Positions 1 to 64,000 of a DNA stretch of 64,000 nt are shown here, piece after piece (positions within the stretch are counted from its first letter, which is position 1; the number at the start of each line of letters is the position of its first letter). A program made the translations under genes and the position numbers. The notes beneath the pieces are model-generated. The model was not told where the DNA came from, ran no database searches, and was given only the letters and a program-made list of their open reading frames with translations. Location: IMG/VR virus record IMGVR_UViG_3300023174_000040, positions 62,001 to 126,000 of that record. One strand, given 5' to 3'.

Positions 1-696
1 AGTTGTTATACTCTCATATGTTATAACACAGAAGGTTTATCAGATGGAGATGTAATAAGCATAAGAATTAAATTATATAATCAGGACAGAACTTATGGTA
101 ATTCTTACGCAAGCAGTTGTGATTCTTTTTTACAATATTCTACTTTATTAAGCCCAACACAGCCAAGAGCAGAGTATGTAGAAAAGATACTAAATATTCC
201 TGTTTATCAATCAACAAGCATACCCAGAACAGACAGTGTGACAGACTTTAGTTTAGTTGCTAATACTTTAGATGCGTCATATCCAGAATATTTATATTTG
301 TGGATTATTCATCCAAAAGAATATATGTTTTTAGATGAAAATATATATATTAGAATAGAATATACAAAAAACAATGGTTTAAATTGGAATTTTTTAATTG
401 ACGCCTATTCTTCTGGGGGATGGCACAGCTTCATCAACTATGGTTGGGTATTTTTTGATTTAAAATCACAAATATTTTATACTCAATATGAACGTGCATC
501 ATCACAGGAAAATCATAATTCTCCAATAAGTTATTGTGATACTGTTCAGTTTAGATGCGCCACAGTAGACAAAAGTGGAGAGGTCGAATCTTTATCTAAT
601 TGGACTTATTCAAATGTTTTTTCTACTTTAAGCCGTTTTGGAGAAGACTGTTCCAATCAAGTTGAATCTAAAAGCCTATACATCTCTTTTGACTAA
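1..696 (+). CDS. hypothetical protein, 5'-truncated
   Basis: The frame of ORF 238..696 stays open back to base 1, so the true start lies upstream of the window. Confidence 0.75.
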   Translation, partial: SCYTLICYNTEGLSDGDVISIRIKLYNQDRTYGNSYASSCDSFLQYSTLLSPTQPRAEYVEKILNIPVYQSTSIPRTDSVTDFSLVANTLDASYPEYLYLWIIHPKEYMFLDENIYIRIEYTKNNGLNWNFLIDAYSSGGWHSFINYGWVFFDLKSQIFYTQYERASSQENHNSPISYCDTVQFRCATVDKSGEVESLSNWTYSNVFSTLSRFGEDCSNQVESKSLYISFD

Positions 697-705
697 GGAT
701 TTTTT

Positions 706-3700
706 ATGAATTTTGATCATTATGTTAAAAATTTATTTTTATTAAAAAAAGACGAAAATATAAAAAGTATTTCTGTTGGAGTAAAAACCATCTCTGGACA
801 ACCGTCCGAAGAAGAAGCAATAGTTTATTTTGTTGAAAAAAAAATTGATGAAAAAAAAATAGATCCTGATAAAATAATTCCAAAAACTTTAAAAATTAAT
901 GGCAAACAATATAAAACAGATGTTGTAGAAGGTAATTTTGAACTTATTGATTGTTATGCCTATAGCGATACTCAAAAACAATCTAATTATCTATGGTGTA
1001 CTGATTGTGAAAATCCTCCAGAATCTATACGTGCTCATAGAAAAAAAACAAGACCTTTAATAGGTGGAATTAGTATTGGAAATTCAACAATAGCAGGCGT
1101 AGGTTCAAATCTAACGGCTGGTGGTTATGGTTCTGCTGGTACATTAGGTTTAATTGCTATAGATAAAAGAGATGGCTGTGCAGTTGGAATAACTTGTGCC
1201 CACGTAGTTTGTTCTGATTATTTAATATCTAACGAAAAAAATAATGTAAATAATACAGCTGAACAAATTATTAATCAGCCAGCTTATTTTGACTGTCCTG
1301 GTGATATTTGCTCTGATACAGCTATTGGAAAAATAAAAAGACATTCCATAGCAAGTGCAAATCCAGATTATGAAAACTATATTGATTGTGCTTTAGTTTC
1401 AATAAATAATGGTTTATTAGATGAATCTTCTTTCGGTCAATTAGGATTTTCTTCACAAGAGTTAGATTGGGCCACAGAAGCAGAATGTAATAGTTTAATT
1501 ACCTCAAATATAAAATTATATAAAAGTGGTAGAACTACAGGCGCTATAGGAGGTGATGATTGTCCTATAGTTCCTTTTGCATTAAATGCATCATTAACGA
1601 CAGTAGCCCCTGCACAATATAAATATCCTAGTATTCTTTATCAGGGAGGTATAATTTTTAGGTATGCAGCAAATTCACCAGTGCCCGACCGCTGGGGCCA
1701 ACCGATGCCGAAAGAAGGGGTTGCAGTTGGGGGAGACTCTGGATCTGCTTTGATTGGGGATTTTAATGGAGTAAAAAAAATAGTCGGCATAATTTATGCG
1801 GCAGGCTCACAATATGATTATCAAGCAAATTTGAAAGTGGGTGTTTATGGCATAGCGTATCCAATATATAAACTGGCAGAAATTATGAATGTGGAACCAC
1901 TATCACAAACTCCTGGTAGAAATACTATAAATTATAGTAATTCAGAAAATTGGACATATAAAACTTTTGATTCTGATGAACCTTTTATTATTTTTGAAGG
2001 CAAAAAATATTGGCAGATAGGAACAGCAATAACTAGTGATACGCCCAAATTAAAATATGAAAAACCAACGACCAGTTTTTCTACAGAAACTTTTAAAATC
2101 TTTAAATTTTTAGATTCTAATTCTGCTAATTATTCCATACGAGATTATATGGGAGATCAATATAGTACTTTTACTACAAATGCATTTATAAACTATGTTC
2201 AAACAGTAGGAACTAATGGAGCCCCCAGTTATTATGGTACTTATGACCAATCTGGAAATGTTTTTGAATGGATAGACTCTTATGAAGCAAGTTTAGATGA
2301 TGTTAATACTGTGGGAATAAAACAAAGAGGTGGAAGTTTTGATTCTTTTTTTGACGAAATAGATAAAAATTATTATAGAATATTAGATGGAGCTTCTGAT
2401 AATTATTCTGTAGTTATCCCAAACGGAGGAGAAAGAATAAAAGGTGGACCAACGGTAGACGCAGGATTTAGACTATCTAGTAAAACCAATCCATTAAATT
2501 ATTTATTTAGAATTAATGAATTAACCAATGAGTTTGTGAATGTATCAGATGCTTCCAATCAGCCAGATTCAGATACTGGATTAGGAGTGGTTTCTTATAA
2601 TTATAGTATAATGAAATACACTGTGACTAATCAGGAGTATGTTGAATTTTTGAATTCAATAGACCCAGAGGGAACTAATTCAAGAAAGACATATCATATT
2701 GGAATGACATACGGGATAATAGATCAAAATTCTTATTCAATATTAACTAATAGCAGTAAACCAGGCGGTATAGATTTTATTAGCACCAATGGTAATGGAA
2801 ATAAATACAAAGTAAAATTAAATATGGCAAATAAACCAGCTATTTATGTTAGTTGGTATAGTGCTGCAAGATTTGCTAATTGGCTACACAATAGAGTTGA
2901 CAATCCTGATTCAATCGAAACAGAGACTGGCGCTTATAATCTTAATGGTATTTATTACAATGGATCTTCAAACCCCCCAGAGGCAAATTTTGAAGCAAGA
3001 TATAGAATACCAACAGAAAATGAGTGGTATAAAGCAGCATACTATAGTCCCATTAAAAATGTTTACCACAAATATGCAATGCAAAATAATAATATTCCTA
3101 GCAAGGTTTTTACAGCAATGTCTTATCAGCTATACAGGTTTACATTATTTGGATATGGATTATCTGATAAGGTTGTTTCTGGAAATGGTATGGAATTATT
3201 TCATCATTATAAATTTTATAGTAGCTATTTTCCAGAATATAATACGGGTACTTCTAGAATAAAGGGTGTTGAAGATTTGATTGATTCTGATGAAAATGAT
3301 GTTGGCACTGGGGTAGAGATTATATCTTCAAGTAATAATTCATTATTTTATACTCCAAATCAAATAAATTGTTTTAATAAAAATAAAAATATTTATATAT
3401 ATATGAATGAAAATTCCTCTCCTATAGCAACAATAAATTACGCAGAACCACTGGAAAAAACAGGTTTTGGATGGGATGGTATTTCTGGTGTCAATTTGAA
3501 AAATGGAAGCTTTAATGAATTTACATTTGTTACTATTAAAGATGGTATTAAAATTCAATATGATAGTTTTTTCAATAATCAAAATTTACATTTTTTAAAT
3601 TGGTCACAAGATTTTATTTCAGTAGAAATTTTACCAAAACCAATAAACTACAATAGATCATCAAATATCAAGAACGATTTTGGTAATTGGGGAATATTAA

Positions 3701-3735
3701 GAAGTGTCGTCAACAATAATATTTGGAATAATTAA
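706..3735 (+). CDS. trypsin-like serine protease fused to a circularly permuted FGE/SUMF1-like domain
   Basis: Protease motifs TCAHV, YIDCALV, GDSGSAL; FGE motifs YGTYDQSGNVFEW, RGGSF, GFRL, KYTVTNQEYVEFLN, VSWYSAARFANWL, RIPTENEWYKAA. Confidence 0.8.
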   Translation: MNFDHYVKNLFLLKKDENIKSISVGVKTISGQPSEEEAIVYFVEKKIDEKKIDPDKIIPKTLKINGKQYKTDVVEGNFELIDCYAYSDTQKQSNYLWCTDCENPPESIRAHRKKTRPLIGGISIGNSTIAGVGSNLTAGGYGSAGTLGLIAIDKRDGCAVGITCAHVVCSDYLISNEKNNVNNTAEQIINQPAYFDCPGDICSDTAIGKIKRHSIASANPDYENYIDCALVSINNGLLDESSFGQLGFSSQELDWATEAECNSLITSNIKLYKSGRTTGAIGGDDCPIVPFALNASLTTVAPAQYKYPSILYQGGIIFRYAANSPVPDRWGQPMPKEGVAVGGDSGSALIGDFNGVKKIVGIIYAAGSQYDYQANLKVGVYGIAYPIYKLAEIMNVEPLSQTPGRNTINYSNSENWTYKTFDSDEPFIIFEGKKYWQIGTAITSDTPKLKYEKPTTSFSTETFKIFKFLDSNSANYSIRDYMGDQYSTFTTNAFINYVQTVGTNGAPSYYGTYDQSGNVFEWIDSYEASLDDVNTVGIKQRGGSFDSFFDEIDKNYYRILDGASDNYSVVIPNGGERIKGGPTVDAGFRLSSKTNPLNYLFRINELTNEFVNVSDASNQPDSDTGLGVVSYNYSIMKYTVTNQEYVEFLNSIDPEGTNSRKTYHIGMTYGIIDQNSYSILTNSSKPGGIDFISTNGNGNKYKVKLNMANKPAIYVSWYSAARFANWLHNRVDNPDSIETETGAYNLNGIYYNGSSNPPEANFEARYRIPTENEWYKAAYYSPIKNVYHKYAMQNNNIPSKVFTAMSYQLYRFTLFGYGLSDKVVSGNGMELFHHYKFYSSYFPEYNTGTSRIKGVEDLIDSDENDVGTGVEIISSSNNSLFYTPNQINCFNKNKNIYIYMNENSSPIATINYAEPLEKTGFGWDGISGVNLKNGSFNEFTFVTIKDGIKIQYDSFFNNQNLHFLNWSQDFISVEILPKPINYNRSSNIKNDFGNWGILRSVVNNNIWNN

Positions 3736-3736
3736 A

Positions 3737-6700
3737 ATGAAAAGATATAATATAGCTTTAAAAAACAAATCAGATCAAGATAATTTTTGCAACGAAATGG
3801 TCTCTGTTGGGGCTACTAATAATTATGTTCCAGATAGATCTTGTGAACTTCTATCAAAATTTAAACACACATCAAATGCTACATTTATATTAACTGATGA
3901 TGAAGTAAAAAAATTGGAAAAAGATCCCAGAGTTTTAGCAATAAACCAACCATTTGCAGATAAAAATTATTTAATATTAACATGCGAACAACAAATAGAG
4001 GATGAAATTAAAAAATCTGAACCTCTTGGAATATTCAAATCTGATAGATTTTTTAAATATGAAAATCCTACAAAAAATCATCTTGATGCAATAAAAGAAT
4101 TAAAAAAAAGAATTTATAACCAACCAAATCAATCAATAAACACTATTCAATCATTGACATTAGAAGATAAAGAACTCACAATACAAAATTTGCCTGGTGG
4201 AGCAGATGTTGATATTATTATTTTTGATGAAGGACATCTAGATCCGGATAATCCAGAATATTCTATTAAAATTAATGGTATTGATAAAAGTAGAGTATTT
4301 CAAATAGACTGGTTTTCTCTTTTAGATACTGGAGTTTTTCCATCACGCACTGAAGATTTTCAGTATCCATATGGACCGACATATGCGGATCCCCCATACA
4401 GGAACCACGCATCTCATTGTGCAGGAATAGCAGCTGGAAAATTATTTGGATGGGCAAAAAAAGCAAATATTTATACCCTTTCTTATGGTTGGGTTGATAA
4501 TACAGGAAATTGGATAGGTCCAGAAGCGATACTAGAGTTTCATAACAACAAACCTATAAATCCTAGACACGGGAATAAAAATCCTACTATCGTAAACATG
4601 AGTTTTGGTTTTGCTGCATATAAGCCTATTAATAAAATTACTAAGGTCGTATATAGGGGAGTAACATATAATGCACCGAACGGAGGTTTCACTGGCGAAC
4701 AATTAGCTAATTATGGATTAATATCTTTTAATTCTTATATAATACATGGTGTAAGAGGTGATGCAACGATAGATAGTCAAATACAAGCAATGCTAGATGC
4801 AGGAATAATTTTAGTGGGAGCAGCTGGGAATTATTTTCATAAAATAGATGTGGTAGGAGGAGCTGATTATAATAATCATTACTATTATTTAGCGGACGGT
4901 CAAGAGCGAACAGAATACTATCATAGAGGATCTGGACCCACCTCAAATAATGGAGTAATTTGCGTAGGTAGTTTGTCTAATTATTTTAATGGATCTGAGG
5001 AATATAAGTCTGTTTTTAGTGAGACTGGACCTGGAGTGGATGTATATGCTCCGGGTGAAAATATTGTAAGTTGTATAGCAGGAAAATTTTCAGACAACAG
5101 TGATAAAGGCTATGACGGAGCCTGGTCCTCTTCTTATGTAGAACATCCAGATAATCCCAATTATAGAATAAGAAGAATGAGTGGAACAAGCATGGCTTGT
5201 CCTCAAGTTGTTGGAGCTTTGGCTTGCTATGCAGAGTCAAATAGAGAATTAACTCCAGAACAGGCAATGAATTTTATAAAAGATAATGCTATTTCTGCTA
5301 TAACAAGCGTAGGTTCAAATTATAATGATTTTAGAAATTTGCAAGGCGGAACAAATAAAATATTACATTATCCAAATATTAGTATAGCTACTTCTCTCTC
5401 AATCTTGACCAACGCTAGTTTTGAAACAACTACAGACGGAACTACCTCGCAATATATACCGGGATGGACTACGTATGGAGTTGCTAAATCTTCCATTTCT
5501 GTTGAGATTATTGACGGAGGCCCGGCACTAAAAATTTCCAGCACGAGCAAGGCATTCTGCTTTGAATTACCAATAGACCCTGCCCAAGACTATATTTTAA
5601 GCTTTAGAGCCAAAGCCAGTAATGCTAGACCGAAGGTAGAGTTTAATCCTACGTCTCCCTCACAATTCTGGATACCAGAACCAACACAATCTAATTTTGA
5701 CTGGAGGAATTTTACATTTACATGGTCCGCCTCAGCGAGAGGCAATGTAAAGGAAGTATGGATTGCTCTGCTACTGGAATGGGTTGGAAATGGGGCGACT
5801 GTATGGTTCAAGGATGTGAAATTAGAGCCTGTTGGCGGAGGCATCAATTCCATACCGAATTCTACCTTCTCGGAAACCGTGATAGAAACAACCGTGCCGA
5901 ATGGTTGGTCTATATATTCCGGAGTAGCGACAGTTTCGTTGGACCAGACCCAATCGACAAACAAATCTAGGAGTCTCAAGGTTAGCGGCGTCGGCCAGCC
6001 TGTAAGGATAGCTCAATCATTCAATTTGGATTCTGTCAAAACTCAAGGGATAAAGAGAGTAAAAATTTCTGCGTGGGGAAAATCAAATGGGCTCGGAAGT
6101 GATCGAGTAAAATTAGAAGTTTATGGAGCTAACACATCCTCTCCGACTATTTTAAATCTTTCCGGTGACACTGATTGGACAAAAGGAGAGATCATATTGA
6201 ATGTTGATCTCCAAAGTTCGTACCTTTTATTGTGGGTAAATGCTCCGAGACCGTTTTTGGGCGATGCATGGTTCGATGATATTCGTATAGAGGCTGTTGA
6301 AGATTCAGAGGTCGTGAATCTCCTTTCCAACCCTTCATTTTTACCTTCTGTTGCAAATCCTAATATTCCTGATTATTGGGGAGTTTGGGGAGATGCCACT
6401 TTAGGTATAGATCCTTGGACGCTTGATTTTTTTAGTATTGTAGATGAAATAAGTCCTGTAGCTTCTGCTGGCGTAATCAAAATAAGATATCCTTCTACAG
6501 GAAATTTTGTTCCAAAACCAGGCTCCAATCAACTTTCAATGTACTTGCTCACTGGCTCTCCACTATCGTTGGTTCCCGGAACCTATACTTTTTCAATTTA
6601 CGCAAAAGCGGATCGTTCAAATACTATTATTAATATCCAGCATCCATCAAAATTTTTTGCTACGGCACAGGTTGGTACAGAATGGCAGAGAATAACCGCT

Positions 6701-8389
6701 ACAAGTACGGACTTTGCTCTATTGCCATCAATTCATATTCAAGATCCAAATAGCACGGTTTGGTTTTCAGCTCCTCAGTTAGAAGCGGGCTCTAATGCTA
6801 CATCGTTCCGAAAGCCACCAGGCCAAGGAATTACTAGTAACCCAAGTCTCTCAAGTAATGTTTCTGCTACGCTAAAATCTACTATTCGAAACCATACTAT
6901 TAGTAAAATATACAGAGAAAGAGCAGCAAACGTAGTTCAACCGCTAACCATATATACAGAATATGATTATGTTCTAAATGAAACTAATGTTAGGGCAAGA
7001 TTGATCTGGTCTGGCAATGGTCAGACAACCATTCAGTGGAAACTCATAAGTGCTAATGGCACAGATTTAACAACAATACAATCAATAAATTTGAGTAAGC
7101 CAGGAATACACACATTCAATGTACCCATTTCTGGGTTGTCGGCTGGGGTCATTACAATTCAGGCTACGGCCTATTCTTCTGGTTCAGTAGTCGGCATGGC
7201 TTCAAATAACTTCAGAAAACTTAACAACGTGGCACGAGATGTTCGAGTGAATCGTTTCACTAGAAGTTTAAGAGTAAATAATGAACCATTTATTCCACTG
7301 TTTCTTCCAATCAACCCTACCGATGTTACAGATTGGCATTTGAATAGGTTTAAGACAGCAGGTTTTAATTGTTTAGTGGGAACACCAGGAACTCTACTTC
7401 AATCTGAAATTATAAACAACTCTGTACCACTCTCAAAAATTAATAACATAAATCAGCAGTTAGATAAATTGCATGCAGCAGGCATGGGTTTATTTTGGCC
7501 AATCCAATGGTCTCTCAATGACTGGTGGAATAATAAAAATTTTTATGATGGAAATATTTCGGGTTTAGCCAATACATATCAATGGATAGTCTCTACGTTT
7601 AAAAATCATCCCGCTATCTTGGGATGGTATATCATGGACGAACCTAGTGTATCTGATTGGGAAACCAACAGTGGTTTCTCTGAGTCAAATGTGAAAGATC
7701 TATGGCTTGCTGTTAAGACCTCCGATCCCGGCCGTCCGGCATACGTTAATTGGAATCATTCTTGGCAAATATCTCCTTATGGAGGATTTGAATGTACTGA
7801 CATATTGAGCCATGATGACTATTCTTTATCGGGAGAGACTTTTGATTATGGGGAATTATTATCTAATGTCAGGATGGTAAATAATTCTCAAGTAGGTCGA
7901 AAACCAACGTTCGAATTTATTTCGGGGTCGTATGACGAAGTTTTAATGAGACCATCTGCTGCGGCCCTGCGTGTTCATGCTTGGTTACATCTTGTTCACG
8001 GAACAAGAGGTTTTGGTTATTGGTCCAAGATTCCTATGGATCCTCAGGTATGGGCCGAAATGAGGACTTTCAATGAAAACTCTGCGGACTTACACAATCT
8101 TATTCTAGGAAATCCTGATGCTGTTTTGAGAACATCTAGTATTCCAAGTTCAACTATTCAGTATGCCATGTGGACGGTGGATGATTTTGCGTATTTGATC
8201 GCCGTGAATACTGCTTACTGTGATCAAACATTGAATATTGATGTCGCAAGCTTCTGCGAAAGGACGGTATCATCTGCAATTAAGCTTTATAGTTCAGGTA
8301 GTATTAATTCGGTTGATGGCATATTGAATGATAATATTGGACCATTAAATTATTGTGTTTATCGTTTCGTACTGGAACCAGGGACTTGA
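3737..8389 (+). CDS. S8 subtilase with carbohydrate-binding-like domains and a C-terminal glycoside-hydrolase-like domain
   Basis: Subtilisin motifs VDIIIFDEG, HASHCAGIAAG, AAGN, SGTSMACP; repeated N.SFE / WFDD.R.E galactose-binding-like segments; HPAILGWYIMDEP; ATG 3737 preferred to 3704. Confidence 0.85.
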   Translation: MKRYNIALKNKSDQDNFCNEMVSVGATNNYVPDRSCELLSKFKHTSNATFILTDDEVKKLEKDPRVLAINQPFADKNYLILTCEQQIEDEIKKSEPLGIFKSDRFFKYENPTKNHLDAIKELKKRIYNQPNQSINTIQSLTLEDKELTIQNLPGGADVDIIIFDEGHLDPDNPEYSIKINGIDKSRVFQIDWFSLLDTGVFPSRTEDFQYPYGPTYADPPYRNHASHCAGIAAGKLFGWAKKANIYTLSYGWVDNTGNWIGPEAILEFHNNKPINPRHGNKNPTIVNMSFGFAAYKPINKITKVVYRGVTYNAPNGGFTGEQLANYGLISFNSYIIHGVRGDATIDSQIQAMLDAGIILVGAAGNYFHKIDVVGGADYNNHYYYLADGQERTEYYHRGSGPTSNNGVICVGSLSNYFNGSEEYKSVFSETGPGVDVYAPGENIVSCIAGKFSDNSDKGYDGAWSSSYVEHPDNPNYRIRRMSGTSMACPQVVGALACYAESNRELTPEQAMNFIKDNAISAITSVGSNYNDFRNLQGGTNKILHYPNISIATSLSILTNASFETTTDGTTSQYIPGWTTYGVAKSSISVEIIDGGPALKISSTSKAFCFELPIDPAQDYILSFRAKASNARPKVEFNPTSPSQFWIPEPTQSNFDWRNFTFTWSASARGNVKEVWIALLLEWVGNGATVWFKDVKLEPVGGGINSIPNSTFSETVIETTVPNGWSIYSGVATVSLDQTQSTNKSRSLKVSGVGQPVRIAQSFNLDSVKTQGIKRVKISAWGKSNGLGSDRVKLEVYGANTSSPTILNLSGDTDWTKGEIILNVDLQSSYLLLWVNAPRPFLGDAWFDDIRIEAVEDSEVVNLLSNPSFLPSVANPNIPDYWGVWGDATLGIDPWTLDFFSIVDEISPVASAGVIKIRYPSTGNFVPKPGSNQLSMYLLTGSPLSLVPGTYTFSIYAKADRSNTIINIQHPSKFFATAQVGTEWQRITATSTDFALLPSIHIQDPNSTVWFSAPQLEAGSNATSFRKPPGQGITSNPSLSSNVSATLKSTIRNHTISKIYRERAANVVQPLTIYTEYDYVLNETNVRARLIWSGNGQTTIQWKLISANGTDLTTIQSINLSKPGIHTFNVPISGLSAGVITIQATAYSSGSVVGMASNNFRKLNNVARDVRVNRFTRSLRVNNEPFIPLFLPINPTDVTDWHLNRFKTAGFNCLVGTPGTLLQSEIINNSVPLSKINNINQQLDKLHAAGMGLFWPIQWSLNDWWNNKNFYDGNISGLANTYQWIVSTFKNHPAILGWYIMDEPSVSDWETNSGFSESNVKDLWLAVKTSDPGRPAYVNWNHSWQISPYGGFECTDILSHDDYSLSGETFDYGELLSNVRMVNNSQVGRKPTFEFISGSYDEVLMRPSAAALRVHAWLHLVHGTRGFGYWSKIPMDPQVWAEMRTFNENSADLHNLILGNPDAVLRTSSIPSSTIQYAMWTVDDFAYLIAVNTAYCDQTLNIDVASFCERTVSSAIKLYSSGSINSVDGILNDNIGPLNYCVYRFVLEPGT

Positions 8390-8504
8390 CGACACCTTCC
8401 ATGTCTAGCGTAAATGACCTCGATGGAAAAACATAAACAGACTGAGGCAAGTCAAGTGTGATATTTATGGGAAATTACTGTAACTAACAAACTATATTAT
8501 TTGG

Positions 8505-9170
8505 ATGCAAAACAAAGTTTGTTTTTTAATACCATCAACTTCAAATAAGTGCGATTATAAAAGTGTAGAATCTTCTACTTTATATTCCGAGTACTATAAA
8601 TCCATTAAAAAATTTGATATTGAAAAGTATAATTTTTTGATTGGCTTTGATAGCGATGATATCTTTTACAAAAATAATTTAGAAGAACTAAAGAAGTTGC
8701 TTCCAAATAACTTTGATTATTTTTTTATAGATAATCCTAAAAAAAGTTATGTTGAAATAGTCAATAAATTATCAATTATAGCTAAGAATTTCTACAATGC
8801 TGATTATCTTTTTGTGAATGGGGATGATCTCAATCTATCTAGATTAGATTTCATAGATTCTTTTATTGAATATATTAACTCCAATAAGCAGATAGGATTG
8901 GGACATGCCCAAGACTGCTCTAGCGTCTATGGTATTTGCACCAACCCTTTTGTTAGCATGGAACATGTCAACAGGTTAGGTTATTTTTATCCTAATGAAA
9001 TCAAGAATTGGTATTGCGATGATTGGATTCATTTACTATATCAAAAATTAGATAAAGTTATAAAAACAGAAGATTGCATAATAAAAAACAAAGTTATAGC
9101 AAGATATGATATTTTTAGTGTAAAAAATAGGTTAGATATTTTGGTTAATGAGGCATTTTCTAAGTTTTGA
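8505..9170 (+). CDS. GT-A fold glycosyltransferase-like protein
   Basis: FLIPST start, IGFDSDD, YLFVNGDD, NWYCDDWI resemble the GT2-like proteins of large phages. Confidence 0.6.
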   Translation: MQNKVCFLIPSTSNKCDYKSVESSTLYSEYYKSIKKFDIEKYNFLIGFDSDDIFYKNNLEELKKLLPNNFDYFFIDNPKKSYVEIVNKLSIIAKNFYNADYLFVNGDDLNLSRLDFIDSFIEYINSNKQIGLGHAQDCSSVYGICTNPFVSMEHVNRLGYFYPNEIKNWYCDDWIHLLYQKLDKVIKTEDCIIKNKVIARYDIFSVKNRLDILVNEAFSKF

Positions 9171-9326
9171 AATATATTCTGTGTTGTCATTTGTTTTTTT
9201 TTGAAAAAGTTTCTGGACTTTTTGTTTCTTTTGGGTACAGTTGACTGTTGCGACGATTGATCGTGTCAAGAGAGGTTAGAGTCTTATTGGGTTTCCCGCT
9301 GAAACGGAACCTTTTTAATCCTTTAA

Positions 9327-9345
9327 GTTTCTTTTTGGTACGGTT
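9327..9345 (+). promoter_or_regulatory. 19-nt conserved motif GTTTCYYTYYGGTACGGTW (candidate phage promoter)
   Basis: gtttctttttggtacggtt lies 66 nt upstream of ATG 9411; a degenerate copy is at 9224-9243. Confidence 0.65.
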
Positions 9346-9410
9346 GTTGGTCGTGCGACAGTCCTCATGTGAGGCTGGCACAAAGAATAGTTTTTAAAAG
9401 AGGTGTAATT

Positions 9411-9689
9411 ATGGCTCGTCCTAAGAAGTATGTTCGTGGTCGTCGTGCTGGTAAGAAGAGTGTTGATATGGAAACGTTCCTCACTACGGTTGCCAAGGTG
9501 GCTGCTGCTGGTGGTACGCAGTCGGAAGTTGCCGATAAACTCGGTCTGACCGCTGGTGCTGTCAGCCTGCGTTGCAAGGCTCTCCGTGATCGTGGTGTCA
9601 AGGTTCCGAAGTTCACCAAGGCTGGTACTGTCGGTCGCCGTATTGACGTTGCCGCCTGTAATGCTATTCTGGCCGCTGCGGCTGGTTGA
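9411..9689 (+). CDS. small basic helix-turn-helix DNA-binding protein
   Basis: GTQSEVADKLGLTAGAVSLRCKALR HTH pattern; aagagg RBS; paralog of 12547..12816. Confidence 0.75.
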   Translation: MARPKKYVRGRRAGKKSVDMETFLTTVAKVAAAGGTQSEVADKLGLTAGAVSLRCKALRDRGVKVPKFTKAGTVGRRIDVAACNAILAAAAG

Positions 9690-9696
9690 TCGTTAC

Positions 9697-9759
9697 AGCA
9701 GAGGTGGGGAGCCTGCAACAAGGTGGTTGTGGAACAGGTTCAATTCCTGTTATCTGCTT
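9697..9759 (+). ncRNA. compact tRNA-like element
   Basis: AGCAGA/TCTGCT closing stem, AACAGG-TTCAATT-CCTGTT T-arm and GCAAC/GTTGT hairpin; no canonical D-arm or anticodon loop. Confidence 0.35.
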
Positions 9760-9792
9760 AAGACCCGCCCTAAATTGATTAGGGCGGGTCTT
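9760..9792 (+). terminator. intrinsic terminator hairpin
   Basis: aagacccgccctaa / ttagggcgggtctt inverted repeat followed by atctttt. Confidence 0.7.
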
Positions 9793-9815
9793 ATCTTTTA
9801 ATAAATCGAGATTTT

Positions 9816-10265
9816 ATGCTTAGTGATAAAATAAAAGTATTTCAAAATTGTGCAGGAATTAATTTCGCAAAAGACGGGTATTTATCCCCGGCTCTTATCG
9901 CTGAATATACAGATTCTGAAATCAATGTATATTCAGCAGATTTTAATTCGCCTGATGATAAAGAAAAATTTGCCGACTTTATCAGATATCAGATAATTGA
10001 AAAACAACTTGTTGAGTATCTTTTTGTTGCTGAATCTTGGATGAGTCTTTATGAAAAAGATGGATCTTTTGTTAAAAAGATAGAAGCAATAACAATGACT
10101 CACTGCAGCAAGTTTCTTCCATATGAAACAGGCTATTATTCGGAAATAGAAAGATTTTCCGAAGATACTGCTATTCTTAAAGAATGGGTTGAATTTGGTA
10201 AAACATATGGTAGTGAAGGTAATTTTTCTAATTTATTTCTTAAATGTTCTCACGAATGGAATTGA
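9816..10265 (+). CDS. hypothetical protein
   Basis: 149-aa ORF co-oriented with its neighbours. Confidence 0.7.
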   Translation: MLSDKIKVFQNCAGINFAKDGYLSPALIAEYTDSEINVYSADFNSPDDKEKFADFIRYQIIEKQLVEYLFVAESWMSLYEKDGSFVKKIEAITMTHCSKFLPYETGYYSEIERFSEDTAILKEWVEFGKTYGSEGNFSNLFLKCSHEWN

Positions 10266-10282
10266 ATAATAAAGGAATCATA

Positions 10283-11368
10283 ATGTCTGTGATCGAATCT
10301 GCCAATCTGTATTATAAAGAAGGCGCCAGTGACAAAGTTTATCACGCTACCATTGAAGATATTAGCAATGGGTATGTTGTGAATTTTAGTTATGGACGTA
10401 GGGGAAGTGCCTTGAAAACAGGTAGTAAAACCCAAAGTCCAACTACTCTCGAAGATGCCAAGACTATTTTTAATAATCTTGTAAAAGAAAAAACGAGCAA
10501 GGGATATAGGTTTGTTGAAAATGCCAATCCCTCTGAAATTCCTGTTGTGAGTGATGATCTGCCTGATACTCCCAATGAGATACAGTGCGTTCTCTTAAAT
10601 CCAATTAGTCAAGATGAAGCTGAAAAGCTTATTAATGATGATAATTGGGCTCTCCAGCACAAACTTGATGGTGTCCGGTTTATGCTGGGCAAGGAAAAGG
10701 ATCAGTCTCCCCACGGAATTAATCGTAAAGGCAAAAGGATCAGCATTCCTACTGTGATTTGGAATGTTGTCACTAAGTTTGATGATAATTTCTTAGTTGA
10801 TGGTGAACTAATTGGTGAGACTTTGCACGTTTTTGACATTCTCGAATATCGTAGCGAATGTCTCAGGAAGAAAAGTTTGATTGAGAGGATGAAATATCTC
10901 AAGACTTTGTTTAAGTACATTGAATCTGAGAATATTATTCATACTCCTCTTTATCTTGAAAAGAAAGAAAAGCGTGAGGTTTATGACAGTTTGCTTAAAG
11001 AAAACAAAGAAGGAGTTGTCTTTAAGCATATTGATGCTCACTATAATATTGGTCGCCCTGCAAGTGGCGGAAACTATTTGAAGTACAAGTTCTATAGCAC
11101 TTGTAGTTGCGTGGTAACTGATATTAATAAAAAGCGTAGTGCCGCTATTGGTCTTTATAAGGGAAAGAAACTTGTGAAGGCTGGTAACGTAACCATTCCT
11201 GTTAATTTCGATGTGCCGAATGTGGGCGAAATCGTAGAGGTAAAATACCTCTACGCCAGAAAGCAATCTGGTTCTCTGTATCAACCTATTTATTTGGGTG
11301 TTAGGAATGACATCTCAAAAGAAGAGTGCCAGCAAACACAATTAAAGTTTAAAGCAGAAGAAGAATGA
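10283..11368 (+). CDS. lig: WGR-domain ATP-dependent DNA ligase
   Basis: N-terminal WGR-like SDKVY...FSYGRRG; adenylation motif QHKLDGVR, VDGE, FDIL, EGVVFK, LKYKF; OB fold with EVKYL and YLGVRND. Confidence 0.9.
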   Translation: MSVIESANLYYKEGASDKVYHATIEDISNGYVVNFSYGRRGSALKTGSKTQSPTTLEDAKTIFNNLVKEKTSKGYRFVENANPSEIPVVSDDLPDTPNEIQCVLLNPISQDEAEKLINDDNWALQHKLDGVRFMLGKEKDQSPHGINRKGKRISIPTVIWNVVTKFDDNFLVDGELIGETLHVFDILEYRSECLRKKSLIERMKYLKTLFKYIESENIIHTPLYLEKKEKREVYDSLLKENKEGVVFKHIDAHYNIGRPASGGNYLKYKFYSTCSCVVTDINKKRSAAIGLYKGKKLVKAGNVTIPVNFDVPNVGEIVEVKYLYARKQSGSLYQPIYLGVRNDISKEECQQTQLKFKAEEE

Positions 11369-11539
11369 TCAGTCTTTCTTTTTGAGGCTTTCATTCTCTA
11401 TCTGCAGTTTTCTGATTTGGCTTTCAAGTTCGTTGATTCCTCTTATGATTCGGAGAATTTGATCCCTTTTCTCTTCTTCATATGTGTTTGTTGCGATTCT
11501 TTTTAGTTCGCTCATATCCTGTGGCAAAATAGCTGGCAT
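11369..11539 (-). CDS. small hypothetical coiled-coil protein
   Basis: Likely coding part (MPAILPQ...) of ORF 11369..11689. Confidence 0.35.
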   Translation of the reverse strand: MPAILPQDMSELKRIATNTYEEEKRDQILRIIRGINELESQIRKLQIENESLKKKD

Positions 11540-11591
11540 ATAATTCCTTTTTGTTAAAAATCTTCCTAAAAATAAGATAGTAAAAACAAAA

Positions 11592-11610
11592 GTTTCTTTT
11601 TGGTACGTTG
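11592..11610 (+). promoter_or_regulatory. conserved 19-nt motif copy
   Basis: gtttctttttggtacgttg upstream of 11646. Confidence 0.6.
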
Positions 11611-11645
11611 AAGACTCGACCTCTCCACGGACGGAACTAATAATT

Positions 11646-12398
11646 GTGATATACAAAAACAAAAGCAAAGCAATCAAAGAAACTGGCATTAGTTACTTGG
11701 GCAGCGTCAATATGACTGCCAAGCATTCTAAGGCATTTAAATATAACGAACTTACATATTCTTTGTATTTATCTCCTGCAAACACATCTGGATTTGAAGT
11801 TTGTGCAGGAAGAACAAAAGAATGCACAATTGCTTGTTTGCACGAATCTGGACTTAATCGCATAGATCAGAAGCAGAATAATATCAATAAGTCTAGAATT
11901 GCAAAGACAAGGCTCTTTTTTCAAGAGCGTGATTATTTCATGAGTTGGATGATTGATGAAATTGAATCAACAAGAAGTAAGGCTAAGAAACTTGGATATA
12001 ATTTTAGTGTAAGATTAAATAACACAAGTGATTTATCTCCTGAAATCTTTACACTTGGAGATAAGAATATTCTCGAGATATTTGATGACTGCCAATTTTA
12101 TGAGTATAGCAAGATTTATCGAAGAATTGCCTTAACTAAGAAATATAAAAATTATGATCTAACTTTTTCATATAGTGGAAATAATATTGAAGAATGTCAA
12201 AAGGCAATCAATATCGATAATACTAGAGTGGCTGTGGTTTTTAAAGATAAGTTGCCTGAAAAGTTTATGGATCATGAGGTTATTAGTGGGGATGAATATG
12301 ATATGCGTTATCATGATCCAAAAAACGTAATAATTGGTTTGAAATTCAAAAAGGTTAGAAACGAAATCGATCTTAATAACAATTCTTTTGTTGTCTAA
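11646..12398 (+). CDS. Gp88-like phage protein
   Basis: EVCAGRTKECTIACL, VRLNNTSD, QFYEYSK, YDLTFSYS, VAVVF, GDEYDMR match the GP88 family pattern. Confidence 0.7.
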   Translation: MIYKNKSKAIKETGISYLGSVNMTAKHSKAFKYNELTYSLYLSPANTSGFEVCAGRTKECTIACLHESGLNRIDQKQNNINKSRIAKTRLFFQERDYFMSWMIDEIESTRSKAKKLGYNFSVRLNNTSDLSPEIFTLGDKNILEIFDDCQFYEYSKIYRRIALTKKYKNYDLTFSYSGNNIEECQKAINIDNTRVAVVFKDKLPEKFMDHEVISGDEYDMRYHDPKNVIIGLKFKKVRNEIDLNNNSFVV

Positions 12399-12546
12399 AT
12401 ATAAGTGTCCGCCACACACAACAGAAAAATCTCAAGAATCCACAGAAGAAAATTTTTTTCTAGATAGCCCCTTGTCTTTTGTTTTTTGTTGTGTATCGTT
12501 GATCTGAAGAGCATATCTGTGTGGTATGCGAAAGAACTAGAGACAA

Positions 12547-12816
12547 ATGGAGGATTTCACCATGTCCAAGAAAACAGCCGGCGATAAGAGAACATACGTC
12601 ACCATTGAGAATTTCCTCAGAGCGTATGAGAATCCTGCTTTTGGCTCTATTGGTGAAGTGGCAGACCATCTTGGCCTCAAGCCTAGTGCCGTGAGCCAAA
12701 GAGCTAGTAAGTTACGCCAGAAAGGTGTTGACCTTCGTAAGTTCAGTGGCAGTGGTCGCCCAAATGTTGTTGAAAAAGCAAACGAAATTCTGAAGCTGAT
12801 TCGCAGCAAGAAGTAA
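12547..12816 (+). CDS. small basic HTH DNA-binding protein
   Basis: SIGEVADHLGLKPSAVSQRASKLRQKGVDLRKF; paralog of 9411..9689. Confidence 0.75.
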   Translation: MEDFTMSKKTAGDKRTYVTIENFLRAYENPAFGSIGEVADHLGLKPSAVSQRASKLRQKGVDLRKFSGSGRPNVVEKANEILKLIRSKK

Positions 12817-12838
12817 GTTTGTAAAATAACTGAAATCC

Positions 12839-12888
12839 AATCCCCCATTGGTCATCTTAATTGCGACCAATGGGGGATTATTTTTTTT
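12839..12888 (+). terminator. intrinsic terminator
   Basis: aatcccccattggtc / gaccaatgggggatt followed by a T-run. Confidence 0.8.
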
Positions 12889-12956
12889 AGCATTGACAGA
12901 TCACCATTATTTTTGGTAGGCTCAAAGGTTTATTTGTTGCTCAAAGTCCCTGCCGT

Positions 12957-12975
12957 GTTTCTTTTTGGTACGGTT
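12957..12975 (+). promoter_or_regulatory. conserved 19-nt motif copy
   Basis: gtttctttttggtacggtt upstream of ATG 13003. Confidence 0.65.
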
Positions 12976-13002
12976 GTCCCCTGTCCCGACAAAGAGGAAA
13001 AA

Positions 13003-13116
13003 ATGTCTACAACTACTGCCCCTGTAAAAACGCCAGTTAGAAGCCCCGATAAGACACCCAGCAGCGATCCTTTTAAGAGTCCGAAACCAACTGTGATGCC
13101 CGAACCAAAAAACTAA
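13003..13116 (+). CDS. small Pro/Thr-rich peptide
   Basis: gagga RBS before ATG 13003; MSTTTAPVKTPVRSP. Confidence 0.55.
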   Translation: MSTTTAPVKTPVRSPDKTPSSDPFKSPKPTVMPEPKN

Positions 13117-13117
13117 T

Positions 13118-14131
13118 ATGTATAATAATTCTTTGCATGTGAATCCTGGTATTAGAAATTTTTGGACTAATCTCAGGAAGAATGATTCTGAATTTCATGT
13201 ATTCAAGAAAAATAGGAATCTAGTATATTTCGGTCACGATCTCAGTAAGAGTAGTTACGAGTTTGTTCAAGATAGAATGAACAATCTTGGGATAAAGTTT
13301 GACCATAATAATTTGACGATGAGTTTCCTTAAAGCCCTTGAAGTTGAAAAGGGCAAAGAAGAAGTTCTTAGGGATCTTGCAATCAAGGCAGTTTGTGAAG
13401 CATTTGAAATTCCAGAAGATTTGCTTGATGCGAGTCTCAATGATGATGAAAATATTGAAGTAAATAATACCGAAGAAAACTTCCCTGAAAATGTAGATTA
13501 TGATTCTCTTGATCAAAATATCAAAGATCTGATCAATAAAAGGATCTTGATCAATTCAATTATCCAAGGTGCCAGCATTCATGCTTTTTATACAATGCAC
13601 CATCTTGTGAAAAATGAATTGGATGAAGTATCCCCTGAATTGATTAAATTGTATGATGAAATCAGTGTGGGTACAGTTTTTTCTTATTGGAAGATTGACT
13701 ATTCAGCTATAGTTGATAAGATGGATCCCTCCATGCTGGTTCAGGGTAGTTCTAAGGTGGAATACGAAGAAGATTCAGATGAACCTTCTGTTGTTGCGGC
13801 CGCTAGAACATTTGCAGTTCTTTGCCAAGAATTAGTGAAGGGTGCAATTGAATGTATTGCACTTCATGGCAGCAGAGATATTTCGGAAGAAGAACTCAAA
13901 ATTGTTTATAGTTTTGCTGATAAAAGAAGCGACGAACCAAGATATATCCAAATTGGTTCAGAAGTTTGGCGTAAAATTCTTTGCCTGATCAAGCAGTATA
14001 GAGAAAATGAAAAGATTTCTCTTCCTGAGTTCATCATGAAAATCTGTGTTCTTGAGCCAAATGATATTGAAAATTTCTTTGAGTTCTTTATGTCTGGTGA
14101 GAATGATAAAGCTATTGCCCTCCTAGATTGA
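13118..14131 (+). CDS. hypothetical phage protein
   Basis: 337-aa ORF starting right after the previous stop; no motif recognised. Confidence 0.8.
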   Translation: MYNNSLHVNPGIRNFWTNLRKNDSEFHVFKKNRNLVYFGHDLSKSSYEFVQDRMNNLGIKFDHNNLTMSFLKALEVEKGKEEVLRDLAIKAVCEAFEIPEDLLDASLNDDENIEVNNTEENFPENVDYDSLDQNIKDLINKRILINSIIQGASIHAFYTMHHLVKNELDEVSPELIKLYDEISVGTVFSYWKIDYSAIVDKMDPSMLVQGSSKVEYEEDSDEPSVVAAARTFAVLCQELVKGAIECIALHGSRDISEEELKIVYSFADKRSDEPRYIQIGSEVWRKILCLIKQYRENEKISLPEFIMKICVLEPNDIENFFEFFMSGENDKAIALLD

Positions 14132-14141
14132 TTTGAGGGAG

Positions 14142-14160
14142 GTTTCTTTTTGGTACGGTA
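14142..14160 (+). promoter_or_regulatory. conserved 19-nt motif copy
   Basis: gtttctttttggtacggta upstream of 14211. Confidence 0.65.
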
Positions 14161-14210
14161 GAGTGTTGTCAGCGACGGACAAATAAAATTTTTACAAGGA
14201 GATCCATAAT

Positions 14211-16397
14211 ATGAAGATCAACACGAACGGTTCTAATCTCAAGACTAATAACTTTAATGCCGAATCCATTGAATTTGGAATTGGCGATGTTAGCACTATC
14301 ATTGATATCCTCCGAAATAGGCTTTATGCAAATCCTATTAGGACCTTGACCCAGGAATATCTTTGCAATGCACGGGATAGCCACCGTGATTCAGGCAATA
14401 GTGATACTCCGGTTTCTGTTACGCTTCCCACCAAGTTGGATAGCGTTCTTAAGATCAGGGATTATGGTACTGGTCTTAGTCCGGAACGTGTCAAGGATGT
14501 TTTCGTCAATTATGGAAGCAGCACAAAACGTGCCGATAATGTCCAAACTGGTGGTTTCGGTATCGGAGCCAAAAGTGCGTGGGCATACACCGATAGTTTT
14601 ACCATTCTTAGTTACTACAATGGTAAGCTTCGTTCATATATTGCCCATACCGGCAAGAATAGCAATGGTACTCTTGAACTCATTAGTGAGGATGACACCA
14701 ATGAACCCAATGGTGTCGAAGTTCAGATTCCAATTCGTGAGTCCGATATTGAACAGTTTGTCTATGCTGTTTATCGATGCACTTTCTTTTGGGATGTAAA
14801 GCCGGAATTGAAGGGAATCACCAAACTGGAGATTCCTGCTTCTTGGCTAGATTCTAGCAAGAATATTTCATTCAAGAACGGCAATTGGTTTATCCTTCAT
14901 AAGGATGATTTCATCAAGCGTCTTTTTGATTCTTATCACGCTGACATCTTTGTCCTTATTGATAAGATCCCATATAGCATCAATAAATTTGCATCTCATG
15001 AACTTTCTGCCAATGTAAATGCTCTCAGGAATTCTTCATATGCAACTCATATGAGTTTTGTTGAAGTTGATAACGGAATTCTTGAAATCAGTGCTACTCG
15101 TGAAAGTGTTAGCGACAAGGATGATAGCAAGAAGAAGGTAAATGATATTTGCGGTGAGGCCATCAAGAGTCTTGTATCTTGTGTTGATGATGAACTTGGC
15201 AAGGATTTTGCCACTATTGAAGAATATATCAAGTTCTACTTTAGTGTGAAGTGTATCTTTAACTTTGCATCACTTCCAACAAAGATTGAGTTTACCTTCA
15301 AGAAGGGTGGTTTTGATTATAAGTATAATAGCGGTCGTCTTGTTTCTACGAGTTTTGATGGTTGCCGTATCAATAAGTATCACCTCAAGCAACAGAAAAC
15401 TCGAAGCGTATTGAAGATTGAGGAAAACCATCCTATTGAGATTGATCAAGCCTTGAAGTCTTGTTTTATTCTTGATGATGGTCGAAACCCAAGATATACT
15501 ATCAAAGAAAAGATCAAGAAGTATTTTGCGGATAACCAGAGTGTTACTGCGGTATATTGCATCGAAGGTTATAACACCGATCAGCAAAAGCGTTTCACAG
15601 AACATCTTGGTGCTAAATATATGCTTGATCTTCCCCACAACAGGGTGAGTTACAAGCAAAAGAGAGAGGCTGGCAAGATTAGTTATCGGGAGATTATGCT
15701 TAGTAGTGCCTACAGCAGCAAGAAATTGGCTTCTGGCACTAAGAAGGATGTTACTCTCGATGAAATCGAAAGTTCATCTAATGAATTCGTTGTCGTTCCT
15801 TTCTCGGGCGACGAAATGTATCACGATGAAACTTTTGAAGATAATGTCAAGTTTATCATCAATCACGGCAAATATACCGTGATCAAGTGTTCTAAGAAGG
15901 ATTACGCCTTGATCGTTGGTTCTGCAGACAATGTTCATACTTACGAAGATGTAATTGAGAGTTTTCCTGATTATATCGAAGTGGATGATAAGGTTATTGA
16001 GAACTTTGTTTATCGTCAAGCAAGCAACACTCTTGATTTTATGAGGAAGTTCATTGATAGGGTCGAATGTCCCAAACTCAGGGAATACTTTGAAATCAAG
16101 GGTGGAATCAAGGAAACGGGTAGGGGCGGAATTCCGCCTGCTGCTCGTGCGGATATCCCCGACCGTATCATCAGCCTCTACCCACAGTATGCCACAATTA
16201 ATGGCAATCTTGATAAGATGAATAAATTGGAGAATGAAATCAACTCAAAGTATCCGCTTCTGAGGTGCATCTCGACCGGCATGAATTATGGTTATGGATA
16301 TTATGGTCACGGTCATGATCGTGATGAGGTTGGCCGTAAGAATAAGGAAATGAATGATCTTGTATTCTATATCAATAATAAGTCCAAGGTGAACTAA
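14211..16397 (+). CDS. rIIA: rIIA-like protein with an N-terminal GHKL (HSP90-like) ATPase domain
   Basis: LYANPIRTLTQEYLCNARDSH, IRDYGTGL, GGFGIGAKS, NGVEVQIP. Confidence 0.8.
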   Translation: MKINTNGSNLKTNNFNAESIEFGIGDVSTIIDILRNRLYANPIRTLTQEYLCNARDSHRDSGNSDTPVSVTLPTKLDSVLKIRDYGTGLSPERVKDVFVNYGSSTKRADNVQTGGFGIGAKSAWAYTDSFTILSYYNGKLRSYIAHTGKNSNGTLELISEDDTNEPNGVEVQIPIRESDIEQFVYAVYRCTFFWDVKPELKGITKLEIPASWLDSSKNISFKNGNWFILHKDDFIKRLFDSYHADIFVLIDKIPYSINKFASHELSANVNALRNSSYATHMSFVEVDNGILEISATRESVSDKDDSKKKVNDICGEAIKSLVSCVDDELGKDFATIEEYIKFYFSVKCIFNFASLPTKIEFTFKKGGFDYKYNSGRLVSTSFDGCRINKYHLKQQKTRSVLKIEENHPIEIDQALKSCFILDDGRNPRYTIKEKIKKYFADNQSVTAVYCIEGYNTDQQKRFTEHLGAKYMLDLPHNRVSYKQKREAGKISYREIMLSSAYSSKKLASGTKKDVTLDEIESSSNEFVVVPFSGDEMYHDETFEDNVKFIINHGKYTVIKCSKKDYALIVGSADNVHTYEDVIESFPDYIEVDDKVIENFVYRQASNTLDFMRKFIDRVECPKLREYFEIKGGIKETGRGGIPPAARADIPDRIISLYPQYATINGNLDKMNKLENEINSKYPLLRCISTGMNYGYGYYGHGHDRDEVGRKNKEMNDLVFYINNKSKVN

Positions 16398-16408
16398 GGA
16401 GATAAGCC

Positions 16409-16750
16409 GTGATCAAAGAAATATGGACAATCATTTGTGGTGGAAGAAGCTTTGATAAGAACGATGAATTTTTTCAAACTAAACATACTTTTAGACTTGA
16501 AAAATATAAAGATAAAATCGAATGTGATATATTTAAGAACTACTACAAGGTCAAAGAAAATTTAATGTCCTTGATGAAGGAATTGAATGTCTTGGAGGAT
16601 AGGATCAACGACAAATATCCGCTGATGCTGTGTGCGGGCATAAGCCCGAAAGGTTCCTTCCGGTACGGTATGACACCAGAGCAGGTGGACGAGGAAAACG
16701 AAAAGATTCTGAAAGAATTGATCTTTTATATTAACTCTAAGAAATCATGA
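16409..16750 (+). CDS. hypothetical protein resembling the rIIA C-terminus
   Basis: LNVLEDRINDKYPLM...KELIFYINSK vs rIIA MNKLENEINSKYPLL...NDLVFYINNK. Confidence 0.65.
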   Translation: MIKEIWTIICGGRSFDKNDEFFQTKHTFRLEKYKDKIECDIFKNYYKVKENLMSLMKELNVLEDRINDKYPLMLCAGISPKGSFRYGMTPEQVDEENEKILKELIFYINSKKS

Positions 16751-18072
16751 AATACTATCTTCTTTCTAATTCAATTGTTATAAATACTTCGGGTCAAACT
16801 TATACCATTAGCAATAATGACTATAGGTATGATAAGATTAAGACATACCTGAATGAAGGTAAGTTTGAATTGGTTGCGGATGCTATTAATCCTACCAAGA
16901 ATCTCAATAAAGATGGTTTCACGGTTATTGATGGACTTGTCCATTATGGCAAGGATCCTATCCCGAGCATATTGGGTAATCAGTTTCTTCTCTTCAAAGA
17001 AACAAGTTGGGTATTCAAAAGTCTTTTCAACTTCTGGTATAATCTGAAGAATAGGGTCGATGATCATGCTGCCTCTGAAATGATCCAGGCTCTTATTGAG
17101 AACAGTGCCTATCCTGTTACCGAGGATGGGTTCTATCTGATTTATTCAAACAACAATTCAGATCAGACAAATAGTGTTTTGAATAAAAAGAATCAATCTG
17201 ATTCTCATATTCATTTTTATAATATTGCTAATTGTCCCGAGAAATATTTCACAGCATTTAGCAATCGTAAAAATCTTGATGAGGTTCTTGAGAGTGTTTT
17301 CGGATTTAGTGCTAAGAAACTCAAGAAACTTGCACTGCAGAATATTTTCAAGCCTGATAATAATTTCTTGGACTATAGGTTTTTCTTTTTTGGAGAAGCC
17401 TTCAAGGATGCTCTTCATGCAGACAATCTTTATGAAGTTATTGAAAAGAATATCTTTAACGTTGACTTCGGAGATATTGCCGGCTATGGCGGTTTGAATA
17501 GTTTTATTAAAGATTACACAAGAGAAAAAGATGGATCTTACAATCAAAAGAAAATCCTTAATTTTCTCAAGAGTTCAACCCGTCAGGCCGCATTCATTGA
17601 AATCGGGGATCAATACCCAAGGTTGAAGGAAACCATTAACCTGGACGTTCAACAGGTTGGTCTTGTAAACAACGCAGATGAAATCCTTAACTATCTTAAC
17701 AAGGAAACTGCCAAGTTGCAGGATCCCGAATTCGATCTTAAAATCAAGGAAAATTTTCCTGACTTTTGGAGTCTCAATGAACATGAAGTTGACGATATGA
17801 GATTGTTGATGCCCAATACAAATTACGATCTCAAAGAGTGGACTAATATTATGCAGAACTGCATCCACGGTTATGCCGATAATGTTTTGAAGGCTAAGAC
17901 AGTTGTATTTGCAATCATGGACAAGAATACTAATGAAATGATTTATAATGTTGAAGTTGCAAGAAAGAACATTGTTCAGTTCAAGGCTCGTGGAAATAAT
18001 GAACCCAAAAAGGCAGATATGAAAAAGATTTGCAGCCTGTTGGCAGATCGTGGTTTGCTTTTCAAAGAGTGA
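16747..18072 (+). CDS. rIIB-like N-terminus fused to a PcfJ-like C-terminal domain
   Basis: Follows rIIA; LFNFWYNL...YPVTEDGFYLIY is rIIB-like; LKEWTNIMQNCIHGY...IVQFKARGNNEP is PcfJ-like. Confidence 0.6.
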   Translation: MKYYLLSNSIVINTSGQTYTISNNDYRYDKIKTYLNEGKFELVADAINPTKNLNKDGFTVIDGLVHYGKDPIPSILGNQFLLFKETSWVFKSLFNFWYNLKNRVDDHAASEMIQALIENSAYPVTEDGFYLIYSNNNSDQTNSVLNKKNQSDSHIHFYNIANCPEKYFTAFSNRKNLDEVLESVFGFSAKKLKKLALQNIFKPDNNFLDYRFFFFGEAFKDALHADNLYEVIEKNIFNVDFGDIAGYGGLNSFIKDYTREKDGSYNQKKILNFLKSSTRQAAFIEIGDQYPRLKETINLDVQQVGLVNNADEILNYLNKETAKLQDPEFDLKIKENFPDFWSLNEHEVDDMRLLMPNTNYDLKEWTNIMQNCIHGYADNVLKAKTVVFAIMDKNTNEMIYNVEVARKNIVQFKARGNNEPKKADMKKICSLLADRGLLFKE

Positions 18073-18296
18073 TGGATAAACGAGCGTCAGCGATGAAAAC
18101 AACCGAATTAGAATTAACAAAAACTGAACTTCGTTATTTAGCCGACTTGGTTATCAACAACATACAAGATGGTAATTATTGGGGCAATAAAGATCAATTT
18201 ACCAAAAATCAAAACAAAGTTTTTTCCAAATTGTGTGAAATTGGTATTGAGTTTGGTTTTGATATAGACTCATGGGTGACTAGGGAGCATTATTAA
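18072..18296 (+). CDS. hypothetical protein
   Basis: Start overlaps the upstream stop (alternative start 18093). Confidence 0.6.
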   Translation: MDKRASAMKTTELELTKTELRYLADLVINNIQDGNYWGNKDQFTKNQNKVFSKLCEIGIEFGFDIDSWVTREHY

Positions 18297-18308
18297 AGTT
18301 AAACAATA

Positions 18309-18566
18309 ATGGCTAAAAAAAATAAACTCATGGCGGGCTCCAAAAAACAATTGGAGGCTCTTAAGGCAAAATACGGTCATAGCATCAATCATGTTGATGT
18401 TACCCTCCCAATGACTTACAACGAAGTCCTGAGTTATTTTGGGCCTCCATGCGAAGAATACGAGCCTCTGTGTGGCTGTTGTCGTGCTTGGGTTGAATGG
18501 CAAACCTCCGGCCAGAGAGTCACCATCACTCTTGAAAGAGACGAAGTCATAAAAATGATATATTGA
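18309..18566 (+). CDS. hypothetical protein
   Basis: 85-aa ORF with C..Y.PLCGCC. Confidence 0.7.
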   Translation: MAKKNKLMAGSKKQLEALKAKYGHSINHVDVTLPMTYNEVLSYFGPPCEEYEPLCGCCRAWVEWQTSGQRVTITLERDEVIKMIY

Positions 18567-18597
18567 TTAAATGTATTAAATGTGCTATAATAAGCAC

Positions 18598-18825
18598 ATG
18601 CCAAAATACTATGTAAAATATAAAAATAAATCACTCATCACAGACCAATCAGATCCAGAAGAGGCAGCATATTGCCTTATTCTTATATTGGGTCCACAAT
18701 GGATATGCAGCCATTCAGACTACATTCATGTTGATGAACGTGGATTCAGAACAGAAGAAGCAGAAAATAAATTTGAATTTACAAGTTTATTAGAAAAAGT
18801 TTATAGAAAAAGGTATCCAGAGTGA
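18598..18825 (+). CDS. hypothetical protein
   Basis: ORF track 18580..18825; start at MPKYY. Confidence 0.6.
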   Translation: MPKYYVKYKNKSLITDQSDPEEAAYCLILILGPQWICSHSDYIHVDERGFRTEEAENKFEFTSLLEKVYRKRYPE

Positions 18826-18840
18826 TCTGGATACCTTTTT
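18807..18840. terminator. bidirectional terminator between convergent genes
   Basis: aaaaaggtatccaga / tctggataccttttt. Confidence 0.75.
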
Positions 18841-18848
18841 TTTTTAAT

Positions 18849-19097
18849 TTATTCATCGCTTTTGTAAATATTTTCTGCGAATGGGTTGTTTACTGCGACA
18901 ACCTTAACGTTATTATCTCCTATTGTAAGCATTCTAAAACGCTTAATTAATTGGTCTCTATTTGGCTCATCTTTTAGAGCAAACACAGCAATGTTCGAAT
19001 TGCTTGGCCAAGGAATTTTTTTGTTTATTCTTGAAACATAATAAACAAATGTTTCTTTATCCTTGCTTGAATCCACAATCTCTAAGTTATTGTTCAT
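18849..19097 (-). CDS. hypothetical protein
   Basis: 82-aa ORF; ggagg upstream on the minus strand. Confidence 0.6.
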   Translation of the reverse strand: MNNNLEIVDSSKDKETFVYYVSRINKKIPWPSNSNIAVFALKDEPNRDQLIKRFRMLTIGDNNVKVVAVNNPFAENIYKSDE

Positions 19098-19236
19098 CTT
19101 TACCTCCTTGATAAAAGTTTGAACTACATAGTATTTATCCTTCTGATAATAATTTTGAAATTTACTCTTTACTAAAATAAAATTTTACACTATAATATTT
19201 CAAGAACTCATTAATTTAAAAAGAAAGAAAGAAAAT

Positions 19237-19527
19237 ATGAGCAAAGTTAAACAGTGTTCACCATGTGGATATCAAGTATTACTTGAACTTTTAAGTGCCC
19301 AAGAAATGCTTGGCACAAAGATTATTTTAAATGAAGCCTCAAAGACAATGCGGGATTTCCAGGCAATTGTATTAGCGGTTGGACCAATGCTTAAAGAAGA
19401 TTATGGTTTTAAGGTCGGTGACAGAGTATTGCTATCTGGCACTGGCGTACCAGTCCCAAATTATGATGATAGTGAAAGAGATAAGGTTCTAATGGAACCA
19501 CAATCAATAAAAGCAGTTCTTTCTTGA
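19237..19527 (+). CDS. groES: co-chaperonin GroES-like protein
   Basis: GTKIIL...AIVLAVGP...FKVGDRVLL...IKAVL. Confidence 0.8.
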   Translation: MSKVKQCSPCGYQVLLELLSAQEMLGTKIILNEASKTMRDFQAIVLAVGPMLKEDYGFKVGDRVLLSGTGVPVPNYDDSERDKVLMEPQSIKAVLS

Positions 19528-19586
19528 TTTTTGATTTAAAAAAGACTATATTAAACTTTAACAATTTTTTAAAAAAGGAGTAAAAA

Positions 19587-19997
19587 ATGATTGATGTTTC
19601 TAATGTTAATGATGCGCTACCAATTTTAATGAAAGATGATTCAACGTTTGAATCACTTAAATCAGATTTCCCAGATATCCTTGCGGATTTAGTTACGTTT
19701 AGAACAAATCCAAACTGCAGTTGCAGAGGAAGAGTGGTCAAGTTCTTTACAACTAAATTAGAGGAATCCCCGGGAGTACTTAACAAGTATATTAAAGACC
19801 CTAATTCTCTAAATACTGAGCTTCAAAAAATAAAAACTCAGAGAATTGACAATAATTACTCAGGCAGAATTTTGACTGTCAGCAAGGGAGATGAGGCTTG
19901 GAAGACTTTTGCACAAGAAATTACAAGTGGTGGCAAGTATTTCCGTGCATTTAGTGTTGTTGAAAATGGAGATTCCCTAAAAGTATATTTTCTATGA
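19587..19997 (+). CDS. hypothetical protein
   Basis: aggag RBS; NPNCSCRG. Confidence 0.75.
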   Translation: MIDVSNVNDALPILMKDDSTFESLKSDFPDILADLVTFRTNPNCSCRGRVVKFFTTKLEESPGVLNKYIKDPNSLNTELQKIKTQRIDNNYSGRILTVSKGDEAWKTFAQEITSGGKYFRAFSVVENGDSLKVYFL

Positions 19998-20281
19998 TTT
20001 TCTTAATCTATTTAATAACTTGTTTGGGAGTTGCTTATGGTTGGAGCGATACTGATGCAAGTGTTCCTTTTAGGAACATGGTGGCAAAAGTTCCATACAT
20101 AAGGACAGCTTTATTGTGTCATGAATGCAGTAGTTTCTGGATCAGTTTATTTGTGAGTTTGTTTATCAATCCCCTCCAAGATGCTACATATCCAGGAGTG
20201 AGCAATATTTTTTCTGCTTTTTGTGGATTTTTTATAAATTTATATTTTGTCAGAAAAAAAATAATTCCATACAAGGATTAA
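19994..20281 (+). CDS. small membrane protein (DUF1360-like)
   Basis: Hydrophobic segments and LLCHECSSFW. Confidence 0.6.
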   Translation: MIFLIYLITCLGVAYGWSDTDASVPFRNMVAKVPYIRTALLCHECSSFWISLFVSLFINPLQDATYPGVSNIFSAFCGFFINLYFVRKKIIPYKD

Positions 20282-20325
20282 TTTTACCGACAGCATAAAT
20301 ATTATAAAGGAAAATTATAATATTT

Positions 20326-20922
20326 ATGCTGTCTTATTTTGAATTCTATAGCGAGCAAGGAAATCCAATAGTACAGAAGGGTCTGTTTAACAGAGCCACC
20401 AGTTTTAAATTATTGGATGAAGTAAATAAGCCGAAGCCCATATATGCCTCTAGGTGGATGATAAGAAGGGATATAGAGGCTGTTACTGAAATAGCCTGTC
20501 GTGGCAAGGCCCAATCTGAAAAGAAGCGAATAAAGAGAGATTTGGAAGATTCTTTAAGCGATCCTAATATGCTCGGATTGGTTTGTGAAGATAAAGATGG
20601 AGAAATAATAGGTTTTGTCATCTTTGCTTCAACAAATACATTTTATCAAATCTTGATTTTAAACACAAAAAAGGATGCAAAAAAAGTAATCGAAAGTTTA
20701 CTCTCTAGAATATTCGAAAAACTCGGCAGCCAAGGCACCCCAAGACAAAAATGTAAAGTGGTTGTAAAAGATAATAAAAATAGTCCATCTTGGTGGTATA
20801 AATTATTAAAGGATTACGGGTTCGATGGAAGAGAAGTAGGTGAACAATGGATGTTTACATACTATAGTCAAAAGGGTTTTGGAGATGACTTTGCTCAAGG
20901 ACTCCTTGAAGACAATAGTTAA
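20326..20922 (+). CDS. GNAT/RimI-like acetyltransferase-fold protein
   Basis: RWMIRRDIEAV, GLVCEDKDGEIIGFVIF, LLKDYGF. Confidence 0.55.
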   Translation: MLSYFEFYSEQGNPIVQKGLFNRATSFKLLDEVNKPKPIYASRWMIRRDIEAVTEIACRGKAQSEKKRIKRDLEDSLSDPNMLGLVCEDKDGEIIGFVIFASTNTFYQILILNTKKDAKKVIESLLSRIFEKLGSQGTPRQKCKVVVKDNKNSPSWWYKLLKDYGFDGREVGEQWMFTYYSQKGFGDDFAQGLLEDNS

Positions 20923-20929
20923 AGAAATC

Positions 20930-20948
20930 CTTTCCCTCCGGTACGGTT
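20930..20948 (+). promoter_or_regulatory. conserved 19-nt motif copy
   Basis: ctttccctccggtacggtt upstream of 20968. Confidence 0.65.
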
Positions 20949-20967
20949 CCTGTTCAGGAGAGAAGCC

Positions 20968-21507
20968 GTGCAAATTCTAGAAAACTATAAATTCAAATCA
21001 AAGTCTAGCGAAGTCTTTGTTAAAGACTATTCATTTAATAAATTCGTGAAAGACTTCCCTGAATTCTCTGATTTACTACTCAGAATGAAAACTCATCTGA
21101 AAAATAATCATAAATATTATCTTGTGGATCTAATCATTAAAGACCACAAGAAAAATCAAAAGACTTGTGTCGATGTTCGCTATCATGTTGATGGTGAATA
21201 TGAAAGCAATAATCAATATTGTCTTTGGGTTAGTGGGCCAAATAGAACTTTGTTCCCTAAAGAACAATTTAATTTAGAGAGTTTTCCAAGTTCAAGAAAC
21301 GACCAGAATAATTTTTTGGAATTGTTCCTCAAAGATAAGGAATCTTTCGAAGTGCCAGAGGAAACTTTTGTTGTATACTCCAGCAAAGATCCCCATAAAG
21401 GTGTGGTTTGCGAAAAGGATGGCCGACGAATCTTTGTGCGTTTAATGGCAACAGATTACATAAAGCCAAAGAATTTCATCAAGAAGGGTTTCTCTCAGGT
21501 ACGGTAG
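20968..21507 (+). CDS. putative 2OG-Fe(II) oxygenase-fold protein
   Basis: HVDG (HxD), distal H in DPHKG, and RIFVR. Confidence 0.5.
   Translation: MQILENYKFKSKSSEVFVKDYSFNKFVKDFPEFSDLLLRMKTHLKNNHKYYLVDLIIKDHKKNQKTCVDVRYHVDGEYESNNQYCLWVSGPNRTLFPKEQFNLESFPSSRNDQNNFLELFLKDKESFEVPEETFVVYSSKDPHKGVVCEKDGRRIFVRLMATDYIKPKNFIKKGFSQVR
21488..21506 (+). promoter_or_regulatory. conserved 19-nt motif copy
   Basis: gtttctctcaggtacggta followed by a gtctct/agagac hairpin; upstream of 21547. Confidence 0.6.
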
Positions 21508-21546
21508 TCTCTTGTTAGAGAGACTCAAAAAACAATAGAGAGAAAC

Positions 21547-21711
21547 ATGAAAGATAAAGATTGGATCGACCAGAAGGTTCTTGAAAAGGTCATTAAGAAG
21601 AATTACGTTAATAACAAGAATAGTTTTTGCAGCGAGTGCGGTGCGTATACAAAGGAAAAGGTTTGTAGGGATTGCCTTGTTGAAAATGAATACTTGGAGT
21701 ATGTAAAGTAA
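21547..21711 (+). CDS. small CxxC-CxxC protein
   Basis: 54-aa ORF read by hand (CSECG...CRDC), below the ORF track cutoff. Confidence 0.55.
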   Translation: MKDKDWIDQKVLEKVIKKNYVNNKNSFCSECGAYTKEKVCRDCLVENEYLEYVK

Positions 21712-21718
21712 AGTAATT

Positions 21719-22348
21719 ATGTACGATAGTTTTAAATATCTTTATCCGCCTCGCCCGGAAAATGCCCTGCCGCCGGATAGAATCCCGGTGTTTGAAAAGT
21801 CGGGGTATACTGGGCAATACAAGAAGAATGGCACTTGTAGCATCTTTGCAATCAATCATCCCAAAGATTTTATTGCAATGACTCGCCACAATGATAACCA
21901 TAAACAGTGGGAATTTTCCAACTATTTTAGGGATTGTTTCACAAAGTATCTTCCGGCCGATAAGTGGCACGTTCTTGTTGGTGAAGTAATTCACAGCAAA
22001 ACAACCAGCATCAAAGACACTGTTTATATCTTTGATATTATCGTATATAACTCCGAAGAACTTTATGGAAAGACTTTTACTGAACGGCAGAATCTTCTGA
22101 GGGATATTTTCCATCCTGAAAATAAAAAAGAAGAATACAGCCACTTTGAAATTGAGCCAAGATTTTGGCTTGCAAAAAATATCGAAGAAGGTATCCTAGA
22201 TCTCTTCAACAATATCAAAGATAAAGATGTTGATGAAGGCTTTGTGTTAAAAAAGAGAGATAGCGTCCTAAAGGATTGTGCTGGTCAAAAAAGCAATAAT
22301 AGTTGGCAAATAAAATTCCGTCATCCTTCAAGGAAGTATAGGTTCTAA
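21719..22348 (+). CDS. ATP-dependent ligase-family nucleotidyltransferase (adenylation domain only)
   Basis: Motif I QYKKNG, LVGE, IFDII, EGFVLK, WQIKFR; no OB domain. Confidence 0.7.
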   Translation: MYDSFKYLYPPRPENALPPDRIPVFEKSGYTGQYKKNGTCSIFAINHPKDFIAMTRHNDNHKQWEFSNYFRDCFTKYLPADKWHVLVGEVIHSKTTSIKDTVYIFDIIVYNSEELYGKTFTERQNLLRDIFHPENKKEEYSHFEIEPRFWLAKNIEEGILDLFNNIKDKDVDEGFVLKKRDSVLKDCAGQKSNNSWQIKFRHPSRKYRF

Positions 22349-22349
22349 A

Positions 22350-23072
22350 ATGCTTGAGTTTTACAAGAACAGCGATATTCGGGAAGAACTCAAGAATATT
22401 CTCAGCGATAGGCAACTGATCAGTTCGCTCTTTAGAAGCGTTCCTGAACTTGAGTCAATTGGTTTCTCTGTAACCAATGAGTATGACGATAGCAACTATT
22501 ATGATAGTGTAAGACTTGAAAGCGTCAATGGTTATTCTTGGAATCCTTATGAAGATGATTATGATGATGATTATGATTCAAGCAATAGCCCTACCGGCAA
22601 GAAGTTAGACGAGGAAATTGCACGGGCTTGTGCGAGTTTAATTGAAGAAGTAGGCAAAGATTTTGGATACGGAGATGAAAACTCTCTTCTAAGATCGGAT
22701 TACACCTCGCCCAGTTCTACAACTAAGCCCTACAGAGAATTTAATAGGTTTATTCTCGATCTTGCTGCTGGAAATAAGCTAAAGGACGAATCTATTCTGG
22801 CTAAGATCGCATCAAAATTTGATCCAAAGTGGGCCTTGTATTACGCCTTTGATCATGGAAGAATGAACAAAGAAATTGAGGACAAGATCTTCCTTAAAAA
22901 GGGAAACATGAGGGAAGCCTACCTTTATAGTGTTCATGTTTTAAAGGATGTTCTTCCAAAGAACATTGAGGATTTTCATATTCTTAATTCTTTTGGAAAG
23001 AAAAAGGAATCCTCTGATCAGGAATATCTTAATAAGTATCTTGAATTCAAGAAAACATTAGTTGTTGAATAA
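22350..23072 (+). CDS. hypothetical protein
   Basis: 240-aa ORF directly after the ligase-like gene. Confidence 0.75.
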   Translation: MLEFYKNSDIREELKNILSDRQLISSLFRSVPELESIGFSVTNEYDDSNYYDSVRLESVNGYSWNPYEDDYDDDYDSSNSPTGKKLDEEIARACASLIEEVGKDFGYGDENSLLRSDYTSPSSTTKPYREFNRFILDLAAGNKLKDESILAKIASKFDPKWALYYAFDHGRMNKEIEDKIFLKKGNMREAYLYSVHVLKDVLPKNIEDFHILNSFGKKKESSDQEYLNKYLEFKKTLVVE

Positions 23073-23425
23073 TTTTCAACCTTATCAAAAAATCTAACTT
23101 CGGCCAAATTTGATCCTACTACTTTTTTGTTTTCATATTCTTTTCCAATAACGATAATATTAACCCCTTGATCAGACAGTAGTTTCTCCATTTCCTCTTC
23201 ACTATCAAATACAAATACGCTATCTACGTGTTTGATGCTGAGGAGAAACTCTTTTCTATTTTCTTCTTTATTGAAAGGTCTATCTTTGCCTTTTAATAAA
23301 GAAACTCTTTGATCGCTATCTATTCCAACGATTAATCTGTCTCCAAGACTCTTTGCATATTCCATAAGTCTAATATGGCCTATATGTAAAATATCATAGC
23401 ATCCGTTAGTCCAAATTGTTTTCAT
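23018..23425 (-). CDS. cytidylyltransferase-family nucleotidyltransferase (RfaE domain II / HldC-like)
   Basis: MKTIWTNGCYDILHIGH, LIVGIDSD, KGKDRPFN, YSTT. Confidence 0.85.
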   Translation of the reverse strand: MKTIWTNGCYDILHIGHIRLMEYAKSLGDRLIVGIDSDQRVSLLKGKDRPFNKEENRKEFLLSIKHVDSVFVFDSEEEMEKLLSDQGVNIIVIGKEYENKKVVGSNLAEVRFFDKVENYSTTNVFLNSRYLLRYS

Positions 23426-24162
23426 GGAGTTGATACTCCAAATTGACTGACTACCTTCAAAGAGCATTGGTTTGCGAATCTTATGCTCTTTTCTATATTC
23501 TTGGTTTTCATATAGCCCACAACAAATGCAGCAAGAAAAGTATCTCCTGCGCCGCAAACATCCCTAATCTCAACTTTCCTTGTTGGATATTTTTTTATTT
23601 TTTGTTTGTGGAAGTGTATTGCCCCATTCTCCCCGTCTGTAACTACTAGGTGGCAACAATCAGGGAATTTTAAGCCTTGAATGTTATTCAGGTATTCTTT
23701 TTGATTTACCTTCAAGAAGTCAATAAAGGATAAATCTTTTGGTTTTCTTTTTGTATCCATGAACCTAACAGCACTGTTTTTGCATATAAGTTCTAAATCA
23801 GGTTCTTGTAAAAACCCTTTGTTATAATCTGATATTACTATTGCATCATATTTTTGATGTTTGTATTTTTTAGTGTTTATTCTTTCGCAACTATCGTGAA
23901 CATCTTCTCTAAAGACTATTGAATTATATCTTGTATCAATAAATCTTCTTTTTATTATCTTTTGTTTATTTGTTATTAAATCCACATCTGCAGAAGGCAA
24001 TAAAGAAAGAATATTTCTAACGACATTTGCCGCCATGCCATCTGTCGAGTTCTTCTTTCCATTATTTTTAAAACACAATGCAGGGGCTTCTGGACATACT
24101 CTTTCGCATGTCCCGTAGATGTATTCGTCAGAGCAGGATTCGCCAACTACTAATATTCTCAT
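23422..24162 (-). CDS. PfkB-family sugar kinase (RfaE domain I / HldA-like)
   Basis: ILVVGE...D.YIYG...RVCPEAP, AIVISDYNKG, LKVN, DVCGAGDTF. Confidence 0.85.
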   Translation of the reverse strand: MRILVVGESCSDEYIYGTCERVCPEAPALCFKNNGKKNSTDGMAANVVRNILSLLPSADVDLITNKQKIIKRRFIDTRYNSIVFREDVHDSCERINTKKYKHQKYDAIVISDYNKGFLQEPDLELICKNSAVRFMDTKRKPKDLSFIDFLKVNQKEYLNNIQGLKFPDCCHLVVTDGENGAIHFHKQKIKKYPTRKVEIRDVCGAGDTFLAAFVVGYMKTKNIEKSIRFANQCSLKVVSQFGVSTP

Positions 24163-24210
24163 ATCCCCATTTTTTGTTGACTATTTTAGTATCCACAGTA
24201 TAATAATAGC

Positions 24211-24555
24211 ATGAAATGCCCAATTTGTCAACAAAAGATGGATCTCGTAGTTACTAGTCACAAAAATAAACCTTTTGTGGATAATAATCTATATCCAAAG
24301 ATGTGTTTTGCTTGCTATAGTGTTCCTAAAACCCTAAAGCAGACTCTAGATAAAGAAGGAAATATAAAAGAACAAATAGAATTGGAATATTCTATAGAAA
24401 ATCTACATTCAGCCCAAGAACTTTTTGATCAAGGTTCTGCTGATAATCTTAATCAGGCAAAAAAATCAGTGCAGAGTGTAAAAGCTTTGAATGTTTTAAA
24501 AGTAAAAAAAGAAACTAAGAAAGATAAACCAAAATTAGACTGCCACTTGATCTAA
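24211..24555 (+). CDS. hypothetical zinc-finger protein
   Basis: CPICQ...CFAC. Confidence 0.65.
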   Translation: MKCPICQQKMDLVVTSHKNKPFVDNNLYPKMCFACYSVPKTLKQTLDKEGNIKEQIELEYSIENLHSAQELFDQGSADNLNQAKKSVQSVKALNVLKVKKETKKDKPKLDCHLI

Positions 24556-26400
24556 GTGCTTATTAATTAGATTTTCTATTTTGGCATAGTCCGACATTCT
24601 ATAGTCTGTGTGCTTTTGGTTCATGCTCTTATTGTTATCGGGATGCAGATAATAATCTTTCAATAATTTGGCTAATTCTTTTTGACCTTCGGTTCCCTTT
24701 TTTTCAAAAATTTCATCAAACATTCTGCTTATAGAATCGTGCCATAATTTACTTACATTTTCTTTACCAAGCATCTTGATCATTCTAAACATGTAATCAG
24801 ATGGCCTGTCGCTTCGCCACCCGTTTTCGTTAAGAAGTATCGCAGAAACTGAGCCCATATTGAACACCGATCCAGCATCCAGGAACTCTTTAACCAGATA
24901 TTCCATATTTTCTCGAGAATCTCTTGCTCGAAGATATTTGCTCCTAAACACTGAGTCAACTTCACTTGGAAGCAAACCTTTAATATTTTCTCTTCCAAGA
25001 ATATTAAGTGTTTCTTTGATATTATCCGAATGAACAATCCAACCCACAATCTCTCCTGGGCTTGTTTTTAATTTACTTATTACTTCAGGCCCTAATAGTT
25101 TTGCCATTTCTGTTTTATTTGTAGACCTTTTTATAATTCCAATTATATGAATCCCTTGCATTTTAGTTAGATTATTTTTACCAATAATATCCACCATTTG
25201 ATATGTATCTAATTTTGTATCAAGCCTGCTATTTCCCGAATGGGACTTTGCTTTCGCCAGTGGCGGCGAATTAGAAATGAGATCATGAATTTGCGATCCA
25301 ACCAATTCGCCCGTATGGTCAGCGACCATTTTCTTAACAGCAGGATTATTGATATTTGATGAATTTATATTCCAAAGAAAATCATGCATATTAAATGAAT
25401 CGAAATTAATATTTAAATCCTTGATCATAGATGCTATCTTGAAAAAATCATCTCTACGATACACTCCGGAGTTATTGTTAATAATTTCCGCTAAATTCCG
25501 GCCTGATATATTTTTCTTTAGATCTTTATCTATTAATGGATTCAAAAATGTGGAACTATCAAATTTTAACCTGATGTTATAACAACTGCTTGCTCCGTTT
25601 GCATATTTCTTTAAAAAGTCATAATATTTCACATCTAATTCTTCAACATGGTTGTCTTCAACATCCATGAATTGATGACTATCTTCTCCCTCATCTAAAC
25701 AATTCACAAATTGATACACTGGTTTATCTTTATCATGGATAATATAAATATTATTTCCTAAGTAGCTTTCATGATAATCTCCATCTGGTGCTGCGGTACA
25801 CCATTGGGTCCCTTTACCATAACTGCATAATATTCTTTTTCTGGCTTTTATTTCATTTTCATCTTTTGGTAATCCGTGTTCTGTTCCACTTCCCAACGCC
25901 GGTAGAAAATAAAGTTTTAAATCAGCGTCTGTGGCAACCAATTCTATTAGCTTATCATCACCCTCTAGTGTCTCGCCACTTTTTCTTAATTTTCTTTCTT
26001 GTCTATTGCTTATCTCTTGACTTGCTTTTATGTATTCTTCAACTTTTTCTTTGATTTCTTGTCCAACCTTAAACCAACCTTTAACTCCTATTTCACTTTT
26101 AGGCAATTTGCCGCTATCAATCATTTTTTTGGCAACATTGATTGAAATTTCCAAATCTTCTTTTCTGTATCTTTTTACGCTCCAATAACCCATTGCAAAA
26201 CTAAACCAATTAAAGTTTTCAAGATTCTTTTCTTTTAAAACCTGAATTATGATATCCTTAGGAGGAAATAATACTATTTGAGGATGAGCATCCAAATATC
26301 TTTTTTCTTCTGGTTTGGCGTATTTTACTAGATTAGCCAGGTACGCATCAAAGTCAGAAGCTATATTTTCGTTTAAAAAGAACCAGTTCTTAAAATTCAT
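24535..26400 (-). CDS. large hypothetical phage protein
   Basis: 621-aa ORF; MNFKNWFFLNE start, GTQWCTA motif, repetitive helical C-terminus. Confidence 0.8.
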   Translation of the reverse strand: MNFKNWFFLNENIASDFDAYLANLVKYAKPEEKRYLDAHPQIVLFPPKDIIIQVLKEKNLENFNWFSFAMGYWSVKRYRKEDLEISINVAKKMIDSGKLPKSEIGVKGWFKVGQEIKEKVEEYIKASQEISNRQERKLRKSGETLEGDDKLIELVATDADLKLYFLPALGSGTEHGLPKDENEIKARKRILCSYGKGTQWCTAAPDGDYHESYLGNNIYIIHDKDKPVYQFVNCLDEGEDSHQFMDVEDNHVEELDVKYYDFLKKYANGASSCYNIRLKFDSSTFLNPLIDKDLKKNISGRNLAEIINNNSGVYRRDDFFKIASMIKDLNINFDSFNMHDFLWNINSSNINNPAVKKMVADHTGELVGSQIHDLISNSPPLAKAKSHSGNSRLDTKLDTYQMVDIIGKNNLTKMQGIHIIGIIKRSTNKTEMAKLLGPEVISKLKTSPGEIVGWIVHSDNIKETLNILGRENIKGLLPSEVDSVFRSKYLRARDSRENMEYLVKEFLDAGSVFNMGSVSAILLNENGWRSDRPSDYMFRMIKMLGKENVSKLWHDSISRMFDEIFEKKGTEGQKELAKLLKDYYLHPDNNKSMNQKHTDYRMSDYAKIENLINKHLDQVAV

Positions 26401-26452
26401 GATACTTTATTTAGATATTTGAGTTTGTTTTTATTCTCTGTATAATAGGGGG

Positions 26453-26689
26453 ATGACCTACACAGAAAAAGAATACGAACTGGCGATGAGATATGTTAAT
26501 GGTGACATAAACGATGTCCAGTTGAATTATTTAGCCGTTCAGGGCAAAACAACTGAAAAAAGAATAAGAGAAATAGCCGAATATGTCAATTTCGTGAGTC
26601 CGTTTTTAATTGCATCCGGACTAATCTTGGCTTTTCTGGCTTTTCACCTAGTCTTTTGTTTTCTATGTGTTGTTTTTAATTTCAAATAA
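26453..26689 (+). CDS. small membrane protein
   Basis: C-terminal hydrophobic helix. Confidence 0.6.
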   Translation: MTYTEKEYELAMRYVNGDINDVQLNYLAVQGKTTEKRIREIAEYVNFVSPFLIASGLILAFLAFHLVFCFLCVVFNFK

Positions 26690-26729
26690 CTAATTTTTTC
26701 CGGGAAATCGTAGACGACCGGCAAACTGC

Positions 26730-27101
26730 TCAGTCTCTTATATTTTCGATATTAAATAGCCAGTTCTTAAAACTCTCTCTCCAATACATAGTAGATGCTA
26801 CCGGACTACTGAGAGTATAGTCCATATTTCTTCCGCTATTCTTTACAAATCCTAATTTTTTGTAGAATCTATTCAAAGCTTCTTTCTTACCTTTATCTGC
26901 TTCTGGTCTGATCACAATAGGCTTACCAACTCTTTTTGCATAATCCTGCAACATTCTGATTATATCTGAACCAACACCACTGTTTTGTTTTTCCTCTGGT
27001 ATTTTGACTGTCTCCAATTCGATTTTATGTTTATCTTCAAATGCAGAAACATTTGCGAACGGGTATTTTTGATTTATTTTGTCCAAAACAAGGTCTAGCA
27101 T
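26730..27101 (-). CDS. GNAT-family acetyltransferase
   Basis: QNSGVGSDIIRML (Q/RxxGxG) and LNRFYKKLGF; real start MLDLV, the upstream part is a shadow of the + strand gene. Confidence 0.75.
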   Translation of the reverse strand: MLDLVLDKINQKYPFANVSAFEDKHKIELETVKIPEEKQNSGVGSDIIRMLQDYAKRVGKPIVIRPEADKGKKEALNRFYKKLGFVKNSGRNMDYTLSSPVASTMYWRESFKNWLFNIENIRD

Positions 27102-27213
27102 AATATTATCTATCTTTTTATTCAAAAAAAATACAGAGATTGCTCTTGACCCTGAACGCCTTTTTGCTACAATGCTCACTGTTCGAGGACGATTTTTAAC
27201 CAAAGGAGTAGAT

Positions 27214-27603
27214 ATGATTAAGTTTCTTAGTTTTGTTTCTTGTTTAGTGGTTTGTGCTGGATCGTATGCCGGCCAGACCAGTATTGATAGCACCGATACA
27301 TCAGTTTCGGTTCTCAGGACCGATAGCATTGCCCCTGCTGCAACAACTGCCGCCCCAGTTGCTATCGCTAATTGCTGCAACACTTGCAATAGTTGTAATG
27401 ATGGTTGCATCAACAACTGTGATAGTTGCTGCAAGAAGCGTGAAAGGGCTTTCAGCCGCTCCCGCACTCATACTGAGAATGTAACCTGCCAGAACTGCCA
27501 GCAGGTTAAAGAGGAGACGGATACCGTTGAGACTAGTCGCAAGCGACTCAATGGTAGTGTAATCAAGAGAAGTCGTAGCCGTACTTCCGTTTCGGTACGG
27601 TAA
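27214..27603 (+). CDS. secreted Cys-rich, basic low-complexity protein
   Basis: aaggag RBS, signal peptide MIKFLSFVSCLVVCAGSYA, CCNTCNSC repeats, RSR-rich tail. Confidence 0.75.
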   Translation: MIKFLSFVSCLVVCAGSYAGQTSIDSTDTSVSVLRTDSIAPAATTAAPVAIANCCNTCNSCNDGCINNCDSCCKKRERAFSRSRTHTENVTCQNCQQVKEETDTVETSRKRLNGSVIKRSRSRTSVSVR

Positions 27604-27617
27604 CTGCTTGTCCCGCC

Positions 27618-27718
27618 ACCCCCTTGCTCGTGTCTCCCGTGTTCAACCCGCACGGTCAACGTAGCATATCACGGTTCTCCTGCACAACCAGATATGCCGA
27701 GACTCCGAGCAAGGGGGT
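27618..27718 (+). ncRNA. candidate structured non-coding RNA (three-way junction)
   Basis: 13-bp outer stem acccccttgctcg/cgagcaagggggt, plus gtctc/gagac, ccgtg/cacgg and gcatatc/gatatgc; follows a motif copy at 27584-27602 and ends in a T-run. Confidence 0.55.
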
Positions 27719-27735
27719 TTTTTATTTTAAAAAAT

Positions 27736-27933
27736 ATGAGAGAATTAAACTCTGAGGACTTGAGTAAGTTCGCAACCAATAACGGTTTCATCCTTAAAAA
27801 AAAAGATGAAGAATATGAACTTTATAGCAAAACAGAAGATAAGGTTCTGCTTTTCAAGAGTGTAAAAGAAACATTTAGAAGAATCTCTGACGAAATTAAT
27901 ACTTTAAAGAAAACGAAAAATGTCCTACATTGA
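27736..27933 (+). CDS. hypothetical protein
   Basis: Start MRELNSE within ORF 27694..27933. Confidence 0.6.
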   Translation: MRELNSEDLSKFATNNGFILKKKDEEYELYSKTEDKVLLFKSVKETFRRISDEINTLKKTKNVLH

Positions 27934-28291
27934 CAACAGTAAGGAAATCAAAGAGACTATTCTCAAGTTGAATAGCCTATGTGAAGCAAATAAAGAAATT
28001 TATATCAATCAACTAGATCACAAGGCTAATCTTAGTTCTGCTCTTTTCAAGATCAAGAATAATCTTGAAAGGCTAGTTAAGAATCCAAAAGACTTGCCAG
28101 AAGTTATTTTCAATTGCTTTGAAATTGCAAAGCCATTGACACCATACTATAGCACCGATCTTGGTAAAAACAAAATTGATCAGCCATTGACCAACGAAGA
28201 AAAATTAGGTTTTCTTGAGAAGTTGGAAAAGTTTCAAGTCACAGATGAAATGAAAGAAAAATATAAAGGAACAGTCAATCAAGGAGGTTAG
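27920..28291 (+). CDS. hypothetical protein
   Basis: 123-aa ORF. Confidence 0.7.
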   Translation: MSYIDNSKEIKETILKLNSLCEANKEIYINQLDHKANLSSALFKIKNNLERLVKNPKDLPEVIFNCFEIAKPLTPYYSTDLGKNKIDQPLTNEEKLGFLEKLEKFQVTDEMKEKYKGTVNQGG

Positions 28292-28292
28292 T

Positions 28293-28487
28293 GTGAACTC
28301 TGATTATCGGGTTGTAAATATTGGTGAGGTCAAGGACTATTTCATTATTCAAGAAGTTTACTATAATGATAATGAAGAAGTAATCAGTGCGACAAATGCA
28401 AGCCCCTGTGGAAATTCAATTGAAGAACTGGTACAATTTGCCGATTGTGTTTTAAAGGCAAGTAAAAAACCAGTCCTAAAATTGTAA
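28293..28487 (+). CDS. hypothetical phage protein (YRV...EVYY family)
   Basis: Resembles 54455..54691. Confidence 0.65.
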   Translation: MNSDYRVVNIGEVKDYFIIQEVYYNDNEEVISATNASPCGNSIEELVQFADCVLKASKKPVLKL

Positions 28488-28541
28488 AGAAGGGGATAAA
28501 AGGTTTAAAGGTTGATTTTGGTTTGATTTAGGTTGATTTTT

Positions 28542-28818
28542 GGCCCAGTAGCTCAATTGGATAAGAGCAACAGCCTTCGTGAAATAGGAGTGCTTAAAGA
28601 GAAATCTTTAATGTAGAATCGCTTAAATTCGGTGAAGGCTTAACTGCTAATACCGAGCCAAGCCTAAGCAATTAGGAAGGTGTAGAGACTTAACAGGCGA
28701 CACCTAAAGTTGAAAGACAATGGTGAAGATAAAGTCCAGACCACAAACAGTAATGGTAGTGAAAACTATAGTGGTACCGCTAAGCTGTAGGTTCCAAGTT
28801 CGATCCTTGGCTGGGTCA
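28542..28818 (+). tRNA. tRNA-Arg(UCU) interrupted by a group I intron
   Basis: Exons 28542-28577 and 28780-28818 join into a cloverleaf (GGCCCAG/CTGGGTC, ACAGC-CTTCTAA-GCTGT, TTCGATC loop). Confidence 0.9.
28578..28779 (+). ncRNA. group I self-splicing intron (202 nt, no ORF)
   Basis: Core motifs aaattcggtgaa, aataccgagcc, gtagagact, aaagtcc; terminal G; P1 CTTC/GGAG with a U-G wobble at U28577. Confidence 0.9.
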
Positions 28819-28876
28819 TTTTGTTTTGTTTTGAAAAAGAGCAAAGTATTTACTATTAATATTTTGTAGTAATCAC

Positions 28877-29016
28877 ACAAGAGTAGCTCAACGGGTAGAG
28901 CGTTTGACTGTCCAAAGCCACTGAATTGAAGCTCAAAAAAGCTGGCAATCTATCGGGTTCAATACCCAAACAGTGGATTAATCAAATGGTTGCAAGTTCG
29001 AATCTTGCCTCTTGTG
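28877..29016 (+). tRNA. tRNA-Asn(GUU) with a 67-nt anticodon-loop insertion
   Basis: ACAAGAG/CTCTTGT acceptor with G73, D- and T-arms intact; removing 28911-28977 restores TTTGA-CTGTTAA-TCAAA. Confidence 0.8.
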
Positions 29017-29017
29017 C

Positions 29018-29281
29018 TTAGTTTTTTCTATCATGATAATCAACAACTTCTCTACACAATTTAACAAATTCTTCTGAACTTAAAGTGTGTTTTGCTAAAT
29101 TGGCCTCCTTGAGAACAAGTTGACAATTATCTAGTGTGTTTTCTCCACCACTGTCAACCAGAGTCTCTAGTGGTGTTGGTTTTTTTATGCCTACTCCTGA
29201 AATGATTGAAAAGAGGAGGATTGAAGTATTAGAAATTCCTGAAGATATTTTGTCTGCTGCTCTTGGTAGCCCATCGGCCAA
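29018..29281 (-). pseudogene. HNH endonuclease C-terminal remnant
   Basis: SGGENTLDNCQLV...AN.AK resembles the HNH tail, but the catalytic His is absent and the 5' part overlaps a + strand gene. Confidence 0.4.
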
Positions 29282-29987
29282 GAATCACAAGAATAAATAC
29301 CCAATCATCAATGATTGGGCTTCTAATCAGGAAGTCGTAAAAGCACATTATGAAAGATACCAGGAAGTTGTAAGCGATAAAAGCAACTTCTTTATCAGAC
29401 CCGTAAGTGCAAACTACACAAACAATATTGCAAAGTCACTTTTGAATAAAAGTAGCCATTGCATTCTTGCACCAATATTATTTGATGCTCCCAATCCTTA
29501 TTGGGAGAGTGATTATCATGATATTTTGAAGAAACATCCTGATTTGGAGAAAAAGCTAATTCTTGTCCATATCAGCGACATGGAGTATGATGAAAGAATT
29601 GAGCAAAAAGAGAAGCATTCTCCAAAGGTTAAAAAGTCTTTATATAATCGTGAAGAGAATTGTTCTTCAAAGGTTGAAGAGCCTGTTTTGAAAGCTAAAG
29701 ATTCTTCTGGATCAGGGACTATTCACGTTCCCATTCGTTCTAAACACCCTGCTCAAGAGAAAACCATGAATCGTGCAGATATGTTGGTCGCCAAGGTCTT
29801 CGGATTGATATCTGCTAATCCAAGCCTTAACAGGAAGGAAATTCATAATCGGTGTGGCAACAATTTTAAGGCTGGGGAGTTGGATACAACTTTGCAAACG
29901 CTTATCGCCCAAGGCCGTATCTACCTTAAAAAGGTCTTGACCCGTGGGCGACCTGCGGAGCGATTCTGGCCGATTGGCTTGGAATGA
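29187..29987 (+). CDS. hypothetical protein with a possible C-terminal winged helix
   Basis: ORF 29136..29987; LNRKEIHNRCG...LQTLIAQGRI. Confidence 0.7.
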   Translation: MPTPEMIEKRRIEVLEIPEDILSAALGSPSAKNHKNKYPIINDWASNQEVVKAHYERYQEVVSDKSNFFIRPVSANYTNNIAKSLLNKSSHCILAPILFDAPNPYWESDYHDILKKHPDLEKKLILVHISDMEYDERIEQKEKHSPKVKKSLYNREENCSSKVEEPVLKAKDSSGSGTIHVPIRSKHPAQEKTMNRADMLVAKVFGLISANPSLNRKEIHNRCGNNFKAGELDTTLQTLIAQGRIYLKKVLTRGRPAERFWPIGLE

Positions 29988-30041
29988 TCTGAGATTACGA
30001 TAAGTGAGCTAGAGTAATGAACGATGAATCTAAGGTGAATC

Positions 30042-30428
30042 ATGAAACCTAAACTAATCGAACTCTTGGAAGAAATCATAGAATCTGCTGATTCTTATTA
30101 CACAGAATCAAATCCAGAAGTTCCAGTAATACTGGAAAAAATAGTTTTTAATGCTGCTAGAGTGATTAAGATATTATCAAAGGATAATAAAAAAATATCT
30201 ATCACAGAAGGTGACACTCTAGCAAACATCCGAACTACAGATTCTTATCGTGAAATGCCAAGTGGTCCGCCGCCTTCTTTATCTAAAAATGCAGAGATTA
30301 AGAGTTTGAAACTTACTGATAAAGAAATTGAGGCGATTGAACTGTCGATGGTTAAGCGACTGGATTTGGATGCTATATACACTCTCCGCAATCTACTTGA
30401 AAGAACAAAGGGAAAACATGAGTTTTGA
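30042..30428 (+). CDS. hypothetical protein with an LTDKEIEAI module
   Basis: ORF track; module shared with 30857..31312. Confidence 0.7.
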   Translation: MKPKLIELLEEIIESADSYYTESNPEVPVILEKIVFNAARVIKILSKDNKKISITEGDTLANIRTTDSYREMPSGPPPSLSKNAEIKSLKLTDKEIEAIELSMVKRLDLDAIYTLRNLLERTKGKHEF

Positions 30429-30567
30429 TGATTGGTTAAACTGTGATCGAAAAGGAGGCTCTTTCTCTGAAAATGTCAAAATTTTCATTGAACAAAAAAA
30501 CACAGATGGCATAATTAGCTTATTATCAGAAGCTTACAAACAAGGATATGATAATGGATGTTTTTGA
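30418..30567 (+). CDS. hypothetical protein
   Basis: Start MSFDDW within ORF 30328..30567. Confidence 0.5.
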   Translation: MSFDDWLNCDRKGGSFSENVKIFIEQKNTDGIISLLSEAYKQGYDNGCF

Positions 30568-30623
30568 AGTTCTTCTAGACCCCCACCAAAACTTGCTTCA
30601 GAGGCTTAACTTACGGAATGTGA

Positions 30624-30857
30624 ATGATGACTAACCTACCAGAAATAGAAAAAATATCAGTAATGAGTCTTAAACCAGATGATATACTGGTTTTTAGTAC
30701 CGATGAAAAAATACCTAGTGCTGATTATGCAAGAATAGACCAAAAAATAACTGACTGGAAGATTCAGAGCAATATAGCAAACAAACATTTGATACTAAAT
30801 TCTCTAAAACTAGAAGTATTGTCAAAAGAACAGGCTCAAAAACTGGAAAATAACTAA
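30624..30857 (+). CDS. hypothetical protein
   Basis: ORF track. Confidence 0.65.
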   Translation: MMTNLPEIEKISVMSLKPDDILVFSTDEKIPSADYARIDQKITDWKIQSNIANKHLILNSLKLEVLSKEQAQKLENN

Positions 30858-31312
30858 TGATTAATGAACCTATTGCATGGGCGGTCATGCAACCCGATTC
30901 TTATTCTGTTTTCGTATCATATGATAAAGCGGTTGCTCATCGTGATATTTGTGCTGGTGGTGATATTATTCCTCTTTATCGTTCACCCAACCCTACCGAT
31001 AAAGAAATTGAACGATTGAAACTTACAGATAAAGAAATTGAGGCGATTGATTGGGCGGAAATGGATGCAATTCTGCAAGCGGCAAACGAAACCTCTCCAG
31101 ATCAGATTCAATTGTGGCAAAAAAGAGCCACCATCCTCCGTAATCTATTAGAAAGAATAATGGATGAAAACATAATACCCACAGATGATTGGAAAAATGT
31201 TGCTTTGAAACTTGGCGAATTATTGTCAACCCAAGGCCCAGAAAAGTATTATACTTTTACTCCAGAACAATGGTTTGAGTGGGCAAAATCTACAATAGAG
31301 GGAAACAAATGA
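30857..31312 (+). CDS. hypothetical protein (EPIAW...IIPLYR and LTDKEIEAI modules)
   Basis: ORF track; stop/start overlap with neighbours. Confidence 0.7.
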   Translation: MINEPIAWAVMQPDSYSVFVSYDKAVAHRDICAGGDIIPLYRSPNPTDKEIERLKLTDKEIEAIDWAEMDAILQAANETSPDQIQLWQKRATILRNLLERIMDENIIPTDDWKNVALKLGELLSTQGPEKYYTFTPEQWFEWAKSTIEGNK

Positions 31313-31494
31313 ACGAAGATAATTTTATAGAATTGTCCGCACCCGTTTCTCTCAAGGATTTGACGAGAGAAGCAGAAGATTATTGTGAAGAACTAGGAGT
31401 TGAATATAATCCTAAAAAAATAATGGTTGGTACAGACTATGGAACTAGAGTAGTTTTATGGTATGATAATGAGGAAAACAATGATAAACAATGA
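31309..31494 (+). CDS. hypothetical protein, paralog of 41565..41750
   Basis: REAEDYCEEL...TDYG shared. Confidence 0.7.
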   Translation: MNEDNFIELSAPVSLKDLTREAEDYCEELGVEYNPKKIMVGTDYGTRVVLWYDNEENNDKQ

Positions 31495-31681
31495 TGAAGA
31501 GTATCAACAAACAATATTTAATATTAATGAACAAAAACAAAGACTTATTCAATATTCTCAAAATTGGGAAAAAGAAGGCTATTCAAAAGAGCAAGTCAAA
31601 AAACTACTAGAGCCATTAGAGTCTTTTCATATAGGGCTTGTTGAAGAAGCCGAAAATTATATGAATGGAAAAAATAAATGA
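31481..31681 (+). CDS. hypothetical protein
   Basis: gagga RBS; MINNDEE. Confidence 0.6.
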   Translation: MINNDEEYQQTIFNINEQKQRLIQYSQNWEKEGYSKEQVKKLLEPLESFHIGLVEEAENYMNGKNK

Positions 31682-31829
31682 AATATTATCTATTCACTAT
31701 ATTTTGTACCCTAATCTTAATGTTTTGGATATATGCTTTAGAAATTAAAGTGAACGATCTAGAAGAAAAAGTAAGAATTCAAAGAGTAGAAATTGATTCA
31801 CTAGTTAAAAATAAGGATTGGGTAGAAAA

Positions 31830-32072
31830 ATGACTAAATACAAAATTTGTAAATTTGTTGATGGTAACGGAAAAGAATGGTATCAAGTCAAGAAAAAAGG
31901 GTGGTTATTTTGGCGTTACTTGGATACATTTGAAAAAATGGCACTACGTTCTTATAGAGTTATTCTTAAACTTTCTAATGTAGAAGAAGCAAACAAATAT
32001 ATCGAAGAAGATAAATGGCGTGATAGATCATGGCAAGCTAAAAAAGTAGAATGTTGGAATTATAATGACTAA
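31830..32072 (+). CDS. hypothetical protein, paralog of 41740..42216
   Basis: KYKICK...EWYQVKKKGWLFW shared. Confidence 0.7.
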   Translation: MTKYKICKFVDGNGKEWYQVKKKGWLFWRYLDTFEKMALRSYRVILKLSNVEEANKYIEEDKWRDRSWQAKKVECWNYND

Positions 32073-32415
32073 AAATCAACCTAAAACATGGTTCATAGAT
32101 TTTGATGGCACTCTTGTGACTCAAAAAAGCCACATGAGTTCAGAAGATTTTATTCTTTCAACTACAAAATCCTTCTTTGAAGAAATAATAAAAGAAGAAG
32201 ACTTTGTAATTATTACCACCGCAAGAACATGCGATGATAAAGAAAGAATAGAAAAATTCCTTAAATATCATAATCTTAAATTTGATCTAATTGTTTGTGG
32301 AATCCCCAAAGGCTCAAGAATTTTAATAAATGACAAAAAGCCAGACGGGACTTTAACTGCTTATGCTCATAATTTAGAAAGAGACAAGGGAATTGATCTT
32401 TCCCTATTTGTTTAA
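32065..32415 (+). CDS. HAD-superfamily phosphatase
   Basis: WFIDFDGTL, IITTAR, RILINDK. Confidence 0.8.
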   Translation: MTKNQPKTWFIDFDGTLVTQKSHMSSEDFILSTTKSFFEEIIKEEDFVIITTARTCDDKERIEKFLKYHNLKFDLIVCGIPKGSRILINDKKPDGTLTAYAHNLERDKGIDLSLFV

Positions 32416-32453
32416 ATGAAAAATGTTGTATAATAAGTCAAAGGATTAAAAAA

Positions 32454-33149
32454 ATGCAAAGAAGAGATTTTCTAAAAACCAGTGCCTTATCATCAGGATT
32501 ATTTTTAAGTAATAATTTATTTAATAATAGTCATCAACCAAAAGATATTGATTTAATAATAGATGCTATAGAAAAACAAGCATCACTAAGTTATGTTCCT
32601 GTTTCTAGCGAATCACCAAAAGTTTTTAAATTATATGATTTTCAAAAAGAAATTATAAGAAATATTTATGAAAATGAACAAGTAATTATTATTAAATCTC
32701 GTCAAATAGGAATGTCAACAATTTTGAGAGCGATTGTAGAAATCAATGAGAAGCAATTTGTAAATTCTTCAAAATATCATTTTGATTTAAAGTATTATTT
32801 GGGCTTGCGTCATGATAGAAATATTTTCAGGAGGGTGGGTGATGAGTCGAGTGTCAAAAACATTTCCAAAGGCGAGAAGGCCATGGGTGTGATTGATGAA
32901 AATATTGCAGTTATTTGTAACCCGTCAGCCCTTATGCCTCTGCCATATATTAAAACTGTTATTGCTGGAAGTATTGATGGGCAAGGCCGTATGAAGTGGG
33001 TATACGATAATGCAGAAAAATACGGTTACAAAGTTTTTGTTTATCCGTATTATAAAACAACGCCTAGTTTAGAACGTTGTTTCTTGTATTTTAAAAAGAA
33101 CTTGTCTAAAAAGCATTGGCAACAAGAGTTTGAGTGCAAGTTTTCTTGA
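32454..33149 (+). CDS. twin-arginine-type leader fused to a terminase-ATPase-like fragment
   Basis: MQRRDFLKTSALSSG; LYDFQKEII, IIIKSRQIGMST, WQQEFECKF. Confidence 0.6.
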   Translation: MQRRDFLKTSALSSGLFLSNNLFNNSHQPKDIDLIIDAIEKQASLSYVPVSSESPKVFKLYDFQKEIIRNIYENEQVIIIKSRQIGMSTILRAIVEINEKQFVNSSKYHFDLKYYLGLRHDRNIFRRVGDESSVKNISKGEKAMGVIDENIAVICNPSALMPLPYIKTVIAGSIDGQGRMKWVYDNAEKYGYKVFVYPYYKTTPSLERCFLYFKKNLSKKHWQQEFECKFS

Positions 33150-33157
33150 GGACAAAA

Positions 33158-33730
33158 ATGAAAATAGAATATAATGAAAATCCATTAGCAAGTAAAGTAT
33201 TTCTTGACGATACTGAAAAACGGTTATTGTTTTGGAAATACAAATGGGACATGATCGGAGACAGTGTTTCTTGGATTGAATTTAACATAAAAGAAAAAAA
33301 AGAAACTAATTTGGATAATATCCAAAATAAATTGGCTGGTATTTCTGAAAAATTTATGGAAACAAAATATGATGAAGAATCTATAAAATATTTTATAGAA
33401 GAACTACAAAGTAGTCATTGTGGAGATTGTGTTTATGAGCCTCAAACTTGTGCAAAATGCTATGCGGAAGAACATCTTGGAATAGATAGCACACCCAACT
33501 TAAAACATTGGGGAGGAACGGCACGTAGGATCATGAGTGCATTTTCTAAAAACTCAACAATAGAACAGGCTATTGATATATTAAAAAATAAAAATTACGA
33601 CTCAGATGAATATAAAGATTCAGATGAATATAAAAATTGGTCTAAAGAACATATCGACAAGTGGAAACAAGAAGATATTTGGGCTATTGAATACTTAGAG
33701 TATTATAAAAAAGAGATATTGAAAAAATAG
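33158..33730 (+). CDS. hypothetical protein
   Basis: HCGDC...CAKC. Confidence 0.7.
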   Translation: MKIEYNENPLASKVFLDDTEKRLLFWKYKWDMIGDSVSWIEFNIKEKKETNLDNIQNKLAGISEKFMETKYDEESIKYFIEELQSSHCGDCVYEPQTCAKCYAEEHLGIDSTPNLKHWGGTARRIMSAFSKNSTIEQAIDILKNKNYDSDEYKDSDEYKNWSKEHIDKWKQEDIWAIEYLEYYKKEILKK

Positions 33731-33772
33731 AATATTATGAAAACTCATTTAGCAAAGAAACAGGAGAATTAA

Positions 33773-34348
33773 ATGTCTAGAGTGGGTATTGATTTAGATG
33801 GTGTTTGTTATGATTTTGCCGGATCTGTGTGGCGATATCTTTCAGATATAGGACACGCATCGGCTGAAATTGCTTCTAAAACAGGGAATCCCTCAGACCC
33901 AGATATTTGGGACTTTTACAAAAAATGGGGTATGGATCTTGATGATTTTTTAAAGCATGTGCATGAAGGAGTAGATAAAGGTTATATTTTCAGAGGGCCA
34001 TGTAGATTAGGAGTTAAAGAATCATTAAATTTACTTTTAGAACATGGTCATACTGTTGTTATAGTAACCGATAGAAGCCAAGGTTCTACTCCTGAATCTG
34101 CAAAGTCTGCAACAACACAATGGCTTTTAGAACATGAACTTCCTTATCACGAACTCCATTTTAGTGTTGACAAAACTGGATTTGATACTGAATATTTTGT
34201 TGAAGATCGTATAAAAAATTATGATGCACTAGAAGCAGCAGGAATAAAAACTTATCTTGTGGATAGACCTTGGAATCAAGAAAAAGACAATAGAAGAAGA
34301 GTTGATGGAATTAGGCACTTTGTTGAAAAAATAATTTTTCAATATTGA
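33773..34348 (+). CDS. 5'(3')-deoxyribonucleotidase (NT5C-like HAD)
   Basis: VGIDLDGV, VIVTDR, WLLEH, YFVEDR, LVDRPWN. Confidence 0.85.
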   Translation: MSRVGIDLDGVCYDFAGSVWRYLSDIGHASAEIASKTGNPSDPDIWDFYKKWGMDLDDFLKHVHEGVDKGYIFRGPCRLGVKESLNLLLEHGHTVVIVTDRSQGSTPESAKSATTQWLLEHELPYHELHFSVDKTGFDTEYFVEDRIKNYDALEAAGIKTYLVDRPWNQEKDNRRRVDGIRHFVEKIIFQY

Positions 34349-34349
34349 A

Positions 34350-34682
34350 ATGACAAAATTTCTAAGTCTAATATTTCTTGTTTTTTTAATTGGGTGCGAA
34401 CCCGGTGAATTTAGACAAGGCAAGGTTATAAATAAAGAGTTCTTAGCCGCACACAATGAAAAAGCGTCTGTGCTTGAGCCAAGTTTTGGATTTGGCTGGG
34501 ATGGTAAACCAAAAATAACTTGGAATATAGTTCAAAAAACTGTATTGATTCCAGACAGATTTTTAATTACAATAATGATACAAGACAAATCAGGCTGGTG
34601 GGGTGAAAAGATCTACTTGAGTAAAGAAGAATATGATTCTTTTACTTTAGGAGATCATTACCCTCATTTTGAAAAACCATGA
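34350..34682 (+). CDS. putative lipoprotein
   Basis: Lipobox-like FLIGC. Confidence 0.65.
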   Translation: MTKFLSLIFLVFLIGCEPGEFRQGKVINKEFLAAHNEKASVLEPSFGFGWDGKPKITWNIVQKTVLIPDRFLITIMIQDKSGWWGEKIYLSKEEYDSFTLGDHYPHFEKP

Positions 34683-35121
34683 AATTATGAAAACCTTAAT
34701 AGACTTTTTACCAGTAATTGCAATATTTTTAATATTGCTTTGGGCTTTGCGTTTACCAAGTTGTAGTCTTTATGATTATCTAAATGGAATAAAACCAAAT
34801 TCTATTAATGAAAAACAAAAACAAGGCGTTGTTGTGCATTGTAAAACTTGTAATGCAACGGGAGAGACCAATCAAGATGTTAATTTATTAATGTCTGAGG
34901 CGTCGTTTGCTATTTGGTATAATATTCATGTAAATTCAAACAAATGTGAAATTTGTTCAAAAAATAAACTTTGTGATGTTGCTCAACAAAAATATGATGA
35001 AATTATGGAAAAGTATAAAGAACTCGGACCAAAAATTGAAAAAGCAGTTTGTCCCGACTGTATGGGAATGGGAACTTACACCCAGTTTGATGGATATAGA
35101 TTTGGAAGAGAAAAATTATGA
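34669..35121 (+). CDS. membrane-anchored protein with DnaJ-type CxxCxGxG motifs
   Basis: CKTCNATG, CPDCMGMG. Confidence 0.65.
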   Translation: MKNHEIMKTLIDFLPVIAIFLILLWALRLPSCSLYDYLNGIKPNSINEKQKQGVVVHCKTCNATGETNQDVNLLMSEASFAIWYNIHVNSNKCEICSKNKLCDVAQQKYDEIMEKYKELGPKIEKAVCPDCMGMGTYTQFDGYRFGREKL

Positions 35122-35152
35122 ACGAACAAAACACTAAGAAAAGAAGATTCAA

Positions 35153-35653
35153 ATGAGATATTCAAATGACGTTATGGGAATGGTCAACTTCCCTGTTGAT
35201 TCTGAGGAATACAAATCCTCCGATGAAGGCGGAATGTTTGTTCAATTATGGTGCATAGAAGAAGAATTGCATTCTTGTGGAATTTGTTGTGGATATGATA
35301 GTATATTCACCACAAGGTCAGAAGTTTTAGTTGGAACAGAAACAGAAAAAAATACTGATAATTTTCATGAAATTGAAGAGGGCAAAAACCCTGTTGATTG
35401 GGAACAAAAGTTTTACTTAACAGAAAAATTGTTTGATAGACCTCTTGAAACTTGTGATGTTTGTAGATGTTCTTCAATTCCCCTAATTGCTTGTGTTACA
35501 ATGGGTAGCACAGGATGGAGTGGTTGGGATGGTGACGAATATTGGCGTTGTAAATATGAAGATTTAAATGACGCTGGACAAACAATATACAATTCACTTA
35601 AATCCGCATACCCAAAATCTAAACTTTTACTTGTAACTTGGTTGGACACATGA
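35153..35653 (+). CDS. hypothetical protein
   Basis: ORF track; LLLVTWLDT C-terminus. Confidence 0.7.
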   Translation: MRYSNDVMGMVNFPVDSEEYKSSDEGGMFVQLWCIEEELHSCGICCGYDSIFTTRSEVLVGTETEKNTDNFHEIEEGKNPVDWEQKFYLTEKLFDRPLETCDVCRCSSIPLIACVTMGSTGWSGWDGDEYWRCKYEDLNDAGQTIYNSLKSAYPKSKLLLVTWLDT

Positions 35654-36006
35654 AAATGAAAAAAATTAAAAGAAAACAAATAAAAGAATTAATAACCTCT
35701 GTGAGTCCTTGGGATTTGTCTGGAAGTCCAGAAGATATTTGTAAAAATTTAAGAACAACTCAAGATGCTTATTTAGAAGATCGAAATGATGTTATTGAAT
35801 CATGTTGGTCTTGGGAAAGTACTGCTTATAGTGATCATGGAGAATTTGAGTTAGTTATTACTAGACTAGAAAACGATAAAGAGTATAATGCTAGAGTTAA
35901 AGAGTTAATGAAAATTAAGGAAAAGAAGAAAGCCGATAAACAAAAGCAAGATGAATATGAACTACAGGAATATTTGAAACTAAAAAATAAATTTGATAAG
36001 GAATAA
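35650..36006 (+). CDS. hypothetical protein
   Basis: ORF 35638..36006; ATG overlaps the upstream stop. Confidence 0.7.
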   Translation: MKMKKIKRKQIKELITSVSPWDLSGSPEDICKNLRTTQDAYLEDRNDVIESCWSWESTAYSDHGEFELVITRLENDKEYNARVKELMKIKEKKKADKQKQDEYELQEYLKLKNKFDKE

Positions 36007-36187
36007 TATGAACTGGGAATGTAATCGTTGTGGCTATAGAGTTCAACCTGTTAAAGAGGTCGAACCTGATGGAATGGCTTGGCCTGCTGGTCGGGCTTGC
36101 TCTAGATGTCTGGGCGAAATGGTATATCGCCCAATTTATAAAGGTTTGGAGGTTTTCTTAAAATGTATAAAACAATATCGGATTTAG
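35993..36187 (+). CDS. small zinc-ribbon protein
   Basis: CNRCG...CSRC. Confidence 0.6.
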   Translation: MIRNNMNWECNRCGYRVQPVKEVEPDGMAWPAGRACSRCLGEMVYRPIYKGLEVFLKCIKQYRI

Positions 36188-36399
36188 GTAAAAAAAGTGG
36201 ATGGAACGCTAGAGTATTTCAGTGGGAAGATTCTGATGAAGTAAGGCGTATGCTTCCAAATCCACAGGATCATTCAAAATGGTACTATGTAGATTTTTAC
36301 ATGACGAATGATTATACTAACGGCACTCGTATAGAAGGAACAAAAGAAGATCTACAAAGAATAGTAGACATGTTAAATATTGCAATTAAAAGAACTTAA
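36163..36399 (+). CDS. hypothetical protein
   Basis: ORF track. Confidence 0.6.
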   Translation: MYKTISDLGKKSGWNARVFQWEDSDEVRRMLPNPQDHSKWYYVDFYMTNDYTNGTRIEGTKEDLQRIVDMLNIAIKRT

Positions 36400-36400
36400 A

Positions 36401-36688
36401 ATGAAAAATAAAATTTTCTTATTGTTAGTCCTTTGTTTTATTGGATGTAATAGTACAAATAAAAAATTCTACAAATACTCTGTTAAATTAACCAGACCAG
36501 ATGGAGTTGTTCATAAAACTTTTATTATAGAAAGTACGAGTCTACCTATAATACATTCCGCCTATGGTGGGCAGTCTGAATTTTTTGAAGCAGAAAAATA
36601 TAATGGAAAATGGACAGGAGCATGGAACAGACATTTGGCTCCTGTTGGTTGGCTTGTTGAAATTGAACCGCTGATGGAGAATCAGTAA
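36401..36688 (+). CDS. putative lipoprotein
   Basis: MKNKIFLLLVLCFIGC. Confidence 0.65.
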   Translation: MKNKIFLLLVLCFIGCNSTNKKFYKYSVKLTRPDGVVHKTFIIESTSLPIIHSAYGGQSEFFEAEKYNGKWTGAWNRHLAPVGWLVEIEPLMENQ

Positions 36689-37002
36689 TGAACTACGAAG
36701 AAGCAGTGAAATATAGTTTCTCTATTCCTTGGAAACTTGATGTTTGCCATGTTGGAGAAAGATGTTGGTGCAGACTAATCCTGCCAACTGAGGTTATTAA
36801 ATACACTCAAAAATATAGTACTGGAGAAGAAGAAACTGAACGAGAGATAGAGATAATGCCAGATGGCAGTATAGACAAAGAAACAGCAGAATACTTTGTT
36901 GATTTACACAATGAAAAACTTAAAAGAGACAAGCTCGTATCCGAAGGTATTGTAAAAGTTATAGAAACTCCTATTAACCAAGATTATGGAGAATCTCAAT
37001 AA
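36688..37002 (+). CDS. hypothetical protein
   Basis: CHVGERCWC, PDGSIDKETAEY. Confidence 0.7.
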   Translation: MNYEEAVKYSFSIPWKLDVCHVGERCWCRLILPTEVIKYTQKYSTGEEETEREIEIMPDGSIDKETAEYFVDLHNEKLKRDKLVSEGIVKVIETPINQDYGESQ

Positions 37003-37331
37003 TGTTTAAAAATGACCACTCAGCAGTTCTTGGTTTTATAATCGGGGTACTTAGTGTGCCTCTTATGATGGGAGTATTATCTATTTTCATTAAAGATGAC
37101 AAAATTAATGAAATAGAATATAAATTTCAAGACACTCTAGAATTTATAGACAAAGATACAGGAGAAACTATTGAGAGATTTGACAACGTAGAATTTAGAG
37201 TCTTAGGCCCAGAGGGTTATATGTATATGGTTAAAATGATAACAGGCCCATCACCAGAAGTTTTGGTCATGAATCAATTTCCGCCAAATACTTATCTGAG
37301 ATTTTATCAAACACCAGAGAAAGTAAAATGA
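37002..37331 (+). CDS. hypothetical membrane-anchored protein
   Basis: N-terminal hydrophobic helix. Confidence 0.65.
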   Translation: MFKNDHSAVLGFIIGVLSVPLMMGVLSIFIKDDKINEIEYKFQDTLEFIDKDTGETIERFDNVEFRVLGPEGYMYMVKMITGPSPEVLVMNQFPPNTYLRFYQTPEKVK

Positions 37332-37772
37332 ACTTAATAAGCGAATTAGGAAACAAAACAGAAAAATGAGTAAATACTTTGTTCTTGAAAAAGATGATAA
37401 ATTTTTAGTTTGCGAAATTTTGGATTTTGGTTCTGAATTTCCTAACTCTTTTTCAACAAAAGAAGAAGCAGAAGAGATGCTTAAAATTAAAGAGCAAAGT
37501 GACAAAATTGCTAAAGATGTCGAGAGAATATTCAATGAACCATGATGATATTTGGACAAAATCTCTCCAATTAAAAAAAGCAAGAAGAGAGCATATGTCA
37601 AAATGTATGGATAGTTATGATTCTAATATACACGATCCAGCATTAAAACAATTACAAGAAGAGTGTGAAAAATTGGGACACAAATTTGTTTTTCAACAAT
37701 TTACTGTTGGGCATTATGCGTATTACTCTTGTGATTATTGTGGTTTTGCAAAAATAGAAAAAGGATAAGAAA

Positions 37773-37991
37773 ATGAATTTCATATCAACATTTATTCAGA
37801 GTTTCATAGTATCGGTAGCATTTTTTGTGTTATTTATTTCAACTATAGGTCCAATAATTGCTAAAACTTTTAATTGGCACGGAGATGATCCTACTGCCTT
37901 ATTTGGACCAGAATGGATTTGGAACTGGGGTTTCTTTTTAACTATAGTTTTGTTCTTTATTGTAGCCTTATTTATTGAAAGGTCGAGGTAA
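37773..37991 (+). CDS. small two-helix membrane protein
   Basis: Two hydrophobic segments. Confidence 0.6.
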   Translation: MNFISTFIQSFIVSVAFFVLFISTIGPIIAKTFNWHGDDPTALFGPEWIWNWGFFLTIVLFFIVALFIERSR

Positions 37992-38233
37992 ACCATGCCA
38001 AAGTGTATTATCGGACCAAATGGAGTAGCACATGGCTTAATGTGCAAAGATGGCAAATTATGTGGACAAAAAGGAAATATTCTACAAAGTTATTTAAAAG
38101 ATTCTAAGACAAAATCAGATCTACTCCTTATAGGTCCAATGTCATATGTTTCAAAAAAACCTTTATGGCCAATTTTGTGAATTCGCTATTTTACAAAAAA
38201 AGAAGATATTCAAAAATTAGTGGAGTAAAAAAC

Positions 38234-39193
38234 ATGATAACAATATTTGATGACAATAGAAATTTTTATCCTTATGAATTAATGAACTTCCCAGAAGGTG
38301 AAAGTTTTGTTAAACTAAATATTAATTCAAAAAACCCTGTAAATATACTTTGGAAGTATGAGAATGACCAAGAATTATTTGTTTTGGGTTTAATTATTGA
38401 TGTTATTTGTCACGATGGGGGTGTACTTAAAAATCTTTATATTCCTTATTTTCCTCACGCAAGACAAGATAGAAACACATCAAAAAATCAACCTTTTTCA
38501 CTAAGAGTATTTGTTGGATGTTTGAAGGAAATTCTTTTTGGCTACCTTACGAATGGGCCGTATCTGGAAAAAATAAAAATTCATAGTTTAGATATTCACT
38601 CTGGCGTTTTGAGTTCTCTAATTAACAATAATCCTTACTTAGTATGGCTATCAAACCCAGAGTTATTTAAATCATTAGATTCTTGTGAATTAATTCAGCA
38701 TTTTAATTTTAGCCATATAAATTGTATAATTTGCCCAGATAAAGGAGCGAAAGATAGATCAACACAATGGGCAGATAAATTAAACTTGCCAATTTTATAT
38801 TGCGAAAAAACAAGAGATCCAAGTACTGGTAGATTAAGTGATCCTGTTATTGTTAATATGGAAAATTTAAGGTCTGAATGGGCATACCTTCTAGTTGATG
38901 ATATTGGCACAGGATTTGGAACTCATATTCAATTGGCTAATTTTATTAAATCTAAAATTAATGTTCCAATAGAAATTTTTGTTTCTCATGCTGGATTTTC
39001 TAATGGAATCGAACCAGTATTAAATGTTTTTGATAGAATTTATACAACAAACAGTCTGGTCAAGGGACACAACAAAATATTAGACTTGCAAAGACAAAAC
39101 AACCCGCTACAATGGGGGAGTATATTTGTTGTTGATGTTGAAAAAATCTTTGAAAAACAAATGCAAGAGCGGCGAGGAGCAGACCATGAATAA
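38234..39193 (+). CDS. prs: ribose-phosphate pyrophosphokinase-like protein (candidate Adps)
   Basis: NFPEGES, IPYFPHARQDR, LDIHS, CPDKGA, KTRD, LLVDDIGTGFGT, VSHAGF. Confidence 0.9.
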   Translation: MITIFDDNRNFYPYELMNFPEGESFVKLNINSKNPVNILWKYENDQELFVLGLIIDVICHDGGVLKNLYIPYFPHARQDRNTSKNQPFSLRVFVGCLKEILFGYLTNGPYLEKIKIHSLDIHSGVLSSLINNNPYLVWLSNPELFKSLDSCELIQHFNFSHINCIICPDKGAKDRSTQWADKLNLPILYCEKTRDPSTGRLSDPVIVNMENLRSEWAYLLVDDIGTGFGTHIQLANFIKSKINVPIEIFVSHAGFSNGIEPVLNVFDRIYTTNSLVKGHNKILDLQRQNNPLQWGSIFVVDVEKIFEKQMQERRGADHE

Positions 39194-39644
39194 AACCGAC
39201 AACGAGCCGTCTCCTGGTTCTCACGGGTGGTATCGCATTGTCGTCGATAGTCAAACAGGCAAAGTCATCAGGCGAGAAGACTGCGGCGATTCTCCGCTAA
39301 AGGTTGAACGTGAAGCAAACGACGATGACGACAAATCGCACACGCTGATAGCGTCCGCTGTGGTTTCTCTTGTCGCCTCTCTTGTTACTTCGGCGTGTTT
39401 TATTTCTTGCCAACGGCAGGACGTTGACGGCCGACTTCATCCGGCTCTCTTGAAACTGACGGACCAACAGAACGACCTAAACATCCATGACATCCAGTTG
39501 GAGCGGCTGTGGAGCAATATTGTTCTCACCACAATCTCGGCCGCTTTGTCCCGTAGACCTCAAGCCAAGACGAAATCAAGCGTCTGCGACTTACCCACTT
39601 GGAGCGGCAGGTGCCTGATATTAGCCAAACTTATAAATTATTAA
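39186..39644 (+). CDS. hypothetical protein on a GC-rich patch
   Basis: MNKTDNEPSPGSHG start; about 53% GC in a sampled 60-nt line. Confidence 0.5.
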   Translation: MNKTDNEPSPGSHGWYRIVVDSQTGKVIRREDCGDSPLKVEREANDDDDKSHTLIASAVVSLVASLVTSACFISCQRQDVDGRLHPALLKLTDQQNDLNIHDIQLERLWSNIVLTTISAALSRRPQAKTKSSVCDLPTWSGRCLILAKLINY

Positions 39645-39877
39645 ATATTGCTCTTGAGAAAAGCTTAATAATTAGAGATTGTCGGCAGGTTTTCTGCGAT
39701 GAAAAATTGTATAATGAAATTTATGATATAATACAACACACTACTACCATTGACACACTAGATCAAATGGCAGATGAAGTGCATTGTTTGGCAAATAACG
39801 GTTATATTGATGATGATGCGGAGCGTTTTTTGATAATGAAAATTAGTGATCAAAAAATTTCACTTTCTAATACTTAA
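39599..39877 (+). CDS. hypothetical protein
   Basis: ORF track. Confidence 0.55.
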   Translation: MERQVPDISQTYKLLNIALEKSLIIRDCRQVFCDEKLYNEIYDIIQHTTTIDTLDQMADEVHCLANNGYIDDDAERFLIMKISDQKISLSNT

Positions 39878-39895
39878 AACAAAAAGGAGTTATAA

Positions 39896-41521
39896 ATGAA
39901 CACTTTGCCAATTTTACTCAGCGACAGTTACAAACAATTTCATTGGATGATGTATCCAAAAGGAATTACTAAATTGTATAGTAATATGACCCCAAGAAAT
40001 TTTAAGCACCTTAAAACAGATCGTGCATTATTTTTTGGGCTGCAATATTATATTAAGGAATACCTTATCACACAATGGAACGAAAACTTTTTCAAAAAAC
40101 CAAAAGAAGAAGTTGTTAAAGAATTTAAAAGATTTCATAAACATTTTAGTAACTATGATATGCCAACAGAGCATATTGAAAAATTGCATGATTTAGGCTA
40201 TATGCCAATTCTTATCAAAGCATTACCAGAAGGTAGTCTTGTTGAAGAAAAAGTGCCATTTTTTACTATCACAAACACCCACCCAGACTTTGCTTGGTTG
40301 GTTAACTTTCTTGAAACTCAAATGAGTACAAGTATTTGGGATTTTTGTGTTGTAGCAACCATTGCTTATGAATATCGTAAAATATTAAATAAATGGGCAA
40401 ATAAAACTTGCGATAATAGAAATTTTGTTCAATGGCAAGGTCATGATTTCGCACAACGAGGAAGAAGTAGCCAAGAAAGCACACTAAACCAAGCAGGACA
40501 TTTGCTTAGTTTTACCGGCACTGATACCATTCCCAGTGTTTTAATGCTGGAAAAATATTATAATGCCAATATGGAAAAAGAGTTAATCGCAAGTAGTGTC
40601 CCGGCTACAGAACACAGCATTATGACTAGTTATGGAAAAGAAAATGAAATTGATGCTTTTGAAAGAATCTTGGATCAATTTCCAACTGGTATTGTGAGCA
40701 TAGTTAGCGACAGTTTTGATCTGTGGCAAGTATGCACTAGTTTTTGTACTCAACTTAAGGATAAAATCTTAAGCAGAGATGGAAAAATGGTCATCAGACC
40801 TGACAGTGGAGATCCTGCTGATATCGTGTGCGGATTAAATATACTTAAATTTGATAATTTTAAAAAAGCCGAAGAATGTTTTCATTTTCATATAGATAAT
40901 GGTAAAAATCTGTTTATAGTTGATGACAAGTGCTACAAGGTTAAAATTCATTCTGGTAGTGAGTTTATCTACGAGCCATATAATCTAAACCCTTCGGAAA
41001 AGGGAGTTGTAGAACTTCTTTGGGACGTTTTCGGTGGTACAATTAACAGTAAGGGATATAAGGAACTAGATTCTCATATCGGAGTAATCTACGGCGATAG
41101 CATTAGCCGAGAAAGAGCAGAAGATATTTGCTCTAGGCTAGAAAAGAAAGGTTTCGCTAGTAATAATATCGTTTTTGGCATAGGAAGTTACACATATAAT
41201 TATAACACTAGAGATAGTCTTGGTATTGCTGTTAAAAGCACCTATTGCGAAGTAGATGGTATTCCTAGGGAGATTTTCAAAGACCCTGTAACGGATGACG
41301 GCGTTAAAAAGAGTGCAAGAGGATTACTGAAAATAGACTCAAATGAAAATAGAGACTATATTCTTAAAGATTGTGTTTCTAAAGAAGAAGAAACTCAAGG
41401 TTATTTGAAGCCAGTGTTTTCTGACGGCAAACTTTTAGTAGATGATGAATTGAGTGTCATTAGAACAAGAATAAACCATGCAGAACTCTGGCTCTGTCCA
41501 GCGATTAAAGATGAACAATGA
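39896..41521 (+). CDS. nadV: nicotinamide phosphoribosyltransferase-family protein (candidate Namat)
   Basis: LLSDSYKQFH, FFGLQY, HDFAQRG, FTGTDT, VPATEHS, SIVSDSFD, VIRPDSGDP, IYGDSI, FGIGS, KDPVTDDGVKKSARG. Confidence 0.95.
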   Translation: MNTLPILLSDSYKQFHWMMYPKGITKLYSNMTPRNFKHLKTDRALFFGLQYYIKEYLITQWNENFFKKPKEEVVKEFKRFHKHFSNYDMPTEHIEKLHDLGYMPILIKALPEGSLVEEKVPFFTITNTHPDFAWLVNFLETQMSTSIWDFCVVATIAYEYRKILNKWANKTCDNRNFVQWQGHDFAQRGRSSQESTLNQAGHLLSFTGTDTIPSVLMLEKYYNANMEKELIASSVPATEHSIMTSYGKENEIDAFERILDQFPTGIVSIVSDSFDLWQVCTSFCTQLKDKILSRDGKMVIRPDSGDPADIVCGLNILKFDNFKKAEECFHFHIDNGKNLFIVDDKCYKVKIHSGSEFIYEPYNLNPSEKGVVELLWDVFGGTINSKGYKELDSHIGVIYGDSISRERAEDICSRLEKKGFASNNIVFGIGSYTYNYNTRDSLGIAVKSTYCEVDGIPREIFKDPVTDDGVKKSARGLLKIDSNENRDYILKDCVSKEEETQGYLKPVFSDGKLLVDDELSVIRTRINHAELWLCPAIKDEQ

Positions 41522-41564
41522 AATTTGGCAACGATATTTAAAAAAAGAAAGAGAAAGATTTTAG

Positions 41565-41750
41565 ATGAATGAGGAAGAAGCCTGGGGCTGGGCATATAAT
41601 AATCCAACTCTTAGCAAGCTAATAAGAGAAGCCGAAGACTTTTGCGAAGAATTACGTAAGCCTTTAGACTACACAAAAATAAAAATCAGTACAGATTACG
41701 GAAGAAAGGTAGTTATGTATTATGAAGAAGAGGAAGAAAATGAAATATAA
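41565..41750 (+). CDS. hypothetical protein, paralog of 31309..31494
   Basis: REAEDFCEEL...TDYG. Confidence 0.7.
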   Translation: MNEEEAWGWAYNNPTLSKLIREAEDFCEELRKPLDYTKIKISTDYGRKVVMYYEEEEENEI

Positions 41751-42216
41751 AATTTGTAAACTAATGGGCTGGGATGGCAGTGAGTGGTATCAAGTTAAGA
41801 AAAAAGGTTGGTTATTTTGGAATTGGGTTGGGAAATGTGAAGGCCCAATAGAATTGCCGTTATTTGTTGAGTTAAAATTTTCTACTTTTGAAGACGCTGC
41901 GAAGTGGATAGAACAACATGAAAAATTGATTAATAATAGAAAACCAAAAATATTAGAAGAAGTTACATATAATGAATCAGTTGAACAGGCAAGTCGTTTA
42001 GGCTATATCAACAATCATAAATATGGAACGGAAAAAGTGGAAAAAGATTTTGCAGACACAGAGACTCTGATACTGCTGGAATTAGTTCAATTAAAAATTG
42101 CCGTAAGGTCTTTGCTGGATGATGTTAACGAAAGATACCCAGATAAAAATCCAAGAGAATGGACTTGCAAACATATGCAATTACTGGATGACTTAATACA
42201 GAAGGACGTTGTGTAA
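41740..42216 (+). CDS. hypothetical protein, N-terminal half paralogous to 31830..32072
   Basis: KYKICK...WYQVKKKGWLFW. Confidence 0.65.
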   Translation: MKYKICKLMGWDGSEWYQVKKKGWLFWNWVGKCEGPIELPLFVELKFSTFEDAAKWIEQHEKLINNRKPKILEEVTYNESVEQASRLGYINNHKYGTEKVEKDFADTETLILLELVQLKIAVRSLLDDVNERYPDKNPREWTCKHMQLLDDLIQKDVV

Positions 42217-42493
42217 GAAAGGCCAACAACAGATGAAAATTCCTCATTCAAGAACAAGAGAGCAAATTATAATTTCAATGTGTTTTACTTATCGCCATGA
42301 TTATGGTCTTGCTAAAAGTCCCGGTGTTAGTGGAATGATTAGTGGCGGAATGACCGAAGAACAAAGAAAACTTTTGTATAATCAAATGGCTCAAATATTT
42401 GATAATGATATTGCTCCATATGTAGACTTGAAATGTTTTGGTGAAAATATTCCATGTTCAACTAAAAAATTTCGTGATCAACCATTTCACTAG
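42209..42493 (+). CDS. hypothetical protein
   Basis: MCFTYRHDYGL...LYNQMAQIFDNDIAP. Confidence 0.65.
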   Translation: MCKKGQQQMKIPHSRTREQIIISMCFTYRHDYGLAKSPGVSGMISGGMTEEQRKLLYNQMAQIFDNDIAPYVDLKCFGENIPCSTKKFRDQPFH

Positions 42494-42519
42494 TTCCAAA
42501 ATGATATGTGGAGAAAACA

Positions 42520-42822
42520 ATGAACACACTAATTAATGTGCTAGGAGGTATCAATATTATTCTAGCCGTCATGAGTTTTTTGCCATGTTTAATGGGAGGA
42601 CTAATGATATTTGATGCTCCTGGCTCAACAGAAAAAATATCGAATCATATAGTATCATTTTTGTTTTTAAGTTTTCCAGTAGTTTGTTTAGTTTGTGGAA
42701 TAATGTCTTTGTTTGTTAATAATAAATACCCCATTTATTTTGCACTATTTCCTATAGTTGAAGGAACAACATTCGTTTCAATATTGTATTTAATTTCATG
42801 GCAACGGAAAAGAATTAAGTGA
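42520..42822 (+). CDS. three-helix membrane protein
   Basis: Hydrophobic; FDAPGS motif. Confidence 0.7.
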   Translation: MNTLINVLGGINIILAVMSFLPCLMGGLMIFDAPGSTEKISNHIVSFLFLSFPVVCLVCGIMSLFVNNKYPIYFALFPIVEGTTFVSILYLISWQRKRIK

Positions 42823-42859
42823 AATAATAGGCCTAAACACATTACTTTAGAGGAATAAC

Positions 42860-43780
42860 ATGGATGAAAAAATCAAAATCACCACAGAAGGTAAATCTGT
42901 AGTTGCTACTCATAAAAATAAAGTTATTCGCAAATGGGATACTTTTTTCTACTTTAGCACAAAACTAGTGCTTCAATCACTTTCTCGGCCTTGGCATGAA
43001 AAGCAATTAACTGAAGAAGAATTTAAATCTAAAAATCCTCTCTTTTCTTTTGTTAAAAAAGATGTTTTATCAAAAGTATATCGTGCCTACTTAATAAAAA
43101 ATAATTACAGTTCTTTTAAAGAAGAATATGGAATAACCGCCTCTACCGCTAGAAAAATCATAAATTCAAAAATGAAGGAGATTTGGGTTGTAGACCCATA
43201 TCTTTTTACAAAGTTTTGTTTTAATTTAAAAAGAAAACCAAGCGCCGATAAAGTTCATAGACTCAGTGAGACAGTAGATCTATTAAAGCAAGTTAAAATA
43301 AAAAATCATTTACCTTTGGTTTTTTATTTTGGAGTCAAAGAATCCGAACTACCTTCTTTATTTGGTGAAGATTCTTGGAAAGAAATTTCCAAAAACAGTG
43401 AGTATAGAAACCATGTTTTGTGCAAAAGAGTTTGTAATATTTCTGCTGACTCTTTTTTGCCGCAAAATAGGTTAGAGTATGCTAAAAGATTCAAAGAATT
43501 TAACAAAATAAAAAAAACCGGTGCCCTAGAAAAATTTTATTACGAAAGCAATTTTGAATTGATTTATATTGTTTGTAACATATTTAAAATAAAAGAAATA
43601 AAAGATATCTGTAGTTCAAAATGCTTTGGTTTGCCTCTATGGGGTCAAGTTAACTCTAGTGATCACTATAATTTATTTGTATGTATAAAAGATTTCCTAG
43701 ATCTAGCTAAGAAGCATAAATATAAATACGATATCAATTGGACGAGAGAACAATGGGAAAAAACATTAAAAACCTCATAG
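42860..43780 (+). CDS. hypothetical protein
   Basis: 306-aa ORF with gagga RBS. Confidence 0.75.
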   Translation: MDEKIKITTEGKSVVATHKNKVIRKWDTFFYFSTKLVLQSLSRPWHEKQLTEEEFKSKNPLFSFVKKDVLSKVYRAYLIKNNYSSFKEEYGITASTARKIINSKMKEIWVVDPYLFTKFCFNLKRKPSADKVHRLSETVDLLKQVKIKNHLPLVFYFGVKESELPSLFGEDSWKEISKNSEYRNHVLCKRVCNISADSFLPQNRLEYAKRFKEFNKIKKTGALEKFYYESNFELIYIVCNIFKIKEIKDICSSKCFGLPLWGQVNSSDHYNLFVCIKDFLDLAKKHKYKYDINWTREQWEKTLKTS

Positions 43781-43782
43781 AT

Positions 43783-43895
43783 GTGGCCAAAATAACGGCC
43801 AAAGTGAATTTTCCCGCTCGGTACATTTATGGTAATTTTAAGCCAAAATACTAGAAAATTTCCCGCTCGGGAAAGTGGCCAAAATAACGGCCAAA
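43783..43895. repeat. intergenic direct-repeat cluster
   Basis: Perfect 21-nt gtggccaaaataacggccaaa at 43783-43803 and 43875-43895 flanking two tttcccgctcgg copies, one of which forms the hairpin tttcccg-ctc-gggaaa. Confidence 0.85.
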
Positions 43896-43916
43896 TAATG
43901 GAGCTTGGAACAAAAA

Positions 43917-44219
43917 ATGAGTGACGTTCCTGAATTAGACCGTTTAATCGAAGAAAACGAAAATTTTCGATGCAATATGAAATGGCGTCGAAGAGACAGA
44001 TCTTCTAAACTCTTTATGTTATTCATGATTTTACTTTTTCCAGTATATTTTTTTAATATTTTTATTTTTGGTGTAGAAGTTGCATCGATATTAATGGTTG
44101 TACTTTTTATTTTATCTCTTTCGCCATTAATTTACGAATGTTCACTTGATATATTTGAAGGTCTTCTTAAAGATAGTTATAAAAATATGGACATGACTAA
44201 AAAGTATAATAGAAAGTGA
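43917..44219 (+). CDS. two-helix membrane protein
   Basis: ORF 43905..44219. Confidence 0.65.
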   Translation: MSDVPELDRLIEENENFRCNMKWRRRDRSSKLFMLFMILLFPVYFFNIFIFGVEVASILMVVLFILSLSPLIYECSLDIFEGLLKDSYKNMDMTKKYNRK

Positions 44220-44321
44220 AGATCTTTACAAAATAAAATTTTTGATTATACTCACCTATTATGTTCCCGATCGGTATTGTTTTCGTTGTTTACAGGACGG
44301 AAATGGGGTAGAGTTGCTCCA

Positions 44322-44390
44322 GATGGCCTAAATGTTCCCGTTCGGGAACACATCAGGCTCGAGAAGACCAAGGAATTCGAGGAAACCATC
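44322..44390 (+). ncRNA. candidate structured RNA 5' of the tRNA-His-like gene
   Basis: gatgg/ccatc, cct/agg, tgttccc/gggaaca and ctcga/tcgag helices in a GC-rich intergenic segment. Confidence 0.35.
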
Positions 44391-44392
44391 AT

Positions 44393-44492
44393 GGTGAATG
44401 TAGCGTAGTGGTAGCGTGAGGGAAGTTCCGAACTGCGACAGCAGAGTAGGCAAACAAATGCCCTTGTGGTGGTTCGATTCCACCCATTCGCC
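44393..44492 (+). tRNA. tRNA-His-like gene with an aberrant, expanded anticodon arm
   Basis: G-1:C73, GTGAATG/CATTCGC acceptor and GGTGG-TTCGATT-CCACC T-arm; the anticodon loop is replaced by about 38 nt with no GTG. Confidence 0.6.
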
Positions 44493-44511
44493 CTGACCAA
44501 AGAAAAAAACA

Positions 44512-44700
44512 ATGACCGAAAAATTTACTGAATTCAAAGAAAGGCTATCTTCTATTGTTAAGGAAGAATATGCAAACGATTGGTTGCAAACCCCAAATAA
44601 AGCTTTTAACGGTAAAAAACCTATTGATTTAATTAATGAAGGAAATTTTGATCCTTTGTTTGAAATGCTGTATAGATTAGAGAGTGGAATACCGGGATAA
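44512..44700 (+). CDS. antitoxin Xre/MbcA C-terminal-like small protein
   Basis: WLQTPNKAFNGKKPIDLI resembles the DUF2384 toxin-binding domain. Confidence 0.5.
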   Translation: MTEKFTEFKERLSSIVKEEYANDWLQTPNKAFNGKKPIDLINEGNFDPLFEMLYRLESGIPG

Positions 44701-44760
44701 ACAAAAGCAGAACCAAAATGATATCTGACTATCAAGTTGAAGCTGAAATAGAGCCGTGAG

Positions 44761-45645
44761 GTGAAAATGACTAGTTACTCAGAAAAATATCACCAGTTCA
44801 TCTCAAACGTTACTTATGAGGATGTTGATTGTTTCATTAAAAATGGAACTATGATTAATGGGGAAAAGCCCAACAATATTCAAAAGATAGCTTTGTTTTC
44901 AATTATTAAGACAGAACCATATTATGCTTACTGCTATGCTAGGGATGTAATTAAAGACCGGTGGATTGAAGTTGAAGAAATCATAAAGAATAGCCGTCCA
45001 GAATATATCCATCATTATGCCAAAGATGTTATCAAGGGACGGTGGATTGAGTGCGAAGAGATTATCAAGAGTGATCCCCAGTATGCTTATCTTTATTCCA
45101 GAGATGTAATTAAAAATCGTTGGAATGAAGCAGAAGAGATTATTAAGACTGACCCATATTATGCCTATCTCTATGCTAGAGATATAATTAAAGATCGCTG
45201 GATTGAAGCAGAAAAAATTATTAAAACTAGTCCTGCATATGTTTACTATTACACCAAAGATGTCCTAAAAGATAGATGGATTGAAGCTGAGAGAGTTCTA
45301 ATCCACTATATGTATCTTTACGCCAAAGATATAATTAAAGGCAGATGGATCGAATCAGAAGGGATTATTAAAACTGATCCACGATATGCCTATTATTATG
45401 CTAGAGACGTAATCGAAGGTCGCTGGGTTGACGCAGAAGAAACCATAAAAACTAGTCCAGAGTATGCCTGTGGTTACGCTAAAGATGTAATTAAAGGAAG
45501 ATGGATTGAAGCAGAAGAAGTCATCAAGACTAGTCCAGAATTTCTTTATCAATATGCAGTCGAAGTAATCAAAGGAAGATTATCAGAAGAACTTGAAAGT
45601 GTTTTTGAAACACTCGAGTTTCCTTCCGGTACGGTTGGAGAGTAG
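44761..45645 (+). CDS. tandem-repeat (about 25-aa) helical solenoid protein
   Basis: About 9 copies of P.YAY.YARDVIKGRW.EAE.IIK. Confidence 0.85.
   Translation: MKMTSYSEKYHQFISNVTYEDVDCFIKNGTMINGEKPNNIQKIALFSIIKTEPYYAYCYARDVIKDRWIEVEEIIKNSRPEYIHHYAKDVIKGRWIECEEIIKSDPQYAYLYSRDVIKNRWNEAEEIIKTDPYYAYLYARDIIKDRWIEAEKIIKTSPAYVYYYTKDVLKDRWIEAERVLIHYMYLYAKDIIKGRWIESEGIIKTDPRYAYYYARDVIEGRWVDAEETIKTSPEYACGYAKDVIKGRWIEAEEVIKTSPEFLYQYAVEVIKGRLSEELESVFETLEFPSGTVGE
45618..45636 (+). promoter_or_regulatory. conserved 19-nt motif copy
   Basis: gtttccttccggtacggtt upstream of 45679. Confidence 0.65.
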
Positions 45646-45678
45646 CGAACCTCCTAAACCTCCCATTAAATAATTAAT

Positions 45679-45939
45679 ATGCCTAAATTTGAAATTACTA
45701 TTGAGCGTGAAGTCCCTAGTGTTAGGGAACGTGCCAAGATTGTGGTAATTGCAGATAGCGTAGAAGATATTAAAGATAACTTTGATCTCGATATGATTAA
45801 TGATGATGATATTGAACTTGAGTGGGAAGAGGTTATGGAGGGTCACGGTGGATTTCCCTGTGATTATGATATTCATAGCATCGACCCCGTGGATGACTCA
45901 GTTGAGGCAGATATTGAACTAACTGATTCTGACGAATAA
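45679..45939 (+). CDS. acidic hypothetical protein
   Basis: D/E-rich 86-aa ORF. Confidence 0.7.
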   Translation: MPKFEITIEREVPSVRERAKIVVIADSVEDIKDNFDLDMINDDDIELEWEEVMEGHGGFPCDYDIHSIDPVDDSVEADIELTDSDE

Positions 45940-45951
45940 TAAAACAAACAA

Positions 45952-45970
45952 GTTTCCTTCCGGTACGGTT
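45952..45970 (+). promoter_or_regulatory. conserved 19-nt motif copy upstream of the Tas-like operon
   Basis: gtttccttccggtacggtt upstream of ATG 46005. Confidence 0.65.
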
Positions 45971-46004
45971 GAGAGTAGTCTCCATAAAACAAAAGAAACA
46001 AAAC

Positions 46005-46367
46005 ATGAAAACAGTTACTAAAAAGCAAGTAATGATTGGTAATTTGGAAGTTGTTGGTGACGTTCATCTTCTTGAGCAGTGTCACGGCTGCTTGAGTCTT
46101 AATTGGCAGGGAAATGTTGAACGTGTATTGACGCCCACTACAACCAATACGTTCAACGTGCCTCCCGGCAAACGATGGTACGAGCCTATCGACAAGGGCG
46201 GAATCCCGCTGTATGGGTTTAACGAAGCCGGGAATGTAATTTGTTGTATGGTTCTTTTAGCCAAGGGTGAACAAGACCATAAGGGCAACAAGTACAATAG
46301 CGATGTTATTTTGGTTGCACCAGCCGAACGAACAGATACTTGGGGCTGGGACGTTTTGCAGAAGTAG
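46005..46367 (+). CDS. hypothetical protein
   Basis: Start MKTVTKK within ORF 45969..46367. Confidence 0.7.
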   Translation: MKTVTKKQVMIGNLEVVGDVHLLEQCHGCLSLNWQGNVERVLTPTTTNTFNVPPGKRWYEPIDKGGIPLYGFNEAGNVICCMVLLAKGEQDHKGNKYNSDVILVAPAERTDTWGWDVLQK

Positions 46368-46401
46368 TGATCCCCATAATTTCATAGAAAGATAAAATAA
46401 T

Positions 46402-47328
46402 ATGTCAAAGGAAAGTGCAACAAAGAAGAAGTGTCCCACTTGCGGCAAGGGCATTTCAAGCAAGAAGATTGCAGATAGCCTAATGCCAGATAGCCTGACA
46501 AGTCTTGGGACTGTTGCTAGGCTCAATAAAGATCTCACTAATAAGATCAAGACCCTCACCAAGGATGAAGTGAGGTATATTGTCGATTACTATTATATGA
46601 TTCAAGAGAATCGTAAGCGAAGCACTAATCAGATCACCGCTTTTGGCAAGGATAAAGAGCCTCATGAACTCTTTAGTTTCTTGAACGATCAAACAGAAGT
46701 TCTTGAAACTCAAATCAAACGGGCTATGGATCACTGGACTGATAGTTTTTTGATTGCAAAGATTTTGAAGGATAAGGTTTACGGAATCGGTCCTGTGATT
46801 ACTGCTGGTCTTGTTGCTCATATTGACATCAATAAGGCAAAGACCGCTGGTGCTATTTGGCGTTATGCTGGTCTTGATCCCACAAGTAAGTGGGAAAAGG
46901 GTCAAAAGCGTCCCTGGAACGCCAGCCTTAAAACCCTGTGCTGGAAGGTTGGACAGAGTTTCATGAAGTTCTCTGGTAAGGAAGAGTGCTTCTATGGTAA
47001 GCTTTACAAGTCCCAGAAGGAGTTTCTTGTAAAAAAGAACCTTGAAGGCGGATTCAAGGAACTTGCTGATTCTGTCTTGAATTCAAAGAACTTCAAGAAC
47101 AAGGAAGTTATCGCTAAGTATAAGAGTGGAATTCTGCCAGATGGTCATGTGGATGCTATGGCAAGGCGTTGGGTGGTTAAGTTGTTCCTGAGTAATGTCC
47201 ATGAACTTTGGTGCAAGGTTGAGGGAATTGATTGCCCCAAGCCTTATGTCATGGCTCATTTGGGACACACCCATCATATCATTCAGCCAAATCTTTTGGA
47301 TATTGATGAGTATTTGAAGAAGGATTAA
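46402..47328 (+). CDS. Nop-domain / IS110-related RNA-binding protein, TasA-like (no RuvC or HNH domain)
   Basis: Coiled coil, then VYGIGPVITAGLVAHIDI...GAIWRYAGLDP...WNASLKTLCW...HVDAMARRWVVKLFL (Transposase_20/Nop-like); no N-terminal DEDD RuvC domain and no IS110 SG serine motif; linked to 36-nt dual-repeat arrays. Confidence 0.8.
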   Translation: MSKESATKKKCPTCGKGISSKKIADSLMPDSLTSLGTVARLNKDLTNKIKTLTKDEVRYIVDYYYMIQENRKRSTNQITAFGKDKEPHELFSFLNDQTEVLETQIKRAMDHWTDSFLIAKILKDKVYGIGPVITAGLVAHIDINKAKTAGAIWRYAGLDPTSKWEKGQKRPWNASLKTLCWKVGQSFMKFSGKEECFYGKLYKSQKEFLVKKNLEGGFKELADSVLNSKNFKNKEVIAKYKSGILPDGHVDAMARRWVVKLFLSNVHELWCKVEGIDCPKPYVMAHLGHTHHIIQPNLLDIDEYLKKD

Positions 47329-47331
47329 AAC

Positions 47332-47490
47332 ATGAATTACTATATTGAAAAGCATGATATGGAAATTATTCTTGATGCTTTAGAATGTCTGAGTGAACAT
47401 ATCAAGACTAATAACAATAGTCCATATCCTTGGACTGTTGAAGATGTTGATGCACTTTTTCAAAGTTTTGATAATAGCAGGTCAGAGTAA
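47332..47490 (+). CDS. small hypothetical protein
   Basis: 52-aa ORF read by hand (MNYYIEKHD...). Confidence 0.5.
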   Translation: MNYYIEKHDMEIILDALECLSEHIKTNNNSPYPWTVEDVDALFQSFDNSRSE

Positions 47491-47536
47491 CAGATTATTG
47501 AAAAACTGTTTAAGTCAATGTCTGGGTAAGTAAACA

Positions 47537-47848
47537 ATGAATAAAAAGTTAAATTTTTTTAAAGATTTCACTTTAGGCGATGTCCTAAACAGTATAAATG
47601 AAAAATTTTTAGTTGATATGTCTAAAGATGAAGAAGAATACTTTCTCTGCCAAATAGAAATAGATAAAGTCGAACAGAATGATGTTGGAATTTTTGATGG
47701 AAAAAATTGTATGCGTTGTCTTTCCTCAAAAGATGTTCTTAAATTAATTGATCATATTTTAACAAAAGTCAAGAGTGAACCAGGTTTCTTGATTTTAACA
47801 TGCGTCATGAGTGAACCAGAAGCCCAGATAGGTTTATTGATAACATGA
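47537..47848 (+). CDS. hypothetical protein whose 3' end is TIGR-like repeat DNA
   Basis: ORF track; the last ~30 codons overlap the satellite array. Confidence 0.55.
   Translation: MNKKLNFFKDFTLGDVLNSINEKFLVDMSKDEEEYFLCQIEIDKVEQNDVGIFDGKNCMRCLSSKDVLKLIDHILTKVKSEPGFLILTCVMSEPEAQIGLLIT
47756..47829 (+). repeat. two-unit satellite TIGR-like array
   Basis: ATTTTAACA-aaagtcaag-AGTGAACC-aggtttcttg-ATTTTAACA-tgcgtcatg-AGTGAACC-agaagcccag-AT. Confidence 0.85.
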
Positions 47849-47926
47849 AAAAATAGTAGAGATCCGGCCGATTCCTTTTACCATTCGGCCCGAGAATAAA
47901 GAAACAAAAAGAAAACCTTAAAAATT

Positions 47927-48382
47927 ATGAATACTATTAAAATAGCCGCTGAAAAAGACTTGAATGTTGTAAATAAAATTTTTGAATGTTGGGACTTTCT
48001 TAAACTTTATGGATTTGTTCACGAGTTTGATGAAGATGAAGAGCAAATTTTAAAGTTTCTAACCGAGACTAAAAAGACTATTGAGAATTTATCAAACAAC
48101 CCAATTCAGACATTGATGGAATCCGATCCACATAATGAAGTTGTAGAAATTAATTTAAGCGGAAACAACGACCCGCTCAAAAGTTTTGTTCAAAATTTAG
48201 AAGATACTAATAAGAACAAAGTATTTTTCTTTTATGCGGATGTTTACGACCAAGTTCCAAATTTTGATTGGCCTAAAATTTGGGAAAAAATTGCCAAAAA
48301 TACAATCGAAGCACTACTGATGGAAAAGTATGAAGTAAAGTGGATGACCGGCGGATACGTTGGCAAATTTCCGGTTGAATAA
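47927..48382 (+). CDS. hypothetical protein
   Basis: ORF track. Confidence 0.7.
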   Translation: MNTIKIAAEKDLNVVNKIFECWDFLKLYGFVHEFDEDEEQILKFLTETKKTIENLSNNPIQTLMESDPHNEVVEINLSGNNDPLKSFVQNLEDTNKNKVFFFYADVYDQVPNFDWPKIWEKIAKNTIEALLMEKYEVKWMTGGYVGKFPVE

Positions 48383-48488
48383 AACCACATCGTCTGACTT
48401 GTGGTCAAAGATTGGAATTGTTTGGAACAATGTTATAAGTTAGACACCAGGTGATCTTTGAAAATCTTTAAATAAAGGAAAAGAAAAA

Positions 48489-48794
48489 ATGAACAATAAG
48501 ACTGGTTCAATGGTTTATGCTAAGATTACAGGTCGAGGTGAGTTTCCTATTGATATGTTAAGGTATGATTTGTGTAGTCCTGCAACAGAAGAAGATAGCA
48601 ATTTGATTCGCAGGACATTTTATGGTCTTAATTATAACTGGATTGTGATTGTTAAGCGACCTTTGCTTGAACGACGGCTTAAGAACAATCCTGTTTTTAC
48701 TTATGGTCGTTGGCAGAGTTTTGGTTGTAATATTGTTGAAGTTAATTCTTGTTACGAAAGTCGGATGGTAAAACCGGAAGTAATTGCCGGGTAA
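48489..48794 (+). CDS. hypothetical phage protein
   Basis: GRGEFPIDMLRYD...GRWQSFG. Confidence 0.75.
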   Translation: MNNKTGSMVYAKITGRGEFPIDMLRYDLCSPATEEDSNLIRRTFYGLNYNWIVIVKRPLLERRLKNNPVFTYGRWQSFGCNIVEVNSCYESRMVKPEVIAG

Positions 48795-48813
48795 TTTAAA
48801 ACTGGAGAAAAAA

Positions 48814-49140
48814 ATGCTAACCGAAATTAGTGTTGTTGCAAGCGATGATGAAACTTTTGAAAAGTATGGTGACGAAATAGACTTTAACATTGAAGTTGAA
48901 TGGGACGAATCAACAATAAGTTGGGAAAGTGATATTTGGAATACTTACGTTGGACCAACTGGAATTTTAGAAGAGTTTGTTGATGCTAAACTTAAGCAAG
49001 CCAAGTTAGATGGCGAACTTATGCCCCTGACTGAAGATCTTGAAAAGTTTGCAATCAAGAAACTGAGGGAGGGATGGCTTAAGGCCACAAATACATCAAA
49101 TGGCTATAGTGGTGAAATCTTAGATATGTATGAAGAATAA
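48814..49140 (+). CDS. acidic hypothetical protein
   Basis: ggaga RBS. Confidence 0.7.
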   Translation: MLTEISVVASDDETFEKYGDEIDFNIEVEWDESTISWESDIWNTYVGPTGILEEFVDAKLKQAKLDGELMPLTEDLEKFAIKKLREGWLKATNTSNGYSGEILDMYEE

Positions 49141-49767
49141 ATGATAAAACAAGCAATGAACGAGTTGTCTATTGAAGAAATTCAAAAAAATTTGAATTTT
49201 ACTGTCCCCAATATCACAGATTTTGTAGAAAAATACAAAAATCATTTTGAAGAATTTCTAAAAGATCCGACAGAACTTGTCACAAAAATAATTCGTGCAA
49301 TAGTGTCTAAAAAAAATTATGAGCATTTAGCAGAAGAATTAGATTTGCCGCCTTCATATGTTTATAGTATTGGCGTAATGATGAAAAATAATTCAGAATT
49401 TATAAAAAATTCTAATTCATTTGAGTCTATGCTTTGTTCTTTTTCAAAAAATATAAATTACGAATCTTTTTTACATTCAACAAAAGCAAAAAAAGAAAGC
49501 GAATTTATAATCAATATTTACAATTTTGAATTTCCAGATTGGTTTGACGAATCTGAACCATTGGTGATAACTTATCCTTGTGATATTTCTAATTACTTTG
49601 AATTACAAGATAATTTACATTTGAGGATTTTTGAAAACAATCATTGGGAATGTCCTTTGAGAAATCAAACTGGAGATAAACATCATTACATTACTGCTGA
49701 AACCAATCTTCAAAAAGAAGAAATGTTGCAATTTTTATTGTTGGGCTGTAAATATTTATTTTATTGA
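49141..49767 (+). CDS. hypothetical protein
   Basis: ORF track. Confidence 0.7.
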   Translation: MIKQAMNELSIEEIQKNLNFTVPNITDFVEKYKNHFEEFLKDPTELVTKIIRAIVSKKNYEHLAEELDLPPSYVYSIGVMMKNNSEFIKNSNSFESMLCSFSKNINYESFLHSTKAKKESEFIINIYNFEFPDWFDESEPLVITYPCDISNYFELQDNLHLRIFENNHWECPLRNQTGDKHHYITAETNLQKEEMLQFLLLGCKYLFY

Positions 49768-49779
49768 GAAGAAAAATTT

Positions 49780-50184
49780 ATGAATATCGGAAAACTTATT
49801 AAAGAAAATCGCAAAAAATTAAATATGACCCAAAAAGAGTTGGCACAAACTCTTGGAATTAGTCATATCACAGTTTGCAGATGGGAAACTAATTTTATAG
49901 TTCCAACAAATTATAACTGGATAGTTCTACAAAATTTATTCGGACTACGAAAAGACAATTTAATAATGCCAACTAAAGGCTTTACACCAGTAAAAGTTAG
50001 AATTATTAAGCCTTTGAAAAAATTCAAGAAAATAAATAAAACCGCTGAAAGAAACAAACAAATTATCGAAAATTATAAAAAAGGAATACCAATAGACAAT
50101 TTAGCAAAATTCTACTCCATAAAGGAAAGTACAATAAAAAGTATTCTACTTAGTCAAAAAATAAAATTAAATGTAAGAGAATAA
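49780..50184 (+). CDS. XRE/Cro-family HTH transcriptional regulator
   Basis: IKENRKKLNMTQKELAQTLGISHITVCRWE; second HTH-like tail IDNLAKFYSIKESTI. Confidence 0.85.
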   Translation: MNIGKLIKENRKKLNMTQKELAQTLGISHITVCRWETNFIVPTNYNWIVLQNLFGLRKDNLIMPTKGFTPVKVRIIKPLKKFKKINKTAERNKQIIENYKKGIPIDNLAKFYSIKESTIKSILLSQKIKLNVRE

Positions 50185-50211
50185 GATTTTGATTCCCAGC
50201 CAGTGGCTGGG

Positions 50212-50840
50212 ATTTTAACAAGAGTCAAGAGTGAACCAGAAGCCCAGATTTTTTCATTTTGCCGGAGTGAACCAACCTGATTGATTTTAACAAGGACGAG
50301 AAGTGAACCATTATTAACGATTTTAACATGAACGTTGAGTGAGTCATCAGACTGGATTTTTACATACTGCCGGAGCGAACCAAGCCCGACGATTTTAACA
50401 AGGTGATCAAGTGAACCAGCGATGGTGATTTTTAACAAAAGAACCATCATTCGATATTTAACAAGGTAGTTGAGTGAACCAATGTGAGAGATTTTGCATG
50501 TATAGTGAGTGAACCTTCGACCCGGATTTTAACACTGATCAAGAGTGAACCTAGCCCTTCGATTTTAACAAGGTAGTTGAGTGAACCACAGTCGGGAATT
50601 TTAACAAATTTGGTGAGTGAACCATCATTCGATATTTTAACAAGGTAGTTGAGTGAACCACAGACCCGGATTTTAAACAGTGATCAACAGTGAACCAATT
50701 TGCTTGATTTTAACAAGGTGAAAGAGTGAACCTAGTGCCGGTATTTTAACAATGTGCGAGAGTGAACCAAATAAGAAGATTTTAACATGATGGTTTAGTG
50801 AACCTAGCTGTGCGATTTTAACAATGTGCGAGAGTGAACC
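50212..50840 (+). repeat. TIGR-like tandem interspaced guide RNA array (18 units, 36-nt period)
   Basis: Alternating ATTTTAACA and AGTGAACC blocks separated by variable 9-nt and 10-nt segments; one unit partly deleted. Confidence 0.88.
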
Positions 50841-50891
50841 AAAAAATTCTACTTGAAAAAAGTTTAAAAGTGTGTTAAAGTGAAAAACCAA

Positions 50892-50910
50892 GTTTCCCTC
50901 CGGTACGGTT
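50892..50910 (+). promoter_or_regulatory. conserved 19-nt motif copy
   Basis: gtttccctccggtacggtt just downstream of the array. Confidence 0.65.
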
Positions 50911-51024
50911 GGAGGGAACTTTGTGAGCGTGACTTGGGGCTGCCTCTCCTAAATCTATAGTCCGTAAAAAGTGTAAAAATAATCAGTGCAGAATAACCCA
51001 CAAACACTCAAAGGAGAAATTAAA

Positions 51025-51369
51025 ATGAAATGGACAAATTGTTATACGCAAGAAAGTGCCAAGTATATTGCTAACTGCCCTACTATTGCAAGGGCTTATG
51101 GATATTCCACCAATTATAAGCCTAATCAATCATACAAAATTTTAGAATTTAAAAATGGTCTTGGAGATATTTGGTGTGAAATACAAATAAAAGGTATTTT
51201 CTTTAATAAATGTTTTAAGTGTTGGCATCCGTCTGAATATGGCCCAACATCTTTTATACCATCCTTCAAAAGTAAAGAAGATATTAAAGATTTTTTCATT
51301 GCTCTTGAAAAAGAATATAGTAATTATAAATTAAAAAACACAATTACAATTCAAGAATCATCAATGTGA
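51025..51369 (+). CDS. hypothetical protein
   Basis: aaggag RBS. Confidence 0.7.
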   Translation: MKWTNCYTQESAKYIANCPTIARAYGYSTNYKPNQSYKILEFKNGLGDIWCEIQIKGIFFNKCFKCWHPSEYGPTSFIPSFKSKEDIKDFFIALEKEYSNYKLKNTITIQESSM

Positions 51370-51381
51370 ACTCCAAAATAA

Positions 51382-51466
51382 GCTGAAGTGGCGAAACTGG
51401 CGAAACGCAGGGGACTTAAAATCCCCCACATTAGAAACACTGCGGGTTCGAATCCCGCCTTCAGCA
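51382..51466 (+). tRNA. tRNA-Leu(UAA)
   Basis: GCTGAAG/CTTCAGC acceptor, GGGGA-CTTAAAA-TCCCC anticodon arm, long variable arm, TTCGAAT loop. Confidence 0.95.
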
Positions 51467-51482
51467 CTGTAAATAAAAACAA

Positions 51483-51842
51483 GGGGGCGTAAAGGTATCG
51501 ACTGGATAAAAAGATTTATAACTGCATGTCGAGGTTAGTCGAACGGCCTCGTTAAAATTCGACTAAAGCCTTAACTGGCACTGTTAATTACGCAATGGCT
51601 GCCTGATAAAAAGGGCAACCACGAATCTAGGAAGCTAATGTTGGATGCGTCCTAAAATTCGTCGTCAAATCCAACTGGTTTTCTGGTGGTCAACTTACCT
51701 GAAAACGAGAAAATAGGTTGAGAGATTTTAAAGACTTTTGTTTATTGTAATCTTTAAAATCTATTTGAACAATAAACCAAACATGTGAAGAAGTTATATT
51801 TTGATTTATTTCAGGACAGGAGTTCGACTCTCCTCGCCTCCA
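51483..51842 (+). ncRNA. ssrA: tmRNA; tag (A)GTVNYAMAA*
   Basis: 5' GGGGGCG pairs with 3' CGCCTCC-A, G-U at position 3, T-arm caggag-ttcgact-ctcct; tag ORF ggc act gtt aat tac gca atg gct gcc tga. Confidence 0.92.
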
Positions 51843-51867
51843 TTTATAATTTCAACTAAAGGAAAAC

Positions 51868-52074
51868 ATGAAAAAAATCGTTAATAACAACAACAATCTA
51901 AAAATAAAAAAGATCGTTGGTTCTACCCTTTGCTTTTTGATTTTATCTTCTGCCGTTATTGCAATTGCAGGTATTTGGGGTGGATTGACAGGAGAAATTG
52001 TTTGGCAATGTCTCCTTACATTTGGTGTAGCAGGATCATCAATTGCCTTGGGTGCTGCTGTCTACTTTAAATAA
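51868..52074 (+). CDS. two-helix membrane protein
   Basis: aagga RBS; hydrophobic. Confidence 0.7.
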   Translation: MKKIVNNNNNLKIKKIVGSTLCFLILSSAVIAIAGIWGGLTGEIVWQCLLTFGVAGSSIALGAAVYFK

Positions 52075-52078
52075 TATA

Positions 52079-52176
52079 GGTTGATTTCCCGACTTTAAAT
52101 AATCTGGATTGGTCAAAGGGGTTTGACTGTAAATCAAATGCTATTAGCTTCGCAGGTTCGAATCCTGCATCAACCA
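52079..52176 (+). tRNA. tRNA-Tyr(GUA) with an enlarged D-loop
   Basis: GGTTGAT/ATCAACC acceptor, TTTGA-CTGTAAA-TCAAA, long variable arm; about 16 extra nt in the D-loop. Confidence 0.85.
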
Positions 52177-52324
52177 GTTTATTTTTCCTCTGCCCTCTCC
52201 CTAGTGCCTCTCTCGCCCCACCGTTGGCCCTCTCCCGCCCGTTTCCCGCTTCTCGTTCCACAGACTCCATGAGCAGCAAAAACCTTCACAGTCACCTTTT
52301 TAAGAAGCTCTTTTAAGGGAAAAA

Positions 52325-52573
52325 ATGAAACCTATTGAAGTTGGATTTGATGGAAGTTTTCAGATATGGTCAAAACACTTACCATCTAAAACCACAGACA
52401 TAAGACTGGCAGAGTTGCCAACATCTGAAAACTTTTCAGAATCATCGAATCCAAATTTTCAATTACCCAATACATTTTTATGGATCAGATCAGAAGATCC
52501 AAGGTTATTATACAGAAACAAGGATGGCACACTTTATAATGTTAATTTTGAGTCTATAGCAAAATCTGTTTGA
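52325..52573 (+). CDS. hypothetical protein
   Basis: ORF track. Confidence 0.6.
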   Translation: MKPIEVGFDGSFQIWSKHLPSKTTDIRLAELPTSENFSESSNPNFQLPNTFLWIRSEDPRLLYRNKDGTLYNVNFESIAKSV

Positions 52574-52824
52574 ATCAACCACTAAACAAGAAAGGACTTT
52601 TTGTTGTGAGTTCTGTTAAAGCCAGTAAGTCAGTAAGGAATTGGGTTGTTGCAACATACTGCGATTATGGTCAAGAGAATAAAAAGAGAGTTCTTAGACT
52701 TAGTTATAGTCTAAAATCAAGTAAGGGTGCTTGGGATAAACTCAAGAATTATTTCAGCAAGAATGGTTATCGTTGTTGGCAAGAGGATAAAAAGGGAAAT
52801 ATCCTAAACGACAGTAGGTCATAG
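52570..52824 (+). CDS. hypothetical protein
   Basis: ORF track (TTG start). Confidence 0.55.
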   Translation: MNQPLNKKGLFVVSSVKASKSVRNWVVATYCDYGQENKKRVLRLSYSLKSSKGAWDKLKNYFSKNGYRCWQEDKKGNILNDSRS

Positions 52825-52827
52825 ATC

Positions 52828-53502
52828 ATGGAACATTTACAACAAAAATATTGTTTTTCATTATTAAAAAAATTCAATATTCCTATTGAAACAATAATAG
52901 ATGTGGGAGTATTTGTTGACACTCCTGTTTTAAGAAGTTTTTTCCCAGATAAAACTCACATATTATTTGAACCAATAGAAGAATTTCGGCCAATTATAGA
53001 AAATACATACAGAGATATTCAACACAAACTTTATAGTTTTCCTTTATATGAAGAAGACTGTGAAGTGAAAATGAAAATTAGTCTTGATGAAAATAAAAAA
53101 ATTAAACATTCAAGAATAACAAAAGAAGATTGTAAAAATTTTCGTGTAATGCAGGCTAAAAAGCTAGATTCAGTACTAAAAGACACCGATTTTAAAAAAC
53201 CTTACTTTCTAAAATTAGATGTCGATGATGCCGAATTAGAAATATTAAAAGGTGCAGTTGAAACTCTAAAATACTGTTCTGTTATACAGATAGAGATGCA
53301 CCCGAGAGATTTTCTGGAACGTTCTAATTTTATAGAACAACATGGTTTTAAATTGTTTGACATAGTGGATAATATTTACTATGAGGGACAATTAAGACAA
53401 TTCGATATGTTTTTTGTAAAAAGAGATATTTTAATAGAATATAATAGAGATTTTGAGAGTATGAAACTATTTGATCCAAATCTGTGGAAATCATTTAGAT
53501 GA
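52828..53502 (+). CDS. FkbM-family methyltransferase
   Basis: IIDVGV, LFEP, KLD, FLKLDVDDAELEILKGA, IQIE. Confidence 0.85.
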   Translation: MEHLQQKYCFSLLKKFNIPIETIIDVGVFVDTPVLRSFFPDKTHILFEPIEEFRPIIENTYRDIQHKLYSFPLYEEDCEVKMKISLDENKKIKHSRITKEDCKNFRVMQAKKLDSVLKDTDFKKPYFLKLDVDDAELEILKGAVETLKYCSVIQIEMHPRDFLERSNFIEQHGFKLFDIVDNIYYEGQLRQFDMFFVKRDILIEYNRDFESMKLFDPNLWKSFR

Positions 53503-53539
53503 AGTAGTATAATCCATCAAGGAAGATGGAGGTAGTAAT

Positions 53540-53791
53540 ATGAAGTACGGAAACTGTCTTTTTGGTGCATTTGTTTTATTGTGGACCGAAAGAAAAAATA
53601 ATCCACGATTTATAGTTAGGTACAGACCAGAGACCAGAATCCCGCACTTTATGGTAATTACCAAGGACTGTCTTTATCATTACAAGACTATTAAAGATAT
53701 TTTGCCTTGGCCACTATGCTATATTGTTTTCTTGGGAGAGTTTCAAAAACTTGAGCACGATAAAGAATACTTATTTCAAAAAAGAATATGA
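53540..53791 (+). CDS. hypothetical protein
   Basis: GNCLFGA...IPHF. Confidence 0.7.
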   Translation: MKYGNCLFGAFVLLWTERKNNPRFIVRYRPETRIPHFMVITKDCLYHYKTIKDILPWPLCYIVFLGEFQKLEHDKEYLFQKRI

Positions 53792-53855
53792 AGAAATGTA
53801 TTGAAGTTTCTTGTAGTTTCTTGTATATTTGCTATTGAATTCAAGGAGTAATTAA

Positions 53856-54296
53856 ATGAAAAAAATAGTTGCAAAAAAGTGGATTAAGGCTCTTAGAAGT
53901 GGAAAATATAAACGAGGAGAAGGTTTTCTCAAGCACTTCAACAGCAGGAATCAACCAAGGCACTGTTGTTTGGGAGTTCTTTGTGAGTTATATAATGAGT
54001 CAATGAAAAATAATCACAAGAAAACTCTTGCGGTTAAAACCTCTAATAGTGGTCGGCCTGCCCACGCCGACCGTCCCGAAAATGGATATGTTATATTCGG
54101 TGGCAAATATGGTAATTTGCCTGCTAATGTAAGAAGGTGGGCAGGAATGAAAGACTCTAATGGTGGGTTTACTTACATAGGAAAAGATCAATATGGTGAG
54201 TATAAAAAATTTGAGAGTCTATCTATATTAAATGATACTGGTAAGACATTCAAAACTATTGCTAACATTATTGAAAATAATATAGAGAGCATATGA
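53856..54296 (+). CDS. conserved hypothetical phage protein
   Basis: KKWIKALRSGKY...HCCLGVLCE...LNDTGKTFKTIANIIE. Confidence 0.8.
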   Translation: MKKIVAKKWIKALRSGKYKRGEGFLKHFNSRNQPRHCCLGVLCELYNESMKNNHKKTLAVKTSNSGRPAHADRPENGYVIFGGKYGNLPANVRRWAGMKDSNGGFTYIGKDQYGEYKKFESLSILNDTGKTFKTIANIIENNIESI

Positions 54297-54437
54297 GAGA
54301 CCTATCGCCAGAAGATATCAACGATTTGGACTGATGAGTTTGAATATATCATTCCAGATGGAAGTATAGATAAAGAAACGGCTGAATATGATTTACATAA
54401 TAGATCAGTAAAAGATTACAAGCATTACAAAAATTAA
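54293..54437 (+). pseudogene. decayed paralog of 36688..37002
   Basis: Encodes IPDGSIDKETAEYDLHN with no intact 5' frame. Confidence 0.55.
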
Positions 54438-54454
54438 GAATTAGGATTATATTA

Positions 54455-54691
54455 ATGAGTTGGAACTATCGAGTCATTAAAAAAGCAACCAAGATTCCTG
54501 GGGGAGGAATTGATATTACTTATATTGTGCATAATGTATATCATGATGAAAATCTAGACATTGTAAACATTGGTAAAATATCACTTCCCGTGTCAGATAA
54601 TGTCGAAGGATTAAAGCACAACTTGAAGAAAATGCTAGAGGCTTGTAAAAAGTCAGTTATTGACTATAATACTGGAGAAGAAGTGAATTAA
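54455..54691 (+). CDS. hypothetical phage protein (WNYRV family)
   Basis: Resembles 28293..28487. Confidence 0.7.
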   Translation: MSWNYRVIKKATKIPGGGIDITYIVHNVYHDENLDIVNIGKISLPVSDNVEGLKHNLKKMLEACKKSVIDYNTGEEVN

Positions 54692-54819
54692 CACTCACCT
54701 TTGAGTTGATCGCCAAGGGTAACGTTCTGTGCCTCTAATTCCTATGATCCTGCTATATGCTGGTTCGCTATGGTTCAATGCACAATAATGGGGGCGTTTT
54801 TTAATACAAAGTAAACAAT

Positions 54820-55083
54820 ATGAAAAATTTTAATTGTGGAAAATTTACTTTTGTTGTTTCTTCTCAACAAGCAGATGAAATAAAAAAACAACTAGTAAAT
54901 CTTGGTACTGATGAGAGCACTATTGACATAAAATTTGCATCGGGGCCAGAACAATATTTAGTAAAAATTGGCTCTAATAATTGCAATTTTGAATTTCCTG
55001 AGCCGTTAAAACATTTTTTTTATGACAATGAATGGACTAGTTTTAGAAAAATAATAAAATTATCAGATGGAACATATTTGTAA
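54820..55083 (+). CDS. hypothetical protein
   Basis: ORF track. Confidence 0.65.
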   Translation: MKNFNCGKFTFVVSSQQADEIKKQLVNLGTDESTIDIKFASGPEQYLVKIGSNNCNFEFPEPLKHFFYDNEWTSFRKIIKLSDGTYL

Positions 55084-55091
55084 AGGATAAT

Positions 55092-55361
55092 ATGAAAAAA
55101 TATAAAAGTATTGAAGTTCACGAAGATACATTTTGCGATATCTGTGGGAACTCATGCAAAGATAAATTGGGTAACTATGAAAGTGCATCCCTAAGTGCAG
55201 ATTGGGGATATTCTAGTGGTAAAGATGGAACCAGATATGACATTGATCTATGCGAAAAATGTTTTGATGAAACAATAGAGTTCTTGAAAAGCAAGACATC
55301 TCCATCTTTGCCATTAGATCCCCTTCCCCTGAAGGGTCACGACGCCCACAATGGATTCTAA
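55092..55361 (+). CDS. zinc-binding hypothetical protein
   Basis: CDICG...DLCEKCF. Confidence 0.7.
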   Translation: MKKYKSIEVHEDTFCDICGNSCKDKLGNYESASLSADWGYSSGKDGTRYDIDLCEKCFDETIEFLKSKTSPSLPLDPLPLKGHDAHNGF

Positions 55362-55746
55362 TATGCTCAATAAAGAAGCTGCACTTAATAGTTTTGTAGA
55401 AGTCAAGAAGATTCACCTTGATGTTTTACTTTGGGAAAGTAAGCCAAAGAGGCCGAGCGAAAAACTTTCTAAAACATTTGCTTTTGTGAGAATATTTATA
55501 AATGATTCTCTTGTTCACAAGTATGGACCAAAAGAACAATATCTAATGGAGAGAATCGGTGGAGAAGAAGAACAACGTTTATCATACATAGATGATTGTA
55601 AAGAATACCTGATAAAAGTTGGTTTTATAGATCCAAGATTCAGTGCAATTCAACATCTAACCCTCGATAATGACTTTTGCGAATGGAAAAATATACCTTT
55701 TTCTTCTAACATTAATGAAGTTAAACTAAAGAGGGAATTGGTTTAA
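55351..55746 (+). CDS. hypothetical protein
   Basis: ORF track. Confidence 0.65.
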   Translation: MDSNMLNKEAALNSFVEVKKIHLDVLLWESKPKRPSEKLSKTFAFVRIFINDSLVHKYGPKEQYLMERIGGEEEQRLSYIDDCKEYLIKVGFIDPRFSAIQHLTLDNDFCEWKNIPFSSNINEVKLKRELV

Positions 55747-55786
55747 ATATTTGATATGAAGATCTAAAAATCAAGACCACCAGAAT

Positions 55787-56116
55787 ATGAACGATATGCT
55801 AAAAGAAAAAATAAGTGAAAAGCCAGTCAGGATGATTGAAAAGGCTTGCTATTTCAATCAAATGAGGTCAGATGGAGACACTTGGCGTATTCATGGCGTT
55901 GTGGATGGAACGGAATTGATGCCTAGTCGCCCAATCGGTTTCGATAAAGATAAAAATATATTCGAAACCAAGAACACAATTTACAAGGTTGTTTCTTGGG
56001 GTACTATGACCAAGTGCATTGACGAAGAATTCTGGAAGCAAGTAGAAGCTGATATTAAAGAGATTAGGCAGCGACTTAATAGCTACCACAATTTAAAAAG
56101 GTTCAGTCTTGATTAA
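55787..56116 (+). CDS. hypothetical phage protein
   Basis: IFETKNTIYKV motif. Confidence 0.65.
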   Translation: MNDMLKEKISEKPVRMIEKACYFNQMRSDGDTWRIHGVVDGTELMPSRPIGFDKDKNIFETKNTIYKVVSWGTMTKCIDEEFWKQVEADIKEIRQRLNSYHNLKRFSLD

Positions 56117-56762
56117 GATTATCAAAGAAATTGTTTCAAAAGAAACTCATTGCTATGTTGCCGTAAGCATGGGTGTCGATAGCGTATCTTCTTTATTTTG
56201 GTTGAGAAGCAAGGGATACAACATTACTCCATTGCACTTTAATCATAATCTAAGAGAACAGAACCATGCCATGGAAAATAAGTTCCATGAACTTTGTGGT
56301 AAATTAGGATTAAAAGGTATTGTGGGCAGAGGTGAAAACTTAAAAACAGAAAAAGATTGCAGAGATGCCCGCTTAAATTTTTATAAAGAGGTTGTGGATT
56401 ACGAAGGTTATGTAATCACTGCTCATCATCTCAATGATTATGTGGAAAGCTATTTAATTAATTGTTTTCGTGGACAACCCAATCACAATCCTTTTGAATT
56501 AATTAGCGAGTTCGATGGATTCAAGATCATCCATCCTTTTCTATTAAGTAAGAAAAAAGATTTTCAAGAGTACGTTGACAGGAATAAATGGAACTGCTAT
56601 ACTGTGGAGGACGAAACCAATAAGGTTGTCAAAGGAAGCAGAAGAAATTGGATTCGTCAAATAATCATTCCAGAAATGAAAAAACAAAAGTTAAGTCTAG
56701 AAAAATATTGTTCAAGGAGAATTGAAAAGAACTTGAAGAATAAGACGGTAATTCTAGACTAG
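56109..56762 (+). CDS. tilS: tRNA(Ile)-lysidine synthetase, catalytic domain only
   Basis: VAVSMGVDS (PP-loop), HFNHNLR, RDARLNF, ITAHHLNDYVESYL, HPFL, EDETN, RNWIR. Confidence 0.9.
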   Translation: MIKIIKEIVSKETHCYVAVSMGVDSVSSLFWLRSKGYNITPLHFNHNLREQNHAMENKFHELCGKLGLKGIVGRGENLKTEKDCRDARLNFYKEVVDYEGYVITAHHLNDYVESYLINCFRGQPNHNPFELISEFDGFKIIHPFLLSKKKDFQEYVDRNKWNCYTVEDETNKVVKGSRRNWIRQIIIPEMKKQKLSLEKYCSRRIEKNLKNKTVILD

Positions 56763-56778
56763 CACAGTTGGTTAATTT

Positions 56779-57042
56779 CCGAAGGTAGCAAAACGGTTAA
56801 TGCAACAAACTCATGAATTTTCGTGCCATACGATTGGAAACTTCGTATGGGATGTCGTCAAATTCGGTGAAACCTAAATGCGTGAGCATATGGCAATGCC
56901 GAGCGAAGCCCGTAAGGGAACGTGTAGAGACTTAACGGCGACCACCTAAATCGTAAGATATGGTGAAGACAAAGTCCAAGGAGTGGTGAAAATCACACAA
57001 ACTTGAATTTGTAGACTGTGGGTTCGAATCCCACCCTTCGGA
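56779..57042 (+). tRNA. tRNA(CAU), probably Ile2, interrupted by a group I intron
   Basis: Exons 56779-56814 and 57006-57042 give CCGAAGG/CCTTCGG-A and ACAAA-CTCATAA-TTTGT; lies 16 nt after tilS. Confidence 0.88.
56815..57005 (+). ncRNA. group I self-splicing intron (191 nt, no ORF)
   Basis: aaattcggtgaa, caatgccgagc, gtagagact, aaagtcc; terminal G; P1 CATGAA/TTCGTG with a U-G wobble at the 5' splice site. Confidence 0.9.
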
Positions 57043-57046
57043 CGTA

Positions 57047-57087
57047 ACACGAGGCCGCTTGACAATATCAAGCGGCCTCGTGTCTTT
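57047..57087 (+). terminator. intrinsic terminator
   Basis: 16-bp inverted repeat acacgaggccgcttga / tcaagcggcctcgtgt followed by tttt. Confidence 0.8.
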
Positions 57088-57205
57088 TAATAGCTCTTAA
57101 GGACATAAATTATGATTTGATTTCATAATTTATATAGTATTTAGCCCTCCATTTTATGCGTTGTATTATACTTGAAAAACTTACCACCCAAGCTATAATA
57201 AATCC

Positions 57206-57682
57206 ATGTCTCAAAAAAAAATACAAACTGAAGAACCTGATGAACACTGGTCTTTTTTAGATTTTAAAGATAAAGTTGTTTTGGATTTGGGTTGTGGCAA
57301 ATTTTATTCATCAATATCCACCGCCCAGTGGTTTTTGAATAAAGGCGCACTTAAGGTTATTGGTGTAGATTTAAGTAAAGAAAATATTGATAACGATAGG
57401 TTTGTATCTTATGCCAAGGCAATAAGATCCTCAAAAGATCTGGAATATTTTTTAAAATATGAGCCAGAAGTAATTAAGTGTGATATAGAGGGTGCCGAGA
57501 TATACTTTAGAGATATTCCCTCTTTGCCTTCTGTCAAGCAAATCGCTTTTGAGTATCACTGTCCTGCTACAAAGAAGGTTTGCGAAGAATCTTTCATTAG
57601 ATGGGGTTTTGAAAACATAGTTCAGTACCAACTTTTTAACGAGAGTACGGACAGAATTGGAGTATACTATGCTTCCAAATAA
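57206..57682 (+). CDS. class I SAM-dependent methyltransferase-like protein
   Basis: VLDLGCG, VIGVD, IKCDIEGAE. Confidence 0.7.
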   Translation: MSQKKIQTEEPDEHWSFLDFKDKVVLDLGCGKFYSSISTAQWFLNKGALKVIGVDLSKENIDNDRFVSYAKAIRSSKDLEYFLKYEPEVIKCDIEGAEIYFRDIPSLPSVKQIAFEYHCPATKKVCEESFIRWGFENIVQYQLFNESTDRIGVYYASK

Positions 57683-57950
57683 ATCAGTCTTAATCTTATC
57701 TTCTTCTTTGGTTCTTGGCATCCTTTTTGTTTTCTTTTTGGAAACTAGGATATCTAGATCCACTATAGAAGAAAAACAAGCACTTTATCAAAGTGGTTTA
57801 AAAGAGGGCAAACTAGCCTTCTCTGCGAAAGAAAACATGTTTCCAATTGATGATAATATGGTTTATACCAATTGCACAACCTTCTTAAAATCAAAAGAAG
57901 AAGTTGAAGGATTTATAGAGGGATATACTTCTTTTTCAAAATCTAATTAA
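57657..57950 (+). CDS. membrane-anchored hypothetical protein
   Basis: N-terminal hydrophobic helix. Confidence 0.6.
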   Translation: MEYTMLPNKSVLILSSSLVLGILFVFFLETRISRSTIEEKQALYQSGLKEGKLAFSAKENMFPIDDNMVYTNCTTFLKSKEEVEGFIEGYTSFSKSN

Positions 57951-58744
57951 TTTTTTATTATATCTTTGACTTCTATCTTTCCAAAGTAGGTATTGGGATC
58001 AGAGGCGTAATTGTTGGCCAAGTGATATGAATAGCACAATTCGCTTATTTGATTGTTTTCTATTCTAATCATGGGAGTTTTACCTAATCCCCACATAGGA
58101 TAAGAAGCAGCATTTTCTCTTGATGTATCTAGCTTAGTAAAATTTGGAGTTATGCTTTCTTTTAGTTGTTTCTTCGGCATAATCCAAAAAGCATGATATG
58201 GTTGTGATAAAGTCATGAAAGATTTACCATTAACTGATGTTGTATTGATTGATTGTTGACTGGTAATGTCAGTTACGAATTTCTTTCCATTGTGATGTTC
58301 AACTCTAATAAAAGATGGAACACGTCCCAATTTCCATAATTCATCAAAATTTGATATGTATTCATTGAATGCATCGTAGGTCACCAACATATCATCTTCA
58401 ACATACATGAAATAATCATAATTATCAATATTATCTATAAAGTGTTTTCTGTGCACCCATGTTAAATGATAAGGATGCTCTAAATTATGCACACATACTT
58501 TAGCGTTTAAATTTACATGTTTATTAGAATCTACAATAATATCAACATCTGCTTTGTAGGTAGCGTAATTATTCAATAATTGTTTTACGTAATCTATCCT
58601 TTTTTCAACATAGTGAAATGCAATGCAAACTAATATTTTAGATTTTACTTCCATGTGTTTATGTATTATTTTATAAAATTTTTTAAAAACCATCAAACTT
58701 GCACCTAAAGTTTCTTTTTGGTACGGTCTGGTCGCAGCCTCCAA
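57947..58744 (-). CDS. glycosyltransferase-like hypothetical protein
   Basis: YDYFMYVEDD DxD-like motif; real start probably downstream of the ORF-track start. Confidence 0.55.
   Translation of the reverse strand: MEAATRPYQKETLGASLMVFKKFYKIIHKHMEVKSKILVCIAFHYVEKRIDYVKQLLNNYATYKADVDIIVDSNKHVNLNAKVCVHNLEHPYHLTWVHRKHFIDNIDNYDYFMYVEDDMLVTYDAFNEYISNFDELWKLGRVPSFIRVEHHNGKKFVTDITSQQSINTTSVNGKSFMTLSQPYHAFWIMPKKQLKESITPNFTKLDTSRENAASYPMWGLGKTPMIRIENNQISELCYSYHLANNYASDPNTYFGKIEVKDIIKN
58710..58728 (+). promoter_or_regulatory. conserved 19-nt motif copy
   Basis: gtttctttttggtacggtc upstream of ATG 58768. Confidence 0.65.
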
Positions 58745-58767
58745 CCAAAAATCAAAGGACTACAGAT

Positions 58768-59040
58768 ATGAAGATTGTTGCTGCTTTTATCCTGATGATC
58801 GTTGCTTGTGCTTCGGTTCACACTTCTTATGCTTCTGATCCCATCAAGATTAGCGACTCTGATATTAATAAGATTTTGAAGGCGAAGGAAATTGTTCGGG
58901 GAATGGTGAACTATCCCGATACCCTTGTTTTTCATGAGTTCGCCACCAAGGTTAATGGCAATACTGTGACGCTCAAGTTTACTGCGAAGAACGCATATGG
59001 AGTGTCTGAGACTCATACCAAGGACATTAAGGTTGACTGA
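58768..59040 (+). CDS. small secreted protein
   Basis: Signal peptide MKIVAAFILMIVACAS; FTAKNAYG. Confidence 0.75.
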   Translation: MKIVAAFILMIVACASVHTSYASDPIKISDSDINKILKAKEIVRGMVNYPDTLVFHEFATKVNGNTVTLKFTAKNAYGVSETHTKDIKVD

Positions 59041-59082
59041 AGTTGGCATAATTAACTTTCTACAAAATTAGCCCGCAAGATC

Positions 59083-59120
59083 CGCTAGGCCCATAGAGAA
59101 ATTTATGGGCCTAGCGTTTG
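59083..59120 (+). terminator. terminator hairpin
   Basis: cgctaggcccata / tatgggcctagcg followed by ttt. Confidence 0.65.
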
Positions 59121-59136
59121 GGCATTTATACCTATC

Positions 59137-59640
59137 ATGAAAATTGAAAAAGATTGGATTACAAAGGCTGGTCTTAGAGCCATTGTAATATTTAACCAAA
59201 ATGGACAATATCGCTGTGGTTATGTGGGTGTAGAAAAAGATAGCGGCTACTATGGGGTGGAAAACACTGATATTGATGAATACTTAACTGTTCATGGTGG
59301 TGTTACATTTTCTAGCCATTTAAACGGCCTGCCGGAAAATATTTGGTGGATCGGTTATGATTGTGCCCACAGCGGCGATCTTGTTAAATGGACAGATTCT
59401 TGGTCAAAGGGAGTAGAACGCTCCTTGAAATACTGTGTAAAAGAATGTGAAAGCCTTGCACTTCAGCTTTCCTATATTCCAATGAAAAATTATTTTTATG
59501 CCATTAATATTTCAAAAGGCAAACTTCCAGAAGATATGCACAAACAAATGCTTCTTCTTTCATTGGAAGCTCCCAATGGTTGCTTTTTAAAAGATTACTT
59601 TGTAAAATCTTACTTTCAATTTATTGGAGAAAAAGTTTGA
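59137..59640 (+). CDS. conserved hypothetical phage protein
   Basis: RCGYVGV...VHGGVTF...WIGYDCAH. Confidence 0.8.
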   Translation: MKIEKDWITKAGLRAIVIFNQNGQYRCGYVGVEKDSGYYGVENTDIDEYLTVHGGVTFSSHLNGLPENIWWIGYDCAHSGDLVKWTDSWSKGVERSLKYCVKECESLALQLSYIPMKNYFYAINISKGKLPEDMHKQMLLLSLEAPNGCFLKDYFVKSYFQFIGEKV

Positions 59641-60143
59641 ACAAGAGAGTTGCTAAAACTTTTCATCAACTGATGAAAAATGGCTGGTCTCCAGTAAGTT
59701 ACAAACATCATCCTGAGCATATCAAGAAAGCAATAAGTCTTGCTCACTTTCGGCCTGCTGCCAAACAGTGCTTTGCAAATAGTCAAAAACTATTAACCGA
59801 CCAGAATATAATTGAACTATTGTATGCGGAAGGTATTGTGGTTGGATTAAGTGGTATTTTTATTGAGCATGCTTGGGTAATAGATTCAAATGGTATCAAT
59901 CATGATATTACTTTGGACCCTGCTCCTAAAATAATTTGCAATCAAATTTTTTCTACCAAAGAGATTTACGCAAATATGGTGAAAACTGGTTGTTATACAC
60001 CATTGGATCAAAATTGGCTTGATATTATGAAGACCGCATGTTATTTTGGTGTTCCTACAAATCTTCCTCTAGGGGAAGTAGAAGAAAAAGTTAAAAATCA
60101 ATTTCAATTTCTCAAAGATATGAACCAAGAAATAGTGAAGTAA
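59637..60143 (+). CDS. hypothetical protein
   Basis: CFANS...YAEG...IEHAW. Confidence 0.7.
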   Translation: MNKRVAKTFHQLMKNGWSPVSYKHHPEHIKKAISLAHFRPAAKQCFANSQKLLTDQNIIELLYAEGIVVGLSGIFIEHAWVIDSNGINHDITLDPAPKIICNQIFSTKEIYANMVKTGCYTPLDQNWLDIMKTACYFGVPTNLPLGEVEEKVKNQFQFLKDMNQEIVK

Positions 60144-60144
60144 A

Positions 60145-60240
60145 ATGGAACACCTAAAAGACTTAAAGATTCTTCCTACCGATTATTTTGAGTATGGAGG
60201 ACAAATTGAACGATGGAAAGGTGAACTACCCACCCCCTAA
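60145..60240 (+). pseudogene. short ORF apparently truncated by the TnpB element
   Basis: MEHLKDLKILPTDYFEYGGQIERWK runs into the element end at 60221 and stops within it. Confidence 0.45.
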
Positions 60241-61430
60241 AGGGAGTGGGCTTCAAGTTTCATAGCCTTGTCTAACGACAACGACTCCACTTGTTTTTGT
60301 TTATTGAGCGACTTGGTTCCCAAACCACTCATATTCAAACCTTGTTTTAGTATGTTGAGACTGGCGTTGTGGTCTCGGTCAATGTTCTTCCCACAAACGC
60401 ACTTCCATTCACGATCTTTCAGCGATAATTCTTGATTGATGTATCCACAATCAAAGCAAGTTTTACTGCTTGGGAAAAATCGGTCTATCTTAATCAGTGT
60501 TCGTCCATACCATTCTGCTTTGTAGGATAGTTGACGAACGAATTCTCCCCAACCGCAATTCATCACCGATTTTGCCAACTTATGATTACTCATCATGCCC
60601 TTTACATTAAGGTCTTCTACGCATATGATTTGGTTTTCGTCAATCAACTTTCTGGAAAGTTTATGCAAGAAGTCCGTTCTATTGTTGGTGATTTTTTCAT
60701 ATATCTTGGCTACTTTAAGTCTTTGTTTTCCTCTGGTGGTTCCTCCTTTTGTCTTTTTGCTCAATTGTCTTTGGTTGTATTTTAACTTTTTCTCTAACTT
60801 GTGGTAGTGTTTAGGGTTGTCAAAAACTTCGGCGTTGGAGCAAACAGCAAAGCTTTTGATGCCCAAATCAACACCTATTTTGTTTTTGTTTTTCTTGAGT
60901 TTATTTTGCTCAACTTCACAAGTAAGTGAAACAAAATACTTGTTTGTTGAAGTCTTGGATATGGTGATGAACCTTATCTCACCAAATTCACGATGGATGT
61001 TTAGTCTGATTCCTTCCTTGAATTTGGGAAAATATATTCTGTCATTCTTGACAGAGATGTGTTGTGGAACTCTGAAACTTTGCTTTTTGTGTTTTGACTT
61101 GAAGATTGGAAACTTGGTTTCTTTCCTGAAAAACTTGTTGTATGCTGTGTCCAAGTCACGCAATGTGTGTTGCAATGTTTGGCTGTTGACTTCCCTAAGC
61201 CAGTTGTATTCGGTCTTCTTTTTAACCTTGGTCAGTTCGTTGGCACAATCGTAGTAGTTCAATGTCTTCTTGTTGTCTAAATACTCTTCTTTTCGTCTGT
61301 TCAAGAAATAATTCCACACGAACCTTCTGCAACCAAAGTGTTGACTCAGTTTTTCTTTTTGGTCTTTTGTGGGTAGTAGTTGAAACTTAAACGATTTGAG
61401 CATACAATGGTATGTATGCAGGTCAGTCCA
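60221..61430 (-). mobile_element. TnpB-only IS200/IS605-family (IS1341-like) element
   Basis: Right end reads ...gaagcccactccctttagggggtgggtagttcac on the minus strand; left boundary is approximate; no tnpA. Confidence 0.75.
60237..61403 (-). CDS. tnpB: RNA-guided endonuclease TnpB
   Basis: N-terminal HTH_OrfB-like region, RuvC IGVDLG / VEDL / DRDHNA, zinc finger CFDCG...CVCG. Confidence 0.95.
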   Translation of the reverse strand: MLKSFKFQLLPTKDQKEKLSQHFGCRRFVWNYFLNRRKEEYLDNKKTLNYYDCANELTKVKKKTEYNWLREVNSQTLQHTLRDLDTAYNKFFRKETKFPIFKSKHKKQSFRVPQHISVKNDRIYFPKFKEGIRLNIHREFGEIRFITISKTSTNKYFVSLTCEVEQNKLKKNKNKIGVDLGIKSFAVCSNAEVFDNPKHYHKLEKKLKYNQRQLSKKTKGGTTRGKQRLKVAKIYEKITNNRTDFLHKLSRKLIDENQIICVEDLNVKGMMSNHKLAKSVMNCGWGEFVRQLSYKAEWYGRTLIKIDRFFPSSKTCFDCGYINQELSLKDREWKCVCGKNIDRDHNASLNILKQGLNMSGLGTKSLNKQKQVESLSLDKAMKLEAHSL

Positions 61431-61490
61431 AATTTATACGGGAATTATGGTTTTTGTAGATTTTACTGGGTACGGTTGTTTTGAGAAGTA

Positions 61491-61509
61491 GTTTCCCTCC
61501 GGTACGGTT
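61491..61509 (+). promoter_or_regulatory. conserved 19-nt motif copy
   Basis: gtttccctccggtacggtt upstream of 61531; a degenerate copy is at about 61460-61477. Confidence 0.65.
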
Positions 61510-61530
61510 TGAGACTGCGGGGACACCAAA

Positions 61531-61971
61531 ATGAAAATCATTTTCTTAGATGTTGATGGGGTTCTAAACACTCCAAAAACAATAAAAAAGTTTGGTTTTG
61601 ATTTTATTGATAACATTCTTGTGGCTCTTGTCGCAAGAATCGTCAGAGAAACAGAAGCAAAAATTGTTCTTTCTTCAACTTGGAGAGTTCAAGAAAAAGA
61701 TAAAAATATTGTTATTCAAGCACTCAGTCAACATGGACTTGAACTTTTTGATTGCACTCCTGTAATTGAAAGGTCAGGAGGATGGACAGAAGGTGGATGG
61801 GTCAGGAGAAATGAAGAAATACAGGCATGGCTAAATAACAATCAAGCACAAAAGTTTGCAATATTAGATGATTTTGATGATGCTTGTATTGAAGGAAGTT
61901 TTTTTCAAACCGATGAAAACATAGGATTGACCGTTCCGATTACAGAAAAAATTATTGAACACCTAAAATAA
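61531..61971 (+). CDS. HAD phosphatase (Swiss-army-knife RNA repair-like)
   Basis: IIFLDVDGVLN, IVLSSTWR, FAILDD. Confidence 0.85.
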   Translation: MKIIFLDVDGVLNTPKTIKKFGFDFIDNILVALVARIVRETEAKIVLSSTWRVQEKDKNIVIQALSQHGLELFDCTPVIERSGGWTEGGWVRRNEEIQAWLNNNQAQKFAILDDFDDACIEGSFFQTDENIGLTVPITEKIIEHLK

Positions 61972-61975
61972 TATT

Positions 61976-62404
61976 ATGAAAAATCCAATGAAAAAGTCAG
62001 AAATTTTGGCGAGTCTTAAAAAGAATTATCCCAACACTGGATTCATTACTATCTCTTATGAGGGAAGTGGAGATAGTTTCAATGATTTCTACGACTGCAA
62101 TGCCTATGCTAAGTGTAGTTTGAAAAATCCTAAACTTTTGGATAGTTTTAGTGAAAAAGGCCGACCGCAAAGTGAAGACCTTAAAGATATAAGCAAAGAT
62201 CTTCATGAGACTAAAAACATTCTGGATAGTTGTATTTGGAGTGTTCTTGAGAGTCATGATGAAGTGAATTTTAACAACGATGGTTGCGAGGGCGAAATTA
62301 CATTTGATCTAGATAATGATAAGATCATTGTTTATAATCGTTACCGTGTAACAGAAACAGTGGACTCTCCTGACTACGAATACAAGGCAGGTGATTTTGA
62401 ATAA
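61976..62404 (+). CDS. hypothetical protein (DUF6878-like)
   Basis: ISYEGSGDS...NNDGCEGEI. Confidence 0.65.
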   Translation: MKNPMKKSEILASLKKNYPNTGFITISYEGSGDSFNDFYDCNAYAKCSLKNPKLLDSFSEKGRPQSEDLKDISKDLHETKNILDSCIWSVLESHDEVNFNNDGCEGEITFDLDNDKIIVYNRYRVTETVDSPDYEYKAGDFE

Positions 62405-63119
62405 TATAAATCCGGCTCCAGGCGTCATTAACGCAAATTATCTTAACAACAACAATCACTCAACCAATAATTATAAAATGAATAATACTAAAGCGGCTCC
62501 CAAACTTTCCCCTAGTCAAGAAGCACTTGTAGCCGCCCTTAATGAAGGAAAGCGAAACAAGGATCTTGAAAAGATTATCCTTGAGGATGCTCAGTGCTGT
62601 GTTGATTATGCAAGGTATATAATCAAGGGTCGTTGGCCGGAAGCAGAAGATATCATTGTTAATGCCTCCCTTAATACTAAGGTGCTTGGAGAAAAGTCTT
62701 GGGGTCGTACCAAGACTTTAGTTTATGTTTATGCGAACTTGATTAAAGATCGCTTCCATAAAGCAGAAGAAAAGATGACTAATGATAAGAGTTGGTATGG
62801 GCATAATTACGCCTACACTAAACTTATTCTTAGGCTTAAGGGTGAAATTGTAGATTTCAATAAGCCCGGTATTGTTGTGTGGCTGATGGATGATATTAAT
62901 AAGGGTAAAATTGGCAAGCGAATCAAGACTGAAAAGAAGTGGGAAATTCTCGATCAACTCTACAAGAGAATTACCTTGTTCGCTTTTAGCCACCCAGGGG
63001 ATCGTAATATTAAGAAATATGTCAATGAGCAGAAAAAGTTCAAGCAATCTATGATGCTCGAACTTCGTCGGCAAGATAAAGATATGACTGTCGAACAGTT
63101 GATTGAAAAGTTGAAGTAA
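62391..63119 (+). CDS. hypothetical protein with one copy of the YAR.IIKGRW.EAE module
   Basis: DYARYIIKGRWPEAEDII matches the repeat unit of 44761..45645. Confidence 0.7.
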   Translation: MILNNINPAPGVINANYLNNNNHSTNNYKMNNTKAAPKLSPSQEALVAALNEGKRNKDLEKIILEDAQCCVDYARYIIKGRWPEAEDIIVNASLNTKVLGEKSWGRTKTLVYVYANLIKDRFHKAEEKMTNDKSWYGHNYAYTKLILRLKGEIVDFNKPGIVVWLMDDINKGKIGKRIKTEKKWEILDQLYKRITLFAFSHPGDRNIKKYVNEQKKFKQSMMLELRRQDKDMTVEQLIEKLK

Positions 63120-63200
63120 TGGAATATCCTGACTTACAACCTTGGTTTGATAATCCCTCTGATGAATATCATGAGTTGGTTTGTGTAGAAGAATTTCCAT

Positions 63201-64000
63201 ATGATGAATAAGCGTGGAACCACCCTTGTTGAACTGCTGGTTAGCGTAACCATCATTGCAGTTTTATCTGGGCTGGTTCTCAGTGCTGTTCAAGCAACAA
63301 GAAAGTCTGCTGGTTACGTTGTTCATCTAAATTGGCTTAGACAGCGTAAATTAGATAATGCTCCCTATAGCAAGACATTAAAAATAGTCTTTATCGGTAA
63401 TAGCCATACATATTTCTCTGATATTCCAGGGGTTATTGTTGAGTTCGCAAAAACAGTAGGAGTGGAAATAAAGACTAAGGTAGTTGTTGTTGGGGGTCAA
63501 TCTTTAGAGGGTCATTGGAGTGGCCCTGATGCTCAAAACGCAATAACAAGTGAATTGAGTAATTTTGTTGTATTGCAAGATATTAGTCAGCGACCATATA
63601 CAGACCCGGATTTATATCAAGAATATGTAAAGAAATTCTGTGATCTGATCGACAATAAATCTGTTCCGATATTATACTTAGTTTGGGCACATAAAACTAA
63701 TTTATGGGTTCAAGGAAGTTTAACTGCTCAAGCTGTTCAAGCTATGAAAGACAATACCTATAGCGAAGTTTGTTTTGTTGGCGAAGCATGGAAAATAGTT
63801 CGTAATGAAAAACCAGATCTTGAATTATTTCTTGATGAAGTTCATGAAAATCCTACCGGGGCTTATTTGACAGCATGTGTTTTTCACAGTATAATTCATA
63901 GATTAGATCCAAGGGGATTGCCTTGCGAAGTTACTACTGAATCGGGGTCTACGGTTAGCGTTAGTCCTGAACTTGCAAATTATTTTCAAACAGTTGCTTG
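63201..64000 (+). CDS. prepilin-type N-terminal methylation motif fused to an SGNH/GDSL hydrolase; 3'-truncated
   Basis: Translated by hand (absent from the ORF track): RGTTLVELLVSVTIIAVL...AVQATR, FIGNSHT, VVLQD, DEVH; open to the window end. Confidence 0.85.
   Translation, partial: MMNKRGTTLVELLVSVTIIAVLSGLVLSAVQATRKSAGYVVHLNWLRQRKLDNAPYSKTLKIVFIGNSHTYFSDIPGVIVEFAKTVGVEIKTKVVVVGGQSLEGHWSGPDAQNAITSELSNFVVLQDISQRPYTDPDLYQEYVKKFCDLIDNKSVPILYLVWAHKTNLWVQGSLTAQAVQAMKDNTYSEVCFVGEAWKIVRNEKPDLELFLDEVHENPTGAYLTACVFHSIIHRLDPRGLPCEVTTESGSTVSVSPELANYFQTVA

What the first reader, a model, noticed from the sequence alone, without database searches (positions are those of the whole stretch)
9224..61509. 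About 15 copies of a 19-nt strand-specific motif, GTTTCYYTYYGGTACGGTW
Seen: copies start at 9224 (degenerate), 9327, 11592, 12957, 14142, 16652, 20930, 21488, 27584 (degenerate), 45618, 45952, 50892, 58710, 61460 (degenerate) and 61491. All are on the + strand, and most end 20-120 nt before a start codon or structured RNA. Several are followed by a short hairpin, and several overlap the 3' end of the upstream CDS. The motif does not resemble a sigma70 -35/-10 pair. Inference: it is a promoter for a phage-encoded RNA polymerase or sigma factor, or an activator site defining an early regulon that includes rIIA and the Tas-like gene.
Basis: partly seen in the sequence, partly recalled or inferred. 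Interest (0 to 1): 0.75.

Follow-up and report, generated by a model that had tools for sequence, protein, structure and literature searches.

The report
Phage-specific promoter motif of a jumbo phage
The repeated 19-letter motif is almost certainly the promoter of the early/middle genes of an uncultivated freshwater jumbo phage, probably read by a phage-encoded sigma factor that close relatives carry but this genome record lacks.

Summary
All 15 copies are in the window, on the + strand; chance expects 0.13. The window is part of a 323-kb freshwater phage record. That record holds 61 exact GGTACGGT cores on the + strand and 1 on the - strand, all between 33 and 217 kb, mostly intergenic and each co-oriented with the gene downstream.

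Six copies have an SD-less ATG exactly 16 nt after the first core G, each opening a 71-170 aa ORF (P = 3e-7). That position is a purine in 57 of 61 copies. I infer a transcription start there, which puts the core at -16..-9 and GTTTC at -26..-22, with no -35 element.

Relatives keep the architecture. One lineage has GGTACGCT in all 38 copies, and another has GGTACGNT. The motif is at chance level in 596 Gb of cellular genomes.

All three motif-bearing lineages encode one family of sigma-70 proteins. In the GGTACGGT lineage the sigma gene sits directly behind its own motif copy. This record, and the main strain in its source sample, lack that gene.

No phage RNA polymerase was found. Motif copies also sit at the junctions of swapped gene cassettes, as in T4-type PeSLs. 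Verdict: a new member of a known kind, a phage sigma regulon. No RNA data were available.

The parts
9224..9250 (+). Degenerate promoter copy (core GGTACAGT at 9234-9241). The inferred +1 is G at 9250. It stands in tandem with the next copy.
9327..9353 (+). Promoter copy (core 9337-9344), inferred +1 G at 9353. A 58-nt hairpin-containing leader runs to the ATG at 9411, the start of a 92-aa HTH paralog.
11592..11618 (+). Promoter copy with core GGTACGTT, inferred +1 G at 11618. It lies 28 nt before the GTG at 11646, the start of a 250-aa ORF whose relatives' orthologue carries PF17338 (GP88).
12957..12983 (+). Promoter copy, inferred +1 G at 12983. It lies 20 nt before the ATG at 13003 (37 aa), which is followed by the 337-aa ORF at 13118.
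14142..14168 (+). Promoter copy directly after a terminator-like hairpin, inferred +1 G at 14168. It lies 43 nt before the rIIA-like gene (14211-16397).
16652..16678 (+). Promoter copy inside the 3' end of ORF 16409-16750, inferred +1 A at 16678. It lies 69 nt before the ATG at 16747, the start of a 441-aa PcfJ-like ORF.
20930..20956 (+). Promoter copy, inferred +1 A at 20956. It lies 12 nt before the GTG at 20968 (179 aa).
21488..21514 (+). Promoter copy overlapping the last codons of ORF 20968-21507, inferred +1 G at 21514. A hairpin begins at the end of the core.
27584..27610 (+). Degenerate-upstream copy with an exact core. It is the first promoter after the - strand gene block 23422-27467, with inferred +1 G at 27610, 84 nt before the ATG at 27694.
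45618..45644 (+). Promoter copy in the 3' end of ORF 44761-45645, inferred +1 A at 45644. It lies 35 nt before the ATG at 45679.
45952..45978 (+). Promoter copy, inferred +1 G at 45978. It lies about 27 nt before the ATG at 46005.
50892..50918 (+). Promoter copy just after a 36-nt tandem array, inferred +1 A at 50918. It heads the ORF at 51025, tRNA-Leu at 51382 and tmRNA at 51483.
58710..58736 (+). Promoter copy at the switch from - strand ORF 57947-58744 to + strand genes, inferred +1 A at 58736. It lies 32 nt before the ATG at 58768.
61459..61485 (+). Copy with an exact core (61469-61476) and a degenerate upstream half. It lies after the - strand TnpB gene, in tandem with the next copy.
61491..61517 (+). 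Promoter copy, inferred +1 G at 61517. It lies 14 nt before the ATG at 61531 (146 aa).

Best explanation
The motif is a phage-specific promoter. The invariant part is T-Y-Y-GGTACG-N-T, where N is G in this lineage. It occupies about -19 to -9 relative to a start site that lies 9 nt after the core. A lineage- and class-specific pyrimidine-rich extension runs to -26: GTTTCYYTYY in the dispersed 'class A' copies, and GAT(T/A)GATTTT in the dense 'class B' copies at 168-184 kb. There is no -35 element.

About 70 copies drive the + strand genes between 33 and 184 kb of the phage genome. These include rIIA, ligases, NAD salvage genes, tRNAs, tmRNA and many small ORFs. A different promoter-like class, TATATA followed 3-7 nt later by a leaderless ATG, precedes about 40 ORFs on both strands, among them most large structural genes.

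The most likely reader is host core RNA polymerase carrying a phage-encoded sigma-70-family factor. This factor has regions 1.2/2 and 4 but no region 3, and is about 275 aa long. The architecture is a single conserved element with a start 6-9 bp downstream, as known for phiEco32 gp36 and T4 gp55.

In the sister lineage the sigma operon follows a canonical TTGACT-N17-TATAAT promoter. In this lineage the sigma gene sits behind its own motif copy. Together these suggest a cascade (host sigma, then phage sigma, then the motif regulon) with positive feedback.

Shown: the positions, orientation, conservation and co-occurrence. The motif copies additionally serve as junctions at which promoter-ORF cassettes are swapped between strains.
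For: Distribution: there are 14 hits against 0.13 expected in the window. Genome-wide there are 61 cores on + and 1 on -, confined to 33-217 kb. 44 of 61 lie in the 12.6% of sequence that is intergenic. The only - strand copy is a full motif 61 nt upstream of a - strand ORF and is conserved in relatives.

Start site: a purine lies 16 nt after the first core G in 57/61 copies here, 35/38 in G005 and 22/23 in G010, and in 15/15 window copies. Six copies have an ATG exactly there, without an SD, opening ORFs of 71-170 aa. The background rate is 0.0043, giving a binomial P of 2.7e-7. No other offset between 6 and 29 has more than 2, and SD-led starts begin at offset 27 or later. The same is seen once each in G005 and G010. 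Leaderless starts behind a TATATA box are common in this genome.

Specificity: the core is invariant in G001 (51:1) and G002 (21:2) while the flanks drift. G005 has 38 GGTACGCT and 0 GGTACGGT. G010 has GGTACGNT at 25:1. The 19-mer gave only 41 single hits in 596 Gb of cellular genomes. I estimate about 69 by chance from pattern degeneracy and database size; no tool computed this.

Sigma: the family passes TIGR02937 in all three lineages, at 58, 44 and 46 bits against a cut-off of 42.9. Contigs whose sigma is 48-100% identical to that of G005 all carry GGTACGCT copies. In the GGTACGGT lineage five contigs show the order csrA, motif, sigma, GMP reductase. More distant sigmas, at 30-40% identity, have no such motif. 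A canonical sigma-70 promoter precedes the clade-I sigma operon. The known analogue is described in PMC8948821.
Against: No RNA data exist for this phage, and no RNA run was listed. The start site is therefore inferred.

The record holding the window has no sigma-70-family gene in 323 kb. At the syntenic spot it carries 211 unrelated bp. Contigs of the source sample and two others show the sigma-less form as dominant. A third strain has another unrelated insert there.

The sigma has a region 4, yet the promoters show no -35 element. No sigma residue could be tied to the G/C difference at -10, and G010 tolerates any base there.

Two tRNA genes in G000 begin at or inside a core copy, which does not fit a start 9 nt downstream for those two copies.

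Co-occurrence of sigma and motif among related phages is expected for any shared gene.
Confidence: 0.6

Rival explanations
1. Host primary sigma reads the core as an extended -10 promoter: YGG-TACGGT resembles TGn-TAnnnT. It would do so alone or helped by a phage activator or appropriator that binds the pyrimidine-rich half, in the manner of T4 MotA/AsiA. One of the multi-copy small HTH proteins could be that activator.
For: TACGGT fits TAnnnT, and T or C followed by GG precedes it. Canonical sigma-70 promoters exist in these phages. The record lacks a phage sigma. A family of at least 7 small HTH proteins is encoded directly behind motif copies.
Against: The three 'n' positions are invariant (CGG) in about 130 copies across three genomes and switch to CGC as a block in another lineage. 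A primary sigma would not impose this. The spacer to the inferred start is a rigid 8 nt. The spacer behind the TATATA boxes of the same genome is 3-7 nt. There is no -35, and no enrichment in cellular genomes. The HTH hits are generic, all below cut-off.
Confidence: 0.17
2. The motif is the promoter of an unrecognised phage RNA polymerase, single-subunit or of a novel type, encoded in the unsampled part of the genome or among proteins without any family match.
For: An 18-nt contiguous, highly conserved, strand-specific element with lineage-specific single-base differences is typical of T7-family promoters. The record is incomplete: it is 64% complete by CheckV, and a relative's end does not join the other end. 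A 225-kb contig extends about 140 kb past the left end but could not be read. Several ORFs of 600-1100 aa have no family hits.
Against: PF00940 and PF00562 gave no hit in G000, and PF00940 none in G001, G002 or G005, though the PF00940 search had no positive control. No DFDGD-type catalytic motif occurs in any frame of G000. The 30 largest ORFs are structural, RCC1-like, helicase, terminase or portal proteins. Positions -8..-3 are not conserved, unlike in T7-type promoters. Loci found by the motif in metagenomes that are related to G000 all map inside the known 323 kb.
Confidence: 0.1
3. The motif is primarily a DNA-level site for recombination, nicking or packaging polarity and is not a promoter. 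Its position near gene starts would be a by-product of cassette insertion.
For: Boundaries of homology blocks between G000 and G001 or G002 fall within 40 nt of a core in 16/34 and 16/40 cases, against 17% expected, and many are within 10 nt. The left junction of the sigma cassette lies 5 nt before GTTTC. tRNA genes are fused to cores.
Against: The fixed-offset leaderless ATGs and the +1 purine are not explained. A copy stands at each switch from - strand to + strand genes in the window. The single - strand copy follows its gene's orientation. Class A copies in conserved regions are not at breakpoints. T4-type PeSLs show that promoters can double as recombination sites (PMC2839356, PMC4122927).
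Confidence: 0.04
4. The motif acts in RNA, as a processing site, a terminator tail or a leader element, and is transcribed from elsewhere.
For: The pyrimidine tract sometimes follows a GC-rich hairpin like a terminator tail, for example at window 14100-14151. The YYG-GTA-CGG sequence could form a 3-bp hairpin.
Against: Only a minority of copies have an upstream hairpin. The possible stem is 3 bp. Leaderless ATGs 8 nt after the core leave the motif outside the mRNA. The distance to start codons is otherwise variable, at 12-161 nt.
Confidence: 0.03

Closest known systems
phiEco32 gp36-dependent middle/late promoters (phage sigma, single element tAATGTAtA; PMC8948821)
   Same: Both have one highly conserved element and no -35. 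The start lies a few bp downstream: 6-8 bp in phiEco32, with an 8-nt spacer here. The sigma is phage-encoded and works with host core enzyme. Early genes, including those upstream of the sigma, are read by host sigma-70.
   Different: The consensus is unrelated. The sigma here keeps a region 4, whereas gp36 lacks one. The element extends to -26. There are about 70 copies against 6. Nothing here has been tested biochemically.
T4 late promoters (TATAAATA, gp55) and SPO1 gp28 / gp33-34 sigma cascades (from my own knowledge)
   Same: Both involve phage sigma-family proteins that redirect host core RNAP to phage-specific elements defining a temporal class. T4 late promoters are an 8-bp element near -10 with no -35.
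   Different: The core here is GC-containing and sits 2-3 bp further upstream. No gp55, gp33 or clamp dependence is known or tested. The TATATA class in this genome is closer to T4 late promoters than the motif is.
PeSL promoter / stem-loop cassettes of T4-type phages (PMC2839356, PMC4122927)
   Same: Conserved promoter motifs flank small ORFs in hyperplastic regions. They coincide with insertion, deletion and replacement junctions between close strains, and terminator-like hairpins often lie just upstream.
   Different: PeSL promoters are host sigma-70 early promoters, whereas these are not sigma-70-like. The stem-loop is present in only part of the copies here.
T7-family single-subunit RNAP promoters
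   Same: Both are long, contiguous, strand-specific elements with lineage-specific single-base changes, and initiation is on a purine.
   Different: No such polymerase gene was found. Conservation stops at -9 rather than running through +1.

Membership tests
Promoter of a phage-encoded sigma-70-family factor (single-element type) | Copies lie upstream of and co-oriented with genes, and are enriched in non-coding DNA. | tested here: met
   61 cores on + and 1 on -, and the - strand copy precedes a - strand ORF. 44 of 61 lie in the 12.6% of sequence that is intergenic.
Promoter of a phage-encoded sigma-70-family factor (single-element type) | Transcription starts at a fixed short distance downstream. 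| tested here: inconclusive
   The evidence is indirect only: a purine at core+16 in 57/61 copies, and six leaderless ATGs at that exact offset (P = 2.7e-7). No RNA run was listed.
Promoter of a phage-encoded sigma-70-family factor (single-element type) | A cognate sigma gene is present in the same genome. | tested here: not met
   None was found in the 323-kb record, and 211 bp replace the cassette. The feature is met in close strains and sister lineages. The record is incomplete.
Promoter of a phage-encoded sigma-70-family factor (single-element type) | Sigma-dependent, sequence-specific initiation in vitro or in vivo. | not testable with these tools
   This needs recombinant sigma plus core RNAP on wild-type and mutant templates.
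Housekeeping sigma-70 promoter (-35 / -10) | A conserved -35 hexamer lies 17 +/- 1 bp upstream of a -10 hexamer. | tested here: not met
   There is no conservation upstream of -26 in any class.
Housekeeping sigma-70 promoter (-35 / -10) | The -10 hexamer follows TAnnnT with free inner positions, and the start lies about 7 nt downstream. | tested here: not met
   TACGGT fits the outline, but its inner CGG is invariant, and the start is inferred 9 nt downstream.
T7-like single-subunit RNAP promoter | A single-subunit RNAP gene (PF00940) is present. | tested here: not met
   There was no hit in G000, G001, G002 or G005. The control set had no positive, so sensitivity is unverified.
T7-like single-subunit RNAP promoter | Conservation is continuous through the start site, about -17 to +6. 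| tested here: not met
   Positions -8..-3 are unconserved.
Multisubunit phage RNAP promoters (phiKZ / AR9 type) | Beta/beta'-like genes with a DFDGD-type catalytic motif are present. | tested here: not met
   PF00562 gave no hit, and no D[FY]DGD-type motif occurs in any frame of ORFs of at least 250 aa.
Sigma-54 (-24 / -12) promoter | GG and GC doublets lie exactly 10 bp apart (TGGCACG-N4-TTGCW). | tested here: not met
   YGGTACG resembles the -24 box, but the next conserved TTG(T) lies 8 nt away, not 4, and coincides with the inferred start.
N4 virion-RNAP hairpin promoter | A 5-7 bp stem with a 3-nt loop lies in the promoter. | tested here: not met
   Only a 3-bp stem is possible (CCG-GTA-CGG), and it is lost in the TT variants.
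PeSL-type mobile promoter cassettes | Motif copies sit at indel or replacement junctions between close strains. | tested here: met
   16/34 and 16/40 block boundaries lie within 40 nt of a core, against 17% expected. The sigma cassette junction fits too.
PeSL-type mobile promoter cassettes | The promoter is a host sigma-70 early promoter joined to a stem-loop. | tested here: not met
   The motif is not sigma-70-like. Upstream hairpins are only modestly enriched.

The most novel reading that the evidence does not exclude
The sigma is not the reader of the motif. The dominant, sigma-less strain expresses some 70 motif promoters through a so far unrecognised specificity factor, for instance the multi-copy small HTH family or a polymerase of a new type in the unsampled part of the genome. 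Alternatively, sigma-less genomes are cheaters that spread only by co-infection with sigma-carrying kin.
Probability: 0.2. Interest if true: 0.7.

Novelty: new member of a known kind. Interest (0 to 1): 0.5.

Why it matters
Transcription programmes of uncultivated jumbo phages are almost unknown. This case yields, from sequence alone:
- a full promoter model with its core, extension and inferred start;
- a regulon of about 70 units;
- a second, leaderless TATATA promoter class;
- a candidate sigma family spread over many large freshwater phage contigs.

The natural G / C / N variation at one promoter position across three lineages, each with its own sigma, offers a ready-made specificity-swap experiment. 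The sigma cassette is present in some near-identical strains and absent in others. This raises a testable question about dependence between co-circulating phage variants. The motif also allows early/middle gene units to be annotated in related metagenomic contigs.

Tried and rejected
- **RNA evidence.** No RNA run was listed for the window. The only runs holding it are DNA metagenomes from lakes, so no transcription starts could be mapped.
- **Published phage genomes.** Megablast of 8 kb of the window against 50,697 phage records found nothing.
- **Literature.** A search for the core string returned only primers.
- **Polymerase and sigma searches in the record.** PF00940, PF00562, PF04542, TIGR02937 and phrog_3282 gave no full hit. 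A regex for beta' and T7 catalytic motifs found only one HDS tripeptide, in a 621-aa ORF. A weak Rpb1_5 hit in the same ORF (E = 0.17) is treated as chance. The protein atlas search gave no lead for that ORF.
- **Syntenic position of the clade-I sigma.** In G000 that position holds a T4-type RNA ligase, not a sigma.
- **Bacteroidota-type promoter idea (TAnnTTTG).** This box is not enriched in intergenic DNA, and canonical TTGACT-N17-TATAAT promoters exist. I rejected it.
- **Canonical sigma-70 sites.** They are not enriched genome-wide, about 330 against about 335 in shuffles.
- **Hairpin after the motif as a defining feature.** Not supported statistically.
- **Tying sigma region 2.4 residues to the G/C difference.** No consistent residue was found.
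- **Reaching the missing part of the genome.** The 225-kb JGI contig is not held, and its genes are not in the viral collection.
- **Host inference.** GMP reductase homologues are all unnamed metagenomic proteins.
- **G013.** Its apparent 11:1 strand bias equals its control count and its contexts are unconserved, so I did not count it.

Full report
**1. The observation**

The pattern GTTTCYYTYYGGTACGGTW, searched with up to 3 mismatches, occurs 14 times in the window. Dinucleotide shuffles expect 0.13, with a maximum of 2. The fifteenth copy, near 61460, has an exact core GGTACGGT at 61469 but a degenerate upstream half.

The window is bases 62001-126000 of a 323,267-bp IMG/VR virus record, here called G000. 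The record is about 35% GC, is classed as linear, and is 64% complete by CheckV. DNA runs that hold it are freshwater and lake metagenomes, and no RNA run was listed.

**2. Genome-wide picture**

The 8-mer GGTACGGT occurs 61 times on the + strand and once on the - strand. All + copies lie between 33.6 and 184.2 kb. None lies in 1-33 kb or in 185-323 kb, where structural genes are found: terminase, portal, tape-measure-like and baseplate-like proteins. A position-weight scan adds about 10 one-mismatch copies on the + strand in the same region, for example AGTACGGT four times.

Two classes share the core:
- **Class A.** These 30 copies are dispersed before 160 kb. They read GTTTCYYTYY-GGTACGGT-TG.
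- **Class B.** These 31 copies are packed into 168-184 kb, among small ORFs and tRNAs. They read roughly GAT(T/A)GATTTT-GGTACGGT.

By a crude ORF map, 44 of 61 copies fall in the 12.6% of the genome that is intergenic. In the window, a copy stands at every switch from - strand to + strand genes, at 27584, 58710 and 61459/61491. The one - strand copy, at G000 217102, is a full class A motif. It lies 61 nt upstream of a - strand 177-aa ORF and is conserved in relatives. Orientation therefore follows the gene and not a genome-wide polarity.

**3. Where transcription probably starts**

The position 16 nt after the first core G is a purine in 57 of 61 copies and is usually preceded by T. It is a purine in all 15 window copies.

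Six copies have an ATG exactly at that position, without a Shine-Dalgarno sequence, each opening an ORF of 71-170 aa. They are at G000 45298, 134652, 168340, 168658, 175413 and 178498. No other offset from 6 to 29 has more than two ATGs, and SD-led starts begin at offset 27 or later. The background rate of such ATGs is 0.0043 per position, which gives a binomial P of 2.7e-7.

Leaderless starts are plausible in this system. About 40 ORFs, including many large structural genes on both strands, start 3-7 nt after a TATATA box.

I therefore place +1 at core+16. This puts the core at -16..-9 and GTTTC at -26..-22. Positions -8..-3 are unconserved, and nothing is conserved upstream of -26, so there is no -35 element. 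This start site is an inference; no transcript data exist.

Two tRNA genes contradict it for their own copies. tRNA-Ser begins at 172326, at the end of a core. tRNA-Glu begins at 174364, inside a one-mismatch core. In G001 the corresponding promoter is followed by a tRNA at a compatible distance. These two copies therefore look like recombination products.

**4. Relatives**

- **G001** (251 kb, 92-98% identical) has 51 copies on one strand and 1 on the other.
- **G002** (65 kb, about 78% identical) has 21 and 2. The core is invariant while the class B upstream half has drifted to GATAGTCTCT.
- **G005** (187.6 kb, portal 72% identical) is a more distant phage. It has no GGTACGGT at all but 38 copies of aGTTTCCTCCC-GGTACGCT, all on one strand, with a purine at core+16 in 35 of 38 and one leaderless ATG there.
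- **G010** (181 kb) represents a third lineage. It has GGTACGNT at 25 forward to 1 reverse (control 4:5), with upstream CCTTTTYGG, G at core+16 and again one leaderless ATG.

The invariant part is thus T-YY-GGTACG-N-T, and the N is lineage-specific: G, C or any base.

In 596 Gb of bacterial and archaeal genomes the 19-mer gave 41 single hits. I estimate about 69 by chance from pattern degeneracy and database size; no tool computed this. The motif is therefore not a cellular promoter consensus.

**5. Who reads it**

No polymerase was found:
- PF00940 and PF00562 gave no hit. The PF00940 search had no positive control.
- No DFDGD-type motif occurs in six frames.
- The 30 largest ORFs are structural or otherwise assigned.

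G000 also has no sigma-70 region 2 and no TIGR02937 match. It has only region-4-like helix-turn-helix hits in a family of at least 7 small paralogs. Each is about 85 aa and lies just behind a motif copy. Their family matches are generic and below cut-off.

G005, however, encodes a sigma-70-family protein. Its family comprises 82 members at E < 1e-40, many on contigs of 100-470 kb. Members have regions 1.2/2 and 4 but no region 3, and three representatives pass the TIGR02937 cut-off.

Contigs whose sigma is 48-100% identical to that of G005 all carry GGTACGCT copies.

A metagenome scan with the class A motif recovered L235. Its flanks are 99% identical to G000's left end. Between a csrA-like gene and the GMP reductase gene it carries an 886-bp cassette made of aGTTTCTTTTC-GGTACGGT plus a 274-aa sigma. 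This sigma is 47% identical to G005's.

Four more contigs of the GGTACGGT lineage show the same order, with a motif copy directly upstream of sigma. These are L261, L262, L285 (from the same sample as G002) and L286. G010 carries a sigma 43% identical to that of L235. Phages with more distant sigmas, at 30-40% identity, show no such motif.

In clade I the sigma operon follows a perfect TTGACT-N17-TATAAT promoter. In G000 a sigma-70-like site precedes csrA. This supports a cascade of host sigma, then phage sigma, then the motif regulon, with positive feedback in this lineage.

**6. The caveat**

G000 itself lacks the cassette. At positions 2924-3134 it has 211 unrelated bp. Logan contigs of the source sample and of two other lakes show this sigma-less joint as the main form, at depth about 37. 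Only traces of the sigma's first 300 nt appear, at depth about 3. A third set of strains (L282-L284, from contigs of 145 and 225 kb) has yet another insert there, with an unrelated 211-aa ORF. A profile of the sigma family finds nothing in G000, G001 or G002.

The record is incomplete, since G001's extra 3.2 kb does not join G000's other end. The 225-kb contig that runs about 140 kb past the left end could not be read. Loci related to G000 that the motif scan recovered from metagenomes all map inside the known 323 kb.

The sigma is therefore the best candidate, but the link is circumstantial. No residue in region 2.4 tracks the G/C difference. The sigma has a region 4 with no visible -35 target.

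**7. Second role: cassette junctions**

In the 166-186 kb region, boundaries of homology blocks between G000 and G001, and between G000 and G002, lie within 40 nt of a core in 16 of 34 and 16 of 40 cases. The expectation is 17%, and many boundaries are within 10 nt. The left junction of the sigma cassette lies 5 nt before GTTTC. This matches the PeSL promoter/stem-loop cassettes of T4-type phages (PMC2839356, PMC4122927), except that those are host sigma-70 promoters. Upstream terminator-like hairpins are modestly enriched (p = 0.006). Hairpins downstream of the inferred start are not enriched.

**8. Comparison with known systems and verdict**

The closest described architecture is that of phiEco32 gp36 promoters. 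These have one conserved element, tAATGTAtA, no -35, and a start 6-8 bp downstream, and they are read by a phage sigma with host core enzyme (PMC8948821). From my own knowledge, T4 gp55 late promoters and the SPO1 sigma cascade are of the same kind.

Other known promoter types each fail a tested defining feature; these are set out in the membership table:
- the housekeeping -35/-10 promoter;
- the sigma-54 -24/-12 promoter;
- T7-type promoters;
- phiKZ/AR9-type promoters;
- N4 hairpin promoters.

I file the finding as a new member of a known kind: the promoter regulon of a phage sigma factor. My confidence is about 0.9 that it is a promoter and about 0.6 for the full statement including the sigma. 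It is a solid and useful annotation result with one real puzzle, the sigma-less dominant strain, rather than a new mechanism.

Noticed in passing
G000 genome-wide, e.g. G000:C1 6445, 21287, 23180, 145368, 252707 (+) and 236651, 231779, 215374 (-). In the window, e.g. 53989 (G000 115989).: There is a second promoter-like class: a TATATA box followed 3-7 nt later by an ATG with no Shine-Dalgarno. It opens about 40 ORFs of at least 60 aa on both strands, including many large structural genes. It looks like a leaderless late (or host-type) promoter class.
   Followed up: partly
G000:C1:2924-3134 (outside the window); L235:65-950; L261:2370-3256; L285:8830-9716; L282:11082-11734: The locus between csrA and the GMP reductase gene is hypervariable. 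It holds a promoter-plus-sigma cassette in some strains, 211 bp with a 44-codon ORF in this record, and an unrelated 211-aa ORF in others.
   Followed up: yes
window 9411-9689 and 12547-12816; G000 146.6, 169.4, 171.8, 174.0 and 178.8 kb: A family of at least 7 paralogous HTH proteins of about 85 aa (MGRQVGQKGV..GGSV.DVA..LGI..GSVSVRLSQLRKKHG) is present, each just behind a motif copy. Three of them have a conserved, structured 5' leader (GTTCC/GTTGC ... GGAAC/GCAAC).
   Followed up: partly
window 50210-50843: A degenerate tandem array of about 17 units of 36 nt, with conserved GATTTTAACAA and GAGTGAACCA blocks, lies directly upstream of the promoter at 50892 and next to an XRE-type HTH gene (49780-50184). 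The relative G005 has 44 or more units. It could be an iteron or a protein-binding array.
   Followed up: partly
window 28567-28760 and 56805-56998; tRNA hits at 28877-29016, 44394-44492 and 56976-57043: Two group I introns (Rfam RF00028, 60 and 59 bits) lie next to unusually long or odd tRNA hits. These may be intron-containing tRNA genes.
   Followed up: no
window 51382-51467 and 51483-51845: The phage encodes tRNA-Leu(taa) and a full tmRNA with tag GTVNYAMAA, both downstream of the promoter at 50892.
   Followed up: no
window 60237-61403 (-): A TnpB / IS605 OrfB-type gene (HTH_OrfB_IS605, OrfB_IS605 and Cas12f1-like TNB domains) lies on the - strand, just before the tandem promoter copies at 61459/61491. 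Relatives carry TnpB genes next to their sigma operon (L133, L134).
   Followed up: no
G000:C1:172319-172414 and 174359-174438: tRNA-Ser (anticodon act) begins at the last base of a core copy, and tRNA-Glu begins inside a one-mismatch core (GGTAC|GGC...). These appear to be promoter-tRNA fusions made by recombination at the motif.
   Followed up: partly
L263 (JGI contig Ga0620605_0003099), genes at 6939-7196, 10001-10849 and 11067-11957: A more distant phage contig (50% GC) encodes two adjacent sigma-70-family genes and an 85-aa protein matching the RNA polymerase alpha C-terminal domain.
   Followed up: no
window 706-8389: Two very large ORFs are present. One is 1009 aa with an FGE-sulfatase-like domain. 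The other is 1561 aa with a subtilase S8 domain and carbohydrate-binding modules. No motif copy lies upstream of either within the window.
   Followed up: no

What the first reader, a model, noticed from the sequence alone, without database searches (positions are those of the whole stretch)
9411..57042. Two codon regimes matched to the phage tRNA set (AGA, TTA, ATA)
Seen: the 9411..9689 gene has no AGA, TTA or ATA codons when read in full. The sampled start of rIIA also lacks them, and the Tas-like gene favours CGT/CTT/AAG. The AT-rich gene blocks use these three codons heavily. The window encodes tRNA-Arg(UCU), tRNA-Leu(UAA) and a probable tRNA-Ile2 with TilS, which decode exactly these codons. 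Inference: motif-driven early genes are adapted to a GC-richer host, and the others depend on phage tRNAs.
Basis: partly seen in the sequence, partly recalled or inferred. Interest (0 to 1): 0.6.

Follow-up and report, generated by a model that had tools for sequence, protein, structure and literature searches.

The report
Promoter-linked codon split matching phage tRNAs
A 323-kb lake phage writes the genes behind one phage-specific promoter-like motif almost without the codons ATA, TTA, AAA and AGA, uses those codons heavily elsewhere, and carries its own tRNAs for them: a clean new example of the pattern long known from phage T4.

Summary
The window is positions 62001-126000 of a 323-kb lake-metagenome phage contig. 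Genes starting within 1 kb downstream of a 20-nt motif (aGTTTCYYTYYGGTACGGT; core 13 times, all + strand, 0.25 expected) use AGA+TTA+ATA for 12% of Arg+Leu+Ile codons, against 41% in other genes. This survives control for GC3, A3 and GC12 (odds ratio 0.29, p about 5e-12), GC3 matching (14% vs 39%) and a circular-shift control. It replicates in 60 kb of the same contig outside the window (20% vs 39%).

The split is not a GC shift. Only A-ending codons fall, T-ending ones rise, and C/T two-fold codons are unchanged. ATA, TTA, AAA and AGA are the four most depleted codons.

The phage encodes tRNA-Arg(UCU), tRNA-Leu(UAA), tRNA(CAU) next to a TilS catalytic domain, and, outside the window, tRNA-Lys(UUU). 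Several tRNA genes directly follow the motif. The Arg and CAU tRNA genes carry group I introns.

"Early" timing and a "GC-richer host" could not be tested: no RNA data exist and the host is unknown. The closest precedent is T4, whose tRNA set also contains UCU, UAA and CAU. Verdict: new member of a known kind, moderate interest.

The parts
9327..9346 (+). promoter-like motif (core GGTACGGT at 9337), 66 nt before the HTH gene
   Evidence: core occurs 13 times, all + strand, 0.25 expected
11592..11611 (+). motif variant (GGTACGTT) before the GP88-family gene
12957..12976 (+). motif before 13003-13116 and 13118-14131
14142..14161 (+). motif 51 nt before rIIA
16652..16671 (+). motif before the rIIB-like gene
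20930..20949 (+). motif before 20968-21507
21488..21507 (+). motif before 21547-23072 (three low-NNA genes)
27584..27603 (+). motif heading the unit that runs into tRNA-Arg(UCU) and the next tRNA
45618..45637 (+). motif before 45679-45939
45952..45971 (+). motif before 46005-46367 and the Tas gene
50892..50911 (+). motif heading the unit with tRNA-Leu(UAA) and tmRNA
58710..58729 (+). motif before 58768-59040
61459..61510 (+). two motif copies (cores at 61469 and 61501) before 61531-63119
9411..9689 (+). HTH regulator, A-ending-codon-poor regime (0/17 target codons)
10283..11368 (+). WGR + ATP-dependent ligase-like gene, 5/70 target codons
13118..14131 (+). unknown gene, 10/72 target codons
14211..16397 (+). 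rIIA, 2/139 target codons
16747..18072 (+). rIIB-like / PcfJ-like gene, 5/82 target codons
21547..23072 (+). three genes (one ligase-domain), 14/91 target codons
27920..28487 (+). two small genes upstream of tRNA-Arg, 2/35 target codons
45679..47490 (+). four genes including TIGR-Tas endonuclease (46402-47328), 2/101 target codons
58768..59040 (+). small gene, 0/14 target codons
61976..63119 (+). two genes, 5/75 target codons
706..8389 (+). two giant genes (1009 and 1550 aa; S8 peptidase + CBM), A-ending-codon-rich regime (220/446 target codons)
30042..44219 (+). long block of about 37 genes with no motif (NT5C, PRPP synthetase-like, NAMPT and others). Most use target codons for 30-70% of Arg/Leu/Ile; lower outliers include 39186-39644 at 16%
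28542..28818 (+). tRNA-Arg(UCU): exons 28542-28577 and 28780-28818
28578..28779 (+). group I intron (202 nt) between anticodon positions 34 and 35. The 5' exon ends in U and the intron ends in G
51382..51467 (+). tRNA-Leu(UAA)
51483..51845 (+). tmRNA, tag GTVNYAMAA
56109..56762 (+). TilS catalytic (PP-loop) domain protein, 217 aa; ATA 1/17 but AGA 7/12 and TTA 9/18
56779..57042 (+). tRNA(CAU), probable tRNA-Ile2: exons 56779-56814 and 57006-57042
56815..57005 (+). group I intron (191 nt) after anticodon position 36

Best explanation
The phage has two translational classes of genes, coupled to its own tRNA supply.

Class 1 is about a quarter of the genes. They sit directly behind a 20-nt phage-specific promoter-like motif and include regulators, rIIA/rIIB, ligases, AAA ATPases and Tas. 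They avoid A-ending codons read by U34-type or lysidine tRNAs, above all ATA, TTA, AAA and AGA, so they can be translated well by the host tRNA pool alone.

The same motif also sits directly in front of phage tRNA genes. The first transcription wave would therefore make both class 1 proteins and the phage tRNAs: Arg-UCU, Leu-UAA, Lys-UUU, and Ile2-CAU once it is modified by the phage TilS.

Class 2 is the remaining genes (metabolic, modification and putative virion genes). They follow the AT-rich mutational drift of the genome and use those codons for 35-55% of the relevant residues. Their efficient translation depends on the phage tRNAs.

Shown: the codon split, its link to the motif, the tRNA and TilS genes, and motif-tRNA adjacency. 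Inferred: that the motif is an early promoter, that the host is poor in these tRNAs, and that the tRNAs are functional after splicing.
For: - Codon split: 112/931 vs 1086/2665 target codons. Adjusted OR 0.29, quasi-F p 5e-12. GC3-matched 14% vs 39%.
- Codon ranking: ATA, TTA, AAA and AGA are the four most depleted of 59 codons.
- The shift is A3-specific, with no change at C/T two-fold sites, and is strongly uneven among A-ending codons (Q 141).
- Replication outside the window: 19.8% vs 38.7%, p 2e-7. Codon log-odds correlate with rho 0.76.
- Depletion fades with distance from the motif. Circular-shift control: 0 of 2520 shifts reach the observed value.
- A diverged relative with its own motif variant shows the same direction (24.7% vs 31.5%, p 0.045).
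- tRNAs. tRNA-Lys(ttt), predicted from the AAA depletion, was found at L046:5692-5765.
- In L046, tRNA-Lys starts 12 nt after the motif, tRNA-Ser abuts it, and tRNA-Glu abuts a variant.
- TilS passes the curated cutoff. It is the only one of 25 non-motif genes with at least 12 Ile codons that has 6% ATA or less (1/17, binomial p 0.002).
- Class 1 functions are non-structural. A putative virion protein uses the target codons at 52%, with AAA 57/64.
Against: - No expression data exist, so 'early' and 'promoter' are inferences.
- The host is unknown, so scarcity of these tRNAs in the host is untested.
- AGA alone is weak after adjustment.
- Five motif-proximal genes are not depleted: 11646-12398, 20968-21507, 27694-27933, 51025-51369 and 61531-61971, at 25-35%.
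- Seven depleted genes lie more than 1 kb from a motif.
- The CAU tRNA and TilS have no motif nearby; the nearest upstream is 5.9 kb away.
- GAA is not depleted although a tRNA-Glu(UUC) exists.
- CCA, GGA and TCA are depleted, but no matching tRNA has yet been seen. Roughly half of the genome was inspected.
- The class thresholds (200 nt, 1 kb) were set after seeing the gene table.
Confidence: 0.55

Rival explanations
1. Expression level, not timing. The motif is simply the strongest promoter, and its genes are under ordinary translational selection for codons read by abundant host tRNAs throughout infection. The phage tRNAs are an unrelated general supplement for an AT-rich genome.
For: The bias looks like classical translational selection: CGT, GGT, CTT, ATC and TTC are favoured. 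The motif is long and highly conserved. There are no timing data.
Against: Putative virion proteins, normally among the most abundant phage products, are in the A-ending-codon-rich class. The tRNA genes sit behind the same motif. TilS avoids only ATA.
Confidence: 0.2
2. Defence-driven variant. The host, or its anticodon nucleases triggered by infection, depletes particular tRNAs (Lys-UUU, Arg, Leu and others). First-wave genes avoid the vulnerable codons, and the phage tRNAs replace the cleaved ones.
For: tRNA-Lys(UUU) is the classic nuclease target (established knowledge, not tested here). The contig encodes a T4 Rnl1-type RNA ligase (PF09511). [quoted passage not shown] The window also holds a tmRNA and TIGR-Tas.
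Against: Nothing here shows nuclease resistance of the phage tRNAs. The depleted codon set is the generic A-ending set that T4 also supplements, not a specific nuclease target list.
Confidence: 0.15
3. Mosaic origin. Class 1 genes were acquired from a GC-richer donor and have not yet drifted to the phage's AT-rich composition.
For: Class 1 genes have somewhat higher GC3 (0.305 vs 0.232). Some genes, such as 39186-39644 and 9411-9689, are above 50% GC.
Against: T3 rises and C/T two-fold sites are unchanged. The effect persists at matched GC3. It is strongly codon-specific. rIIA/rIIB are phage-core genes. All class 1 genes share one phage-specific motif, and the pattern recurs in a diverged relative.
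Confidence: 0.05
4. Transcription-associated mutation bias on heavily transcribed DNA produces the A-poor third positions.
For: The coding strand of class 1 shows T much greater than A at third positions.
Against: No matching excess of G over C (0.171 vs 0.176). Log-odds range from -1.9 (ATA) to -0.09 (GAA) among A-ending codons (Q 141), which a uniform mutational bias cannot give.
Confidence: 0.03

Closest known systems
Bacteriophage T4: codon usage classes tied to time of expression and to the eight T4 tRNAs (Cowe & Sharp 1991; Kunisawa 1992, as listed in PMC3152331)
   Same: T4 carries tRNAs with anticodons tct, taa and cat (annotated Ile), plus tgt, tga, tgg, tcc and ttg. All read A-ending codons. 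The codons depleted here in class 1 (ATA, TTA, AGA, CAA, CCA, GGA, TCA, ACA) are the codons read by those eight T4 tRNAs. The idea that codon classes follow expression time is the same.
   Different: Here the class boundary is marked by a 20-nt phage-specific motif that also abuts tRNA genes. AAA/tRNA-Lys(UUU) is part of the set. Two of the tRNA genes are split by group I introns. The phage brings its own TilS, whereas T4 relies on the host enzyme (established knowledge, not tested here). Timing is not measured here.
Shigella phage Sf14 and other tRNA-rich phages (PMC12482277; PMC5683454)
   Same: Computational evidence that phage tRNAs serve late/structural genes, and that early and late genes differ in codon bias.
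   Different: Those studies used known hosts and gene timing. Here neither is known, but the split is sharper and tied to a sequence motif.
Phage-encoded TilS of Pseudomonas jumbo phage PA5oct and of 630-640 kb uncultured huge phages
   Same: Short TilS-like proteins of similar length, 29-33% identical over about 95% of the protein.
   Different: Here the gene lies immediately upstream of an intron-bearing tRNA(CAU) and itself avoids ATA.
Bacterial group I introns in tRNA anticodon loops (Azoarcus tRNA-Ile(CAU), cyanobacterial tRNA-Leu(UAA); reviewed in PMC3984707)
   Same: Small (191-202 nt) ORF-less group I introns in the anticodon loop. One sits in a CAU tRNA, as in Azoarcus. The 5' exon ends in U and the intron ends in G.
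   Different: The host gene is a phage tRNA. The 2014 review states that all phage group I introns known then were in protein-coding genes.

Membership tests
T4-type phage tRNA / codon-class compensation | Phage encodes tRNAs for codons that are over-used in phage genes | tested here: met
   ATA, TTA, AGA and AAA make up 40%, 35%, 55% and 77% of their families in class 2 genes. Matching tRNAs were found.
T4-type phage tRNA / codon-class compensation | Discrete gene classes differ in the use of exactly those codons | tested here: met
   Adjusted OR 0.29. The codons rank 1-4 of 59. Replicated outside the window.
T4-type phage tRNA / codon-class compensation | The classes correspond to time of expression | not testable with these tools
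   No RNA run holds this DNA. Only gene functions and the shared motif suggest 'early'.
T4-type phage tRNA / codon-class compensation | The codons are rare, or poorly served by tRNAs, in the host | not testable with these tools
   Host unknown. The TnpB scan of 185,579 species genomes gave no relative.
TilS (tRNA-Ile lysidine synthetase) | PP-loop catalytic N-domain scoring above the curated cutoff | tested here: met
   TIGR02432: 96.6 bits vs cutoff 93.6. PF01171: 2.9e-25.
TilS (tRNA-Ile lysidine synthetase) | Full-length architecture with C-terminal tRNA-binding domains | tested here: not met
   217 aa only. The full-length model NF007942 scores 43.8 bits vs cutoff 606. This is the same short form as in phage PA5oct.
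tRNA-Ile2 (CAU, lysidine-modified) | CAU anticodon without initiator features | tested here: met
   The spliced product folds as tRNA(cat). The anticodon stem ACAAA/TTTGT lacks the three G-C pairs of initiators.
tRNA-Ile2 (CAU, lysidine-modified) | Ile rather than elongator-Met identity | tested here: inconclusive
   Only context is available: the adjacent TilS and heavy ATA use. No isotype-specific model was on hand.
Group I intron (RF00028) | Full-length match above the gathering score, 5' exon ending in U and intron ending in G | tested here: met
   60.2 and 59.2 bits vs 50, model positions 1-253. Boundaries are read from the sequence and agree with ARAGORN.
Group I intron (RF00028) | Self-splicing activity | not testable with these tools
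   Needs in vitro transcription and a splicing assay.
rIIA | Profile match over most of the protein | tested here: met
   phrog_612 1.1e-75, residues 1-610. tblastn hits rIIA genes in 2913 phage records at under 34% identity.
TIGR-Tas | Tas endonuclease above the curated cutoff, with a nearby array of 36-nt units | tested here: met
   NF052498: 184.8 bits vs cutoff 100. 36-nt repeat arrays at 50176-50850 and 47756-47829.

The most novel reading that the evidence does not exclude
The intron-split tRNA genes and TilS form a staged 'translation licence'. The tRNAs are transcribed from the first-wave motif but become usable only after self-splicing. Ile2 additionally needs lysidine formation by a phage TilS. 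The TilS mRNA itself needs the phage Arg and Leu tRNAs but avoids ATA. The phage would then time its second wave of protein synthesis by tRNA maturation, not only by transcription. This would give group I introns in phage tRNA genes a regulatory role. They recur in at least three other jumbo-phage contigs, and a 2014 review (PMC3984707) lists none in phage tRNA genes.
Probability: 0.12. Interest if true: 0.8.

Novelty: new member of a known kind. Interest (0 to 1): 0.45.

Why it matters
This gives an unusually clean, sequence-only handle on how a large uncultured phage organises translation. A single 20-nt motif predicts which genes can be read with the host's tRNAs alone, and also marks the phage tRNA genes.

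The rule made a correct prediction: AAA depletion led to a tRNA-Lys(UUU) found elsewhere in the genome. It could be used to sort genes of uncultured jumbo phages into temporal or translational classes, and to predict missing tRNAs.

The intron-bearing tRNA genes with an adjacent TilS are the less expected part. They offer a testable system for tRNA maturation as a control point in infection.

Tried and rejected
- Megablast of 15 kb against GenBank phages found no match. tblastn of rIIA found only distant homologues, under 34% identity.
- Default ARAGORN found only tRNA-Leu, the tmRNA and a malformed call. Intron-aware runs were needed.
- Host search: scanning representative genomes with TnpB found no relative. 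Shine-Dalgarno frequency (about 42% of genes) and the Bacteroidota -7 promoter motif gave no clear host signal. The tmRNA tag resembles Bacteroidota-type tags only from memory, so I make no claim.
- My own terminator finder was too crude to bound transcription units. It missed the clear hairpin at about 9762-9795, so classes were defined by distance from the motif.
- The identities of the tRNA-like genes at 28877-29016 and 44394-44492 stay ambiguous, because splice boundaries cannot be fixed.
- The probable intron-bearing tRNA-Gln(UUG) of the near-identical relative was not found in the source contig by exact pattern.
- The major capsid gene was not located: two look-ups of flanking regions showed no head genes. 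The claim that late structural genes are class 2 rests on putative virion/baseplate-domain hits only.
- A rank test of 'A-ending codons with a known phage tRNA' against those without is only borderline (about p 0.05, my estimate), because GAA is not depleted and the tRNA inventory is incomplete.

Full report
**What the window is.** The window equals positions 62001-126000 of a 323,267-bp lake-metagenome phage contig: IMGVR_UViG_3300023174_000040, which is JGI Ga0214921_10000024. It has 34.8% GC, and its genes lie mostly on the + strand. GenBank phages hold no close relative. DNA of this phage occurs in freshwater metagenomes from 13 studies, none of them RNA.

I called 105 genes from ORF length, overlap and ribosome-binding sites, with manual fixes. 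Where the JGI gene calls were visible they agree, including the 92-aa gene at 9411-9689.

**RNA genes.** Default ARAGORN finds tRNA-Leu(UAA) at 51382-51467, a tmRNA at 51483-51845 and one malformed call. Rfam adds two group I introns (28567-28760 and 56805-56998, 60.2 and 59.2 bits against a cutoff of 50) and interrupted tRNA matches.

Reading the sequence, each intron lies in an anticodon loop, follows a U and ends in G:
- Exons 28542-28577 and 28780-28818 give loop CTTCTAA.
- Exons 56779-56814 and 57006-57042 give loop CTCATAA.

ARAGORN calls the spliced products tRNA-Arg(tct) and tRNA(cat), and its intron mode gives the same boundaries.

The gene ending 17 nt upstream of the CAU tRNA (56109-56762) passes the curated cutoff of the TilS catalytic-domain model (TIGR02432, 96.6 vs 93.6 bits). 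It lacks the C-terminal domains.

**The motif.** A direct-repeat search turned up aGTTTCYYTYYGGTACGGT. Its core GGTACGGT occurs 13 times in the window, always on the + strand, against 0.25 expected. One further variant brings the total to 14 sites. The sites lie 20-77 nt before start codons.

In IMG/VR only this contig and a near-identical relative carry many copies. Thirty-seven instances give a 20-nt consensus.

Outside the window, in locus L046, tRNA-Lys(UUU) starts 12 nt after the motif. tRNA-Ser abuts the motif, and tRNA-Glu(UUC) abuts a one-mismatch variant. Transcripts must therefore begin inside the motif. It behaves like the promoter of a phage-specific polymerase or factor, but this is an inference.

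**The codon split.** Genes that start within 1 kb downstream of a motif use AGA+TTA+ATA for 112 of 931 Arg+Leu+Ile codons (12%). All other genes use them for 1086 of 2665 (41%).

| Test | Result |
|---|---|
| Binomial model adjusted for GC3, A3 (both from other amino acids) and GC12 | OR 0.29; likelihood-ratio p 6e-29; overdispersion-corrected p 5e-12 |
| Only the first gene after each motif | OR 0.33-0.38 |
| Genes matched for GC3 (0.24-0.36) | 14% vs 39% |
| ATA alone, adjusted | OR 0.22 |
| TTA alone, adjusted | OR 0.25 |
| AGA alone, adjusted | OR 0.61, p 0.04-0.1 (weak) |
| Two-component mixture | modestly preferred (delta BIC 6); low component tied to the motif, OR 25, p 6e-9 |
| Target-codon fraction by distance from motif | 0.12 (<200 nt), 0.12 (200-1000), 0.33 (1-3 kb), 0.40 (>3 kb), 0.46 (no motif or other strand) |
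| Circular shifts of motif positions | 0 of 2520 reach the observed difference |

The distance thresholds were chosen after I had seen the gene table. The unsupervised mixture and the replicate below do not depend on that choice.

**It is not a GC effect.** Third-position A falls from 35.4% to 22.1% in the motif class, while T rises from 38.5% to 43.2%. C versus T at two-fold sites is unchanged (27.1% vs 25.0% C).

Among all 59 degenerate codons the most depleted are ATA (log odds -1.90), TTA (-1.69), AAA (-1.46) and AGA (-1.25). Next come CAA, CCA, CTA, TTT, GGA and TCA. GAA does not move. The 14 A-ending codons differ far more than a uniform bias allows (Q 141, p 1e-23).

The class avoids particular A-ending codons.

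**Prediction and replication.** AAA ranked third, and no Lys tRNA lies in the window. The motif-containing loci fetched from the rest of the contig then turned out to hold a tRNA-Lys(UUU).

In those 60 kb outside the window, automatic gene calls and the same 1-kb rule give:
- 19.8% vs 38.7% target codons (p 2e-7);
- AAA at 49% vs 72% of Lys codons;
- codon log-odds that correlate with the window's (rho 0.76).

A more distant phage (IMGVR_UViG_3300027741_000022) has the same tmRNA tag, an intron-bearing tRNA(CAU) and its own motif variant with core GGTACGCT. It shows the same direction more weakly (24.7% vs 31.5%, p 0.045).

The near-identical relative has a third intron-bearing tRNA. Under the same U/G splice rules it reads as Gln(UUG), although ARAGORN calls it tca. 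A tRNA-Thr(UGU) lies next to it. I did not find this gene in the source contig.

**Which genes are in which class.** Motif-class genes are regulators (HTH), rIIA and an rIIB-like gene, ligases, MoxR/RuvB-like AAA ATPases and the Tas endonuclease.

The other class holds:
- NAMPT, a PRPP-synthetase-like gene, a nucleotidase, methyltransferases, PfkB and GNAT genes;
- three giant proteins, one with virion/baseplate-type domain hits, which uses the target codons at 52% and AAA 57/64.

This argues against plain expression-level selection, but I did not locate the capsid gene.

TilS itself is class 2 for AGA (7/12) and TTA (9/18) but has ATA 1/17 (p 0.002). It is the only such gene among the 25 class 2 genes with at least 12 Ile codons. 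That fits an enzyme that must be made before ATA can be read well.

**Comparison with what is known.** T4 carries tRNAs tct, cat (Ile), taa, tgt, tga, tgg, tcc and ttg, which read the same kind of A-ending codons. Codon classes tied to expression time were described for T4 by Cowe & Sharp 1991 and Kunisawa 1992 (reference list of PMC3152331). Later work reached similar conclusions for other phages (PMC12482277, PMC5683454). tmRNAs and tRNA-modification genes are known in huge phages (PMC7162821), as is phage TilS.

The finding is therefore a new, unusually clean member of a known kind. The less expected element is the group I introns in phage tRNA genes. A 2014 review says all phage group I introns known then were in protein-coding genes (PMC3984707), and my searches found no later report. 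Yet related introns sit in tRNA genes of at least three other jumbo-phage contigs.

**Limits.** Timing, promoter function, host identity and tRNA function are all inferred. Roughly half of the genome was inspected. Several motif-proximal genes are not depleted, and several depleted genes lie far from a motif.

Noticed in passing
window 28578-28779 and 56815-57005; L070:5603-5899; L073:2468-2790 (-); L075:5524-5797 (-): Group I introns split phage tRNA genes: Arg-UCU and CAU here; CAU, Leu-UAA and a probable Gln-UUG in other IMG/VR jumbo-phage contigs. The two window introns share their catalytic core (76% mean column identity). A 2014 review states that no phage tRNA gene was then known to carry one.
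   Followed up: partly
window 28877-29016: tRNA gene (57.9 bits) with a roughly 70-nt insert in the anticodon loop that is not a group I intron by Rfam. The insert has its own hairpins, including a T-arm-like GGGTTCAATACCC. Identity is ambiguous: Asn-GUU by my reading and by ARAGORN on the relative, Asp by ARAGORN here.
   Followed up: partly
window 44394-44492 and 52080-52180: Two further tRNA-like sequences. One has a 31-38-nt insert at the anticodon arm (38.2 bits). The other is Tyr(GUA)-like with a long variable arm and an oversized D-loop (27.7 bits, just below the cutoff).
   Followed up: no
window 51483-51845: Phage tmRNA (139.6 bits) with tag GTVNYAMAA, 15 nt after tRNA-Leu(UAA). The same tag occurs in a diverged relative (L071:297-658).
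   Followed up: partly
window 46402-47328, 47756-47829 and 50176-50850: TIGR-Tas system: a Tas endonuclease (NF052498, 184.8 bits) and arrays of 36-nt units. Each unit has two conserved 10-nt blocks (GATTTTAACA and GAGTGAACCA) separated by variable 8-nt stretches. The Tas gene belongs to the motif-driven, A-ending-codon-poor class.
   Followed up: partly
window 56109-56762: The TilS gene uses AGA and TTA freely but ATA only once in 17 Ile codons (background 40%, p 0.002).
   Followed up: yes
L046:3625-9723 (contig 164716-175193): Ten motif copies within 6 kb, interleaved with very small genes and with tRNA-Lys(UUU), tRNA-Glu(UUC) and a tRNA-Ser with the unusual anticodon ACU.
   Followed up: partly
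window 60237-61403 (-): IS605-family TnpB (OrfB_IS605 5.7e-30, Cas12f1-like TNB domain) on the minus strand. It has its own codon usage (GC3 0.46, AGA 10/22, ATA 8/20). No close relative was found in 185,579 species genomes.
   Followed up: partly
window 38234-41521: PRPP-synthetase-like gene and NAMPT side by side, an NAD salvage pair of the kind linked to counter-defence in other phages (from memory, not tested).
   Followed up: no
window 44926-45580 and 62622-62772: 78-nt (26-codon) tandem repeats inside gene 44767-45645. Related 31-nt blocks occur in gene 62391-63119.
   Followed up: no
L066:5141-9991 and window 706-8389: Three consecutive giant genes (1616, 1009 and 1550 aa) with S8 peptidase, carbohydrate-binding, FGE-sulfatase and virion/baseplate-type domains. 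A T4 Rnl1-type RNA ligase lies just upstream (L066:1180-2235).
   Followed up: partly

What the first reader, a model, noticed from the sequence alone, without database searches (positions are those of the whole stretch)
27584..27725. Unannotated ~100-nt structured RNA with its own promoter-like motif
Seen: a degenerate copy of the 19-nt motif is followed by a GC-rich fold with a perfect 13-bp outer stem, a 5-bp continuation and two internal hairpins, then a T-run. I do not recognise SRP, 6S or riboswitch signatures. Inference: it is an independently transcribed phage small RNA.
Basis: partly seen in the sequence, partly recalled or inferred. Interest (0 to 1): 0.6.

Follow-up and report, generated by a model that had tools for sequence, protein, structure and literature searches.

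The report
Conserved structured small RNA in a jumbo phage
Between a phage-specific promoter motif and a terminator, this uncultured freshwater jumbo phage carries a ~115-nt Y-shaped RNA that its relatives keep through compensating base changes; it matches no known RNA family, most likely is released as a small RNA, but no transcript data could be obtained.

Summary
Window 27618-27718 folds into a three-way junction: P1 13 bp, P1b 5 bp and two hairpins (-50.8 kcal/mol, z -6.2). A T-run follows it, and a genuine copy of the phage's 18-19-nt promoter-like motif precedes it (61 of 62 copies lie on the + strand).

Seven distinct versions came from related uncultured phages. Each folds the same way on its own. 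The lower P3 stem is rewritten but still pairs, while loop L3 (GGUUCUCCUGCAC), CAACC in L2 and the U-run never change. Rfam gives no match, and the element is single-copy in the genome.

The motif overlaps the last codons of a conserved secreted Cys-rich gene that has its own conserved sigma70-type promoter. Those codons show no synonymous change. A YTGT start-site signature at +14..+17 is invariant amid variable flanks.

Best reading (about 0.55): a roughly 115-nt RNA starts near G27610, ends at its own P1 + U-run terminator, and also forms the 3'UTR of the Cys-rich mRNA. Rivals are a compound terminator/3'UTR element only, or a leader gating downstream genes.

No expression data could be obtained, so a discrete transcript is inferred, not shown. 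It is a new RNA family of a known kind (phage promoter-proximal, terminator-bounded ncRNAs).

The parts
27146..27173 (+). Sigma70-type promoter of the upstream Cys-rich gene (TTGACC, 16-nt spacer, TG-extended TACAAT). Transcripts from it run into the RNA element.
   Evidence: Consensus scan. The -35 and extended -10 are conserved in all seven relatives while the spacer varies.
27214..27603 (+). Gene for a 129-aa secreted (signal peptide), Cys-rich protein with a basic C-terminal half. Its last 7 codons are the promoter-like motif.
   Evidence: Translation. Homologues of 61-94% identity. In-frame indels and synonymous changes among relatives. No Pfam or PHROG family.
27584..27601 (+). Copy of the phage-specific promoter-like motif (consensus GTTTCYYTYYGGTACGGT), with a perfect core at 27594-27601. 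It overlaps stop codon TAA 27601-27603.
   Evidence: flank score 9.4 bits, reached by 0.06% of random positions. No synonymous variation in these codons across 7 lineages.
27608..27611 (+). TTGT at +14..+17 from the core start. The inferred transcription start is G27610, the purine at +16.
   Evidence: Position +16 is a purine in 57 of 61 copies and +15 a pyrimidine in 48 of 61. Six ORFs have ATG exactly at +16. YTGT is invariant in all 7 RNA loci while both flanks vary. The start itself is inferred, not measured.
27618..27718 (+). Structured RNA core, a three-way junction. P1 27618-27630/27706-27718; P1b 27632-27636/27699-27703; P2 27637-27642/27650-27655 with loop L2 27643-27649; J2/3 27656-27663; P3 27664-27676/27686-27697.
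   Evidence: Fold. The same architecture appears in 7 distinct homologues folded separately. Covariance model R1 scores them 73-130 bits. Pair counts.
27673..27685 (+). Invariant segment GGUUCUCCUGCAC (top of P3 plus loop L3), the candidate functional contact. It contains an anti-Shine-Dalgarno-like CUCCU.
   Evidence: Identical in all 7 distinct versions although the stem beneath it is rewritten.
27718..27728 (+). U-run (T6 A T4) directly after P1, the tail of the intrinsic terminator. The expected 3' end of the RNA lies here.
   Evidence: A run of at least 5 T follows P1 in every relative.
27736..27933 (+). First downstream gene (65 aa, unknown function). It has no Shine-Dalgarno sequence and no promoter of its own in this genome. 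It is context, not part of the RNA.
   Evidence: In L026/L027 another gene lies between the RNA and this gene. In L030/L089 it has its own consensus promoter copy.

Best explanation
This is a conserved, roughly 115-nt structured RNA module of a lineage of uncultured freshwater jumbo phages.

Shown: the sequence folds into a three-way junction closed by an 18-bp P1/P1b helix. Relatives keep the fold by compensatory changes while two loops stay invariant. A bona fide copy of the phage's own promoter-like motif lies just upstream, and a U-run lies just downstream.

Inferred: RNA polymerase directed by that motif starts at about G27610 and stops at the P1 + U-run intrinsic terminator. That would release a small RNA of about 113-119 nt. 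The same RNA is also made as the 3' end of the sigma70-driven Cys-rich mRNA, the layout of a 3'UTR-embedded sRNA with an internal promoter and a shared terminator.

Inferred more weakly: the invariant L3 loop (UUCUCCUGCAC, with the anti-SD-like CUCCU) is the working surface. It would act either as a base-pairing seed for a host RNA or as a protein-binding site. A fraction of transcripts reading through the terminator would carry the element as a leader into the downstream genes.
For: Structure: z = -6.2. Seven distinct homologues each fold alone into the same P1/P1b/P2/P3 architecture. P3 arms pair with their own partner (-10 to -13 kcal/mol). Swapped between the window and L026 lineages they pair poorly (-4). 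On the model-fitted alignment 91.2% of cells are paired against 86.9 +/- 1.1 in shuffles (0 of 500 reach it). Seven pairs change on both sides, and slid controls reach at most 50% paired.

Constraint beyond a terminator: the 13 nt of L3, CAACC in L2 and the U-run are invariant. Against the 94.5%-identical relative, the perfect-match run 27558-27726 coincides with motif + RNA + T-run and is the 5th longest run in 11 kb. Ordinary terminators in this genome are simple 33-45-nt hairpins.

Promoter: the core occurs 61 times on + and once on -, mostly intergenic and 9-140 nt before ORFs. There is a Y/R start signature at +15/+16, and six ORFs have ATG at +16. This copy's flank score is reached by 0.06% of random positions. 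The 7 motif codons show no synonymous variation, whereas about half of the preceding 53 codons vary synonymously. YTGT at +14..+17 is invariant within variable non-coding flanks.

Linkage: the RNA stays next to the Cys-rich gene even where the downstream gene differs or has its own promoter.

Precedent: in phiKZ and other Pseudomonas phages, promoters followed closely by terminators yield abundant short RNAs of 71 and 141 nt, confirmed by northern blot (PMC10914365).
Against: Start, end and abundance are therefore all inferred.

No RNA polymerase or sigma factor that could read the motif was found in the 323-kb record, which is 64% complete. If the enzyme ignores intrinsic terminators, no discrete RNA would result.

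One tRNA (Ser) begins at +8 from the motif core, which conflicts with a start at +16.

In the L030/L089 lineage the core upstream of the RNA carries a G-to-A change, yet the RNA is still conserved. Its conservation therefore does not depend on a perfect motif.

No complementary target for L3 is enriched in the phage genome.

Only 7 distinct sequences in about 4 lineages are available, and the alignment used for counting was fitted to the structure.
Confidence: 0.55

Rival explanations
1. Compound terminator or 3'UTR element only. The structure ends and stabilises the sigma70-driven Cys-rich mRNA. The promoter-like motif in front of it merely serves downstream genes or is retained for coding reasons. 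No separate small RNA has a function.
For: A GC-rich 13-bp stem directly followed by a U-run is a canonical intrinsic terminator. It always follows the Cys-rich gene, whose sigma70-type promoter is conserved. It is still conserved where the upstream motif core is mutated (L030/L089). The motif overlaps conserved C-terminal codons.
Against: A terminator needs only a stem and a U-run. Here a 75-nt insert with two hairpins is kept by compensatory changes and has 13- and 5-nt invariant loop segments. Other terminators in the genome are simple hairpins. The motif codons lack any synonymous change, and the non-coding YTGT at +14..+17 is invariant.
Confidence: 0.22
2. Cis-acting leader or attenuator. 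The motif is the promoter of the downstream genes (27736 onward). The structured RNA with its terminator gates them, with read-through by antitermination or a terminator-insensitive polymerase, as at lambda PR'-tR' (6S/StxS).
For: In the window, L002, L029, L031, L026 and L027 the next gene starts 17-24 nt after the U-run with no promoter of its own. The next phage-type motif lies 18 kb downstream. Exactly in the lineage whose upstream core is mutated, a new consensus promoter sits after the terminator. At genome 43005 another motif copy is followed by a perfect 20-bp hairpin + T6 and then a ribosome-binding site and ATG. Precedents: PMC7547250 and PMC10914365.
Against: The element stays with the upstream gene, not with a particular downstream gene. 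A 144-aa gene of unknown function follows it in L026/L027 and the 65-aa gene elsewhere. P1/P1b is too stable (-50 kcal/mol) and has no evident alternative fold for a switch. No antiterminator was identified.
Confidence: 0.15
3. RNase III-type processing site, as in T7 intergenic sites. The roughly 18-bp coaxial P1/P1b helix would be cleaved to separate and stabilise flanking messages.
For: A long, nearly perfect helix with a small internal loop lies between two genes and just after a promoter. A 20-bp hairpin occupies an equivalent place at genome 43005.
Against: This does not explain the invariant loops or the conserved U-run. Cleavage cannot be tested here.
Confidence: 0.05
4. Chance fold with no function.
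For: None beyond the fact that GC-rich islands fold well.
Against: z = -6.2. Conservation with compensatory changes across lineages whose neighbouring proteins are only 61-79% identical.
Confidence: 0.02

Closest known systems
5'UTR-derived / prematurely terminated ncRNA candidates of virulent Pseudomonas phages (e.g. phiKZ P112-T102, 71 nt; TU237, 141 nt), PMC10914365
   Same: A phage promoter is followed within about 70-140 nt by a terminator, giving a short structured RNA upstream of protein genes in a jumbo phage. A minority of transcripts read through.
   Different: Those RNAs were seen by ONT-cappable-seq and northern blot; this one is only predicted. There is no sequence or Rfam relation. 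This element also doubles as the 3'UTR and terminator of an upstream host-polymerase-driven gene.
Lambda 6S RNA / StxS (PR' to tR' short transcript of lambdoid and Stx phages), PMC7547250
   Same: A promoter is immediately followed by an intrinsic terminator. The short RNA is a by-product or regulator, and the downstream genes need read-through.
   Different: StxS depends on Q antitermination at a sigma70 promoter, and no Q-like factor is known here. The promoter type differs, and there is no sequence similarity.
Type I 3'UTR-derived sRNAs with an internal promoter and shared terminator (DapZ, MicL; from my own knowledge of the field)
   Same: The promoter lies inside the 3' end of the upstream coding sequence. 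The sRNA shares the terminator of the mRNA, and a conserved single-stranded seed is presented by a structured RNA.
   Different: Those are bacterial and Hfq-dependent, with sigma70 or sigmaE promoters. Here the internal promoter is a phage-specific motif, and the partner and target are unknown.
Ordinary Rho-independent terminators
   Same: A GC-rich stem abuts a U-run, conserved at the end of a gene.
   Different: The 'loop' is a 75-nt two-hairpin insert with invariant loop sequences maintained by covariation. Other terminators in this genome span 33-45 nt.

Membership tests
Any Rfam 15 family (SRP, 6S, riboswitches, Y RNA/YrlA, ribozymes, tRNA-like and others) | Covariance-model score at or above the family's gathering threshold | tested here: not met
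   There is no hit at the site at gathering score. At E up to 10 the only hit is a 10-bit noise match to a eukaryotic lncRNA model.
Rho-independent terminator | GC-rich stem immediately followed by a U-run, on the strand of the upstream gene | tested here: met
   P1 of 13 bp (8 G-C pairs) is followed by U6. The U-run is present in all relatives.
Rho-independent terminator | Simple hairpin with a short loop; no constraint on loop sequence | tested here: not met
   The insert is 75 nt with two hairpins. The L3 and L2 loop sequences are invariant while stems covary. The genome's other hairpin + T-run elements span 33-45 nt.
Phage promoter-proximal, terminator-bounded ncRNA (phiKZ-type 5'UTR ncRNA; lambda 6S/StxS type) | Functional promoter immediately upstream | tested here: inconclusive
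   By sequence statistics this is a genuine copy of the genome-wide motif. It is conserved beyond coding need, with an invariant start-site signature. Promoter activity was not measured, and no cognate polymerase or sigma factor was found.
Phage promoter-proximal, terminator-bounded ncRNA (phiKZ-type 5'UTR ncRNA; lambda 6S/StxS type) | Terminator less than 250 nt downstream of the start and upstream of the next gene | tested here: met
   The predicted start is about 27610, the U-run is 27718-27728, and the next ATG is at 27736.
Phage promoter-proximal, terminator-bounded ncRNA (phiKZ-type 5'UTR ncRNA; lambda 6S/StxS type) | Short transcript actually accumulates | not testable with these tools
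3'UTR-derived sRNA, type I (internal promoter, shared terminator) | Promoter within the 3' end of the upstream coding sequence, and a terminator shared with that mRNA | tested here: met
   The motif occupies the last 7 codons and the stop of ORF 27214-27603. There is a single terminator after the RNA. This holds at sequence level only.
3'UTR-derived sRNA, type I (internal promoter, shared terminator) | Base-pairing seed with identifiable targets or chaperone binding | tested here: inconclusive
   The invariant L3 loop is a candidate seed. No enriched complementary site exists in the phage genome. The host is unknown.
Bacterial Y RNA (YrlA) with Rsr | YrlA model match and a nearby or co-encoded Ro60/Rsr (TROVE) gene | tested here: not met
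   There is no Rfam match and no TROVE domain in the 323-kb record.
Riboswitch | Known aptamer class, plus mutually exclusive terminator and antiterminator folds | tested here: not met
   No aptamer model matches. The MFE and centroid structures are identical and very stable, so no competing fold is evident. An unknown ligand class cannot be excluded.
Protein-coding sequence (small ORFs 27624-27755 and 27694-27933) | Reading frame preserved among relatives | tested here: not met
   The homologous RNA segments are 107, 108, 109, 110 and 111 nt long, with 1-2-nt indels inside P2/P3.

The most novel reading that the evidence does not exclude
A previously undescribed family of phage-encoded regulatory RNAs. 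The scaffold is a rigid three-way junction that displays an invariant anti-Shine-Dalgarno-like loop (UUCUCCUGCAC). It is produced both from a host-type promoter (as a 3'UTR) and from a phage-specific promoter. It acts in trans on host translation, or on a host RNA-binding protein, in a phage that itself appears to use many leaderless or short-leader mRNAs.
Probability: 0.25. Interest if true: 0.65.

Novelty: new member of a known kind. Interest (0 to 1): 0.5.

Why it matters
Few phage-encoded non-coding RNAs have been characterised, and almost none come from uncultured jumbo phages. This candidate rests on comparative evidence: compensatory changes, invariant loops and a conserved start signal. 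That gives a defined RNA of about 115 nt, a defined loop to mutate, and a covariance model for finding more members. It also helps anchor the phage's own promoter grammar, an 18-nt motif with a start at about +16 that includes apparent leaderless mRNAs. That grammar is useful for annotating this phage lineage.

Tried and rejected

2. Cultured-phage database. blastn of 27000-28300 found nothing.

3. IMG/VR. Only one close relative was found, by RNA pattern, by two neighbouring proteins and by the promoter motif. Single motif hits in other contigs are at chance level. L036 is a GC-rich chance match.

4. Genome contigs. The 23-specified-base pattern gave 32 hits, about the number expected by chance. 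None scored above 21 bits with model R1, so I found no evidence of the RNA in bacterial genomes.

5. The metagenome scan found only the window's own contig, its close relative, an identical 10-kb contig and L027's contig.

6. Polymerase. No T7-like RNA polymerase, multisubunit beta/beta' or sigma region 2 was found. Only weak helix-turn-helix hits appeared. The seven largest ORFs are RCC1-repeat, subtilase, tail and structural proteins.

7. Target search for loop L3 in the phage genome found no enrichment; the only match of 11 nt or more is the locus's own opposite strand.

8. Y RNA idea. There is no TROVE gene.

9. Alignments. MAFFT and model-based alignments mis-register the rewritten P3 stem and the L030/L089 P1b/P2 region. 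I therefore also folded each sequence alone and did an arm-swap test. In that test the L030/L089 columns are uninformative, because their 3' arm also pairs with the loop.

10. The Y-shaped fold after the motif at genome 38882 has no counterpart in the 251-kb relative, so its conservation could not be assessed.

11. Three relatives had no retrievable DNA.

Full report
**Source.** The window is bases 62001-126000 of a 323,267-bp IMG/VR virus record. CheckV estimates it 64% complete and its GC content is 35.8%. It encodes rIIA-like, NAPRTase, subtilase and RCC1-repeat proteins, a tmRNA, tRNAs and group I introns. It appears to be an uncultured jumbo phage. Related contigs carry lake-metagenome sample names.

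**Observation.** The fold exists exactly as described.
- P1 is 27618-27630 with 27706-27718, 13 perfect bp.
- After a 1-nt bulge comes P1b, 27632-27636 with 27699-27703.
- Hairpin P2 is 27637-27642/27650-27655, with 7-nt loop L2.
- An 8-nt joiner leads to hairpin P3, 27664-27676/27686-27697, with 9-nt loop L3.
- The MFE is -50.8 kcal/mol, z = -6.2, and 0 of 200 shuffles fold as well.
- T6-A-T4 follows directly.
- Rfam finds nothing there, even at E up to 10, and the sequence is single-copy in the genome.
- The genome has 40 perfect inverted repeats of at least 12 bp. This is the only GC-rich one spanning about 100 nt and followed by a T-run. The usual hairpin + T-run elements span 33-45 nt.

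**The "19-nt motif".**
- The core GGTACGGT occurs 62 times, 61 on the + strand, against about 2 per strand expected by chance.
- A logo shows conservation from -10 to +7 (GTTTCYYTYYGGTACGGT). There is a further signal downstream: a pyrimidine at +15 (48 of 61) and a purine at +16 (57 of 61).
- Copies are almost all intergenic, 9-140 nt before ORFs.
- Six ORFs have their ATG exactly at +16, and tRNA-Lys starts at +20.
- I read this as a phage-specific promoter with its start at +16, giving some leaderless mRNAs.
- One observation does not fit: tRNA-Ser starts at +8.
- No polymerase or sigma factor that could read the motif was found in the incomplete record.
- The copy at 27594-27601 has a perfect core. 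Its flanks score 9.4 bits, reached by only 0.06% of random positions, and it carries TTGT at +14..+17. It is a real, somewhat degenerate member.

**Relatives.** Cultured phages gave nothing, and IMG/VR holds only one 94.5%-identical relative. In that comparison the perfect-match run 27558-27726 coincides with motif + RNA + T-run. It is the 5th longest run in 11 kb, comparable to the run over the nearby group I intron.

Word searches with the two flanking proteins found homologues of 61-94% and 75-94% identity. Their contigs all carry the element. This gives seven distinct versions: window (identical in L002, L035, L090 and L091), L029, L031, L026, L027 (identical in L028), L030 and L089.

**Conservation of structure.**
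- Each version, folded alone, gives the same three-way junction.
- P1 is nearly invariant. Its terminal pair switches A-U, G-U and G-C, and one G-C becomes G-U.
- P1b shows G-U and shifted pairs.
- P2 is 6 bp in most versions, 7 bp in L089 and 8 bp in L030, with one position switching between G-C and A-U.
- The lower half of P3 has entirely different sequences in the window/L029, L026/L027 and L030/L089 groups, yet always pairs.
- Swapping P3 arms between the window and L026 lineages drops the stability from about -10 to -12 kcal/mol to about -4.
- On the model-fitted alignment 91.2% of cells pair, against 86.9 +/- 1.1 in shuffles (0 of 500). Seven pairs change on both sides (5 of 500). Partners slid by 1-3 columns give at most 50% paired. 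The caveats are few lineages and an alignment fitted to the model.
- Lengths differ by 1-2 nt inside the stems (107-111 nt), so the small overlapping ORFs are not conserved.
- G-U pairs, the T-run and the motif all point to the + strand.
- By contrast, GGUUCUCCUGCAC (27673-27685), CAACC in L2 and the U-run never change.

**Context.** The upstream ORF 27214-27603 is a real gene. It has a signal peptide, a variable linker with in-frame indels, a Cys-rich block and a conserved basic C-terminal half. All relatives keep a sigma70-type promoter (TTGACC, then TGnTACAAT) with a variable spacer. Host polymerase should therefore transcribe the gene and run into the RNA, which is thus also its 3'UTR and terminator.

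The motif forms the last seven codons plus the stop. About half of the preceding 53 codons show synonymous variation, but these seven show none. In the non-coding stretch after the stop, YTGT at +14..+17 is invariant while both flanks vary. Both facts argue for selection on the motif as a nucleic-acid signal.

Downstream the picture differs by lineage.
- In the window, L029 and L031 the 65-aa gene follows without a promoter or Shine-Dalgarno sequence.
- In L026/L027 an extra 144-aa gene of unknown function intervenes.
- In L030/L089 the core before the RNA reads GGTACAGT, and a new consensus promoter copy sits after the terminator.
- The genome itself has one GGTACAGT copy with perfect flanks at genome 71234, so that variant may still work.

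**Interpretation.** The element is a conserved structured RNA (confidence about 0.95).

Most likely (about 0.55) it is released as an RNA of about 113-119 nt, starting at about G27610 and ending at the P1 + U-run terminator. It is also present on the Cys-rich mRNA. The invariant L3 loop would be its functional contact. This is the arrangement of a 3'UTR-embedded sRNA with an internal promoter. It also matches the promoter-then-terminator short RNAs documented in phiKZ and other Pseudomonas phages (PMC10914365) and in lambdoid phages (StxS, PMC7547250).

The rivals are as follows.
- A compound terminator/3'UTR element only (0.22). This does not explain the invariant loops.
- A leader gating downstream genes (0.15). 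The absence of downstream promoters and the L030/L089 pattern support it. The element's fidelity to the upstream rather than the downstream gene weakens it.
- An RNase III-type processing site (0.05).
- Chance (0.02).

These readings are not mutually exclusive, because read-through transcripts would carry the RNA as a leader.

**What was not possible.** The host is unknown, so L3 targets could only be sought in the phage genome, without result. The polymerase that uses the motif is unidentified.

**Verdict.** The "independent small RNA" interpretation is plausible and partly supported. It is a new RNA family of a known kind and of moderate interest.

Noticed in passing
Whole genome G000 (window copies at e.g. 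9337, 12967, 14152, 45628, 45962, 50902, 58720, 61501): A phage-specific promoter-like motif GTTTCYYTYYGGTACGGT occurs 61 times on the + strand and once on the - strand. It has a Y/R signature at +15/+16, and six ORFs have ATG exactly at +16, which suggests leaderless mRNAs. A looser class (GATTYYGGTACGGT) is dense at genome 169-184 kb, ahead of many 60-100-aa genes. No cognate RNA polymerase or sigma factor was found.
   Followed up: partly
G000:C1:38882-39100 (outside the window; locus L082): A second Y-shaped fold lies right after a motif copy. A 15-bp outer stem encloses two hairpins (about 95 nt; the 130-nt segment has z -7.6). It has no U-run and is followed by two tandem promoter copies and a 359-aa ORF. 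It is not present in the 251-kb relative.
   Followed up: partly
G000:C1:43005-43090 (outside the window; locus L083): A motif copy is followed after 12 nt by a perfect 20-bp hairpin plus T6, and then a ribosome-binding site and the ATG of a 126-aa ORF. This is another promoter, terminator, gene arrangement.
   Followed up: no
window 27214-27603 with promoter 27146-27173: A conserved small secreted protein with a signal peptide, a CC/CxxC-rich block and an Arg/Ser-rich basic tail. It has no Pfam or PHROG family and lies in a GC-rich island (about 50% against 32%). A strongly conserved sigma70-type extended -10 promoter precedes it, giving a moron-like unit.
   Followed up: partly
window 28567-28760 and 28877-29016; window 56805-56998 and 56976-57043: Two group I introns lie next to or inside tRNA-like sequences. 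One Rfam tRNA hit spans 140 nt. ARAGORN calls an odd tRNA overlapping the end of the second intron. These are probably intron-interrupted tRNA genes.
   Followed up: no
window 51382-51467 and 51483-51845: The phage encodes tRNA-Leu(UAA) immediately followed by a full-length tmRNA (Rfam 139.6 bits; tag peptide GTVNYAMAA).
   Followed up: no
G000:C1:172319-172414 (window 110319-110414, beyond the window end): A class II tRNA called Ser with the unusual anticodon ACU begins directly after the motif core, at +8. This is at odds with the start site inferred at +16.
   Followed up: partly
L030:1520-1527 and L089 (about 945-952): In the lineage whose motif before the RNA reads GGTACAGT, an additional consensus promoter copy sits between the RNA terminator and the 59/65-aa gene. 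The pattern suggests compensation between the two promoters.
   Followed up: partly
window 26730-27100 (- strand): A GNAT-type acetyltransferase domain lies in the C-terminal part of the long minus-strand ORF 26730-27467. The true gene probably starts near 27100, so it does not overlap the Cys-rich gene.
   Followed up: no
window 27645-27649 versus 27685-27689: The invariant CAACC in loop L2 is identical to the 3' strand of upper P3. It could therefore pair alternatively with GGUU (27673-27676), giving a possible conformational switch.
   Followed up: no
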